Assembly: GCF_009914755.1 (NCBI RefSeq)
Contig: NC_060932.1
DNA length: 64,000 nt
Strand: one strand, 5' to 3'
From: the human T2T-CHM13v2.0 reference genome, Homo sapiens
Made by a program: the position numbers and the translations under genes. Below, in pieces: positions 1 through 64,000 of the stretch. Each line of letters begins with the position of its first letter. Positions within the stretch are counted from its first letter, which is position 1. The notes under the pieces were generated by a model. That model had not been told where the DNA came from, did no database searches, and saw only the letters and a list, made by a program, of their open reading frames with translations.

Positions 1-482
1 CTGGAGGTGTGTGCCTAGAGCGTTAGGGGTGGGGAATAAAGGGATGCTGGGGAGGAGGGAGTGTGACTGTACTGAACATGACAAGGGGCAGGGGCAGCAA
101 AGCTTGTTCCTTCCTGGCTACCACCCAAATGGGTGACTTAGCTTCTTGCTATCCTATCTGACTGTTTATCTGTTGAACCTCTCCTGGGTTTTAGAATGTG
201 CAAATAAAAGAGGTCATATGAGTGTCCCTATGAGAGCAGGAGTGGGCATTTAAGGAACTTGGAAATAATGTTTATTGAGGTAATGAAAATGCAGCCGTGA
301 ATAGTAGTGTCAAAGCTTTCTAGGGTTCAGGCAGAAAAGGACTCTAGGGATGCCAGGACAAAGACAGTGCAATGAACTTTGAATCCACAGACAGCAGGGA
401 GTGAGTTTGTGTATTGTCGTACAAAAAATAAATGAAGGCTGTTCATGAAGTTCAAAAATACTTTCAATTTTGAATGTATAGA

Positions 483-573
483 ATGCCAAACATCTTTGGC
501 AGACAGCTCCTTCTCTGCTATGCTGTCTGTTGCATCCTTGCAAGGTTAAAAAAAAATATGCCAAACATCTTTG
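483..573 (+). mobile_element. Tiny (~49 nt + A9) retro-insertion with 16-bp TSD; double-hairpin RNA, probably LTR-derived
   Basis: ATGCCAAACATCTTTG at 483-498 and 558-573 flank GCAGACAGCTCCTTCTCTGCTATGCTGTCTGTTGCATCCTTGCAAGGTT followed by A9. Confidence 0.8.
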
Positions 574-2007
574 AAGAAAAATCCCTTAGCAGAGGGGATT
601 CTAAGGTCCTAGGTGGAAAATTCAGTTAGTCCTTTGCTATTATAATGCCAAGCTCCTAGATGATTGCGTCAATTTCTTACTTCTCCAGGACATTGCACTG
701 TGTACTCAGGGTCAAGCCTGGAGCTGGGATCAGGGGGCTGGTATAAGATACCTGTGTGAGATTGGAGCAGTGCAATCTTAGGTAGAAGGAAGAAACATTT
801 TCCCCTCTTTTAGAAAACCTTCCGTTTGTTGTCCTGGCTGCCGGAGGCCATGCTATCCTAACCACATTGTTTAGTGGTGGACCTTTATTTCTGACAGAGG
901 CAAGCACAGTGAGTCCATGTTTCAAAATGTGGAGGGCCCCTCTAAGCCACAGGGAGAATTTGCCAACCTCTACTCTGTTATAAATTGATGCCACAGTGGG
1001 AGTACTGTTTTCCAATTCCCACCTCTTGACTAGAGAACCAATTTAGGAGAAATAGAGGAGCAAGGGCCTTTGTGCCAAGTTCTCAGACCTTCCCAGGGCT
1101 ACCCCCAGGGTGAGCTCAGCCTTTCGTCTAAACACCACACAGATTGGAAGACATGATATGGGGTGAGCGTTTGCTGAACCACCTATCTAGTTAAACAGGG
1201 TTTTTAGCCTCTGATGTTCCAAGTTGGGGCTTGAATGCTTCCAAAATAATAAAACAATATATCACTTCTCAGGATATGCTGGGGGCAGTGATGTCTGAGT
1301 GAATGGAATGAATGAGACAAAATCACCTCCACACTACAGAACACTGGAGTTCACTCTGGGTAGCGCAGCCACACAAGACGCTGCTTACATCAAAATATTT
1401 CACAATATTCCACCCAAATTAAAACAATGGAGACAACTAGACAGTGATATAGCAACTATACATCAACAAAGGACGAGAAAGTTTCTTAACACTGACAGGC
1501 AAATACAGAATAAATAAGTGAAAAATAGGCACTTGAATGTTTTTGCAATTTTTTTTTCAAGCTTAGGGGATTCTTTTGCAGCAGATTTTCTGGGCACCAG
1601 AAAGGGATTACAGGAGATGTAAGAAACAAGTGAAAGACAGAAAGAAGCAGACAGAGCTGGAGGCATAGAAAGCATATTTAATTTTAATTCGAATCTAAAC
1701 ATTTTTATGGAGACTTCAGGGTTTCTGGCTTGGCTGAGTAAGTCGGCTACGAGTTGCAATTGTTTCATATTGTAGAAAGAAGGAAGCGTTTCATGGAATT
1801 GGATTTTCCCCTTTGTTTTTCCTTGCTTCATTGCAAAACGTTAAAATGAAAAAGTTTACTCTGTGGTTTATTCTAAACAAATTCAATTCAGCATCCAGGT
1901 ATTACTGCTCTACCAGCCAACTGAAGTACTTATTTCGAAAAGTGTATTTCTGACTTTAAACACTTAAATCCATTGTGGTTTATCATCATGTCAATGTATA
2001 TTTTGGA

Positions 2008-2181
2008 GCGCGCACAGCTCTGCGAAAGCCTGTGGAAATTCCTTAAAGGAGTCTGTGAAAGGACTCAGCTACAGAGGCGCGGCCCCGTTTGCAGAGAGCG
2101 TGGATCTACATCGCAGACACCTCATGGCATATTCTGAAACTGTCCCTCCTAAAAGGGAGCTGAATTCAGGCCCCAGTGGCG
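2008..2181. promoter_or_regulatory. Small CpG cluster, candidate enhancer or promoter
   Basis: 9 CpGs in ~175 bp of non-repeat DNA; GCGCGC at 2008; NF-kB-like TGGAAATTCC at 2033-2042. Confidence 0.25.
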
Positions 2182-2564
2182 TAAATGTGTCAACCAACCA
2201 AATAAGTTGTTTTTCAGTTAGTACAAACAAAATTCAAGAACCAGCATCTGTATGGGTGAGTGAGCTCACATTCTGAAATAAGAAAAACTTAAATTTGTAC
2301 AATGACTTCAATTACAACTTAATCCAAGTTTTTCTCAGCTGATATCCAATAACAACTTTGTAAAACAAGCCAGATTCTAAAGTCTCTATTTTCACAGTTG
2401 AGGAAAGTTAAGATTAAATATTAATCAGCGATGTCCAGGACCACAATATTCTTCCTAATACAGTAGATGAAGGATCATTTAAATATGCCTGTTTGGTTTT
2501 GTTTTAACTTCAAATCCAGTGCACATCCATTATATAATATAAAGCCTCTCGAAAGTAAATTCAC

Positions 2565-3084
<520 letters not shown>

Positions 3085-3200
3085 TTAGAAATATTGGCAG
3101 GAATTTTTGTTTTGTTGTTTTTAATTATGCTGATTGTCAGTTAAAATTGCACAAGAAAGATTTAAATGAATTAAATGGAACCTCAAGGGGGAAAAATTTT

Positions 3201-3236
3201 TTCCCCATCTAGAATGTTCCCCATCTAGAATGTTCC
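3201..3236. repeat. 16-bp tandem duplication
   Basis: TTCCCCATCTAGAATG x2 + TTCC. Confidence 0.9.
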
Positions 3237-3472
3237 TGGATGCTGAGCACTTTTAGTTTACTCAGAACACTTTTTCAAAAGTCCTTGCGCTATTCAGAGA
3301 AGATGGGTATTTATAATGAGCTCCAGTCAGGAATGGGAACATAACTTCTGCCAAAAACATTTTTCAAAGATATTCCACAGTTAATAATTATAAGTTGCCT
3401 CCCAAATAGAGCAATATTGCTACCATGACTGTTGCTGCTGCTACTACATTAATATTAATGACAACAATTACC

Positions 3473-3757
<285 letters not shown>

Positions 3758-3774
3758 AACAATTACCAATATTT

Positions 3775-3990
3775 TAAAAATGCTTAGTATGCACCAGGCA
3801 CCATGCCATGCACTTTCTGTGGGTACATTGCTTTTCCTTCTCATTTATTCTTCATGACAACTCTCATTCTCATATTACAGGAGAAAAACCTGTGACTTGA
3901 GGTTAAATAATTTGCCCATAGTCACATAAGTAGTATGGGATGGATCCAGGATTTGAACTCAAACAATATAATTCCAGAACCCATGAGTAT
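3775..3990 (-). mobile_element. MIR (second fragment near 4105-4160)
   Basis: MIR core-like GAGGTTAAATAATTTGCCCATAGTCACA...AGGATTTGAACTC. Confidence 0.65.
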
Positions 3991-4233
3991 AAATGTAATG
4001 TGACATTACCTTCCCAGCAGAATTTATAATAAAAGTTGAATTGTATTAATTGTTTATTGTCAAACTGGTTATCAAACTTGTTTTCACAAATAAACTAAAG
4101 GAGATTTGAAGAGGTGAAGTGACTTGCTCAAGTTCACATGGCTAGTAAGTTAGAAAATAGGGATCCATTTAGAATACTTTATCCACAATTCAGTTTTAAT
4201 AATTGTTATATGATATCTTAACTCTATACTTTA

Positions 4234-5668
4234 TTTAAAAAAATTTAGATTTGGGAGTATGTGTGTATGTTTGTTACATAAGTATATTGCAAAAGTGGCT
4301 TCTAGTGTACCCATTACTCAAAAAGGGAACATTGTACCCAATAGGTAATTTTTCAACCCTCAACTTCCTCTCATCCTCCCCACTTTTGGAGTCCCCAGTG
4401 TCTATTATTTCCATCTTTATGCCCATGCCCATTGTTTAGACCCCACTTACAAGTGAAAACATACAGTATTTGACTATTTCTGAGTTACTTCATTTGGGAT
4501 AATGGCCTCCAGCTCCATCCATGTTGCTGTAAAGGACATTATTTCATTCTTTTTTATGGCTGCATAGTATTCCATGATATGTATATACCATATTTTTCTT
4601 TATCCAGCCAACTTTGATAGACACTAAGTAAGGTTGGTTCCATGACTTTGTTATTGTGAATAGTGCTGTGATGAACATATGAGTACAGATGTCTTTTGTA
4701 CAGTGATTTCTTTTCTTTTGGGTAGATACCTGGTAGTGGGATTGCTGGGTTGAATGGTAGTTCTATTTTTAGTTATTTGAAAAATCTCCATACTGTTTTC
4801 CATAAAGGTTGAACTAATTTACATTTCCACCAACAATGTATAAGTATTTCCTTTTCTCTGCATCCATGCCAACATCTGTTGTGTTTTGACTTTTTAATAA
4901 TAGCCATTCTGACTGGTGTAAGATGGTATTTCATTGTGGTTTTAATCTGCATTTCTCTGATGATATTGAGCATTTTTTCATATGATTGTTGGCTGCATGA
5001 ATTTCTTCTCATGAGAAATGTCTGTTCATGTCCTTTGCCTAGCTTTTAATGGAGTCGTTTTTTTCTTGTTGAGTTGTTTAAGTTCCTTGTAGAATCTGGA
5101 TATTAGTCCTTTGTCAGAGGCATAATTTGCAAATATTTTCTTTTTTTTTTTTTGAGATGGAGTCTCACTATGCCACCCAGGCTGGAGGTCAGTGGTGTGA
5201 TGTCGGCTCACTGCAACCTCCTCCTCCCAAGTTCAAGCGATTCTCCTGCCTCAGCCCCCGGAGTAGCTGGGATTATAGGTGCATGCCACCAGGCCCAGCT
5301 AATTTTTGTATTTTTAGTAAATATGGGGTTTCACCATGTTGGCCAGGTTGGTCTCAACCTCCTGACCTCAAGCGATCCACCTGTCTTGGCCTCCCAAAGT
5401 TCTGGGATTTCAGACATGAGCTATCGCACCCAACCTGCAAATATTTTCTCTCATTCTGTAGGTTGTCTGTTTACTCTGTTGATTATTTCTTATGCCGTGC
5501 AGAGTCCTTAATTACGTCCCATTTCTCTATTTTTGTCTTTGTTGCATTTGCTTTTGGGGTCTTCATTATACCTTCTTTGCTTGGGCTAACGTCCAGAAAG
5601 ATTTTCCTAGGTTTTCTTCTAGGATTTTATGATTTCAGGTCTTATGTTTAAGTTTTTAATTAATCTTG
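4234..5668 (-). mobile_element. 5'-truncated older L1 (L1PB/L1MA-like): ORF2 C-terminus + 3' UTR
   Basis: Translates to [24 protein letters not shown] (ORF2 C-terminus); TSD TTAACTCTATA(C/T)TTTA at 4218-4233 and 5669-5684. Confidence 0.88.
5142..5435 (-). mobile_element. AluS nested in L1
   Basis: Reverse Alu; TSD TGCAAATATTTTCT at 5128-5141 and 5436-5449. Confidence 0.93.
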
Positions 5669-6293
5669 TTAACTCTATATTTTAATAAGACATTAATATC
5701 TACTTTTTAAAAACAAAATGAATGTACTTAAACATGATAATTTCTTCTATCTTTCATATTTCTAAGGAATTTTAATTATAATTTTATTTAGTTATAATAT
5801 AATTTTTAGAAATTATCTTCATTTTTACCTATACAAAATTATCCTTTTTTGGGGTCCTCCTCTTTATAAGCTGCTTATTCTGGATAAATCATTCTAGGTT
5901 GAGGGTCTTTTTGTTTTTGTTATTGTTTTGGTACTGTGAAGTTGTTATACAATAGTTTCATAATTTTTCTCTTCTTGTTTAGGAGAAATCTGTCTGTCTA
6001 GCTGTTATTCCTTTATAGGTAGCCTGTATTATTTCTTGGGATATATTTAGACTCTTTTTTTTTGTATTTTGTGTTTTTAGTTTCTTGTTGATTTGTCTAG
6101 GTATGTATTTCTTTAGGCTTCTTGAATTTAAAAATTTGTATCTTACATTAATTTTTAAAAATTAAACTTCATCGTTATCCTTTAACATATTGTGCATCCC
6201 TTATTCAGTCTTTATTTTGCTTCTAGAAATGTAGAAAGTTCTCTATCCTCAAGTGTTTTAACTTCTCATATTTCCCTATTCCTTATGTCTCTG

Positions 6294-6345
6294 AGATGTA
6301 GTCTTGGTATTTCTTCAACAGATGCAGTCTTGGTATTTCTTCAAC
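6294..6345. repeat. 26-bp tandem duplication
   Basis: AGATG(T/C)AGTCTTGGTATTTCTTCAAC x2. Confidence 0.9.
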
Positions 6346-6527
6346 TCTACCTTCCAATTTGCTTTTTTCCTCATCTGTGGCTAATCTGCTTTTTAAATTG
6401 TCCATTTAATTATTACTTGTAATTATTCCACATTTTAACTACTAGAAGTTTTCTTTGATTCTTTGCTTGATATTCTTGCTTATTTCATAATCTCCCATTC
6501 TTTATTCATATGTTTAATCCTGTAGAT

Positions 6528-7036
6528 CAGGGGTCCTCAATCCCTGTGCCACGAACTGGTACCGGTCCGTGGCTTGCTGGAAACTGGGCCACACAGCAGG
6601 ATGTGAGCAGAGGGCGAGTGAGCAAAGCTTCATCTATATTTACAGCTGCTCTCCATCACTTGCATTACTGCCTGAGCTCCATCTCCTGTCAGATCAGAGG
6701 TGGCATTAGAGTCTCATAGGAGTGCTGTGTATGTGAGGGATCTAGGTTGCATGCTCCTTATAAAAATCTAATGGCTGATGATCTGTCACTGTCTCCCATC
6801 ACCCCCAGATGGGACCGTCTGGTTGCAGGTAAACAAGGTCAGGGCTCCCACTGATTCTACATAATGGTGAGTTGTATAATTATTTCATTATATATTATAA
6901 TGTAATAATAATATAAATAAAGTTCACAATAAATATAATGTGCTTGGATCATCCTAAAACCATCCCCTACCCTGGTCCATGGAAAAATTTTCTTTCATGA
7001 AACCGATTCCTGTGCCAAAAAGGTTGGGGATCACTG
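6528..7036 (+). mobile_element. MER1A-like hAT-Charlie DNA transposon
   Basis: CAGGGGTCCTCAA...TTGGGGATCACTG termini; 8-bp TSD CTGTAG(A/G)T; ~510 bp. Confidence 0.88.
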
Positions 7037-9530
7037 CTGTAGGTAGAACATCATGTAGATCTTTAATTTAAATCTATTAATCACACATATATATGTGATT
7101 CCATGTATGAAGTTCCCAGTTTTTAATATTTCTGCAGATCTTATTCTCTTGCCTATTGTTTCATGTGGTTTGCATGCAGTGGTGTCCTGTTCTAGTTTGT
7201 GTTTGGTGGTTTTTGATTATGAATATGTTCTTTAGAACTTTATCTGTAAGACTTCTTTGTAAATACATTTCTCTCGAGAGGATATGCTTTTTAATAATTT
7301 GGGAACATTTAATATGAATTATTGGCTATTAATTTTTAGGGAAACATTGATAGTGGGAACTTGAGAAACACACCTATAAGTGGGCCTATTGCTAATTTTG
7401 CATTTTTTGGAAATTCTTTTTCTTCTCCATCCACCAGAAAGATGAAGAAAAGAACATTTTCTTTATGTGAATAAAACCAACAACAATGAATAGGGATACA
7501 GATTCATACAGTCTGATTCCCAAAAAAGGGGAGTGGAACCCCACGATTTGATCACTTCCCCTTCCTTGAATGATCTCACAAATTAAGTTACAGGTCTCAA
7601 TTCTCTAGAAAAAGGGACTTAGATATTATATCCTCCCAAATCCAAATTTCCTGCTCAGGAATGCTCAAACTTTTGAATTGACAAGGAATCACTTTCGTTT
7701 CATGGGACTGTTATGAATGACAGAAGAGCTTGAGAGACCTGGAAAGGCTGGAGCCACATGTATGGAAGCTTCCCAATGATTATGAAAGGCTTACTGATGG
7801 TGCAGAAGCCTGAGACCACGAGATTCAGAAAATCACATTCTTTTTGTCCTAAGGATGCTTTGGACCTGATTTAAAAAAACCTCATATGGTTTTTGTGAGA
7901 AAATACTGCAAGGGGCTCTGTGACTGATTCTTTTGCTGTCTCTCTGGATCCCAAGGCTTTGAAGAGAGGAGTCTTTACACAGAGCGGGGGGACCTGCAAA
8001 ACCTTAGTTCTCATCTAGCTTTGGCAGGGTAAAGGGATTAGCCAGGTGCTGAAGGTGGCTTACTGCAAGGCTGGCACAGGCCTGATCATGTGCTCATTCT
8101 TCTCCACCACATGGTAAAGTGGAAACTACTATCACCATGTCAGATAGCAAAGGTGATCTTTATTCTTGCCAATAGTTACAATGAAGAAAATTATCTTCCA
8201 TCATGAGAGTACCTCTTAATTCCATCTTGTCTATCTGGGCAAATCTAGAAAAGAGGCATGCTGAATGTCTATAGAAAAGAACTGGCTTTTTAATTTAACA
8301 TATTAGTTTGAATTCAAAACATGTACAAGGTGCTGTGATGCAATGGCTTTCTAACTGTCCAAATTTCCAGAATGCACTCTGGTGGAAATATAGCCCCCAG
8401 AAGAATAAATATGTAGCCTTGTTCTCCTACTACCATTGCAAAAACAGTTGAATGGAATGCTTGTGCCTGAAGAGTTGTCTGAGATTGTATTCACCAGGCA
8501 GTTTAGAGAAGGACGCACATCAGGGAGGCAGGGGATATCCATCTTGGCCCCCATTTCAGCGTGGTGCAATGACTCCAGGACTGCAAAGAATCTCATTGTA
8601 CAAGACCTACCTAAGCTTACAGGCAGTCCCAGAGATGTGAACAAGGATGAAGTGTGTGAATCAATGTCAGAAGTGAAATATGCCCATGACTTCAATAACA
8701 GCACCAGATACCAGCTCATGAATGACTGGTTAGAAGTGTTTTATGGATGAGATGCATGGTGGTGATATACCCAATCAGACATTCAGGAAGTGAGTCTGTT
8801 GTGTCATTTTGTGTGACCTTTGACAAGCCACTTAACTAGTCTGGCCTTTACTTTTCTCAAGTGGGACTTGTTCATCAACCCTTCCTGTCTCACTCTGAAG
8901 TGCTCTGATCTCTATTCTAATCCGTCAAATAGATTCGTAGACCATGCTTTGAGAACCATTGATATAGTAATCTAAAAAACTGACTGTACTTAATTTCCCA
9001 AGCCTTTGAAAGTATAAAGGAAGAAAAGCTTACTCACTGCCAGAATTTGGTTACAGAGGAATTTAATTATAGCATTTGGGCATGTGTCATTTAACCATAG
9101 CTGTTAAGAGTCGTGGTCAACTGTTTTATTAAGTCATTTATCGTCTTCAGCAACTACCAGTCTGTAATTACCTTAATTCTATTCCACCAGTTTGTGTGAA
9201 GGGAGTCCTGTTCTTTTGTCCTCTGCATCCAAACCCTAAAATAAATCATGATCATCATACTTACATTCTGTTGAGTTTAAAAAATTTTCCACTCCTGATT
9301 TTCTGTTATCTGATTTCTACTTTTCCTAGCGTTAGAATAATAGAATCATAATGTTTCAGAACTAAAGGTGATTTTAAAAATTATTTAATCTCACCTCCCT
9401 TTTACTCTATTGAAAATTGAGAACAGGAAAGATTTAAAAATTTAGAAAGGCCTACAGCTGGTTAGTGATGGAGTCATGCTTACTATCAGGTGCCCAACCC
9501 TGCAGGTTATGGAAATGCCTGCAGATTTCC

Positions 9531-9564
9531 ATTTCAGTGAGGCCCACAATTTCAGTGAGGCCCA
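9531..9564. repeat. 18-bp-period tandem duplication
   Basis: ATTTCAGTGAGGCCCA at 9531 and 9549. Confidence 0.85.
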
Positions 9565-10304
9565 GGAGGCTCTAGTTCAACCAGAAGGCAGAACCCAATC
9601 TAATCTGATTTGAGAGATTTGGATATAGCCACCTGATTTATAATGCCCAGGCAGAGAAACACAGTGTACAGTAGAATGTGGGCAGCCAGCTGAAGATGGT
9701 GTGGAAAAGGGGGCATAAAGATAAAGTCAGGGGCACTTGTTAGTTACTCTAGGGATGAGCTACAGTAGAAGTAGTTTAACTGAGATTAAACATTTGGATG
9801 TTTTGCAAATGCTAAAATATTCAGGCAGGCACTTTAGAATGCATTTTGCCCAAATCTCTACTTCTGTTTTTTTAAAAAAATGTGAATGTGTACAACATCA
9901 TTTCAATTTGCTTTACCCAAAAAAGCAAATGACAGAATGTTTTTACTGTGATTCATTCACTCATTAATTCAACGAATGTTTGTTGAGCCCCTACCAAGTG
10001 CCAAGCACGAGGGGCACACATCTGCCGAGATCAGATGGAAAGGGGACAAGAAAAACTGGAGAACCCAAGTCTCCAGTCAAGAGATGATGGAGGCCTGGAG
10101 CAGAGGGTGCAAGAGACACGTGACTTAGAGACAGGGGAAGAAACCTGTAGACAGGTGATACCTGGAGAACAGGGAGGAGGATTATGGGTGATTTCATTTT
10201 TTTTAAAAAATTTTCTAGTTTTTTGTGCACAGTGGTGCTTTGTTAATAAAGTAATAACAGGATTTTGGCCTGGAATGATGATGTTGCTACGATTTTTAAA
10301 ATGG

Positions 10305-11020
10305 ATTATTTTTTGTTTTGAAAGAATTTAAAATTTATAGAAGTGTTGCAAGAATAATGCAAAGGACTTTCAAATACGCTCTGCTCTGATCCACCAGTTG
10401 TTAACATTTTGCTACATTTGCACATTCTTTTTCTTTTTTTCCTCTCCTCCTACACATATAATTATATATTTTTTCTGGACCACTTGAGAGTACATCGCCC
10501 TTTACTCCTAAATACTTGAAGTGTATATTTCCTAGGAACAAGGACACTTGGCTTATGTAACTATGTACAATGATCAAAATCAGGAAGTTTTATGTTGATA
10601 TATTAGTATTGTCTAATATATAGTCTTTATGAGAATTTTGCCAACTGTCTCAGTAATGTCCTGTATAGCAATTTATTTTTCTGGTCAAAGAGCCAGTCCA
10701 GGATCACATATTGCATTTAGTTTTCATGTCTTTTTCATTTCCTTTATTCTGGATCAAGTGATCCATTTTTTTTTTTTTTTTTTTTTTTTGCCTTTCATGT
10801 TTGGCAATTTTGCAGAGTACAGGTCATTTATTTGTAGAATTTCTGTTAATTTGAGTTTATCTGTGATTTCCTCATCATTGGATCTAGGTTTAAATAACCT
10901 GGAGTTATTTAACCTGGAGTTTTTTGGCCATAGTACTATCTAAATGCTGTTGTGTCCTTCCCAGTGCACTGTATCTAGAGGCACATGATGTGGTATGTTA
11001 ATATCACTGATAAAGTTAAT
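10305..11020 (-). mobile_element. Old L1 3' end (L1MC-like)
   Basis: Resembles reverse L1MC 3' UTR (CCAGTTGTTAACATTTTGC...TCCTAGGAACAAGGAC...CACATATTGCATTTAGTT). Confidence 0.6.
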
Positions 11021-11409
11021 TACTGGTGGTACTAATTTTAAGGTAAGACTACATATTTTAAATGGTAGATTCTTTTGTTTTCTTTGGCTCAAAGTAGTGT
11101 CACTGTTAAACAGTGTTTTAAAATTATCTATTTAAATTAATATGGGCTCACATTTACCCCACAGTAAGTTACACATATCTCCAGAGAAAAGGGGTGTGCA
11201 CATAATTGCTATGTCAGGCTAGGTTATTACAATACAAAAGCAGGTTAAGTATAAGTCAATCCTGACATAAGCAGGGATAACTTGTTTTCAGATTCTGGAT
11301 GTGCTTATTTTCTAGGGAGTTATTTGGATGTTTTTCTCATCTGTTGACTAAATCTATGAGCCAAATGTAAGTTGTAGCATTTGGGGATATTATGTACACT
11401 TTCGACCTT

Positions 11410-12266
11410 CTCTTTATCAAAAAGACCAAAAATAATTGCAAACTTTGGCAAGGATGCAAAGAAGAGGGAACTCTTATCCACTGTTGGCGGGAATGCAAAC
11501 TAGTACAGCCACTATGAAGAACAATATGAAGGTCCCTCAAAAAACTACAAATGGGACTACCATATGATCCAGCCATCTCACTATTGGAAACTTATCCAAA
11601 GGAAAGGAAATCAGTATATTGAAGAAACATCTGCACCTCTATGTTTATTGCAGCACTATTCACAATAGCCAAGATATGGAATCAACCTAGGTGTCCTACA
11701 ACAGGTAAATGGATAAAGAAAATATGAATATATATGCCATGGAATACTATTCAGCCATACAAAGAATGAAATCCTGTCTTTTGCAGCAACAAAGATGAGC
11801 CTGGATAACATTATGTTAAGTGAAATAAGCCAAGAATGGAAAGCTGAACGCCACATCTTCTCATTTATATGTGGAAACTAGAAAATGGTTGATGTCACGG
11901 AAGTAAAAAGTAGAACAGAGGATACTAGAGGCTGGGTAGAGTAGAGAGAAGGGAGGGATAGGGAGAGAATTGTTAAAGGTTATAAAATTACAGCTAGATA
12001 GGAGGAATAAATTCTAGTGTTCTGTACCACTGTAGGATGACTGTTGTAAACAATAATGTATTAATTAGATAGTTTCAAGAGCTAGAAAGAGGATATTGAG
12101 TGTTTTTAACACAAAGAAAGGATGAATCTTTGAGGTGATGGATATGCAAAATCCCCTGATCCTCATGAGCACCATACATTATTTGTCTCAAAACATCATT
12201 AGGTACTCCAGAATATATACAATTATTATTTATCAATTTAAAATATTAAATTAAAAATTAAAAAAG
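11410..12266 (+). mobile_element. 5'-truncated L1MA-like 3' end
   Basis: ORF2 C-terminal motifs (GCAGCACTATTCACAATAGCCAAGATATGGAATCAACC), L1MA 3' UTR and A-rich tail. Confidence 0.85.
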
Positions 12267-12275
12267 AATATATTC

Positions 12276-12431
12276 AAAAGTAGAACAGAGGATACTAGAG
12301 GCTGGGAGGGGTAGAAGGTAGGGAGGGATAGGGAGAGATGTGTTAAAGGTTATAAAATTACAGCTAGATAGGAGGAATAAATCCTAGTGTTCTGTACCAC
12401 TGTAGGATGACTGTTGTAAACAATAATGTAT
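12276..12431 (+). repeat. ~155-bp local copy of 11906-12061 (L1 3' UTR segment)
   Basis: Near-identical direct repeat at an offset of 370 bp. Confidence 0.92.
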
Positions 12432-14730
12432 ACTTTAATCTATGATGGATCACTTCATAGTCATTCCTATTGGTAGCTATGAAGGAAAATGACCCATTTC
12501 TTTGGATCCGTGCTAAAATTTTATAAAATCTTTTGAGTTTTTGGAAGAAATATACTTTATTTGTATGAATCCATTTATAAGCTTCTCAGTATCTGAAAAT
12601 TTTTCTTCAAAGATGTTGATAGACTAATGCTTGACTTTTCTACAAAAAAGCCATTGGATCTCTCTGGCATCTTTGCTTTTGAACTAATCATGCCAAAATA
12701 TGATTTGCCTATAAGCATGTGAGCTGTTTTGTTTTAATAATATTTTAGCCGTGGCTGAGCCACTGTGGATTTGAAAGAAACAGGCCAAATACTTGCTGCA
12801 GAATGGGCCTTGCAATTCTTTCCTTTGGGTGTGAAATGGTTCTCTTTTAAAAGAATTTGCAGTAAATCAGATTTGCTAGTCATTTTACATTCCCAAGAAC
12901 AACAAGATTGAGTGAGGGAAAGTGGATAGAAATAGCATTTCAGGAACACCAATGTTCAGGGCTTAGATGGTGCAAGGAGGGGAGTTTGGCTGGGACATTT
13001 GCTATTTCCATTGCTGTGAATCAATTCTTTGGAACCTTGTGGAGTTCAGCACGATGAAGCCGCAATGCTGCCGAAGGCTGAAAACAGCAGTGGCTCTATG
13101 CTGCTATCTGGTGGTATACTGCTGCATTGCCTCCCCCAGTAAGTCCTAATCTCCAGCTCATGGGCTCTTGGCTGGCCCCTGTGGACCAAAGAGAAAAACT
13201 GGGAAGTTTGGGTTGTTTGTTCATTATGTGCCACAGAAGTTTCCCCCTTCTTTTGGTGTCCTTTTCTCTCCTCCTCTGTGGAATATGTATCCACTTCCCT
13301 TCAGATAACTTGGTGCCTTTTGTATCGTCTTTCCTTTCCCAAACAACCACAGCAAACAACAACAACAAAAATAAAAAACAAACAGAAAAACAAGAAAATG
13401 ACTAATATTTATTGAATCCTCCTAGCTGCCAGACTCACTGAGTGCTTTCTAAATATTATTTTCTTCAATCCTGGACACAGACACATGGGGGAAGAGAGAA
13501 TTATTTTTCCATTTTATGTAGTTAACAATAATTGAGCCAATGTTGATCACTGGCTGGTCTGTCTAGAGCTTGAATTCCCAATCACTACATTGCCTTTGGA
13601 CCTCCGTGTGACACTGAAGAATATATGGTCGATCCCGTGGAAATTTTGTTTGGTCTCACTTCTAATTGTGGAATGAAAATTTATCTCTTATGTCAAGCTT
13701 TAGTGAGCAGGTTGCAAAAATATTTTGGGATATCTGGGGCCCTCAACCAGTGACCCTTAAAATCTGCCTATAAAGGCAGTCACTTTTCTGAGGTGGCTGA
13801 TAAATCTAGAAAAATTGGAGTGACTTAGTAATTGTAAAAGTCAAATGAGAATGCACATGAATGAGATTTGGATGTTCTGCACCAAAATTAATTATTACTA
13901 TGCAATAATTTTGCTATATTCCTAGTTAATGTTCACACATGACCAATTTAACATATCCAGTGGAGGGGTAAGTATTGTTTTCATGATGCATTTGAGTTGG
14001 GTACAACTTCTCTGATTTGAAAAATTTAGAACTCTGTATCATTGATTTTAAAGTGAGGCTATTTCTAGAACATGCAATAAAAATTACATATTTTATTTCT
14101 TAGCATATAATCTAACTAAAAGTAATAGCCAACCAGCAAACCAATATCTAACCAATCAAATACGAATTCTTATGAAACTTATGAATATAGTGTTGTACTA
14201 GTCACTGTATTTCCAAGACTTTTTTTCTGATCTTTTTTATAAATAGACAACACATTTATAATTAAAATGTAGACTTTAAGCTTATGGCAAGTGGTAGGTG
14301 TTCCATCAGTACTCCCTTCTGTGGCCCCACCTAAGCCCTGAGCACTGGCATTCCTGAAACTCCATTTCCTTCCACTTTCTTTCATTCCCCCTTTTAGATT
14401 TGTGAAGATTCCAGAGTCAGATCCCAAGCTGCATGCACTCTATAGACGCAGCCATGTCTGGAGAGATATAGAAGACCTCCCAAAGATGAACTAACATGAA
14501 ATGCTAGAGAGGGCATGGGAAGTAATTTTCTTTAAGATGCCTGACATACCTACAAACTTTATTTCAATGACCAGCTTCAGAATAAGATGGGAGATCATGG
14601 CAAAGTTGGTCTGGTAAGGTAGCATTGCTCCAAATATGCCATAGCATGCTATGTCCCATGTCTAGCTCTGGGATGAACTGAGGCTGTGACACACATGAGG
14701 CCACAGCCTCCACATCTCAGTGAGCCACTG

Positions 14731-14950
14731 AACACAGCCAACAGGGTTGGGTGGCGTCCATATCCAAGTAGGGCACCAACAAGGGTTGGGGGCAGTGTCT
14801 TCACTTGGCCAAATAACAGTGAGGGCACGATGGAGAACACAGCCAACAGGGTTGGGTGGGGTCCATATCCAAGTAGGGCACCAACAAGGGTTGGGGGCAC
14901 TGTCTTCACTTGGCCAAACAACGGTAAGGGCACGATGGAGAACACAGCCA
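14731..14950. repeat. 105-bp tandem duplication (2.1 copies)
   Basis: AACACAGCCA recurs at 14731, 14836 and 14941; 5 mismatches between the units. Confidence 0.95.
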
Positions 14951-14959
14951 AGGCTCTGA

Positions 14960-15340
14960 GTCACATACTGGAGTCTGGCTACTCCAAAAGCCATTTCCAA
15001 TTTCCTTTCCCGCCCTCTACTCGGGGGCTGGAAAGCTCACACACTAACTTTTCCAGATGCTCTTACAAACAGAGGTTGCCAGGTGAGCTAGTTCTGGACA
15101 ACAAGATAGAAGTGGAAGCTATTAGATTGAGCTACCAGTGAAGTTTTTGAAAAAAGGCAACTTTGGCTGGAATGCTTCCTTCAGCACTTTGCCCTTCCTT
15201 CTTTTTCCTTCCTTCTCAGAATCAGCCCTGGACACCTATGACTAGACTTCTTTTTGAATGGATAAACAAACACCTATTTTGTTTAAGCCTCTTTAGTATG
15301 AATTTCTGCTACTTGCCACTGAATGCATTTCTAACTCATG
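14960..15340 (+). mobile_element. Degraded MLT1-type (ERVL-MaLR) LTR
   Basis: MLT1-like 3' end CCTATTTTGTTTAAGCCTCT...TGAATGCATTTCTAACT. Confidence 0.5.
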
Positions 15341-15684
15341 AAAGCTCTGAGAAACCTAAGTGTTTGCTGATGAGCACTGGGGTGGTGTTGGTACTAGCTG
15401 GACCAACACTTTGGGGAATGGGAGCCAGAGATTCAGGAGGAAACACTGGGAGTCGCAGGGGGAAGAACTGAAGGAGGCCAAGTGGTAGTCACCAGAAGCG
15501 CCATAATTAGAAACTTTAGTAGGTTTAGGAGGGATGGAATTCCTAATTTCTGCAAGTGGAGTGGGAGGCTGAACCAGAGATTTACACGCTGGGTTTTTGT
15601 TGTTGTTGGGATTCCTTTGTACTCATCAGCTGGTATAGCCTGAGGGAACTTGGGTTGCAAATTTTTTGATGTTCACATTTATGA

Positions 15685-16003
<319 letters not shown>

Positions 16004-16052
16004 AGCTCATTTCTTTCCAAGAATCCACTATGTGCTTAACAGTTCACTAGAT

Positions 16053-16270
16053 CAGGGTTTGGCAAACTTTTTCTATAAAAGTCTAGATAGTAAATATTTT
16101 GGGCTCTGCTGGCCATTCAGTCTCTGCCTCAACCACTCCATGCTGTCATTGTTGCATGAAAGCAACCACAGACAATAGCTACAGAAAGAAGGATGGCTGT
16201 ATTCCAATAAAAGGTTACAAAAACAGCCCGCATCCTGGATTTGGTGTGAGAACTATTTGCCAATCCTTTG
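16053..16270 (+). mobile_element. MER58A-like hAT MITE
   Basis: CAGGGTTTGGCAAACTTTTTCT...GATAGTAAATATTTT...TTTGCCAATCCTTTG. Confidence 0.8.
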
Positions 16271-16315
16271 CTCCAGATCTTATAGTGGCACCACCACCAA
16301 CAACAAAAAAGTTAG

Positions 16316-16589
16316 GGTTGGGTGTGGTGGCTCACACCTGTAATCCCAGCACTTTAGGAAGCTGAGGTAGGAAGATCGCTTGAGACTAGAAGTTTGAAAC
16401 CAGCCTGGGTAACATAGTGAGACCTCATCTCTAGAAAGTAAAAATAAAACATTAGCTGGATGTGGTGGTGCCCACCTATAGTCCCAGCTACTTGAGAGGC
16501 TGACAAAGGATTCGAGGCAGCAGTGAACTATGATCACACCACTGCATTTCAGTCTGGGTAACAGAGTGAGACTCTGTCTCAAAAAAAAA
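16316..16589 (+). mobile_element. AluJ
   Basis: Diverged Alu with J-type motifs; TSD AAAAAAGTTAG. Confidence 0.88.
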
Positions 16590-16617
16590 GTTAGGTTTTT
16601 GTTTTAAGTTAGATATA

Positions 16618-16887
16618 CAGTTGACTCTTGAATCACATGGGTTTTAACCACAAGGACCTACTTATATATGGATTTTTTTTCAATAAATAAAGTTGGCCCT
16701 CCTTATCAGTGAGTTGCGCATCCACAACCAAACATTGTGGATGGAAAATACAGTATTTCTGGGATCTGAAACCTACATATAGATACTTTATGTACTTAAG
16801 TCCCACCTTGGGACTTGAATATGTGCATATTTTGGTATCTTTGGGCAGTTCTGGAACCAATCCCTTATGAATACTAAGGGATGGCTG
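16618..16887 (+). mobile_element. TcMar-Tigger MITE (MER2B-like)
   Basis: TA|CAGTTGACTCTTGAA start; GGAACCAATCCC...AGGGATGGCTG end. Confidence 0.7.
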
Positions 16888-17067
16888 TGTATATCCCTTT
16901 AAATCATGTTTACCTTGTTCCTTTCACAGCAAAATTCCTTTGTCACCACACAGTTTTTCTTAGGATTTTCCCAGTAGGAGTTGGATGATATGGTGCAGTT
17001 GGCTTTCTGATGCATGATCCTCCCACAGCAGTGTTTCCAGAAGTATGTTCTATAGAACACTAGTTCC

Positions 17068-17134
17068 ATGGGATATCTCATGGGGCGGGGGGGGGAAGGG
17101 TATGGGATATCTCATGGGGGGGGGGGGGAAGGGT
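17068..17134. repeat. ~34-bp G-rich tandem duplication
   Basis: ATGGGATATCTCAT-G(13-14)-AAGGGT x2. Confidence 0.9.
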
Positions 17135-17174
17135 AAACACATTTGGAAAACAATGGGTTTAAAATGTCAAATTA

Positions 17175-17489
<315 letters not shown>

Positions 17490-17736
17490 TCATATGTTAC
17501 AACATTTATTCAGTTGCCCAATCTAGCAATTTGTGAGTTTATTTATTTTTCTCTTATGTCTGATCCATCTCCAAGTGCTATTGATTCCATCTCTTAAGCA
17601 TTTCTTCATTTGTCCCTTTCTCTCCATCCCTATTCCCCTAAATATCCCTATTTCAGGTTCTGGCTTCCCTTCACATTCAATCTTTTCTATCCTCAAACCC
17701 AAGCTGCCAGAATCCTATGTCGAACATGAAAATCTA

Positions 17737-17891
17737 GGCTGGGCATGATAGTGTGCACCTGTGGTGGCAGCTACTTGGGTGGCTGAGGTGAGAGGATTGC
17801 TTGAGCCCGGGAATTTGAGGCTGCAGTGAGCTATGGTTGTCCACTGCACTCCAGCTTGGGTGACAGAGCAAGACCCTGTGTCTTAAAAAAA
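17737..17891 (+). mobile_element. FRAM (free right Alu monomer)
   Basis: Single right-arm monomer with A tail. Confidence 0.8.
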
Positions 17892-18080
17892 TACGCAGAT
17901 CTAACCTTAGCACTCCCTTACTTTCAACCCATCAATGACTCCTTTCTGGCCAGGGCAGCATTTTCTACCCGGTGATCACTGGGATGTTAGATGTACCACA
18001 GGAAAATTCTGCATGAAACTTTGGATAAACACATTTAGACAGAGTTCTTTACCTTTTGGACTTCTTAACACATGAATGTA

Positions 18081-18165
18081 CATTTTGGCTGCTTTTTTTT
18101 TTTCTGCTCCTCATGGAGCAGAGCTACCCCACAGGCAGTGTGCCCAGAGTAGCCCCATTTTGGCT
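18081..18165 (-). mobile_element. Tiny (~52 nt + A11) retro-insertion with TSD; double-hairpin RNA resembling a MER41-type LTR R region
   Basis: CATTTTGGCT at 18081-18090 and 18156-18165; minus strand reads GGGCTACTCTGGGCACACTGCCTGTGGGGTAGCTCTGCTCCATGAGGAGCAG-A11. Confidence 0.82.
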
Positions 18166-18439
18166 CTTTAAGAGAGGATACCAGATGCAGCATTTCTCAA
18201 ACCCAACTGAACATGCAGAATTCCTTTTTCATGGGGCACTGTGAGGAATTAGCATTTCAATGGAAACTCTTTGAGAAACATTACCTTGTGTATATTGCAA
18301 AGAGTTCCAATTAATGGGGATTCACTCAACTCTATCTCCCCAATGTAAGAATTAGAGTGTCTACTTTGATGTTGCCTACTGTACTTTTCTTGGCTAGATT
18401 GTCTACTTTTTCCTTATTAAGCAGCCTGGACAAGTGCAA

Positions 18440-18665
18440 AACAATATTAGAGGTTTAAGAATCAAAGAGGTTAGCCTTAGAATTTCAACCATTTACTAAA
18501 TGTAAGAACTTGGGTAAGTTTCTTCAGTTTCTTTGAGTCTCTTACTTTATCATTAAATTCAGTGTAAAACCTGCCTCATATGGTTACTTGAGTAAATGAT
18601 ACACCATATAGAAAGTGAAAAGCTGAGTGACTGGCATATAGAAAGTGCTCAATAAATGTCATTTC
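18440..18665 (+). mobile_element. MIR
   Basis: AACTTGGGTAAGTTTCTT...GAAAGTGCTCAATAAATG. Confidence 0.55.
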
Positions 18666-19823
18666 TGCTATGTTTGGACTTTCAGGGGAGATCAGCTTGA
18701 ATGCCACGGAGCCAAAGTCTGTGTGTTTGGCTCAGCCCCTAGGTGAATAATAACTGAGTCTCTGTGTACAAGGAAGGATCTTGACAAAATATCTCATGCA
18801 ACTTAAAGAGAGTATTGTCCATGCTGTGCCCTTAGGAACTAAAGTGTGTTTTAAGTGGCATTCTTTATTTGTCTGTTCAGACTGACAACTCATTTGTCTG
18901 ATCTGGTGATTTCATCTGCTTTCCTGTGTCTACGGCAGTGCCAATCATGCCTTTTTGCCAAAGCCGCCTCCTCGGCATTTGTTAATAATTGCACCTTGTT
19001 TGCATTTTGCATTAAATAATGTGAACACACCTTGTCCTCACTTTGTGTGAAAATGTTTTCCTCGCATTAACAAAACTTTTCCTGAATTTATTAACAAAAC
19101 AAGTGGTAGTTTTGTTTGTTAATAAATAATAGTCTGTACTTTGGAGATGTAGTATTCACTAGCTTTTATTTTTAAATTTTTAATTACAGATATTTAGACA
19201 AAGCACCTTACAAATTTTAAGAAAGATATGAACAAAGTGTGATGTATTTGCAAAGGGCATGAAATATTTATTGAAGAGACCTAAGGTTTTCTTAAACATT
19301 AATGCTTTAAAATAATCTGAAAAAAATACTTAATAAAATATGTGGTGGACAGAGCTAGAAATTAGATAGGGCAACTCCTAGAAACAATTTAAAAATGGGA
19401 AATTTCAGCTTTCACTGCTCTGTTATGCTCCATTTTCTCAGTAGATGGCACCCTTCCCCTACCTTCAGAGCTTTTATTTACACTAAGGTGTAAAGGGCTG
19501 ATAATCCATTACAACAGTTACTAAATCCTCTTTGGGAATTAGCTAATTAATTGTAGCCCTATACAGCACCTACAGTACCTTGCACAAACAATGAAATGCA
19601 TGGGTAAGTCAATATTTCAACTACAGTAAAGAGGTTTACTCCTGCATTTTACTTTAGTGTTTGCAAAATTTGATTCTTCTATCCCTTGATGACTTGCAGC
19701 CACATTCCTAAATATTCTCTTCTTTCCAACATGCTGACTTACTAGATCTCTTACTCTAGGCAGATGACCCATCTACTATTTTATCAAGAAGATCAAGCCT
19801 TCACTTTTTCATTCATTCATTCA

Positions 19824-19875
19824 TTAGGTTGGTGCAAAAGCAATTGCAGTTTTGCTATTAAAAGTAATGGCAGAA
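19824..19875. mobile_element. Truncated MADE1 (mariner MITE) within an L2 tail
   Basis: TTAGGTTGGTGCAAAAGCAATTGCAGTTTTGCTATTAAAAGTAATGGCA; one TIR plus loop only. Confidence 0.85.
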
Positions 19876-20046
19876 TAATAATAATCAGTCAACAATCATT
19901 CAATCAGTACCTACTGTGTGCTAGGCTTTGTTAAGCTCAAAGGATGTAAAGATGCATGAGTTATGGTCTTTGCCTTTAAAGAGCTCTGAACTTGTTTGGA
20001 GGAAACAGAAACATAACTAGTAGACTATTAAGAAGATACCATTCTC

Positions 20047-20344
<298 letters not shown>

Positions 20345-20359
20345 AGAAGATACCGTTCT

Positions 20360-21625
20360 GTCCATAGTCCATAGTTTGCTGAGTTTCTTTGATATTTTAT
20401 TGTAATTAGATACTTTTTCTGCATATATTGAGACAACCATACATCCTTTAAATTTGCTTTCCTAGAAACTTTAAGTTAGTCTTGATTGATTCCTCTTCCT
20501 CTTCCCTTTCCCCTTCCCCTTCCCTTTCCCCTTCCCCTTCCCCTTCCTGCTCCTCCTCCTCCTCCTCCTCCTCTTCTTCTTCTTCTTCCTCTTCCTCTTC
20601 CTCTTCCTCTTCTTCTTCTTCTTCTTCTTCTTCTTCTTCTTCTTCTTCTTCTTCTTCTTTGTATTGCTGGATGCAGTTTGCCATCATTTTATTTAGGATT
20701 TTTGCATCTATGCTAATCAGCAATAATGGCCTATAATTTTCCTTTTTCAGAATGTACTTGTCAGTTTTGTTATAAAAGTTATGTTAACCTCAAGAAATGA
20801 GTTGTGGAATCTTCTTTTCTTTTATATTTCTTAAATGATTAGTCAAACTCACCTGTAAAACCATGTGTGCCTAATGTTTGCTTTATGGGAAAATTTTTAG
20901 CTAGTTTATTTTCCTTAAGGGTTATAGGTACATTTAAGGTTTCCATTTCATCTTGAAGTACTGTTTGGCAGGTTATATTTTCCTAATCGTTTGGCTGTCT
21001 CATCTAAGTTTTCAAGTTTATTGACATAAGGTTGCTCAAAATATTCTCTGAGTAATTTTTAAGTCTTTGCAGGATCTGGCAGTTACATTCCACTTTTTAT
21101 TAGACTTTCTGAATAACCAACTCCTGATATTTTTTATCATCTCAATTTTAGGTTTTCTATTTCTTGAATTTCTGCTCTTATCCTTATAATTTTCTTCCTT
21201 TTGCTGTTTTTATGTTTATTCTATAAATTATTTTCTAACTTGGTAAGTTAGATAATTATCTTATCAATTTTTATTTAATCTCTTTTCTATTATAATTACT
21301 GATGTCTATGCATTTCCATCCAGGACTTTCTTTGGATACATATATAGGTTGCAATCTTTATATTTTAATTAATGTTCCGGTATAGGTAGTTTCCTATTCC
21401 TATTATAATTGTCTTTGACCAGCATATTATTTATAAATATGTTTTGTAATTTTCAAACAAAGTTTACCTTGCAATCTTTTTGTTATTATCTCTAACTTAA
21501 TTACCCTTGGTTTGAGCATATGATTTGTATAAGACCCAGTCTTTTGAAATACATTGAATCTTAAATTTATGGTCTAGCTAGTGGAACATTTTCAGAAATG
21601 TTTCATGATACTCAAAATTAATCTA
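20360..21625 (-). mobile_element. Ancient L1M ORF2 relic (resumes at ~27020-27270)
   Basis: Minus translation [17 protein letters not shown] resembles ORF2 [19 protein letters not shown]. Confidence 0.7.
20490..20660. repeat. Compound polypyrimidine microsatellite (CCCTT[C/T])n-(TCC)n-(TTC)n
   Basis: ~170 bp of pyrimidines with a single G. Confidence 0.97.
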
Positions 21626-22834
21626 TGTTCCCCAGCCTCTAAGGTAAGTCCCAATAATCCCCAACTCTTGTATTCATACCTTTGTGTAATCCCTTCCCCT
21701 TAAGTGTGAGCTGGACTTAGTGACTTACTTCTATGAGTATGAATATGGCAATATGGCAAAACAGCACCTCATTTCAATATTAGCTCATGAATAGACTGAA
21801 GGACTTCTGCTTCTGGCAAGACAACGTGAGGAGCTCTGTAGAGCAACTTCCCAGTGAAATGAATGGAAATTATAATAAAAACTCTAACTAAAGTCTCTAA
21901 AAATGATCCTAAGGATATACTACAACTGAAGAAACATTTATCCAATAAAAATCACTAAAACTTGCTGAGAACAGTGAGAGTCTGTAGCATGTGAAGCATG
22001 ACCCCTCCCACCCCCCGGCATCTGCCCCCCTGCATCTGCCACCTCAGCTCAGCGGATCTCTCTCCAGCCTATAGAGGAGATAAAATAGAGAATGGAAAAT
22101 AGAGACAAACAATGAGACCAAAAATTGAATCTTTGAAACTATCAACAAAATTGACAAACTGTTAGCTGAATTAACCAGGAAGAAAAGAGAGAAACCTCAA
22201 ATAATAAAATCAGAGAGGAAACAGGGGACATTACTACCAACTTTATAGAAATTGAAAGATTTATAAAGAAATGCTATAAACAATTGTATGCCCATAAAGT
22301 AGACAGCTTCATTGAAATGAATATATTCCTAGAAAGACACAAACTACTGAAACTGAATCAAGAAGAAACAGTGAATAGACTTTTAATAAAACTGAATTAG
22401 TAATCAAGAACTCCCATGAAAAAAAGCCCAGGCCCAGATGGCTTTACTGGTGGATTCTAACAAACACTTAAATAAGAATTAATATCAATTATTCACACAT
22501 TCTTCCAAAAAATAGAGGGGAAGAAAGTACTTCCCAATTCATTTTATGGGACCAATATTTCTTGATACCCAAACCAAAAATATCGTAAGAAAAGAAAACT
22601 ATAAACCAGTATCTCTTATGAATACAAATGCAAAAGTACTTAGTAAAATACTAGCAAACTAAATACAGAAACATATAAAAAGAATTACGCACCATGACCA
22701 AGTGGAGTTTATGCCAGAAATGCGTGATTGTTTAAACATGAATATCAGCAAGTGTTGTCCCCTATCAATAGAATAAAAAACAAAAAACCCATATGAGCAT
22801 TTCAATAGAATACTGAAAAGCATGTTACAATATT

Positions 22835-24376
22835 ACAGTATATGACAGCTTTATGTGTGTGCATATGCTCAAATAAAATTTAATGACACAAATCATTTTT
22901 GCTAAATCCAGTCCTTCTCTTTCTCCCCTAGGGCTATCCAGTCTCATCATAGAAGGTAGAATAAGATGGAACCACAGGGCCAGAGTGAGCCTCAACAACA
23001 CATACTTCACATACATGTTCACTTATTGCACCAGGTTTTTCTCAACCCAAAATACTGCTTTAGGTATTAGGCTGCCAAGGGAAGTGAAGGTTTGAGTCTG
23101 AACAGGTTCCAAAATGGATTGTGCAAAACCTCAGGCCTCCCTCCTTCCTCTGGAAGTTCCAACTGTGGAAGAAATGAAGATGGAACTTCTCAAGAATCAA
23201 CAGCTTCTAGCATGAATTCCCTACATATCCCCCAAGTATCCCTTCCCCTTTGGTCATGATTATAACTGGGATAATGATCATGACAGATCCCCTAGGTGTC
23301 TGTCAGAGGTATAGAGTAAGGTAGGTGGACTCGGGATGAGGATAGCTGCAGCTGTGTGGGGCTGAGGTTCTGTGGCATTGAGGTACTGGGGAAGTGGGGC
23401 TCTGTTTTCATTCTGACCTAGAGTCAATAAAGTGCTCTTGGAGGAAGCCAGAGCCCTGACTCTGTACTATAGAGAAAGGGCCAAGTCATTGAGTGCACCA
23501 CTACTTGACCCAGAGGTAGAAAGAATTTACTCTGGAGAGATTTGGTAGAGCTCCAAGAACAAGGAAGTTACATGTGGACAAAAGGAGGAAGAGATATCAA
23601 AATAATGAATAAATTCAAACAAAGCTGGAGGATAAGACCCCAGGACTGAATACGCTCTGAGAAAGGCCTGAGCAGAGGCCCCGAAGGAAGCACGTCAGGG
23701 AAGATACACTCATTATAGCCTAGGAAATTTTCAGTAGTTGGGAAACGAGGGGAGGAAGGCCTGGCTGTATCCCTAATTTCACAGGGTGGGAAAGAGGAAG
23801 ATGACTAGGATACTGCACAAAGGACCCGGCACTGAATTGTGGGAGCTAGAGGTTGCTTGGGGCAAAGTGAAAAGGCTTCTGACTCTTTCAAAAGGTGGCT
23901 GGCCAAGAGCATGATTAGGGACTCCAGTCACGGACATACTAGAGGTCCTTGGGTGCCTTGAGCCCTGAATGGGTCAGCAGCTCTCCATCCTAAAGAGCAA
24001 AGGCAGACATCACTGGACTCTGGAAATCTGTAGCATGTGGACCACAAAGACCCGGCTCCCATGCACCAGAATTGGCACCTCCCGGTAGCATGTGCCACTG
24101 GAGACCACAGTGTCCGCCAGCACCACTGCCCACTCCCAGAAGCGCTCCATATCCAGGGCCACCTTAGTGGGCTCCAGTCCCGTCAAGCCATATTTGACAC
24201 CTGTATCACTTCTGAAGCATGCCAGGGTGCTGTGGGCAACTTTTCCTTCCAGTTTGAAAAGATGCCTCTCCAGGCCTCTGTGGTGGCACCCCAGCCTCCT
24301 CAACTTCCTTTGGCTCCACAGCAACAGCACAAAGAACTGTGTGAAGGACAGTGTTGCCTTGTGGCATAGATGAACC
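22835..24376 (-). pseudogene. SPRYD4: Processed pseudogene of SPRYD4 (CDS relic ~24355-23939 plus ~1.1 kb probable 3' UTR)
   Basis: FKLEGKVAHSTLACFRSDTGVKYGLTGLEPTKVALDMERFWEWAVVLADT and AFAL*DGELLTHSGLKAPKDL* match the recalled SPRYD4 protein; intronless, start codon lost, frameshifts, internal stop, large deletion. Confidence 0.9.
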
Positions 24377-24970
24377 TACAACATTTTATGATAAAATACT
24401 CAATAAACTCCAAAAAGACGGAAATTTTCTTAACCTGATAGAGGGCATCTACAAACATCTCACTGTTAACATTGTACTTAATGGCAAAAGAATAGATAGT
24501 TTCCTCTGAGATTAGGAACAAGACAAGGATGCCCACTCTTACTGCTTCTATTAAGTATTGTACTAAAAGTTCTATCACGGACAATTAGGCAAGAAAATGG
24601 AATAAAAGTCACTAAAAAACCTATCAGAACTAATTTATAAATGAGTTCAGCAAGGTTGCAGTATAGAAGCTCAGCATATAAAAATCGGTTTATTTCTATA
24701 CACTAGCAATGAACAATCTCAAAATGAATTTAAGAAAAAATTTGCAATAGCATAAAAATAAATATTTAAGAACAAAGTTAACAAAAGAGTGCAACACTTG
24801 CACTAGGAAAGCTGCAAAATATTGTAGAAAAGAATTAAACTTCTTTATTTTCTTATAGTTTCTCTATCTCATGTTAACAGGTCAAAAAACTTAATATAGT
24901 TAAGATGGAAATACCTCTCAAGTTGAATTATAGATTCAATGCAATCCCTGTCAGAAACCCACTTGCATCT

Positions 24971-25103
24971 TTTTTTTTTTTTTGTAGAGACGGAGGTCTT
25001 GCTATGTTGCCCAGGCTAGTCTTGAACTCCTGGCCTCAAGTGATCCTCTCACCTCAGTCCCCCGAGTAGCTAGGATTACAGTAGTCCACCACCAATTCTG
25101 GCT
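24971..25103 (-). mobile_element. FLAM monomer nested in L1
   Basis: Left-arm monomer; TSD ACTTGCAT(T)CTTT. Confidence 0.82.
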
Positions 25104-28100
25104 CTTTACTTGCATTCTTTGTGGAAATTGACAAGCTGATACTAAAATCCATATGAAAACTCAAGGGATCCAGAATTGCCAAAACACTTCTAAAAGGTGG
25201 AACAAATTTGGAAGATGCACAATTTCCAATTTCAAAATATACTAAAAAGCTAATCAAGATGATGTGGTAATAATATAAGGATAGACATATCTATTATTGA
25301 AATAATTGGGAATCCAGAAATAAACCCGTGTATTTGTGGTCAATTAATTTTGGACAAGGATGCTAAGACCATACAATGGGGGAAAGAATAGTCATTTCAA
25401 TAAATGTTGTGACAACTGAATATCCAAATGCAAAAAAATGAAGTTGGACCCTTATCTCATACCAAATACAAAAACTAACTCAAAATGGATGAAAGACTTA
25501 AATGTAAGAGCTACTTAAAAGAAAACATAGGAGTAAATCTTTGTGTCCTTGGAGTAGGCAAAGTATTTTTATATATGACATCAAAAACATAAACAACAAA
25601 AGAAAAAATAATTAAACTTCACCAAAATTTAAAAGCTTTTGCATTTCAAAGGACATTATTAATAAAGTGAGAAGACAACTCACAAAATGGGAGAACGTAT
25701 CTGCAAATCATATATCTGATAAGGAACTTCCATTTAGATTATATAGAGAACTTCTTCCTCTTATGGACTAGCTCTGAAAAAAAACTCTTATAATTCAATA
25801 ATAACAAGAAAAATAATAATCCGATTAAAACATGGTAAAGGATCTGAAAAATGTCTATTTTTCCAAAGAAGACTACACAAATGGCCATAGGCATGTGAAA
25901 ACATGTTCAACAGCATTAGTCATCATAAAAATGCAAATAAAAACCACAATGAAATACCACTTCACACCCACTAGGGTAGCTATAATAAAAAAGTCAGATA
26001 ATAAGTGTTGGTTAGGATGTGGAGAAATTGAAACACTAATACATTGTTGATGGAAATGTAAGATGCTACAGCTGCTTTGAAAAACAGTCTGGCATTTCCT
26101 CAAATGATTAAACATAGAGTTACAATTCAACACAGAAATTCTATTATAGCCATATACCCAGATAGAGAAACAATAACGTATGTTCACATAAAAACTTGTA
26201 CCTGAATGTTCATAGCAGCAGTATTCATAATAGCTAAAAAGTGGAAACAATTGAAAGTCCATCAGCTGATGAATGGATAAGCAAAATGTGGAATATTGTG
26301 TAGCCTTAAAAAGAAGTGAAGTGTTGATACATACTACAACATATATGAACCTTAAAAACATTATACTAAGGGAAAGAAGCCAGTCACAAATGACCGTGCA
26401 TTATATGATTCCATTTATATGAAAATGTGCAGAATAGGAAAATCTACAGCGACAGAAAGTAGATTGGTTATTATCTAGGAATGGGGAAGAGGGATGGGCT
26501 AATGGGATGGCAATGAAAGGGTATGTGGGGGATACCTTTCTGGGGTAATGAAAATGTTCTGACATTGATTGTGGTAATTATTGCACAACTCTATGAATAG
26601 TGAATATACTAAAAACCATTAAATGGTACACTTAAATGGGTGACTGGAATGGTATGTGAATTATATATCACTAAAGCTATTACCAAGAAAAGAAAAAAAA
26701 TCTGTGGCTTCCATCTTCGATGCTCTCACTTGTTCTCACCCACTCCCTGCCTTTTTTAGACTGCTTGGTCTGGGGGAAGCAAGCTGCTAGGCTATGAGAG
26801 GCCCACATGGTGAGAAAACGAAGTCTCTGGCCTACCAACGTTCTAACAACCCTGTGAATGAGCAGATCCTCCCCAGTTGAGCCTTCAGATGAAATTACCC
26901 AAAAAGTTAAGTTGCTTCTGGATTCTTGAGCCATAGAAACTGTGAGATAAGAAATGTCTGTTATTTTAAGCTGCTAAATTTGGGGATAATTTGTTACACG
27001 GCAATACATAATTAATGTACCACTTGTTCGTTGCAATGCTTTAGAAACAACCAGTAGATTAAGCTTATTTATTTTTTCTTCAGGACTACTGATTACTACT
27101 CATTAATTTTTTTTCCTTAAGGAATTAATTATTGAATGGGGTGTGTTAAATCTCTTATGATTATAAATTTGTATATTGCTCCTTTTAGTTCTGTTACTTA
27201 TAACTTTGTTTATTACTATATTATTAGCTTTACCTATTTTGAGAATACATTATTAAGTAAATACAAGGATTAGCCTATCAATTTCTCCATTTACTCTATG
27301 GTTTCCCAGTGGTATAGTTCATGTTGAAAATGCAGGAGAAACTATTGATTCTTTCTCTTTCTGAACTAGTTTTCAAGATAATAATTTCTTCTATATCATT
27401 CCTCTAAGGAAAACACATTTGTTCAAAACAGTGTTATCATGAACTCATGGATTTAAACTATTGATGAATTATTAATTGATAAATTATTGATGAATTTGAG
27501 CTTTTTAAAGCTTAATCTGGCCAGTGGGAGCCTCTTCAAGTTGTCTCCCAAGTCCTTTGACACAACTCTAGCAGTCTTTAATAAATAGCTTCCCTGCTAT
27601 CTGGTATGATAACTTTTCCAGGCACATCTTGTGTATTTCATATTCCAGTCTTGCAATCAGCTCCAAGAAACCCTTGTTTCCTTTAGTAACTAGGTGAATG
27701 GTATTTTAAGACCACATAAGACCACCTTCTGGGGACTTGGGATATTCATTGCTACTGGGCTACTTTTTCTAGGCCTCACACACACATTCAAATAGGACTA
27801 GAAAATATTTCTAGAAATTTCTTCTTATATCTGCATGTCCTTTCTTCACACTCAGAATCCTGGTTCTAACGGACACAGAAGATTATAGAATTGAAATGAT
27901 AATTACTCATACTTTTCAAATCACACATCACACACATAAGTTTTAGAATAATAATAATATTACCAATCTCAATATATCTACTGACAAGAGTGAATATTTT
28001 TGGTATATGCTGTTCCCATTTCCCCTTATTTTTATAATTATACAATATCTAAATTGAGCAAACAGACATTACAAACCAGACTTTTTCCCTTTTAACTCCT

Positions 28101-28152
28101 ATTTAATCTTACTTCTAATAGTAATTATATTTCTAATGCTTACCACCAACCC

Positions 28153-28407
28153 TTTTTTTTTTTCTTGAGACAGAGTCTCGCTCTGTCACCCAGGCTGGAG
28201 TGCAGTGGCACCATCTTGTATCTCAGCCTCCCAAGTAGCTGGGACCACAGATGTGCACCACTGTGCCTGGCTAATTTTTGTATTTTCAGTAGAGACGGGA
28301 TCTCAGAATGTTGACCAGGCTGGTCTTGGACTCCTAGCCTCGAGTGATCCTCCCACCTCGGCCTCCCAAAGTGCTAGGATTACAGGAGTGAGTCACTGTG
28401 CCTGGCC
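28153..28407 (-). mobile_element. AluJ with internal deletion
   Basis: Reverse Alu, shortened right arm. Confidence 0.85.
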
Positions 28408-28454
28408 TGACAAATCCTTTTGTTGTGGTCTGCAAAGGCTTGGCCAGCTATAAT

Positions 28455-29122
28455 TGTTAGAGGGTACATGGTTCACACAAGACCGCCCTCACTTCTGACA
28501 CCAACTGCAAATGTAGAAGAGTTTCCCAAAGCATACTCATGTTCAATGATTTGGTATAAGGGCCCATAAAACTCACTAAAACTATTATACTTACAATTAT
28601 CATTTATTATAGGGAAAGAATATGGATTAAAGTCATTCAAGAGAAGAAGTACATGGGGTGGAATCTGTGGAAGTAACAAAAATGGAGCTCCCATTGGCCT
28701 CTCTTCATGGTGTCAGGATGTGTTACTTTTCTGGCATTGATGTGTGACAAGACGCAGTTTTGTCAGCCAGGGAGGCTAACCCAACCTTGGTGTTCAGAGT
28801 ACTTATCAGTGCTCCACCACGAGGGTATCACTGATTGATTGCCCATGTGATTGATCTCCAGTTCAACTGATATCAGATGACTCAAAGCCCTTACCTTAAA
28901 TCACATTGTTGTTCTTTCTGGAGTGGCCAGCTCCTACCCTAAGTTTAGGGCCAACCTACCTTCTAAGTCATATTGCTAGACAATCCAGTGTGACCCCATC
29001 CTCCCAGGCAAACAGAGATACTATCATCAGGCATGATAGCCAAGGGCCTAGAGATTGCTTCCCGGAATGTGAGGGCAAGGACCAGAACTCTTTTTGGGCA
29101 AGACTAAATTCTTTACTACACA
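28455..29122 (-). mobile_element. MER21-family solo LTR
   Basis: TG...CA ends; CACTTCTGACACCAACTGCAA and TAAATTCTTTACTACACA motifs. Confidence 0.72.
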
Positions 29123-29164
29123 GTTTTTAATAGCCTTTTTTTGCTTGTCTGAAGCTTGTGTTCT

Positions 29165-29454
29165 TTTTCTTTTTTTTCAAGACCGAGTCTTGCTGTATTG
29201 CCCAGGCTGGAGTGCAGTGGTGCGATCTAGCTCACTGCAAGCTCTGCCTCCTGGGTTCAAGTGATTCCAGTGCCTCAGCCTCCCGAGTAGCTAGGACTAC
29301 AGGTGCATGCCGCCACAACTAAGTTTGGATTTTTAGTAGAGACAGGGTTTCTCCACGTTGGCCAGGCTGGTCTTGAACTTCTGACCTCAAGTGATCTGCC
29401 TGCCTCGGCCTCCCAAAGTGCTGGGATTACAGGCGTGAGCCCACCACGCCTGGA
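29165..29454 (-). mobile_element. AluS
   Basis: Reverse Alu; TSD CTGAAGCTTGTG(T/C)TCT. Confidence 0.92.
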
Positions 29455-29989
29455 CTGAAGCTTGTGCTCTAGTAGATTCCACAAGAAGGATTCATAGGAA
29501 CAGTATTCCCTGAGAGTGTTGATTGCATATTTATCTGTGCTTTATATACTTAATATTCTTCTCAATATAAAAATCCTTGGCTAACACTTTCTTTCCCTCA
29601 GTATCTTGAATATGTTACATAATTACTTCCTGCATAAATGTTGCTGTAGAAAAGTCTAGAGATAATTCATTTTTGTTTCTGTATAAGTTTCTTGATATTT
29701 TTGTCTAGATATTCAAATAATTTTTTAGTTTTCTTAAAGCCCAGCAATTTTTTTTCTAGAATAAGTATTGGTGTCAAGTCTTCTGGATAAATATGATCAG
29801 GTATATGGCATGCTATTTCAATATACATTTTCAAATCTATTTTATATTTTAGGAAAGTTTTCTAGAATTTTAGTTTAAATATTCTGCTCCCTTGTTTTGG
29901 TTTTCTTCACAGTCTCCTTTCATGTAATATGTTGAATCTTCTTAGCCTATCTTCAATATTAGTCTCAATTTCTCTCAAATCCCTTTTTT

Positions 29990-30480
29990 CATTTATTTAC
30001 TTTTAAAATTGATATATAACTTTTATATAATATAACTAACCCACTTAAAGTGGACAGGTCAATGGTTTTTAGTATATTCAGAGTTGTGCTACCATCACCA
30101 CAATCAATTTTAGAACATTTTAACAGCCCCCTACCATAGGTATCCATACCCATAAGTAATCATACCCCATTTCCTCCCAACTCTCTTAGTCCCCAGCAAT
30201 TAGTAACTTTTCTCTCTACGAGTTTGCCTAGTCTGACCATTTAATATAAGTGCAATAATACAATATGTGGGCATTTGTGACTGGCTTCTTGCACCTAGTA
30301 TGTTTTCAAGTTACATTCATATCGTGGCATGCACTTATTTATTTTTATTGCTGAATAATGTTTCATTGGGTATGCTATTTTTTATTTATCCATCCATCAG
30401 TTGCTAGACGTTTGTGGTGTTTCCACTTTTTGGTTATGATGAATATGCTGTTATAAATACTCATGTAAAATTTTTCATTT
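29990..30480 (-). mobile_element. L1MB-like 3' end within older L1M relics
   Basis: Reverse L1MB 3' UTR (ACCATCACCACAATCAATTTTAGAACATTT). Confidence 0.7.
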
Positions 30481-30698
30481 AGCTTTGATTTTTATCATTT
30501 CCCCCTTTTAACTATCTCTTTTAAGGTATTACCTGTTGTCCTTATTCACTCTTGTGTTACTTCTAGCTTAATCTTCACTTCTGAAATCAGTTTTCCTTTT
30601 ATTTTGGATTCTTTCCTTAGTTATGTCAACTTATGTCTCACTTTTTCTAGTTCTAGTTTCTGGGTCATGTTCCTTCTTCATTATTATTATTTTCTTCA

Positions 30699-30995
30699 TT
30701 TTTTTTTTTTTTTTGAGATAAGAGTCTCATGCTGTCACCCAGGCTAGAGTACAGTGGCATGATGTCGGTTCACTGCAACCTCTGCCTCCCAGGTTCAAGT
30801 GATTCTCCTGCCTTAGCCTCCTGAGTAGCTGGGACTATAGGCATGCACCACCATACCCGGCTAATTTTTGTATTTTTAGTAAAGCAGGGTTTCGCCGCGT
30901 TGGTCAGGCTGGTCTCAAACTCCTGACCTCAGGTTATCCACCTGCCTCAGCCTCCCAAAGTGCTAGGATTACAGGCATGAGCCACCATGCCTGGT
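30699..30995 (-). mobile_element. AluSx-like
   Basis: Reverse Alu consensus with poly(T). Confidence 0.92.
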
Positions 30996-31380
30996 TGTTT
31001 TTGACTAATTTTAAAATAGAAAGTTACAGTTTGACCTGTTCTATGGGCAATTCTTTTGCCATGCTTCTTTTTATTGTGTTAAAGGTGTTGTTTTGTTCCT
31101 TTTTTTTCTTAAAATAACTTTGCATGAGATTTAACTTTGAGAGTTTTCTCCTGTATTTTTTTATGAGAAAGTATATTTCTTGCATATTAGAAGGTGGTGA
31201 TATTCAGGGTAGCCCTTCTAAATTCCAAACTCTCCTTTTCATGTTTGTTTGTTTTTTTTTTTTTGGAGTGTTTAAAAATTAGTAGCTTTCTTTCTGAGAT
31301 TTCCTGACTTGTTCTTCCTCTCATCTCTTTCACCTGGACCTTTTTCATCTCTTATTTTCTACTGTTTTTCTCCCATAAAA

Positions 31381-37433
<6,053 letters not shown>

Positions 37434-40400
37434 AAAATTTTAATTACTCTGTTAGAAATGTCTCCTTATTGCTGGGCCCTCTCTTGGATGGGAGCCTGGG
37501 TGGGTGGGTGTGTGGACTTGCTAGGGATTAGGCTGCGGTAGCACAGTCAGTTCCTACCATGGATACACTGTACTCACCTTCTGTAGGAGTGGGTCAACCC
37601 CTTCTATTTCTGCTGCTGTTCTCAAATTGGCCCAACACACTTTAGGGTGCTACTTGTTGGCTGTTTTGGGTTCCCTTGTCCTTGATCTGTCAGCCATCTG
37701 TTGCTTCCCTCCTCTCCCTCTATGGAAGCTGGATACCATGAAGGTCTTGCTGGTTGGTTCTCACTTGTCACCTAATTTTGTTGGAATGTTATCTGTGGGT
37801 TCTTGTCTTTGCTATGGAGGCTTTGTCTGGTTTTTTAAATCTCTTGTGGGGATTTGGATATACTGGAATGCCAGGGCTCAACCTCTGCATCTCCCCACGA
37901 TGCCCTGGTTCTGCCTTTTCTGTGGTTCTTTTTCTCTCTCTCCTGTGACTTCTATTCCTTCTTTTGAAAGGATAGAATATGCTTGATCATTTCTTAGTTT
38001 TGTTTATAAGTTATATACTGCATTTCTACTTTCTTTAAATAACCCTAGCAGTGTTAGCATATACAATTATTTATTTCTTTAAAATCTACAATCTCCTCTC
38101 AAGCAGTACAAGAACCTCAGACCAATTCAAATTTGATCATCTCTACCTGTGATCGTTTTGGATGTGTCAATCTTATCTTAACCCTTTAAAACAACACATT
38201 TATTATTGTTGTATGTAGCTAGTGTTTGTTTAGATTTATTATTCACATTTTACGACTTTCTTTGCTCATCATTCTTTCTGGGACCTTTTTGCTTATAAGG
38301 TTTGCTGGTGGCAATGTTCTCAGTTTCTACTTGACTGAAACTTTTTTTTTAAATTTTCATTTCTGAAAGATACTGTGTTTAAAGGACATTCTTAATAAGA
38401 TAAAAAGACATTTTGGCTCATTTTATTTCTAAAAAATCTTCTAAAAGATTTTTCTAAGGGAGCTTTAGAAAAGATACTTCTAAGAGGAATTTTTGTTTCC
38501 TACAAAGATATTTTGTATAGTTTTATATTGACAGTTAATTTTTCTCATGTTGAAGATCCTATTTCACTCTTTCAGACTCCAGTTTTTGCTTTTGAGCGTT
38601 CAATTGTCCAGACTAATTGTCATTTCTGTTTAGGTATCTTTTTTCAAGTTACGATGCAGATTACTTTTGTCATTAGTTTTCAGTACATTTACCATGACAT
38701 GTCTAAGTGTGGATTTATTTTATTTATTGTGCTTGAGATTATTCAAATCTGAATCTGAGGACTGGTGTTCTTTAACCAGTTCATCAATTCTCAAAGATTC
38801 TCAGTCATTATCTGCTCAAATATTACATTTCTTCCATTTTCTCCCTTTTCTTCTGCTGAAATTCTCACAGGACATTTATATTGGAACGTGACACTCTGAA
38901 CTCCATTCCCCTCATTTCTCTTTTGCTTTTCTTTGTGCTACATTAGGAAACACTTCTCTAGTTCTGTTCTGTAATTCATTAAATCTGGATTCTACTAAAT
39001 TCATTTATTGATATTTTAATTTTTATTATGTTTTAAAAATGTCTAGAAGTTATATTTAGTTATTTCTTAAATAAGCTTGCTTTAAAAAATTATGTTTTAG
39101 GAACAGTTCATGTAAGGAACAATTCTTCTTGTTCCTTACAAGAATATTTTCAACCCATTCTTATTTTATATTTTGTATCTGAAAATTCTAAAAGTCACAT
39201 GTATTTGTGGGTCTCTTTCTTCTGTTTATCTCATTCATAGTGTTTTGTTCCCTCGTGTTTTCATAATTTCTAATTGTGAAGTCCAGCTCCTTGGAAGTTT
39301 ATCTGTGGGACTTATATGGTGGACTTCTCAGCACTTGAAACTTCGGGTATTTTCAGCTAAATTCTTGGCTTAATATATTTTAAGCTTTCTCATGCTGGAT
39401 GTATTTGGACAACAAAATCATGTGAAGGTTAGTTTGTAATTTTTCCTTCTTTTCCATAAACCAAGCTTCATAATAGGAAAATATCCTTTCTGTTCTCTGG
39501 TGGGGCCAAGGGTGGAAAGAAGGAGCAAGAGTTACTTAAAGGTCACCTTTATCCCGAGAGCGTGTCTTTAAGTGGAGTGTCTCTTATTTGACTCCCCAAC
39601 TTGGGAAAACCCTAAAGACTTTATACTTGAAAACCCAAACTCTAGTTCTTTGAGTTCAGCAAATGCTGTTGGGGAAAATGCCAACTTATCTCTTCAAATT
39701 CCTCTTTCCACTTAGTTTTTGGCCAATTAGGAATCCTCCTTCTTGGTCAGTTTACCTATACATTTTAAAAGATATTTTGAAACAAACTTTGAGCACTTCT
39801 AGTGGTTGTTATTGGTTGGCCAAGGCAGGGAAACCAATTTGCCAAGAAAAAAAAAAACAAAGTCTCTCATTTTTAAAAAATTCGCTTATATTAAAAATAT
39901 TAAATAATACAAATGCAGAAAAAGAAAACCTTTTTCTCCAGTCCCCCAAATCCCTCTGTTACTAGTTTGTGCATGTGTGAAGATTTCCAGAGTTAGTCTG
40001 TGTGTATAAAAGCATACCTATTCACACCCACCCGCTCTTCCACGAGACAGCCTTTTGTAGGAGAAGTGGTAGCATCCTGTGTGCACCTGTTTTTTTTCAT
40101 TAATAATACATCTTGAGAATTGCCCATATCAGTGCATACAGACACAAGTCATTATTTTTAAAAAGTGCATATGGTTTCATTTTATGTATGTACTGTAATT
40201 TCTTTAACTTGCCCTTATTAAAGGTTACTTGTTTATTACCTTTATTTACAATAAATAATCCTATAATAAATTATCTTCTACAATAATTGCTTGAGTATGT
40301 AAATATGTCTGTGGGCTAAATTTTTTCTCTAAGGAAATTTTTGGGTCAAATGACTATCACAAATTATTATAACAATTGTTTCTGCCAAATTGTCTCCAAT

Positions 40401-41764
40401 GATATTGAACCAAGTTACACTCCACTAAAAATGTACAGCAGTGCCTTTTCCCCTAGACTTTCATTAACATAGAATAATATAAAATGTTTATATCTCCACT
40501 TATCTGATAGGTGAAAGTAGAATCTTATTCAAATTTTGCTTTGCATTTTTCTTATAATGGAGAAAGTTGACCTCTGCCTTATTCTTATAACTCTTTCCTT
40601 TGTTGCTTTCAATATATTTTACTACTTCAGTCCTTCCTTTAGGTCTAACTGTTTTTTAATAAACTTTCTCACTAAATTCCTTTCTTCTACTCAGTGTAGA
40701 AGTTTAGGCATTTTTCAAAGTTCTGTTCTCTAACCTTGTTCTTTTTCTGTATTTTAAAATTTCTATGATTTCAACAATTGCATCCACCCAGAAAACCCTC
40801 AAGTTTATATATTTAATTTCAAATTTCCTACTGATTGTTAAGTAGCCATGCATGGATGTTGTAATAGTAAACACCTCAACTTTGTATTTCTAAAAAACCA
40901 CTTCTAATATAAATAGTTCTTCTTTCTGATTCTTCTGTTTTCATCAATGGCTCCATCTCTGAGTCACAGAATACCTTGTTTCCCATTCCTATTTAAAAGC
41001 TTAAATTGCCAAGGATTATAGGAATTGTGGGCCTGGAACTGGGAACAAAGACCAAATATTATTTATTATTATTTATTATACCACAGTTGCTAAGTGTAAT
41101 TCTGGGCATTGATTATATACATAATCAATTATATATATAATCAAGTGTCCAATTACCTCAGCCTTCTCTCAACTGTCATGTGCTTGCTATAGACAGCAGC
41201 AACATTTGCTCAAGTCATCTTTCCGTTTGGGAAATAGTTGATTGGAAACTCCCTGCATCTCCCTGTGGCTGATTTTATTTATTTTGCATTTGTCTTATTT
41301 GGGCCCAAACTTCCTTTCCTAATTCTTTCACAACTAGTGTCAGTTACAGATAAACTTTGGACACGTTATTTGTGTTAAGGGTAGAATATGGCTGCAGGAT
41401 ATTTGAAGATAGGAATTGTGTGGTGTGAACTAGAAAATGACTGTAGATTCTCTATAAGGTACAGAACAAGGGCAAAGTCATTTTTTAGGGTTTCCAGGTG
41501 TGATGTACGTGGCACATTGACAAAATCGATAAAATTGATAAAATCAAGCTAAGCCAATGGTAATCTATGGAGCCTTCAGTTTCATAAGATTCAGTGTAAT
41601 CTATATAATTCCAGGCTTACAAAACAGGTCATTCTCTAGGTGAATAATCTCATCCAAGTCTTTTCAAGGTGGAGCTCCACATCTTCTGGTTTGACAGCTC
41701 AGCTACTTTCAGGTGAATGGTCTTTACCTAGAATCATACTTAGACAATGTAAATAATATTTGTA

Positions 41765-42079
41765 ATTGCCAGCTATTGCCCAATAACGTTGCACAAGGAA
41801 CCACCCCAAAGCTCTAGGGATTACAAAGATAAGCATTTGTTTATGTATTCATTTTTTTGCTTACAGGAGAGGCTTTGCTTTAGGGTGTGAGTCAGCCTAT
41901 TGCCATGCCTCTTAAGACATCTGCTTACATCATTTTCACTGAAGCTCCTCTGTCCAAAGCAAAAGCAAGACACCTTACCTAACCAAGTCCAAGGTCAATG
42001 AAGCATGGAATTATACTCTGCCTGAACTTTGAAGAAGAAGGGAATGAATATTTGCTGAATAGGAGTTTAATCCTTCACA
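41765..42079 (-). mobile_element. Degraded MLT1-type LTR
   Basis: GCTATTGC...AACCACCCCAAA...GAATGAATATTTGCTGAA motifs. Confidence 0.55.
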
Positions 42080-42180
42080 GTGCTGAAGCTCAGAGTGGAG
42101 AACATTTTCAACAGCACAACTCAGAAGAGTTGTCTTTTATCTGAAACTTGTTCTAACTATAATGAAGATGCCTGAGAAAT

Positions 42181-44171
42181 CCCAAATTGTTTTTTTTTTT
42201 CATTGTTCTTCCCAAAATATCCTTCTTTAATTTTTAATGAGATCAAAAAGGGTTTTGCATTATTAACCAATAAAATCCAAGAGTGTTTTTAAGGTACTGT
42301 TTTTCACCTTTAGCTCATTGTTTTTTGTTTCTATTTTTGTATGTTTTAGAATGTGTCTTCTTTTTTTTTTTTTAATTGATCATTCTTGGGTGTTTCTCCA
42401 GAGGGGGATTTGGCAGGGTCACAGGACAATAGTGGAGGGAAGGTCAGCAGATAAACAAGTGAACAAAGGTCTCTGGTTTTCCTAGGCAGAGGACCCTGTG
42501 GCCTTCCGCAGTGTTTGTGTCCCTGGATACTTGAGATTAGGGAGTGGTGATGACTCTTGAGCATGCTGCCTTCAAGCATCTGTTTAACAAAGCACATCTT
42601 GCACCGCCCTTAATCCATTCAACCCTGAGTGGACACAGCACATGTTTCAGAGAGCACAGGGTTGGGGGTAAGGTCACCGATCAACAGGATCCCAAGGCAG
42701 AAGAATTTTTCTTAGTACAGAACAAAATGAAAAGTCTCCCATGTCTACCTCTTTCTACACAGACACGGCAACCATCCGATTTCTCAATCTTTTCCCCACC
42801 TTTCCCCCCATTCTATTCCACAAAACCGCCATTGTCATCATGGCCCGTTCTCAATGAGCTGTTGGGTACACCTCCCAGACGGGGTGGTGGCCGGGCAGAG
42901 GGGCTCCTCACTTCCCAGTAGGTGCGGCCGGGCAGAGGCGCCCCTCACTTCCCGGACGGGGCGGCTGGCCGGGCGGGGGGCTGACCCCCCCACCTCCCTC
43001 CCGGACGGGGCGGCTGGCCAGGCAGAGGGGCTCCTCACTTCCCAGTAGGGGCAGCGGCCGGGCAGAGGCGCCCCTCACTTCCCAGATGGGGCGGCTGGCT
43101 GGGCAGGGGGCTGACCCCCCCACCTCCCTCCCGGACAGGGCAGCTGGCTGGGCGGGGGGCTGACCCCCCCACCTCCCTCCCGGACAGGGTTGCTGGCCGG
43201 GCAGAGGGGCTCCTCACTTCCCAGTAGGGGCGGCCGGGCAGAGGCGCCCCTCACCTCCCGGACGGGGAGGCTGGCCAGGCGGGGGGCTGACCCCCCCCAC
43301 CTCCCTCCCGGACGGGGTGGCTGGCCGGGCAGGGGGGCTCCTCACTTCCCAGTAGGGGTGGCCGGGCAGAGGCACCCCTCACCTCCCGGACGGGTCGGCT
43401 GGCTGGGCGGGGGGCTGATCCCCCCACCTCCCTCCCGGACGAGGTGGCTGCCGGGCGGAGACGCTCCTCACTTCCCAGATGGGGTGGCTGCTGGGCGGAG
43501 GGGCTCCTCACTTCTCAGACGGGGTGGCCGGGCAGAGACGCTCCTCACATCCCAGATGGGGCGGCAGGGCAGAGGTGCTCCCCACATCTCAGACGATGGG
43601 CGGCCGGGCAGAGACGCTCCTCACTTCCCAGATGTGATGGCGGCCGGGAAGAGGCGCTCCTCACTTCCTAGATGGGATGGCGGCCGGGCGGAGACACTCC
43701 TCACTTCCCAGACGGGGTGGCGGCCGGGCAGAGGCTGCAATCTTGGCACTTTGGGAGGCCAAGGCAGGCTGCTGGGAGGTGGAGGTTGTAGCGAGCCGAG
43801 ATCACGCCACTGCACTCCAGCCTGGGCACCATTGAGCACCGAGTGAATGAGACTCCGTCTGCAATCCCGGCACCTCGGGAGGCCGAGGCTGGCGGATCAC
43901 TCGCGGTTAGGAGCTGGAGACCAGCCCGGCCAACACAGCGAAACCCCGTCTCCACCAAAAAAATACGAAAACCAGTCAGGCATGGCGGCGCGCGCCTGCA
44001 ATCGCAGGCACTCGGCAAGCTGAGGCAGGAGAATCAGGCAGGGAGGTTGCAGTGAGCCCAGATGGCAGCAGTACCATCCAGCTTCGGCTCGGCATCAGAG
44101 GGAGACCGTGGAAAGAGAGGGAGAGGGAGACCGTGGGGAGAGGGAGAGGGAGAGGGAGAGCCCAAATTGTT
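42181..44171 (-). mobile_element. Full-length SVA (SVA_D-like) with 3' transduction
   Basis: (CCCTCT)n head at ~44140-44160, Alu-like domain, GC-rich VNTR ~42870-43735, SINE-R, poly(A) at 42361-42373; TSD CCCAAATTGTT at 42181-42191 and 44161-44171. Confidence 0.96.
42201..42360 (-). other. SVA 3'-transduced unique sequence
   Basis: Lies between two poly(A) tracts inside the TSDs; ATTAAA (minus strand, 42226-42231) 25 nt before the distal tail. Confidence 0.9.
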
Positions 44172-44237
44172 ACCTTTGAAAAAGTGAATATAGTATTCCT
44201 TGCTTTTCACATTTAATATATGACATGATTTTATTGG

Positions 44238-44356
44238 TTTGAGAAGGGGTCTTGCTATGTTGTGAGGCTGGACTCAAACTCCTGGGCTTAAGTGTGATCC
44301 TTCCACCTCAGGCTCCCAAGTAGCTGAGATTACAGGCTCACACCATTGTACCCAGA
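44238..44356 (-). mobile_element. FLAM monomer
   Basis: Diverged left Alu monomer. Confidence 0.75.
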
Positions 44357-45854
44357 TCACGTTTAATACATTCTTGAATTGCTGGGAAAGATGGCAGAAT
44401 AGGCACAGCTCCAGCCTGTAGCTCCCAGCAAGACCAATGCAGAAGGCAGGTGATTTCTATATTTCCAACTGAGGTACCCTCTTCATCTCATTGGGACTGG
44501 TTAGGCAGTGGATGCAGCCCATGGAGGGCGAGCAGAAGCAGGGTGGGGTGTCACCTTGCCCAGGAAGTGCAAGGAGCGGGGTTAGGGGGGGTCTCCTTTT
44601 CCCAGCCAAGGGAAGCTGTGAGGGACTGTGCTATATAGCCCAGATACTACACTTTCACCATGGCTTTTGCAGTCCACAGACCAGGAGATTCTCTCATGTG
44701 TTTACACCACCAGGGCCCTGGTTTCAAGCATAAAACTGGGCAGCTGTTCAGGCAGACACTGAGCTAGCACAGGAGTTTCCAGTGGTGCCTGGAACCCCAG
44801 TGAGACAGAGCTGTTGACTCCCCTGGAAAGGGTGCTGAAGCCAGTGAGCCAAGTGGTCTTTCTCAGTGGGTCCCACTCCCATGGAGTCGACCAAACTAAG
44901 AACCACTGGCTTGAAATTCTCACTGTCAGCACAGAAGTCTGAAGTTGACCTGGTACAATTAAGCTTGGTGGGGGAGGGGGACATCCACCATTACTGAGGC
45001 TTGAGTAGGCAGTTTTTCCCTGACAACACTAAGGAGGCCTGGAAGTTTGGACTGGGCAGAACTCAACACAGCACAGCAAAGTGGCTGTGGCCAGACTGCC
45101 TCTCTAGATTCCTCCTCAATGGGCAGGGCATCTCCAAAAGAAAGCAGCAGCCCCCGTCAGGGGCTTAAAGATAAAACTCACATCTCCCTGGGACAGAGCA
45201 CCTGGGGGAAGGCGCAGCTTCAGTGGACTTAAACATCCCTGCCTTCCTGCTCTGAAGAGATCAGCAGATCCTAACAAGGAGGGTTCTCCCAGCACAGTGC
45301 TCGAGCACTGCTAAGGAACAGACTGCCTCCTCAAGTGGGTCCCTGACCCCAGTGCCTCCTGACTGGGAGAGACCTCCCAACAGGAGTTGACAGACACATC
45401 ACAGAGGAGAGCTCTGGCTGGCATCATGTCAGTGCCCCTCTGGGATGAAGCTTCCAGAGGAAGAAGCAGGCAGCAATCTTTGCTGTTCTGCAGCCTCTGC
45501 TGGTGATACCTAGGCAAATAGGGTCTGGAGTGGACCTCCAGCAAACTGCAGAAGAGAGGCCTGACTGCTACAAGATAAACTAACAAACAGAAAGCAATAA
45601 CGTCAACATCAGCAAAAAGGACCCCGACACAGAAACCCCATCCAAAGATCATCAGCCTCAAAAATCAAAGGTAGATGAATCCAGGAAGATGAGGAAAAAC
45701 TAGTGCAAAAAGGCTGAAAATTCCTAAAATCAAAACGTCTCTTCTTCAAATGATCGCAACTCTTCTCCAGCAAGGGCATAAAACTGGACAGAGAATGAGT
45801 TTGACAAATTGACAGAAATAGGCTTCAGAAGATGGGTAATAACAAACTCCTCTG

Positions 45855-46975
45855 TGTTGCAGGAAGTCAGGGACCCCGAATGGAGGGACCGGCTGGAGCT
45901 GAGGCAGAAGAACATAAATTGTAAAGATTTCATGGACTTTTATCCGTTCCCAAAATTAATACTTTTATAATTTCTTACACCTGTCTTTACTGCAATCTCT
46001 GAACACAAATTGTGAAGATTTCATGGACATTTATCACTTCCCCAATCAATACTCTTATAATTTCTTATGCCTGTCTTTACTTTAATCTCTTAATCCTGTT
46101 ATCTTTGTAAGCTGAGAACATATGTTGCCTCAGGACCACTATTGACAAACTGATTGTAGAACATGTGTTTGAACAATATGAAATCTAATTGTAAAAAATA
46201 TGTGTTTGCACAGTATGAAATCAGTACACCCTGAAAAAGAACAGAATAACAGCAATTTTCAGGGAACAAGGGAAGATAACCATAAGGTCTGACTGCCTGT
46301 GGGGTTGGGCAGAATAGAGCCATATTTTTTGTCTTGCAGGGAGCCTATAAATGGAAGTGCAAGTAGGAGAAATATCGCTGAATTCTTTTCCCAGCAAGGA
46401 ATGTTAATAATTGAGACCCCAGGGAAGGAATGCATTCCTGGGGGTAGGTCTGTAGACAGCCGCTCTGGGAGTGTCTGTCTTATGCAGTTGAGATTAGGAC
46501 TGAAATATGCCCTGGTCTCCTGCAGTACCCTCAGGCTTACTAGGATTGGGAAATTCCAGCCTGGTAAATTCTAGTCAGATGGGTTGTCTGCTCTCAAGTC
46601 AGACCAGTTGTCTGCTCTCAAACCCTGTTTCCTGTTAAGATGTTTATCAAGACAATGCATGCACAGCGGGACATGGACCCTCATCAGTAATTCTAATTTT
46701 GCCTTTGCCTTGTGATCTTTACAGCCTTTTGAACCATGTGATCCTTGTGACCTACTCCCTGTTTGTACACCTCCTCCCCTTTCAAAATCCCTAATAAAAA
46801 CTTGCTGGTTTTACAGCTCGAGGTCACCATCACAGTCCTACCAATATGTGATGACACCTCAGGAGGCCCAGCTGTAAAATTTCTCTCTTTGTACTCTTTA
46901 TTTCTCAGACTGGACGACACTTAGGGAAAAATAGAAAGAACCTATATTGAAATATTGGGGGCTGGTTCCCTGATA
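45855..46975 (+). mobile_element. MER11 (HERV-K11/HML-8) solo LTR inserted in L1 ORF1
   Basis: TGTTGCAGGAAGTCAGGGACCCCGAA...GGGGGCTGGTTCCCTGATA; 6-bp TSD CCTCT(G/A); AATAAA at 46793. Confidence 0.9.
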
Positions 46976-48965
46976 CCTCTAAGCTAAAGGAGCATGTTCT
47001 AACCCATCGCAGGGAAGCTAAGAACCTTGACAAAAGGTTACAGGAACTGCTAACTAGAATAAGCTGTTTAGAGAAGAACATAAATGATCTGATGGAGCTG
47101 AAAAACACAGCACAAGAACTTGGTGAAGCATACAAAGTATCAATAGATGAATTGATCAAACAGAAGAAAGGATATCAGAGTTTGAAGACCAACTTACTGA
47201 AATAAAGTGTGAAGACAAGACTAGAGAAAAAAGAATGAAAAGGAATGAACAAAGCCTCCAAGAAATATGGGACTATGTGAAAAGACCAAACCTACAATTG
47301 ATTGGGGTCCCTGAAAGTGACAGGGAGAATGGAACCAAGTTGGAAAACACACATCAGGATATTATCCAGAAAAACTTCTCCAACCTAGCAAGACAGGCCA
47401 ACATTCAAATTCAGGAAATACAGAGAACACCAAGATACTCCTCGAGAACAGCAACCCCAAGACACATAATCATCAGGTTCTCCAAGGTTAAAACAGAGGA
47501 AAAAATGTTAAGGGCAGCCAGAGAGAAAGATCAGGTTACCCATAAAGGGAAGCCCATCAGACTAGCAGTGGATCTCTCTGCAGAAACCATACAAGCCAGA
47601 AGAGAGTGGGGGCCAATATTCAACATTCTTAAAGAAAAGAATTTTCAAACCAGAATTTCATATCCAGCCAAACTAAGCTTCATAAGCGAAGGAGAAATAA
47701 AAGCCTTTACATACAAGCAAATGCTGAGGGATTTTGTCACCACCAGGCCTGCCTTACAAGAACTCCTGAAGGAAGCACTAAATATGGAAAGGAAAAACTG
47801 GTACCAGCCACTGCAAAAACACACCAAAATATAATGACTATCGACACAATGAAGAAACTGCATCAATGAATGTGCAAAATAACCAGCTAGTGTCATGATG
47901 ACAGGATCAAATTCACACATAACAATATTAATCTTAAATGTAAATGGGCTAAATGCCCCAATTAAAAGGCACAGATTGGCAAATTGGATAAAGAATCAAG
48001 ACCCATTGCTGTGCTGTATTCATCAGACTCATCTCATGTGCAAAGACACACATAGGCTCAAAATAAAGGAATGGAGGAATATTTACCAAGCAAATGGAAA
48101 GCAAGAAATGCAGGAGTTGCAATCCTAGTCTCTGATAAAACATATTTTAAACCAACAAAGGTCAAAAAAGACAAAGAAGGGCATTACATAATGGTAAAGG
48201 GATCAATGCAACAAGAAGAGCTAACTATCCTAAATATATATGCACCCAGTACAGGAGCACCCAGATGCATAAAACAAGTTCTTAGAGACCTACAAAGAGA
48301 CTTAGCCTCCCACACAATAATAGTGAGAGAATTTAACATCCCACTGTCAATATTAGACAGATCAATGAGACAGAAAATTAACAAGGATATTCAGGACTTG
48401 AACTCAGCTTTGGACCAAGCAGACCTAATAGATATCTACAGAACTCTCCACCCCAAATCAACAGAATATACGTTCTTCTCAGCACCACATTGCACTTATT
48501 CTAAAATCGACCACAAAATTGGAAGTAAAACACTCCTCAGCAAATGCAAAAGAGTGGAAATCCTAACAAACAGTCTCTCAGACCACAGTGCAATAAAATT
48601 AGAACTCAGGATTAGGAAACTCACTCAAAACTGTACAACTACATGGAAACTGAACCACCTGCTCCTGGATGACTACTGGGTAAATAATGAAATTAAGGCA
48701 GAAATAATGAAGTTCTTTGAAACCAATGAGAACAAAGAAACAACTTACTGTAATCTCTGGGACAGAGCTAAAGCAGTGTTTAGAGGGAAATTTATAGCAC
48801 TAAATGCCCACATCAGAAAGTGGGAAAGCTCTAATATCGACATCCTAAAATCACAATTAAAAGAACTAGAGAAGGAAGAGCAAACAAATAAAAGCTAGCA
48901 GAAGACAAGAAATAACTAAGATCAGAGCAGAACTGAAGAAGATAGAGATACGAAAAACCCTTTAA

Positions 48966-49595
<630 letters not shown>

Positions 49596-52126
49596 TTAAT
49601 AGCCTACCAACCAAAAAAAGCCCAGGACTAGACAGATTCACAGCTGAATTCTACCAGAGGTACAAAGAGGAGATTGTACCATTCCTTCTGAAATGAATCC
49701 AAACAATAGCAAAAGAGGGACTCCTCCCTAACTCATTTTATGAGGCCAGTATCATCCTGATTTCAAAACCTGACAGACACACATCAAAAAAAGAAAATTT
49801 CAGGCCAACATCTCTGATAAACATCGATGCAAAAATCCTCAGTAAAACACGGGCAAACTGAATCCAGCAGCACATCAAAAGCCAAGACAAAGTTGGCTTC
49901 CTCCCTGGGATGCAAGGCTGGTCCAACATATGTAAATCAATAAATGTAATCCATCACATAAACAGAACCAATGACAAAAACCACATGATTATCTCAATAG
50001 ATGCAGAAAAGGCCTTTGACAAAATTCAACACCGCTTCATGCTAAAAACTCTCAATGAACTATGTATTGATGGCACATATCTCAAAATAATAAGAGCTAT
50101 TTATGACAAACCCATAGCCAATATCATACTGAATGAGCAAAAGCTGGAAGCAATCCCTTTGAAAACCAGCACAAGGCAAGGATGACCTCTCTCACCACTC
50201 CTATTCAACATAGTATTGGAAGTTCTGGCCAGGGCAATCAGGCCAGAGAAAGAAACAAAGGGTATTCAAATAGGAAGAGAGGAAGTCAAATTGTCCTGTT
50301 TGCAGATGACATGATTGCATATTTAGAAAACCCCACCATCTCAGCCCCAAAACTTCTTAAGCGGATAAACAACTTCAGCAAAGTCTCAGGATACAAAATT
50401 AATGTGCAAAAATCATGAGCATTCCTATACAACAATAATAGACAAGCTGAGAGCCAAATCATGAGTGAACTCCCATTCACAATTGCTACTAAGAGAATAA
50501 AATACCTAGGAATCCAACCTACAAGGGACGTGAAGGACCTCTTCAAGGAAAACTACAAACCACTGCTCAAGGAAATAAGAGAGGACACAAACAAATGGAA
50601 AAAAATTCCGTGCTCATGGATAGGAAGAATCAATATCACGAAAAAGTAATTTTTAGGTTCAATGCTATTCCCATCAAGCTACCATTGACTTTCTTCACAG
50701 AACTAAAAAAACTACTTTAAATTTCATATGGAACCAAAAAAGAGCCCATATGGCTAAAACAATCCTAAGCAAAAAGAACAAAGCGGGAGGCATCACGCTA
50801 CCTGACTTCAAACTATACTACAACCAAAACAGCATGGTACTGGTACCAAAACAGATATATAGACCAATGGAACAGAACAGAGGCCTCAGAAATAACACCA
50901 CACATCTACAACCATCTGATCTTCGACAAACCTGACAAAAATAAGCAATGGGGAAAGGATTCCCTATTTAATAAGTGGTGCTGGGAAAACTGGGTAGCCA
51001 TATGCAGAAAACAGGAACTGGACTCCTTCCTTACGCCTTACACAAAAATTAGCTCAGGATGGATTAAAGACTTAAATGTAAAACCTAAAACCATAAAAAC
51101 CCTAGAAGAAAACCTAGGCAATACCATTCAGGACGTAGGCATGGGCAAAGACTTCTTGACTAAAATACCAAAAGCAATGGCAACAAAAGCCAAAACTGAC
51201 AAATGGGATCTAATTAACAGCCACATGTGGAGTTCTTATGGTAAGAATTTACTTCCTGCAGTAAGCAGTCCTTTGTCATCTGCCATGATCCACCTAATAT
51301 GGGTAAGGATCAGACTAATGAGCTAAGTGCATATTAGAGGAGCACCACATCTCTGCCTCCTGTTAGTTTCTGAGGGTGGCACTACACTCTGCCATTTCCC
51401 CTAGGAAGTGACTTTGGTATTGAATTACTATCTTGACTGGGTCAGTGGTGTGGACAGTGAGTGGTTTGCGCTTTGCTATTACAGCAGCTCTTACTGCACA
51501 GATCAAGAAATCTATGTGGGGGTTCTGCCAATTACTAAGTATGTTCATTTCAGTCTTACATTCTGGAAGCAAGGTAAACACTCCTGGGTGGACTTGTGGA
51601 TCCAGTGGACCCATGTGAAATGGACCTGAGTCCACGCTTTGTTTATTCCTTGGTCCCCGTAAGTCCTTACTCAAAGGGAGGACAATGATGGCATTTTGAG
51701 TCTCCAGATATCAGTACCAACTCAAACTTGCTCTGACAGCCTTCAAAAAGTCTGGGCATTCTCTTTCCCCAGAATACAGTTACGCAAGTGACTGCAGATT
51801 TTCATAGGTTTTTTTGAGGGAAGCCTAGGAAGGGGGCTGTCATTGTTTATACACCTTTGTTGCAGAATTCCAGGCCCGTCCTCAGAGGACTTGGTCTCTG
51901 AGAACTAGCTCTAGTCTGAAAATTAGACAAAGGATTTCCACTGGAGCAGCTGACCCCAGCTTTCTGCTTATCTGTTCTTGCTATCTTTTGATTATATATA
52001 CATATAATTATATAATCTGTATATAAATTATATGTATATTACATACTATATATATTTGATTATTATATATAATAGCAGTATCTTTATGGGCTACCTATCT
52101 GTTTTGCTCTAGAAGTACTAAACTCT

Positions 52127-53080
52127 TTTTAAAAAAATATTTTCAACTTTCATTTTAGATTCAAGGGGTGCACATGCAGGTTTGTTACATGAATATATTT
52201 TGTGATGCTGAGGTTTGGGATGCCAATGATCCCATCAGCCAGGTAGTGCGCATAGTACCCAACAGTTAGCTTTTCAACCCTTGCTCCTCTCTCTCCCTCC
52301 CCTCTCTAGTAGTCTCTAGTGTCTATTGTTACCATTTTTATGTCCATGAATACCCATTTACAAGTGAGAACATGTGATTTTTGGTTTTCTGTTCCTGTGT
52401 TAATTTGCTTAGGGTAATGGCCTCCAGCTGCATCCATATTGCTGTAAAGGACATGATTTTCTTCTTGTTTTATGGCTGCATAGTATTCCATGGTGTATTG
52501 GTCCATTCTCACATTGCTATAAATAAATACCTGAGACTGGGTAATTTATAAAGAAAAGAGGTTTAATTGGCTCTCGGTTCTGCAGGCTGTACAGGAAGCA
52601 TAGGGGCATCTGCTTCTAGGGAGGCCTCAGGAAGCTTCCAATCATGGCAGAAGGCAAAAGGGGAGTGAGGAGTGTCACATGACAGGGGCAGGGGCAAGAG
52701 AGAGTGAGTAGGGAGGTGCCACACACTTTTAAATGATCAAATCCCGTGAGAACTAACTCACTACTGTGAGTACAGTACCAAGGCAGAGATGGTGCTAAAC
52801 TATTCATGAGAAATTGCCTTCATGATCCAGTCACCGCCCACCAGGCCCCACCTCCAACATTGGGAATTACAATTTGACATGAGATTTGGTGGGGACATAG
52901 ATCCAAGCCATATCACATGGTATATAGATACCACATTTTCTTTATCCAGTCCACTGTTGATTGGCACCTAGGTGTATTCTATTTCTTTGCTATTGTGAAT
53001 AGTGTTGTGATGAACATATATGTGCATGTGTCTTTTTGGTAGAACAATTTATTTTGGATATATACCCAGTAGCAGGATTT
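52127..53080 (-). mobile_element. 5'-truncated L1 (L1PA13-16/PB-like) 3' end
   Basis: Reverse L1 3' UTR; TSD GAAGTACT(A/G)AA(C/T)TCT. Confidence 0.85.
52494..52915 (-). mobile_element. MSTA-like solo LTR nested in L1
   Basis: TGTATTGGTCC...CCATATCA; 5-bp TSD CATGG. Confidence 0.9.
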
Positions 53081-53578
53081 GAAGTACTGAATTCTAAGAG
53101 CCATCCCCAGAGAGCCCAGTGGCTCAGGTCTCTGGCTGCCAGTGCTGAAATTCCTCCCATTTGCTTCTGCTATTTGGGGGCTTCTAGCATCTTTATTCTA
53201 CTAGGTTGCTCAGTAACAATATCTCTAACCTTCAGCTCCAGCTAGTAGACGGCAGACACTACTGAGATCCTCAGTGATGCTTCTGGCCAGTAAATTTGTT
53301 ACCATCTCAGTGAGCCACGTCTCACTTGGTCCGTCCCCAAGGATATTTCCAACCAATGGCTCTTATTTCCCCAGCAGGCCCACTTCTCTGCATCTTTTGA
53401 TCCCTTCCTCCAAAGTCTGTCATGGGGTATTTGAGCATTTCTCCTTCATTTAATATGGCTACCTTAGCACTATGTAAGAACCTGGAAATGTTTCCTTGGG
53501 CCCTTGATAGGGTGTCAGCTCTTGTGTCATGGGAGAGTTCTTCCTAATTGGTGGGCTCTGCTTATCCAGCTGTGTCTG

Positions 53579-54003
<425 letters not shown>

Positions 54004-55119
54004 ACAGCTGTGTCTTTCTGTCTCTCATCTCAATCCAGTCCCTAAGACGTCGCTCCCGATTCTGCTCTCCTGATACTGGCCAGCCACTTGGGCCAGGCAC
54101 TGTAACACTGCTGCCTCATAATTTCTGTTCTTCCTCAGCAGTCCCATAACTTTCTTGGTAGGACCATGCTGAGATTTGATGCTAGTTATTGGCATGGTGG
54201 CTGGGAGAAGGGAGCATATCTTGAGGAAGGCAAGGGTAAAGTTGAAGGACCTCCTTTGAGGCTTAGTATGGTCTTCAAGTATGGGGAGGAGCCACTATTC
54301 CAGAAAGGAGGGCTTTCTTCCCTAACAAAGGAGAGTGGCCCAAGACAAGCTGGAGGATCAAGAGTCTCAACTGTACCAACCTGGGTTCTCTGCCCTAGTT
54401 CCCGGGTCCCACCGCTTCCTTACCAGGGTCTTTAGAGCTCAAGATAAAAAGTAAAAAAACTAAATTGTTTTAATTACTGAAATAAATAACTGGAGAAACA
54501 AGCAGATTAGGAAGGAGGTTTTCCCTAGGTCTTTACTGGAATAGTGAAGTTAGTTTCTCACTTTTAAGGTTGAAATGCACATCAGAAATACCCCATCTGT
54601 TTTTCTTTGTATCTGACACCTTGTGCCAAATTGGCATGCAATAGTGGATTACTTTTCTTTTTTTTGAGACAGAGTCTCTCACTGTCTGCAGTTCTGAGAT
54701 TCTTTGAATTAAGCTCTGTGCTTCTCTTCAGCTCTGTCTGTCCTACATCTACAGGTGATGAGGGTCTTTTTAAATAGCACCAAGGCTGCCCTTTGACCTT
54801 CACAGTTTGCTTTATATGGGGATTAACCAAACTGAGCCAGTCATTTTCTTCCTCTAATGCATCAAGGGTATCCAGAAACAGCGCCAACCAATTCCACAGT
54901 TTTTATAATTACCATTTCTCCTGTATATGTCATATGCAGGGATGTTGTACCAATCAGCGCATCCCATCCCAGCTCATCACAGGGGGATGTTTGAACAACT
55001 CCATTGATATAACATGCCAAACTTTTTTGCTAGGAGGGTCCTCCTTGATAGCAGTTGATTCAATTCCAGACTTCCTTCCTTAGAACCTGCCTTGTAGGCC
55101 CATTCCTAGTGTCAACAAC

Positions 55120-55854
55120 TGTCTTAGATCAGATTCCCCAGCAGCAGAGCCTGAGATGAGATCTAAGTGTATGAGATCTATTAATATTGGGTTTGCCTGA
55201 TCTTATGACTTACTTGGTAATCTGAGAGTCCTCATCTCATATGGGAAGTTCGGTTGTGTATTTACTTGATGTCCCATAGTCAGATGCTCCAGGGCCTGGT
55301 GAGATGTTAGGAGGTGATTTTCTATTGTGGATAGCAGAATCTTGCTCCGGAGATCTAGAAGCATGCCTGCATCTGTTGTACATCTACTATCGTGGGAACT
55401 TCTGGGTCCTATGGTCCAAGTAGTGGAGCTTGGCTGTGCTTCAGAGCCCCTTCTTATTCTGGGCCACTTAAAACTAGCAGCCTAAACACTAGCAGTTATA
55501 TGGACATCACTCCATAAAAAATGGGTTGATTGTTAAAAACCTATAAGGCAGAGAGAGGGAAGCTTTAGGGAAGGGGTAAGAGCTAAGCAAGGGTTTGGCT
55601 AAGTAAAGTCTCACTTTGACATGATGGGGGAGGAGGGGTCATTTTAGAGCTGAAATTGTATCACAGAGTTGTCCCCCTTGTATCCTGAGTCAAATAGACA
55701 TTGGCCACCAGGGCGGTTATCACTGGCTCTAGTAAGGCAAGCAGAAGTCTTTGGAGAAGACCACAGGGGTAAACCGTTAGCAATCACTTGCAGTAGCTGG
55801 GGACAAGGTATCAGTAGGTAGAGGTCTGGGCAGGGCATCAACAGTATCTATGCA
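55120..55854 (-). mobile_element. ERVL-class LTR (LTR33/LTR16-like) containing an inserted pol fragment
   Basis: TGTCTTAGATCAGATTCCCCAGCAGCAGAGCCTGAGA...GGGCAGGGCATCAACAGTATCTATGCA; adjoins the internal region. Confidence 0.6.
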
Positions 55855-55910
55855 TCCTCATTTTCACTGAAGACACAGGAAACAGAAACATTTTAAAAAG
55901 TCACCCATAT

Positions 55911-55985
55911 CCGTGCCACTGCACTCTAGCCTGGGAGACAGAGCGAGAATCCATCTCAAAAAAACCAAAAAAACAAAAAAAATAT
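55911..55985 (+). mobile_element. Severely 5'-truncated Alu
   Basis: Last ~47 nt of Alu plus A-rich tail; TSD AGTCACCCATA. Confidence 0.85.
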
Positions 55986-55992
55986 ACAGTCA

Positions 55993-56412
<420 letters not shown>

Positions 56413-57540
56413 TTATTAACCTATTTCTTATATCGATTGTCACTAGCACTTCTCATTCACCATAAGATTTTTAGAAACATATTTTTAATGCAATATAAAT
56501 ATTTAAACACTTATCATCATAATGAAAAGTTAAATTTAAGAACAAGAAGCAACCTCTAATTTCATATGACATTTTCAAAAATAAGGGTGTGGCTAGGGCT
56601 TTCCTGGGGATACCAAGTCCATACCATCCCTGGTCAGCCTGTAAACTGGAGGAGATGGAGGGTCTGTGCATGTACATTCCTGGATAATGGGTCGATGAGG
56701 ACTGTTAAGGGCCAATATTATACTAGGGTCAAAAACTTTGAATGTCAGCATGGGAAGGCAGGTAACACAAACAGGTGCGATGTCATACCAACAGAAAGGA
56801 AAGATGCCCCAAAAGGATAGTTGCTGAAGCAAATACTGCCATGCAGTGCCTTCTGATGACTTGAGTAAGAATTGTGTGTGTGATGTGTATGAAACCTCTT
56901 GAGTTTTAAGGATTGGCCCATTTTCTTCAGACAGGGTTCAGGTCACATTCAGCAGTGAGTGGCAGCCTCAGTTCAGATGTGTGCACTGAACTCTGTGCTG
57001 TTTGGGAGCAGTCACAGAATGCTGTCCTCACACTCAGAGGCCTCATATGCTGCATGCAGGTGACAGATTAAGAAATCAGGTTGTACAATCACAGCATCTG
57101 GGTCTCTAATCTTTTAATCTCAGTACTTTCTGAATTTTGGCCCTATCGAATCATTCTTGCAGCAGCCTCAGCCCTTACCTCAGCTTCAAATTAAGTCTCA
57201 GGACCTGGCTACGCTACTTGCCTTGGGAGGGTCAACAGTGAACATCCCTGTTGAAAAGGCAGCCTCTTTAACAAGGCCAAGCTTTATTTTTTTTTCTAGA
57301 AAAAAATTATGTACATGTTAAAATAAATATGGGAACGTCAACTTCTAATAACGGCAATATGGTGTAGAAGAAAGAGCTGCATTAGCCATCATTTTCAATA
57401 CAGAAGAAGGGGAAACAATTACAGAAAAAAAAGAGATTTAAAATTAATAAAAGAGTATTATAAATAGCTATATGATAACTGAAAACTGGAATGAAATTAC
57501 TACATTCCTAGAAAAATATACAGTTTAAAAATTAATGCAA

Positions 57541-58494
57541 GACAACAAAAGAAACTATCAACAGAGTAAACAGACAACCTACAGAATGAGAGAAAATATT
57601 TGAAAGCCCTGTGTCCAACAAAGAACTAATATCCAGAATCTATAAAGAACTTAAACAAATCAACAGGAAAAAAACAAATAACCTCATTAAAAGTGAGCAA
57701 AAGATGAAAACACGCTTCTCAAAAGAAGACATACAAGTGGCCAACAAACATATGAAAAAATACTCAACGTCACTAATCATCAGAGAGATGCAAATCAAAA
57801 TCACAATGAGATACTATCTCATACCAGTCAGAATGGCTATTATTAGTCAGCAAAAAACAGATATTGGTGAGATTGCAGAGAAAGGGGACACCTATACACA
57901 GTTGGTGGGAATGCAGATTCAGCCATTGTGGAAAGAAGTTCTGAGATTTCTCAAGAACTAAAAATAGAACTGCCATTTGACCCAGTAATCCCATTACTGA
58001 GTATATACTCAAAGGAAAATAAATCATTCTATCAAAAAGACACATGCACTTATATGTTTATAGCAGCACTATTCACAATAGCAAATACATACAATCAACC
58101 CAGGTGTCCATTAACAGTGGATTGGATAAAGAAACTGTGGTACCTATACACCATGCAATACTACGCAGCCATAAAAAAGAGCAAAATCACGTACTTTGCA
58201 GCTGGACGCCATTATTTTAAGCAAATTAATGTAGAAACAGAAAACCAAATACTTCATGTTCTCACTTATAAGTGGGAGCTAAACATAAGGTACATATGGA
58301 CACAAAAATGGGAATAATAAACACTGGGGATTCCAAAAAGGGGGAGGCAGAGAAGGGGTAAGGGTTGAAAAACTATCAGGTACTATGTTCGCTATTTTGC
58401 AACAGAATCATTTAGAAGCCCAAACTTCAGTATCAGGCAATATACCTACATAAAAAACATGCACATGTAACCCCTGAGTCTAAAATTAAAAAAT
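57541..58494 (+). mobile_element. 5'-truncated L1PB-like 3' end
   Basis: ORF2 C-terminus plus 3' UTR; TSD AAAATT(A/T)ATGCAA at 57528-57540 and 58495-58507. Confidence 0.87.
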
Positions 58495-58916
58495 AAAATT
58501 TATGCAACGGAAAATAGAGAACTTGAATCAACCAATGTGAATTAAATGAGTGAAAATAATGATCAAAGTACCTCCCTCTCAAAAGCCTACAAGCCCATGC
58601 AGTAAAGTTTGCCAAACTTTTTATGTACAAATTTGGTAAATTTGTACCAATTCCAGTTTTATACAAGTTATATCACAAAGTTGAAAAATCATATTTATAA
58701 GTTTAGAAACCCTTGGAAAATTTGGACTGCAAGGAAACTTTCTTCATTTGATAAAGTTTATGTAGCAAAAGACCTATAATAAACTTTAAACTTAATTAAG
58801 AAGCTTTATGCACATTTCTTTTAAAAACAAGAACAAGATATATATGCTCACTATTACCACTAGTGAAGATCCTAACCGATATTGAAAGGAAAGTGAAGTA
58901 AGAGATGTAAAGATTG

Positions 58917-59228
<312 letters not shown>

Positions 59229-59992
59229 AGAGATGTAAAGATTGGAGGTGATGCAGTGGATAAGATCACCTACCTAGAAAACCTGACATATTCAACAGAT
59301 AAACTATCAGAACTAATGAAAAATCAGCAACTTTCTCAGATATGAGAATAGCCTATAAAAATCAAAAGCATTTCTCTAATAAGTAATAATCAACTTGAAA
59401 AAATTTGTTAATAAGATTGTACTCACAAACAGCAGCAAAAACTGTAATGATATCTAGGAATTAACCAAGAATGCACAAGACCTCTATGGAGAAAAAATTT
59501 AAAACTATTAAAAGACATTAAAAATCATTCAAATAAATTATCACTCTATTCTTTTGCATAGGATGAGGGGGTGATTTAATATCATAAAGATGTCAAATCT
59601 TCTTGAAAGAACCCATAAATGTGTTCAATACCCCTAAAACCCAGATTTTTAAGTGAACTTTTATACATGTAAAAATTATATGATGGAATTAAAGTCTAAA
59701 GTCCATTTAACTCAATCTTAAAAACAATGCCTTTTCTACTAGACATTAATAAAACTACAAAGCACTACTTAGAAAAACCATTAGTACTGGTGCATGGACA
59801 GACAAGACCAATGGAACAAAATAGTGAGTCCAGAGACTCACGTAGATATAACAACTTAAAATATGATGAAGGAGGAATAATAAGGAACAAACAGATAGGC
59901 TCAACATGCGGAGAATATCAAAAATAGATTAGTACTCAATGCCACATATGAAGGTGGAGTCTAGATGGATTAAAAGCCTACAAGAAATATAA

Positions 59993-60322
<330 letters not shown>

Positions 60323-60408
60323 TAAAAAACAAACTAGTGGCTTGATTCCATCAAAATGACAGAATTAAGAAGATGGTAAGCTGGGAGAAGATATTTGCTG
60401 TATGTAAT

Positions 60409-60451
60409 ATCAGATGAGATAGGGCGCATTCAGGGTGGTATGGTCGTAGGT
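60409..60451 (-). pseudogene. Tailless 5S rRNA retropseudogene (5' ~43 nt)
   Basis: Minus strand ACCTACGACCATACCACCCTGAATGCGCCCTATCTCATCTGAT vs 5S GTCTACGGCCATACCACCCTGAACGCGCCCGATCTCGTCTGAT; 16-bp TSD GCTGTATGTAATATCA. Confidence 0.92.
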
Positions 60452-60735
60452 GGCTGTATGTAATATCAATAAGCAGTTAGTGCCTGGCATAGAGAAGAAA
60501 CTGCAAATGAACAATCCCAGCAGACAAAAAGGGAAAGAATATGAACTGGCAATTTACAGAAGAGGAATCACCAAGGGCTAATAAGCATATCAGAGATGCT
60601 AAAAAATTAGAGAAATGTTAATTTATTTAAACAATGATATGACTTGACCATTATTAGACAGAGTAATACTGAAAACCAGGATAATGGCAAGTGTGGGGTT
60701 TCAGGTCTCCTCCCACACCCCAGACCCAGCATGTA

Positions 60736-61429
60736 CAGTTCATCCTCATTATTCATGAATTTCATATTTGTGAATTTGCCTACTTGCTAAAATTTATCTA
60801 TAACTCCCAAATCAGCACTTATGGTGCTTTCATGGTCATTTGTGGACATGCAAAAAGCAATGAAAAATTTGAGTCTTCCAACATGCATGTTTTTAGCTGA
60901 GGTTGAACAAGATTGAACACTATGCTTTCTTGTTTGTGCTCCCATACTGTAAACAACTGTCCTTTTTACAATCTATTTAGTATCACATTTTTTGCATTTT
61001 TGGAATGTTTGTTTGGTGATTTTGGTGTTTAAAATGGCCTCCAGGTGAAGTGCTGTCTAGTGTTGCTAAGCCAAGAGACTGTGATGTGTCTTGCGGAGAA
61101 AATATGTGTGTTACATAAGCTTCCTTCAGGAATGAGTTACAGTGTTGTTGGAGTGGGTTCAATGTTAATGAATCAATTATACATATATATGTGTGCACGT
61201 GTGTGTTTATGTGTATACATATATACATATATAATATAAAATAAGGTATCTTTAAACAGAAACACACATAAAACAAGGTTGAGTACGGATGGGTTGACAA
61301 AAGTATAACCAGAGAATTTTAGGAACCTAAACTTGTATTTCCTGTTGGGAGCAATGGTTCAGTATTCACAAATTCAGGGTTTGTACAATTTTCTAGAACT
61401 TAACTACTGTGAATAATGAGAATCAAATA
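60736..61429 (+). mobile_element. MER82-like TcMar-Tigger element
   Basis: TA|CAGTTCATCCTCATTATTCA...TGAATAATGAGAATCAA inverted termini. Confidence 0.82.
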
Positions 61430-62589
61430 TGTGATAGCTATAGCCCTTGTTTTTCAGATGTCCAACTCCCTCTACTATTCTTTAAGCAATGATTGGTAAC
61501 CTGATTATTCAGTGGCTCCACTCAGTGGGACAGGTCAGCAGACAGCTGCCTTTTCTTCTCACTCCTGTGTTCTGCCAGAGCTCCCTTTCCCACCTTTTAA
61601 TAGCATAATTAGCAGATCTCATGGTTTTCAGTCATTTTTAAGCTCATTTTTGGAGATTTTAAAGTCGAATCCACTCTAAATCAAAGCCTCTTTAAGATCT
61701 GTCCTGGAGATGGTGGGTGGGGCGGTACGATCTACTTCTCTTCTTATATCTTGTTCTGTTGATGCTTTCCATGCACGCGTCAGTGGTGAGGAGGAAACAA
61801 ACGGGCAGGAATAAAGTCATAAGAACGGTGGGATGGCTGCTGATGTGATGCAGTTGTCAATGTCTGCAATAACAGGTGTCCAAATGCTCTCTCTCTTAGG
61901 GGCTTGATTTTGGCAGTCTTGGGAAGCCCTGCCCCTTTATGCCACCATTCTCCAATGAGGTAAGATTTCTCACTGAGCTGCATGCACATCCCAGCTCCTG
62001 TACACCAGTAGTAAATGTTTACAAATTCTTTCTGCAGGGATCTCTTTTCCCTGGCTGGCAACCCTCTTTGCTTCAAGGAGGCTTAAACATCCATTTGTGC
62101 TTCTTGACCCACCACATTACATTTCTGCTTGACCAACTGCTGAATCGCTTCCCAGGATCCTGCCATACTGAGCAGCTCTAGTCAGTCTCCTGGAGTTAGA
62201 ATTCTTCAACCAAGAGGCAAGAACCTTTTTCATGTAGGCCTGAAACCCCTGTGGACACATGTCAAGTTCTCTCAATAGCGTTTCTACCCGAATGCTGCCT
62301 ATGATCCTGGCAGCTTAGCAAGCCTCCAGCAGGACCATGAAATTGTAAATTCCCTATCTTCATGGACATCTCCTAGTTTGCCACCAATAACCTGTTTGGA
62401 GAATATGCCGTCAGACGTGGTGGTGGGGAAGGACAGTGCAGGGAGTGGTGGGGAGGAGAAATGTAAAGTGCTCTCTGATCTGAGGGACTCACACTTCAAA
62501 GTGCCTCTTCATTTAAGCTCCTTTTAAAACTCCAGTTCTCTTTTGTGGTTGTTGAGAAGAGTAGTTGCTGAACTGGCTTTGCTATCTTT

Positions 62590-64000
62590 GATTATCCTTT
62601 TAATTTTCACAGGATCAGTAGTGATGACTCCTTTTTCATTTCTGACATTGGTAATTTGTGTCTTCCTTTTTTTCCCTTAATCTGGCTAGCGGACAATCAA
62701 TTTTGTTGATCAGTTTTTCTGCCTTCTCCGGTTTTAATTGAGCATTTTATATGATACAATTTTATCACTTAGCATTTCATTGATTTTAAAAAATTGTTTT
62801 CCTGTTTTGAATTTTATTGATTTCTGTTATAATTTTTATTTTTATTTTTCTGTTTGCTTTAGGCTTAAATGGTTCTCTTTGTATGGTTTCTTAAGGTAGA
62901 GGCTTAGGTTATTGGTTTGTGAGCTTTTTCTTTTCTATTCAATACATTTAACGAGATAAATTTCCTTTTAAGCACCGCTTTTCTTGGATTTCACACATTT
63001 TGGTAAGTTGTATTTCCATTTTTATTTAGTTTGAAATATTTTTAAGTTTCTTTTGAGAGGTCTTTGATCCATGGGTTATTTTGAAGTGTGAGGCTAACTT
63101 CCAAATATTTAGGGTCTTTCCAGCTATTTTTCTGTTATTTGTTTCTAGTCCAATTCTACTGTAGTAAGGATTTGGTGTATGCCATTAATTTTGGAAAGTT
63201 CTCAGCTATAATTACTTTAAGTATTTCTTCTGCTTCCTCCTGCCTTACTTTATCTTTTGATATTCTAATTACACATCTGACATGTATGTTTTTCTCTTGT
63301 GTTTCACTCTGGGAAATTTCTATTGACCTGTCTTCACTCTCACTGAGTTTAAAATTTTTCCTCAGCTGTATCTAGTCTATTGATGAGAATACCATCAAAG
63401 GTATTCTTCATTTTTGTTATGGCATTTTCAATTTCTAGGATTTTCTTTAGATTTCTTTCTTAGCATTGCCATTGCCCTGTTTTCATTATCCATATGCTTG
63501 TGCGTATTATTTACTTTTTCCATTACAGTCCTTAAAATACAAATCATAGTTATTTTAAATTCCCTGTCTGACAAATCAAACATTTGTGTCATGTCTGAGT
63601 TTGGTTCTGACAATTTATCTCTTGAGGCTGTACTATTTCTTGGTTTTGGTATGCTTTGTAACTTTTTCTTGAAAGCTGAACATGTTTTATTGGGTTATGG
63701 GAACTGAGGTAAATAGGCCCTTGGCGTGGGGATTTATGTTAATCTGGCTAGGAGTTGGGCGATATTTAATGTTTGCTGTAGCTTTAAATGCCAGAGGCTT
63801 CAAATTCCTCTTGGGTGCTTGTTTGTGTCTCCTGTATTGTCTTTGGGTTTCCATAAGTGTTTCTTTTCAGAGAGAGCCTATGTCTTGTAGCTTTTGCAGC
63901 TGCGATCCACTGTTATACTGGAGCTCTGTTGGTGCAGAGGCAAGGTGCAGGGGGAGGAATAATATTGTATTATCTTTTGTTTAAACCTTAGCCTTTGTAT
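62590..64000 (-). mobile_element. Ancient L1M relics (ORF2 fragment, then ORF1/5' region)
   Basis: Minus translation MTQMFDLSDREFKITMICILRTVMEKVNN resembles old L1 ORF1 N-terminus. Confidence 0.7.

What the first reader, a model, noticed from the sequence alone, without database searches (positions are those of the whole stretch)
483..25790. Candidate class: L1-retroposed ~50-nt TAR-like short transcripts from ERV LTR promoters
Two unrelated inserts (499-557 plus strand; 18091-18155 minus strand) share one architecture: start with G, about 50 nt, long 5' hairpin directly followed by a short hairpin, A tail without a poly(A) signal, and a TSD. A weaker third case lies at ~25757. Established: Pol II promoter-proximal paused or terminated RNAs are tens of nt long, HIV TAR is such a 5' LTR hairpin, and L1 mobilises A-tailed small RNAs. 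Inference: these are fossils of prematurely terminated, oligoadenylated germline LTR transcripts, i.e. a mini-SINE-like family recording attenuation in ancient ERV1 LTRs. Two in 18 kb would imply many genome-wide. I cannot confirm that this is undescribed.
Basis: inference. Interest (0 to 1): 0.82.

Follow-up and report, generated by a model that had tools for sequence, protein, structure and literature searches.

The report
L1-copied short LTR leader RNAs
Two roughly 50-base inserts are DNA copies, made by the LINE-1 machinery, of short capped RNAs that began at the start site of old retroviral LTR promoters and ended just after two hairpins; one belongs to a family of over a hundred such copies in the human genome.

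Summary
Sites 1 (499-547 +) and 2 (18153-18104 -) are real. Each is about 50 nt, folds into two hairpins, has an A tail with no poly(A) signal, and is flanked by a 16- or 10-bp target-site duplication. Site 3 (~25757) is not supported.

Both inserts match the first ~50 nt downstream of the TATA-predicted start site of two unrelated LTR families.

Family F2 (site 2):
- A junction pattern (hairpin 2 plus A run) finds 113 genome matches against 205 for the LTR-context junction; reversed-pattern controls find 0.
- In an unbiased sample of 72 loci, 16 are retrocopies ending at +50 to +52, 1 ends at +63, and 55 are LTRs.
- 25 of 29 retrocopies begin exactly at +1.
- 18 of those 25 carry an extra G where the LTR has T. 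This is the known signature of a reverse-transcribed cap.
- Target-site duplications are enriched: 12 of 29 against 5% in controls.

Family F1 (site 1) has one sibling with the same ends.

LTR origin, start at the transcription start site and L1 retroposition are supported. Premature termination with oligoadenylation remains an inference. "ERV1" was not verified, and "TAR-like" is positional only. I found no description in eight open-literature searches. The likely status is a new variant of small-RNA retropseudogenes.

The parts
483..498 (+). Site 1: upstream copy of the 16-bp target-site duplication
   Evidence: Exact repeat of 558-573
499..547 (+). Site 1: 49-nt retrocopy of the first ~48 nt of the R region of LTR family F1 (hairpin 1, then hairpin 2)
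   Evidence: 86-93% identical to LTR copies, where it lies 32 nt after the first T of a TATAAAA box. Fold z -2.83.
548..557 (+). Site 1: A9 tail plus one T. No poly(A) signal upstream within the insert.
   Evidence: LTR copies read on here with non-A-rich sequence and have AATAAA at about +65.
558..573 (+). Site 1: downstream copy of the target-site duplication
18156..18165 (-). Site 2: upstream (in element orientation) copy of the 10-bp target-site duplication AGCCAAAATG
18154..18155 (-). Site 2: two G not templated by the LTR, which has T at -1. Probably read from the cap.
18104..18153 (-). Site 2: positions +1 to +50 of the R region of LTR family F2 (hairpin 1 of about 31 nt, hairpin 2 of 18 nt)
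   Evidence: Fold z -3.87.
18091..18103 (-). Site 2: A11 tail followed by GC
18081..18090 (-). Site 2: downstream copy of the target-site duplication

Best explanation
Each insert is an L1-made retrocopy of a short capped RNA polymerase II transcript. The transcript began at the start site of an LTR promoter and ended about 50 nt later, one to three bases past the foot of a second hairpin. That is about 20-30 nt before the LTR's own AATAAA.

The short RNA carried, or acquired, a 3' A tract that no poly(A) signal specifies. L1 ORF2p then used it in trans for target-primed reverse transcription in the germline. This left an A tail and a target-site duplication.

For LTR family F2 this happened more than a hundred times, from several LTR subfamilies. 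For family F1 it happened at least twice.

Shown:
- The LTR origin.
- The fixed 5' end at the predicted start site, with extra G.
- The fixed 3' end.
- The L1 hallmarks and the copy numbers.

Inferred:
- The RNA was a promoter-proximal termination product, or a 3'-trimmed product stabilised by its hairpins.
- Its A tract came from post-transcriptional oligoadenylation.
For: Origin:
- In natural LTR copies the F2 sequence follows an intact TATAA at -32 in 24 of 55 copies, and 32 of 55 have TATAA within -40 to -25.
- The first AATAAA lies at +80 to +84 in 20 of the 27 F2 copies that keep one.
- F1 has a TATA-like box at -31 and AATAAA at +65 to +69.

Census:
- The core pattern gives 448 genome matches against 0 in the control.
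- All 73 zero-mismatch matches fall in 72 loci. Of these, 16 are retrocopies ending at +50 to +52, 1 ends at +63, and 55 are in LTR context.
- The retrocopy junction pattern gives 113 matches. The LTR junction pattern gives 205. Controls give 0.

5' ends:
- 25 of 29 retrocopies start at +1, 3 at +2 and 1 at +3.
- G sits at -1 in 18 of 25 retrocopies, against 2 of 44 LTR copies; 39 of those 44 have T (Fisher p = 4e-9).

3' ends:
- 28 of 29 alignments end at +50 to +52.
- 0 of 55 LTR copies are A-rich at +51 to +62.
- Neither window insert contains a poly(A)-signal hexamer.

L1 hallmarks:
- Duplication score of 9 or more in 12 of 29 copies, against 5.3% of 552 mismatched flank pairings (p = 1e-8).
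- Median A-rich tail is 17 nt.
- Clear duplications mostly begin A-rich after a T or other base (for example TT|AAAT, TC|AAGA, TT|ATTA).

Structure:
- 29 of 29 retrocopies fold as two top-level hairpins, mean z -3.8.

Several sources:
- The GGGT and GAGT variants of hairpin 1 occur in 24 of 100 listed retrocopies and in 14 of 100 listed LTR junctions (hand counts).

F1:
- The second copy (L127) begins at the same G and ends within 1-2 nt of the same place, before an A/GAAA-rich tract.

Precedent:
- Integrator-dependent prematurely terminated RNAs are capped, share the gene's start site, have defined lengths of 50-110 nt and are 3' oligoadenylated. This was shown in Drosophila (PMC6824465, passages seen).
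Against: - No RNA data were available. The start site is predicted only from TATA spacing, the pyrimidine-purine step at -1/+1 and the extra G.
- How the 3' end and the A tract arose is not shown. Trimming of longer RNAs back to the hairpin, or template switching by the L1 enzyme, would leave the same DNA.
- F1 has only two copies, and the second one's duplication could not be assessed.
- Only two LTR families were examined, so the breadth of the class is unproven.
- 238 kb of other held sequence yielded no further LTR-derived case.
- Target-site duplications scored 9 or more in only 12 of 29 old copies. Eight scored 0 with my simple detector.
Confidence: 0.7

Rival explanations
1. The short LTR RNA had no A tail. 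L1 reverse transcriptase began on the poly(A) of an L1 or Alu RNA and switched template onto the 3' end of the short RNA. This is the route proposed for U6-L1 chimeras, so the A tract would be borrowed.
For: - Small RNAs without a poly(A) signal are known to be captured this way (PMC4476161 and PMC13174262, abstracts seen in listings).
- The tails here have no signal to explain them.
Against: - None of the 29 retrocopies examined shows a piece of L1 or Alu 3' sequence between the element and the A tract.
- The Alus next to three copies (L020, L040, L063) are full-length later insertions into the tail.
- This route still needs the same short, start-site-anchored RNA with its end at +50 to +52. 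It therefore changes only the origin of the tail.
Confidence: 0.2
2. The RNA is a deliberately made, stable small RNA of the LTR rather than an abortive by-product. For example, it could be a capped hairpin RNA released by a processing enzyme, with a function for the virus or the host.
For: - Both ends are very sharp, and the fold is strong (mean z -3.8).
- There is about one retrocopy per two to three LTR copies.
- T at +52 occurs in 34 of 100 listed retrocopies against 3 of 100 LTR junctions (hand counts; Fisher p = 7e-9). This hints at a specific 3' end modification.
Against: - No Rfam family matches either insert or the parent LTRs over R, even at E up to 10.
- Hairpin 1 has about 15 base pairs. 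From recall, that is too short for a standard microRNA precursor.
- No conservation test was possible, because copies decay neutrally after insertion.
Confidence: 0.15
3. The inserts are ordinary 5'-truncated or internally primed retrocopies of long LTR-driven or proviral transcripts.
For: Severe 5' truncation is common in L1-mediated copies. Short pseudogenes derived from mRNA 3' ends are known (PMC2831318, passages seen).
Against: - Truncation gives scattered 5' ends. Here 25 of 29 start at +1, and 18 of those 25 carry extra G.
- The 3' end lies about 30 nt upstream of the AATAAA.
- 0 of 55 LTR copies offer an A-rich priming site there.
- No copy running from +1 to the LTR's own poly(A) site with a tail was seen among the 72 sampled loci.
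Confidence: 0.03
4. Chance: unrelated hairpin-forming sequence next to A runs and fortuitous direct repeats.
For: Short direct repeats near A runs do occur by chance. About 5% of mismatched flank pairings score 9 or more.
Against: - Exact 16- and 10-bp duplications abut the inserts.
- There are 113 sibling junctions, against 0 for the reversed pattern.
Confidence: 0.01

Closest known systems
HERV-W processed pseudogenes (L1-mobilised proviral transcripts)
   Same: An LTR-initiated Pol II RNA starting at R is copied by L1, with an A tail and target-site duplication.
   Different: - HERV-W copies are kilobases long and end at the 3' LTR's regular poly(A) site. Those here are about 50 nt and end before any signal.
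- A review abstract calls HERV-W the sole HERV group specifically mobilised by L1 (PMC5537654, abstract in listing). F2 would be a further, different case.
Retropseudogenes of small RNAs (U6, snoRNA retroposons; Y RNA from recall)
   Same: Short structured RNAs without a poly(A) signal are found as A-tailed, duplication-flanked copies (PMC4476161 and PMC1687206, abstracts in listings).
   Different: Those sources are dedicated small-RNA genes or intron-processed RNAs. Here the source is the first 50 nt of a Pol II promoter transcript, with a cap signature.
Prematurely terminated promoter-proximal RNAs (Integrator attenuation; HIV-1 short TAR transcripts from recall)
   Same: Capped, with the same start site as the full transcript, defined length of tens of nt, 3' oligoadenylation (PMC6824465, passages), and a hairpin at +1 as in TAR.
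   Different: Those are known as RNAs in living cells. Here only DNA fossils are seen. There is no evidence for a Tat-like activator or for the enzymes involved.
Short pseudogenes derived from mRNAs (Terai et al., PMC2831318)
   Same: Retrocopies of 300 bp or less, detected by A tract plus duplications.
   Different: That screen required homology to the mRNA 3' UTR, so it finds 5'-truncated 3' ends (passages seen). The copies here are 5'-complete and 3'-short.
SINEs and SVA (SINE-R)
   Same: Short, multi-copy, L1-dependent. SVA also carries LTR-derived sequence.
   Different: The retrocopies leave the LTR's TATA box behind, so each copy must come from an LTR rather than from another copy. I recognised no internal promoter by eye. 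They are not composite elements.

Membership tests
L1-mediated (target-primed) retrocopy | 3' A-rich tail directly after the copied RNA | tested here: met
   A9 and A11 in the window. Median A-rich tail is 17 nt in 29 F2 copies.
L1-mediated (target-primed) retrocopy | Target-site duplication of roughly 7-20 bp abutting both ends | tested here: met
   16 and 10 bp exact in the window. 12 of 29 F2 copies score 9 or more, against 5.3% of 552 control pairings.
L1-mediated (target-primed) retrocopy | Insertion at A-rich endonuclease sites (TT|AAAA-like) | tested here: inconclusive
   Many clear duplications start A-rich. The two window sites (AG|AGCC, GA|ATGC) are poor matches. No formal test was made.
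Capped Pol II transcript as template | Untemplated G at the 5' junction of full-length copies | tested here: met
   18 of 25 against 2 of 44 in LTR context. Interpretation taken from PMC3287187.
LTR R-region leader starting at the transcription start site | 5' end about 30 nt downstream of the TATA box, at a pyrimidine-purine step | tested here: met
   G at 32-33 nt from the first T of the TATA, with T at -1, in both families. The start site itself was not measured.
HIV TAR-type element | Stable hairpin beginning at +1 | tested here: met
HIV TAR-type element | Bulge and loop bound by a viral transactivator and P-TEFb | not testable with these tools
   No transactivator gene is known or was found. 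No Pfam hits in flanking ORFs.
SINE | Own (internal) promoter, so that copies can give rise to copies | tested here: inconclusive
   Copies begin at +1 and so lack the LTR's TATA. I saw no Pol III box or T-run terminator by eye, but made no formal promoter scan. LTR copies carrying the same variants exist, which fits LTRs as the sources.
ERV1 (class I) LTR | 4-bp flanking repeat of proviruses and gamma-type gag/pol inside | tested here: inconclusive
   One F1 provirus (L119/L104) has a 5-bp flank repeat at 4 of 5 matches. 29 flanking ORFs gave no Pfam hit. F2's LTR ends were not resolved.

The most novel reading that the evidence does not exclude
Promoter-proximal short capped RNAs of LTR promoters are a general, so far unlisted class of template for L1. 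Their retrocopies would then be a fossil record, tens of millions of years deep, of where polymerase II stopped on ancient retroviral leaders. Many LTR families would contribute, with hundreds to thousands of copies now filed as tiny LTR fragments. The excess of T just before the tail would record a 3' end modification of those RNAs.

A rough argument for breadth is that two such copies from unrelated families lie 18 kb apart. With about 110-250 F2 copies and 2 known F1 copies, that would be very unlikely unless many other families contribute. This is an inference, and it depends on how the window was chosen.
Probability: 0.35. Interest if true: 0.8.

Novelty: new variant of a known kind. Interest (0 to 1): 0.68.

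Why it matters
- It adds a new kind of source RNA to what L1 is known to mobilise: the first 50 nt of a Pol II promoter transcript.
- It shows that an LTR family other than HERV-W was copied by L1 over a hundred times.
- The fixed ends give base-precise predictions that can be checked against short-capped-RNA and nascent-RNA data: start site, stop at +50 to +52, and the extra T.
- If general, these copies give an evolutionary read-out of transcription attenuation on retroviral leaders.
- They would also explain many orphan 35-70 bp LTR hits in repeat annotation.

Tried and rejected
- **Site 3.** The fold is no better than shuffles. It is unique in the genome by a DNA search and by a pattern search with up to 3 mismatches. 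Rejected as a member.
- **Known RNA families.** Rfam at E up to 10 over 1-27000, and at E up to 1 over four parent-LTR loci, gave nothing at the inserts or over R.
- **Naming or classing the LTRs.** 29 flanking ORFs gave no Pfam hit. The F2 LTR borders were not resolved by pairwise alignment.
- **Single master locus.** Rejected, because LTR copies with the GGGT and GAGT variants exist in numbers.
- **Internal priming on an A-rich stretch.** Rejected: 0 of 55 LTR copies are A-rich there.
- **Pol III origin.** Considered because of the TATA and the octamer upstream. Set aside because of the extra-G signature and because I saw no T-run terminator when reading the copies. No formal test was made.
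- **Further cases elsewhere.** In 238 kb of other held loci I found only F2 centres, Alu pieces and one unknown 44-nt insert (L106:492), which is unique in the genome.
- **Covariation tests of the stems.** Not attempted. Copies decay neutrally, and the sample was selected by a pattern inside hairpin 1.
Full report
**1. What is in the window**

Site 1 is a 49-nt insert at 499-547 on the plus strand. It is followed by A9 and one T (548-557). An exact 16-bp duplication brackets it at 483-498 and 558-573.

Site 2 lies on the minus strand.
- Positions +1 to +50 run from 18153 down to 18104.
- Two extra G precede it at 18155-18154.
- A11 plus GC follow at 18103-18091.
- An exact 10-bp duplication lies at 18165-18156 and 18090-18081.

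Both inserts start with G. Neither contains any of 13 poly(A)-signal hexamers. Each folds into a long 5' hairpin followed at once by a short one, with z -2.83 and -3.87; 0 of 200 shuffles fold as well. The two are unrelated in sequence.

A blind scan of all 64 kb for short A-tailed inserts with an exact duplication of 9 bp or more returned only these two and a truncated Alu at 55910-55974.

The third case near 25757 fails. Its fold is no better than shuffles (61 of 200 fold as well). It sits in sequence that I read, from recall, as an old L1 ORF2 remnant. It is also unique in the genome.

**2. Where the inserts come from**

Whole-genome searches show that each insert matches the inside of a repeated element with the layout of an LTR.

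Site 1 (family F1):
- Nine other matches at 86-93% identity all lie in such elements.
- A pattern search gives 72 matches against 0 for the reversed control.
- In natural copies the insert's first G lies 32 nt after the first T of a TATAAAA box.
- AATAAA follows at +65 to +69.

Site 2 (family F2):
- The parent LTR has TATAAATA, with the insert's +1 G 33 nt after its first T and T at -1.
- The first AATAAA lies at +80 to +84 in 20 of the 27 copies that keep the hexamer.
- TATAA is intact at -32 in 24 of 55 copies.

So both inserts are the first ~50 nt of the predicted R region. They stop 20-30 nt short of the LTR's own poly(A) signal.

**3. Family F2 is large**

A 23-place core pattern with up to 2 mismatches matches 448 places, against 0 for the control. 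I examined every one of the 73 zero-mismatch matches, which fall in 72 loci:
- 16 are free-standing copies that end at +50 to +52 in an A tract.
- 1 ends at +63 (L039).
- 55 are in LTR context. This count includes four rearranged or truncated LTRs (L058, L079, L082, L086).

A pattern spanning hairpin 2 plus an A run matches 113 places. The equivalent pattern reading on into the LTR matches 205. Both controls give 0. A few of the 3-mismatch rows may be LTRs. More diverged copies are missed.

**4. The ends are fixed**

I analysed 29 retrocopies: the 16 unbiased ones plus 13, whose query included the tail.

5' ends:
- 25 begin at +1, 3 at +2 and 1 at +3.
- Of the 25 beginning at +1, 18 have G at -1, in runs of one to three.
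- Among LTR copies, -1 is T in 39 of 44 and G in 2 of 44 (Fisher p = 4e-9).

3' ends:
- 28 of 29 alignments stop at +50 to +52 (one ran a base further, to +53, in the longer-reference alignment).
- The 29th (L075) stops early through mismatches, but reads the same by eye.
- The end lies one or two bases past the foot of hairpin 2.

None of 55 LTR copies is A-rich at +51 to +62, so the tails are not encoded.

**5. L1 hallmarks**
- My simple detector scores a duplication of 9 or more in 12 of 29 copies, against 5.3% of 552 mismatched flank pairings (p = 1e-8). Eight copies score 0, as expected for some old, decayed sites.
- The median A-rich tail is 17 nt.
- Clear duplications mostly begin A-rich.
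- The flanks are independent. The only similarities between them are shared Alus.
- One locus (L076) has a full copy inserted into the tail of an earlier, 5'-truncated copy.

**6. Sources**

Retrocopies carry the same hairpin-1 variants (GGGG, GGGT, GAGT) as sets of LTR copies. The T variants occur in 24 of 100 listed retrocopies and in 14 of 100 listed LTR junctions (hand counts). The latter figure comes from a pattern that favoured the T variants.

Several LTR lineages therefore produced copies, not one odd locus. Because copies start at +1, they lack the TATA box and should not propagate themselves.

No copy running from +1 to the LTR's regular poly(A) site with a tail was seen among the 72 loci. 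This suggests that the +50 species, not a full R transcript, was what L1 met.

**7. Family F1**

Among the 30 loci fetched:
- 27 were displayed, and only the window's copy is a short A-tailed one.
- Two (L120, L126) have non-LTR sequence upstream of about +1 and run on past the AATAAA. They stay unresolved.

A junction pattern then found one sibling on another chromosome (L127). It starts at the same G and ends within 1-2 nt of the same place, before an A/GAAA-rich tract. It lies inside sequence that I read, from recall, as L1. Its duplication could not be assessed in the 221 bases held.

**8. Mechanism**

Shown: the templates were short RNAs with the 5' end at the predicted LTR start site, a cap signature, a 3' end just after the second hairpin, and an A tract. 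L1-type integration copied them.

Inferred: the RNAs arose by promoter-proximal termination or cleavage, or by trimming back to the hairpin, and were oligoadenylated.

The inference has a direct precedent. Integrator-dependent attenuated RNAs are capped, share the start site, have defined lengths of 50-110 nt and are 3' oligoadenylated. This was shown in Drosophila (PMC6824465, passages).

Template switching from another RNA's poly(A) would leave the same DNA. None of the 29 copies carries L1 or Alu 3' sequence before the tail.

One unexplained detail concerns position +52. T there precedes the tail in 34 of 100 listed retrocopies, against 3 of 100 LTR junctions (hand counts; Fisher p = 7e-9). 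The window's F1 copy likewise has T where LTR copies have A.

**9. Comparison with what is known**

The copies work like small-RNA retropseudogenes and like HERV-W processed pseudogenes. They differ from both in their template.
- Short mRNA pseudogenes are 3' UTR ends (PMC2831318, passages).
- A review abstract calls HERV-W the only HERV group specifically mobilised by L1 (PMC5537654, listing).
- The Repbase overview of human repeats has no passage on such copies among those I searched (PMC5753468).
- The L1-chimera survey does not mention LTR or ERV templates.
- LTR R regions are known to keep stem-loops and to be poor in A (PMC3601003, passages).

Eight searches found no description. Subscription journals and repeat-database notes were not searchable, so prior description cannot be excluded.

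"TAR-like" is justified only by position and shape. "ERV1" is unverified.

**10. Verdict**

The LTR-leader and L1 parts of the interpretation stand. The attenuation part is plausible but untested. The breadth of the class rests on two families.

Noticed in passing
Lists; window 547: The base just before the A tail (+52 of F2) is T in 34 of 100 listed retrocopies, against 3 of 100 listed LTR junctions (hand counts). The window's F1 copy also has T where LTR copies have A. This may be an untemplated U added before the A tract.
   Followed up: partly
F2 LTR loci, e.g. L027, L073, L091, about -60 to -50 from +1: 29 of 55 F2 LTR copies keep an intact octamer ATTTGCAT about 20 nt upstream of the TATA box. 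From recall, this is a POU-factor site, which would fit activity in early embryo or germline cells.
   Followed up: partly
L076 (G000 C12, near 49246700): A full F2 retrocopy sits in the A-rich tail of an earlier, 5'-truncated F2 copy that holds only hairpin 2.
   Followed up: partly
L039 (G000 C4, near 24886270): One F2 retrocopy starts at +1 but ends at +63 before an A-rich tract. It is the only alternative 3' end among the 72 sampled loci.
   Followed up: no
L079 and L120: An F2 copy (L079) and an F1 copy (L120) have, just upstream of +1, an inverted piece of their own hairpin region instead of U3. This may be 5' inversion during L1-type insertion of longer LTR transcripts.
   Followed up: no
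L070, L071, L081, L087 (F2); L107, L108, L120, L126 (F1): Recurrent secondary insertions hit the same spots of the LTRs. In F2, A runs (Alu tails) abut -40 or -28. In F1, antisense Alus abut the T-rich stretch after the AATAAA.
   Followed up: no
window 55910-55974: The last ~65 nt of an Alu with an A tail and an 11-bp duplication. It is an ordinary, severely 5'-truncated Alu copy.
   Followed up: yes
L106:492-535: An unknown 44-nt insert with A15 and a 9-bp duplication. It is unique in the genome and no source was found.
   Followed up: partly
L119:2347-2419: The internal region of an F1 provirus matches Rfam mir-4428 below threshold (59.4 bits; gathering score 90).
   Followed up: no
L049 (G000 C2, near 121571500): An F2 LTR copy carries a 26-nt tandem duplication inside hairpin 1.
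   Followed up: no

What the first reader, a model, noticed from the sequence alone, without database searches (positions are those of the whole stretch)
18081..18165. 52-nt double-hairpin retrocopy resembling a MER41-type LTR R region
Seen: TSD CATTTTGGCT, A11 tail, no AATAAA. The RNA folds as GGGCUACUC-UGGGCA-CAC-UGCCUG-UGGGGUAGCUC (long bulged stem with G-U pairs), then CUGCUCC-AUGA-GGAGCAG (perfect 7 bp), ending at the tail. From memory the body matches GGCTACTCTGGGCACACTGCCTATGGGGTAGCCCTGCTC..GGAGCAG of MER41-like LTRs, but it lacks LTR ends and the short integrase TSD, so L1 machinery rather than retroviral integration is implied.
Basis: partly seen in the sequence, partly recalled or inferred. 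Interest (0 to 1): 0.78.

Follow-up and report, generated by a model that had tools for sequence, protein, structure and literature searches.

The report
Fossil abortive retroviral transcripts in humans
This 50-base piece of an old retroviral promoter, with an A-tail and a duplicated insertion site, is one of at least 80 same-sized copies in the human genome that likely record short, prematurely stopped viral transcripts pasted back into DNA by the LINE-1 jumping gene tens of millions of years ago.

Summary
Real, and part of a family. The element (minus strand, 18155→18093) is a 50-nt piece of an ERV1 LTR R region with two extra 5′ G, an A11 tail, a 14–15-bp TSD and a TT|AAAG site. The parent is MER66B, not MER41: a sister copy in BRCA1 is a published 51-nt RepeatMasker 'MER66B' row.

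I inspected 80 stand-alone copies and 48 LTR-embedded ones; the rough estimate is at least 160 stand-alone. They begin at the same G, 31–32 nt below the LTR TATA box, mostly with one extra G absent from LTRs (likely the cap). In 69 of 80 the tail starts within 4 nt of hairpin 2, about 30 nt before the LTR's AATAAA. Poly(A)-signal products are nearly absent (1 of 117). An extra T often precedes the tail. The copies are as diverged as the LTRs, with no master subgroup.

Best reading: L1 retrocopies of capped, prematurely ended, TAR-like short LTR transcripts, tailed without a poly(A) signal. Closest known: tarsier TINEs, described as using CPSF cleavage and post-dating their LTR. My literature searches found no description; Repbase and Dfam notes and primate empty sites could not be checked. 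No function is implied for this copy.

The parts
18156..18169 (-). 5′ copy of the target-site duplication (14 bp; perfect core 18156-18165)
   Evidence: extension read by eye
18166..18171 (-). L1-endonuclease-type site TT|AAAG at the start of the TSD
   Evidence: family enrichment 39 of 80 vs 13.5% of control windows
18154..18155 (-). two G that are in neither the LTR nor the 3′ TSD copy; at least one likely copied from the m7G cap
18104..18153 (-). 50-nt body = +1 to +50 of the MER66B LTR R region
18123..18153 (-). hairpin 1, bulged stem starting at the inferred start site (TAR-like position)
   Evidence: fold; palindromic R-U5 units elsewhere fold back at this stem
18104..18121 (-). hairpin 2, 7-bp stem with 4-nt loop; the tail starts at its base
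18093..18103 (-). A11 tail, not present in the LTR (last 3 A may belong to the TSD)
   Evidence: 72 of 80 stand-alone vs 0 of 48 LTR copies are A-rich here
18081..18095 (-). 3′ copy of the target-site duplication (15 bp, one extra base; perfect core 18081-18090)

Best explanation
This is a 50-nt piece of the MER66B retroviral LTR with an A-tail and a target-site duplication, one of at least 80 same-bounded human copies, likely made when LINE-1 copied short capped transcripts that likely stopped early just past a double hairpin and were tailed without a poly(A) signal. Steps: (1) Shown: the copies start at one G 31-32 nt below the LTR TATA box; inferred: this is the Pol II start site. (2) Shown: an extra G at -1 that LTRs lack; inferred: cap copied by reverse transcription. 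(3) Shown: the tail starts 0-4 nt after hairpin 2, about 30 nt before AATAAA; inferred: promoter-proximal pausing and termination at about +50 to +70, with trimming back to the stem. (4) Shown: excess T before the A-run; inferred, weaker: untemplated U, then A. (5) Shown: TSD and TT|AAAA-type sites; inferred: L1 target-primed reverse transcription. (6) Shown: divergence equal to the LTRs; inferred: made while the provirus family was young, roughly 40-60 Myr ago. The window copy has no promoter and is most likely inert.
For: Same ends: TATAAA lies 31-32 nt above the first G in 28 of 48 LTRs; the first AAA is within 4 nt of hairpin 2 in 69 of 80 stand-alone copies. Extra G: 17 of 22 stand-alone vs 0 of 40 LTR among exact-20-mer carriers; 12 of 19 copies chosen only by their 3′ end, against 15% background, p 3e-6; a single G between TSD and body in 10 of 25 high-scoring TSDs. 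Untemplated G as a cap mark is stated in PMC4859970 (passages). L1 marks: TSD score >=12 in 25 of 60 vs 0.9% of mismatched flank pairs; TT|AAAA (<=1 mismatch) in 39 of 80 vs 13.5%. No poly(A) signal: 0 of 80 bodies hold A[AT]TAAA. With the same 16-nt anchor, 44 loci are A-tailed and 53 continue as LTR, whereas 1 of 117 exact poly(A)-signal sites has an A-run within 30 nt and that one retains U3. TT at the junction: 22 of 61 T-first copies vs 1 of 43 Alu-linker controls; 17 of 61 vs 1 of 48 LTRs. No master: identity at positions 21-34 is 0.763 copy-copy, 0.761 copy-LTR, 0.760 LTR-LTR. Two palindromic R-U5 units start at the same G and fold back at hairpin 1. Precedents: HIV pausing at 62 nt (PMC5691660) and premature termination with Drosha at HERVs (PMC6223193), both read as passages.
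Against: No RNA data: start site, cap, pausing and uridylation are all inferred from DNA. DNA cannot separate early termination from trimming of a longer RNA back to the same stem; 2 of 80 copies clearly run 14-16 nt further. TSDs are weak in many copies: 35 of 60 score below 12, and only 2 of 19 reach 12 (8 of 19 reach 10) in the 3′-selected set. The first 60 copies were found with a G-first query, so their G share is inflated. T is also common deeper in old tails (3-25% per position), and the Alu control differs in age and run length. One site (position 27) differs between copies and LTRs at p 0.049, 1 of 14 tests. Empty sites were not checked. No covariation evidence shows that the hairpins were selected.
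Confidence: 0.62

Rival explanations
1. Same L1 retrocopying, but the template was a decay intermediate: a longer LTR transcript (to the poly(A) signal or into the provirus) chewed back 3′-5′ until the exonuclease stalled at hairpin 2, then re-tailed.
For: Ends cluster 0-4 nt after a stable 7-bp stem; a few run 14-16 nt further; the poly(A) signal was used at least once (L163).
Against: The precursor should itself be a good L1 template, yet start-site-to-poly(A)-signal copies were not found (0; 1 of 117, and that one has U3). A possible third stem-loop around AATAAA (2-3 of 5 LTRs folded) gives no cluster of ends.
Confidence: 0.22
2. One or a few master loci with a genomic A-tract (or TT plus A-tract) right after hairpin 2 produced the family, SINE-like or by internal priming.
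For: The recurrent TT junction; position-27 allele somewhat enriched in copies (22 of 79 vs 6 of 48).
Against: Junctions vary in the way the LTR sequence predicts (none, T, TACC, +14, +16). TT copies are no more alike than others (0.771 vs 0.763) and carry both alleles of the 21-22 site. No such LTR among 48 inspected or 53 listed. No tRNA-type B box is visible by eye.
Confidence: 0.09
3. Ordinary TINE-type products, cleaved and polyadenylated by CPSF at a non-canonical signal inside the 50 nt.
For: TINE1-3 show that LTR TATA-driven short RNAs are L1 templates (PMC5059674).
Against: 0 of 80 bodies hold A[AT]TAAA. The expected signal position lies in the G+C-rich arm of hairpin 1. The real AATAAA starts 31 nt after the end in 10 of 15 LTRs where it was found.
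Confidence: 0.05
4. DNA-level remnant: an LTR fragment left by deletion, or captured viral cDNA.
For: RepeatMasker labels such pieces simply as LTR fragments; viral-cDNA-type R-U5 palindromes do exist in this family.
Against: Flanks are not LTR; a non-LTR A-tail, long TSD, L1-type site and extra G recur across dozens of loci.
Confidence: 0.02

Closest known systems
TINE1-3, tarsier interspersed elements (PMC5059674; PMC5322556)
   Same: Short multicopy retrosequences from an LTR's TATA-driven Pol II transcript, A-tailed, mobilised by L1; TINE3 comes from a MER83B-like ERV1 LTR and was missing from the RepeatMasker library.
   Different: TINEs are described as tarsier-specific, cleaved at the LTR's CPSF signal, and active long after the parent LTR went silent. 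This family is human, MER66B-derived, ends about 30 nt before the signal, and is as old as its LTR. TINE3's sequence is in a figure I could not read, so some overlap is not excluded.
MER66B solo LTR (ERV1, MER4 group; PMC5753468)
   Same: Source of the 50 nt; RepeatMasker gives the BRCA1 sister copy this name (PMC11839443 Table 1).
   Different: No U3, no U5, no TG..CA ends, long TSD and A-tail.
HIV-1 TAR short abortive transcripts (PMC5691660, PMC6223193)
   Same: Capped RNA from the LTR start site, stem-loop at +1, length about 50-60 nt.
   Different: No sequence relationship tested or claimed; two short hairpins; no trans-activator known; seen here only as genomic retrocopies.
L1 retrocopies of pre-miRNA hairpins (mir-373, mir-498; PMC7692494) and m7G-capped pre-miRNAs (PMC6009592)
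   Same: A-tail joined directly to a hairpin with no poly(A) signal; capped pre-miRNAs get their ends from Pol II start and termination.
   Different: Stems here (13 and 7 bp) are too short for a pre-miRNA; no Rfam match; the source is a retroviral LTR.

Membership tests
L1-mediated retrocopy | TSD of about 7-20 bp | tested here: met
   10 bp perfect, 14-15 with one indel; family 25 of 60 vs 0.9% control
L1-mediated retrocopy | TT|AAAA-type endonuclease site | tested here: met
   TT|AAAG here; 39 of 80 vs 13.5%
L1-mediated retrocopy | 3′ A-tail absent from the source DNA | tested here: met
   72 of 80 vs 0 of 48 LTRs
L1-mediated retrocopy | empty site in an outgroup genome | not testable with these tools
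   no primate relatives held; indirect: the BRCA1 copy interrupts an L1MB3
TINE | starts at the LTR's TATA-directed start site | tested here: met
   31-32 nt below TATAAA in 28 of 48 LTRs; start site itself inferred
TINE | 3′ end made at the LTR's CPSF/poly(A) signal | tested here: not met
   0 of 80 bodies with A[AT]TAAA; 1 of 117 signal sites tailed
TINE | active long after the parent LTR was silenced | tested here: not met
   copy-copy identity 0.763 vs LTR-LTR 0.760 over 14 positions; short stretch, modest power
TINE | tarsier-specific; homology to TINE1-3 sequences | not testable with these tools
   this family is in human; TINE sequences are in an image
MER66B-derived sequence | RepeatMasker/Dfam best match is MER66B | tested here: met
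   indirect: sister copy L143 coincides in length, order and spacing with the published 51-nt MER66B row; Dfam not run, so MER66A/C/D as co-sources are not excluded
MER41 | best match is a MER41 LTR | tested here: not met
   the published label of the sister copy is MER66B; no direct alignment to MER41 was possible
Solo LTR or LTR remnant | U3-R-U5, TG..CA ends, 4-5-bp TSD, LTR-homologous flanks | tested here: not met
SINE (Pol III, master-driven) | internal A/B-box promoter and master-derived subfamilies | tested here: not met
   no master signal; no B box by eye; no 7SL/tRNA/5S Rfam match on the body
Capped pre-miRNA | single long Dicer-type hairpin; mature miRNA | tested here: not met
   two short stems; no Rfam miRNA match; small-RNA data not available

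The most novel reading that the evidence does not exclude
The human genome holds a few hundred L1-captured fossils of capped, TAR-like abortive transcripts from an ancient primate ERV1 promoter, preserving the start nucleotide, cap, stop point and U/A tailing. They would show that promoter-proximal termination at an R-region hairpin restricted a simple retrovirus in the primate germline 40-60 Myr ago, and that such fossils can be read for other ERV families.
Probability: 0.5. Interest if true: 0.76.

Novelty: new variant of a known kind. Interest (0 to 1): 0.63.

Why it matters
It exposes an apparently unnamed human retrosequence family hidden as 'MER66B fragments'; by one matched count its copies are nearly as many as the LTRs with that exact motif (44 vs 53), which would distort solo-LTR counts and dating. 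If the 3′ ends are termination products, this is a base-resolution fossil record of how an extinct retroviral promoter was started, stopped and tailed in the germline, a step otherwise studied mainly in HIV. It also shows L1 taking RNAs of about 50 nt with non-canonical tails, and offers presence/absence markers for early primate phylogeny. The single copy in this window is probably without function.

Tried and rejected
Rfam on the window and on six sister loci gave only Alu-derived and chance hits, none meaningful on the body. A phage blastn gave one chance hit, E 0.7.

MER83B as parent (suggested by TINE3): the papers read gave no usable anchor; dropped once the MER66B anchor matched. PMC4021974 held only names.

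Deletion remnant: rejected. Poly(A)-signal-cleaved copies: 0 with an 8-A run, 1 of 117 with 5 A. Master element: not supported.

Pair retention in the stems is biased by the search patterns and was not used as evidence of selection. The 4-bp TSDs of the parent LTRs were within one mismatch in only 3 of 11, so I do not lean on them. The capture-recapture estimate (about 160 stand-alone, about 860 LTR) rests on overlaps of 6 and 2 and incomplete samples: a rough lower bound.

Rows handled by hand: L034 moved from stand-alone to palindromic; copies with indels dropped in the exact-20-mer comparison; the 68 rows collapsed to 44 loci by hand. No earlier findings were available, and the genome could only be sampled by pattern, so there is no full census.

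Full report
**1. Observation.** Read on the minus strand, the locus runs: TT|AAAG site, TSD (18169-18156), GG, a 50-nt body (18153-18104), A11, TSD (18095-18081). The 10-bp core repeat is exact; extending it by eye gives 14 and 15 bp with one indel and explains the 2 nt between tail and core. The RNA folds as two hairpins, z -3.87. Rfam has nothing for the body. The annotation supplied with the finding places it between CHCHD7 and SDR16C5, with no gene in the window.

**2. A family.** A genome search with the element gave 227 candidates, 40 scored; of 30 loci fetched, 25 were stand-alone A-tailed copies and 5 lay inside an LTR. A 21-mer with up to 2 mismatches has 360 matches, control 0. After removing duplicates I classified 81 loci: 60 stand-alone, 19 in LTRs, 2 palindromic (one relabelled by hand). 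I added 29 T-first loci, all 29 in LTRs, the BRCA1 copy, and 19 copies chosen only by their 3′ end: 80 stand-alone (including this one) and 48 LTR copies in all. Capture-recapture suggests about 160 stand-alone copies as a rough lower bound.

**3. The parent.** The LTR is 464-508 bp in 11 copies measured, with about 80% pairwise identity and 1,578 first-look candidates. I recalled the name MER66B and tested it. PMC11839443 Table 1 lists a 51-nt MER66B inside L1MB3 in BRCA1 (passages). The matching T2T stretch holds a 51-nt member of this family followed by TT and an A-run, with the neighbouring Alus at the listed spacings. MER66 belongs to the ERV1 MER4 group (PMC5753468, passages). LTR queries hit the window only over the body.

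**4. 5′ end.** TATAAA starts 31-32 nt above the first G in 28 of 48 LTRs (30 have the hexamer), the usual spacing for a Pol II start (established knowledge). R begins at the start site and often carries a stem-loop (PMC2664473, passages). At -1, exact-20-mer carriers show G in 17 of 22 stand-alone copies and 0 of 40 LTRs; 3′-selected copies show G in 12 of 19 (p 3e-6). In several perfect TSDs exactly one G separates TSD and body. Untemplated G in L1 and SVA insertions is read as a copied cap (PMC4859970, passages). Two palindromic R-U5 units start at the same G and fold back on hairpin 1, independent support for both the start site and the stem.

**5. 3′ end.** The first AAA lies within 4 nt of hairpin 2 in 69 of 80 copies; 2 of 80 clearly follow the LTR for 14-16 nt more. 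The LTR's AATAAA starts 31 nt downstream in 10 of 15 LTRs where it was found, and no body contains one. Genome-wide, a 16-nt hairpin-2 anchor is followed by an A-run at 44 loci and by LTR sequence at 53. Of 117 exact poly(A)-signal sites only 1 has an A-run within 30 nt, and it retains U3. TT at the junction occurs in 22 of 61 T-first copies against 1 of 43 Alu-linker controls and 1 of 48 LTRs. Untemplated U before A is my reading; A-to-T decay in old tails weakens it.

**6. Insertion and age.** TSD scores reach 12 in 25 of 60 copies against 0.9% of mismatched pairs, but in only 2 of 19 of the more diverged 3′-selected set. TT|AAAA-like sites occur in 39 of 80 against 13.5%. Copies are as diverged from each other as LTRs are (0.763, 0.761, 0.760 over 14 positions), and TT copies form no subgroup, so many young near-identical LTRs rather than a late master are the likely source. 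About 80% pairwise LTR identity, 83% between the arms of L090 and nested Alus fit 40-60 Myr (inference from a recalled neutral rate), the period of the retrocopy and solo-LTR burst described in PMC5322556 (passages).

**7. Mechanism.** Shown: shared ends, extra G, tail, TSD, L1-type site, absence of a poly(A) signal, equal age. Inferred: Pol II starts at +1, pauses after the two hairpins and terminates; the capped RNA is trimmed to the stem, gains U and A, and is copied by L1 ORF2p. Pausing at 50-100 nt with premature termination is general (PMC6009592, passages); HIV pauses at 62 nt (PMC5691660, passage); a review reports Microprocessor-linked termination at TAR and Drosha binding at HERVs (PMC6223193, passage). 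I put L1 retrocopy of a start-site RNA at about 0.95, a 3′ end independent of the poly(A) signal at about 0.85, and termination rather than decay of a longer RNA at about 0.62 overall.

**8. Comparison and novelty.** It works like a TINE but fails two TINE features: CPSF cleavage and activity after LTR silencing (PMC5059674, passages and supplement file 1 part 1). Supplementary Figure 3 is an image, so TINE3's sequence and true 3′ end could not be compared, and this may bear on novelty. Hairpin retrocopies with unexplained tails are known for mir-373 and mir-498 (PMC7692494, section 13). Searches for TINE/tarsier, MER83B (15), LTR R-region retrocopies (19, 0 papers), MER66B (32), MER66 or retropseudogenes (42), LTR-derived SINE-like elements (51), MER66 (64) and TAR-like termination in ERVs (67) showed no description of this family in their listings. 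Most listed papers were not read, and Repbase Reports, Dfam notes and subscription journals are not covered.

**9. Verdict.** A real L1 retrocopy and a member of an apparently undescribed human family of MER66B start-site retrosequences: a new variant of a known kind. Interest 0.63. The value lies in the family as a fossil record of abortive retroviral transcription, not in this copy.

Noticed in passing
L034 (G000:C15, about 67,844,350) and L090 (G000:C1, about 65,952,570): Palindromic R-U5 units of the same LTR with no U3: an inverted arm joined at hairpin 1 to a forward arm starting at +1, U5-type ends on both sides, 4-bp flanks ACTG/ACTG and CAGC/CAAC; arms of L090 are 83% identical. They look like self-primed minus-strand strong-stop DNA inserted by integrase (mechanism recalled from HIV work). 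A junction search found only these two exact hits among 11 rows.
   Followed up: partly
L143:1071-1121 (BRCA1 intron, G000:C17:43,946,970-43,947,020): A sister copy interrupts an L1MB3 in BRCA1 and is published as a plain 51-nt MER66B row.
   Followed up: yes
hairpin-2 loop across copies; window 18111-18114: Four copies not chosen by this motif carry a GNRA-type GCAA loop closed by C-G; the two commonest variants (29 and 28 copies) look like CpG decay. The window copy has AUGA.
   Followed up: partly
L163 (G000:C9, about 128,862,380): An LTR piece with U3 and TATA that ends 12 nt after the start of AATAAA's downstream run in an A-rich tail: likely a retrocopy of a read-through RNA cleaved at the LTR's poly(A) signal.
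   Followed up: partly
L029, L088, L009, L111 tails; L005: Alus sit directly in or after the tails (AluS-, AluY- and AluJ-like by recalled diagnostics), and L005 sits at the start of an old Alu right arm; usable for relative dating.
   Followed up: partly
L017/L018 (chr16 duplicates): The MER66B LTR is interrupted by an SVA-like end upstream and an Alu downstream (names recalled).
   Followed up: no
G000:C7:102,689,596, 102,729,114 and 102,733,849; G000:C17:46.47, 47.10 and 47.96 Mb: Clusters of near-identical LTR hits, probably segmental duplications; L050 shows no obvious primer-binding site after its LTR.
   Followed up: no
window 17738-17891, 17480-17950, 18180-18290, 18430-18660: An Alu monomer (Rfam SRP hit) inside what looks like an L2 remnant, a MER5-like piece and a MIR-like piece flank the insertion (names other than the SRP hit are recalled).
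   Followed up: no
G000:C8:56,304,023: Another stand-alone copy (L153) lies about 320 kb from the window copy.
   Followed up: partly
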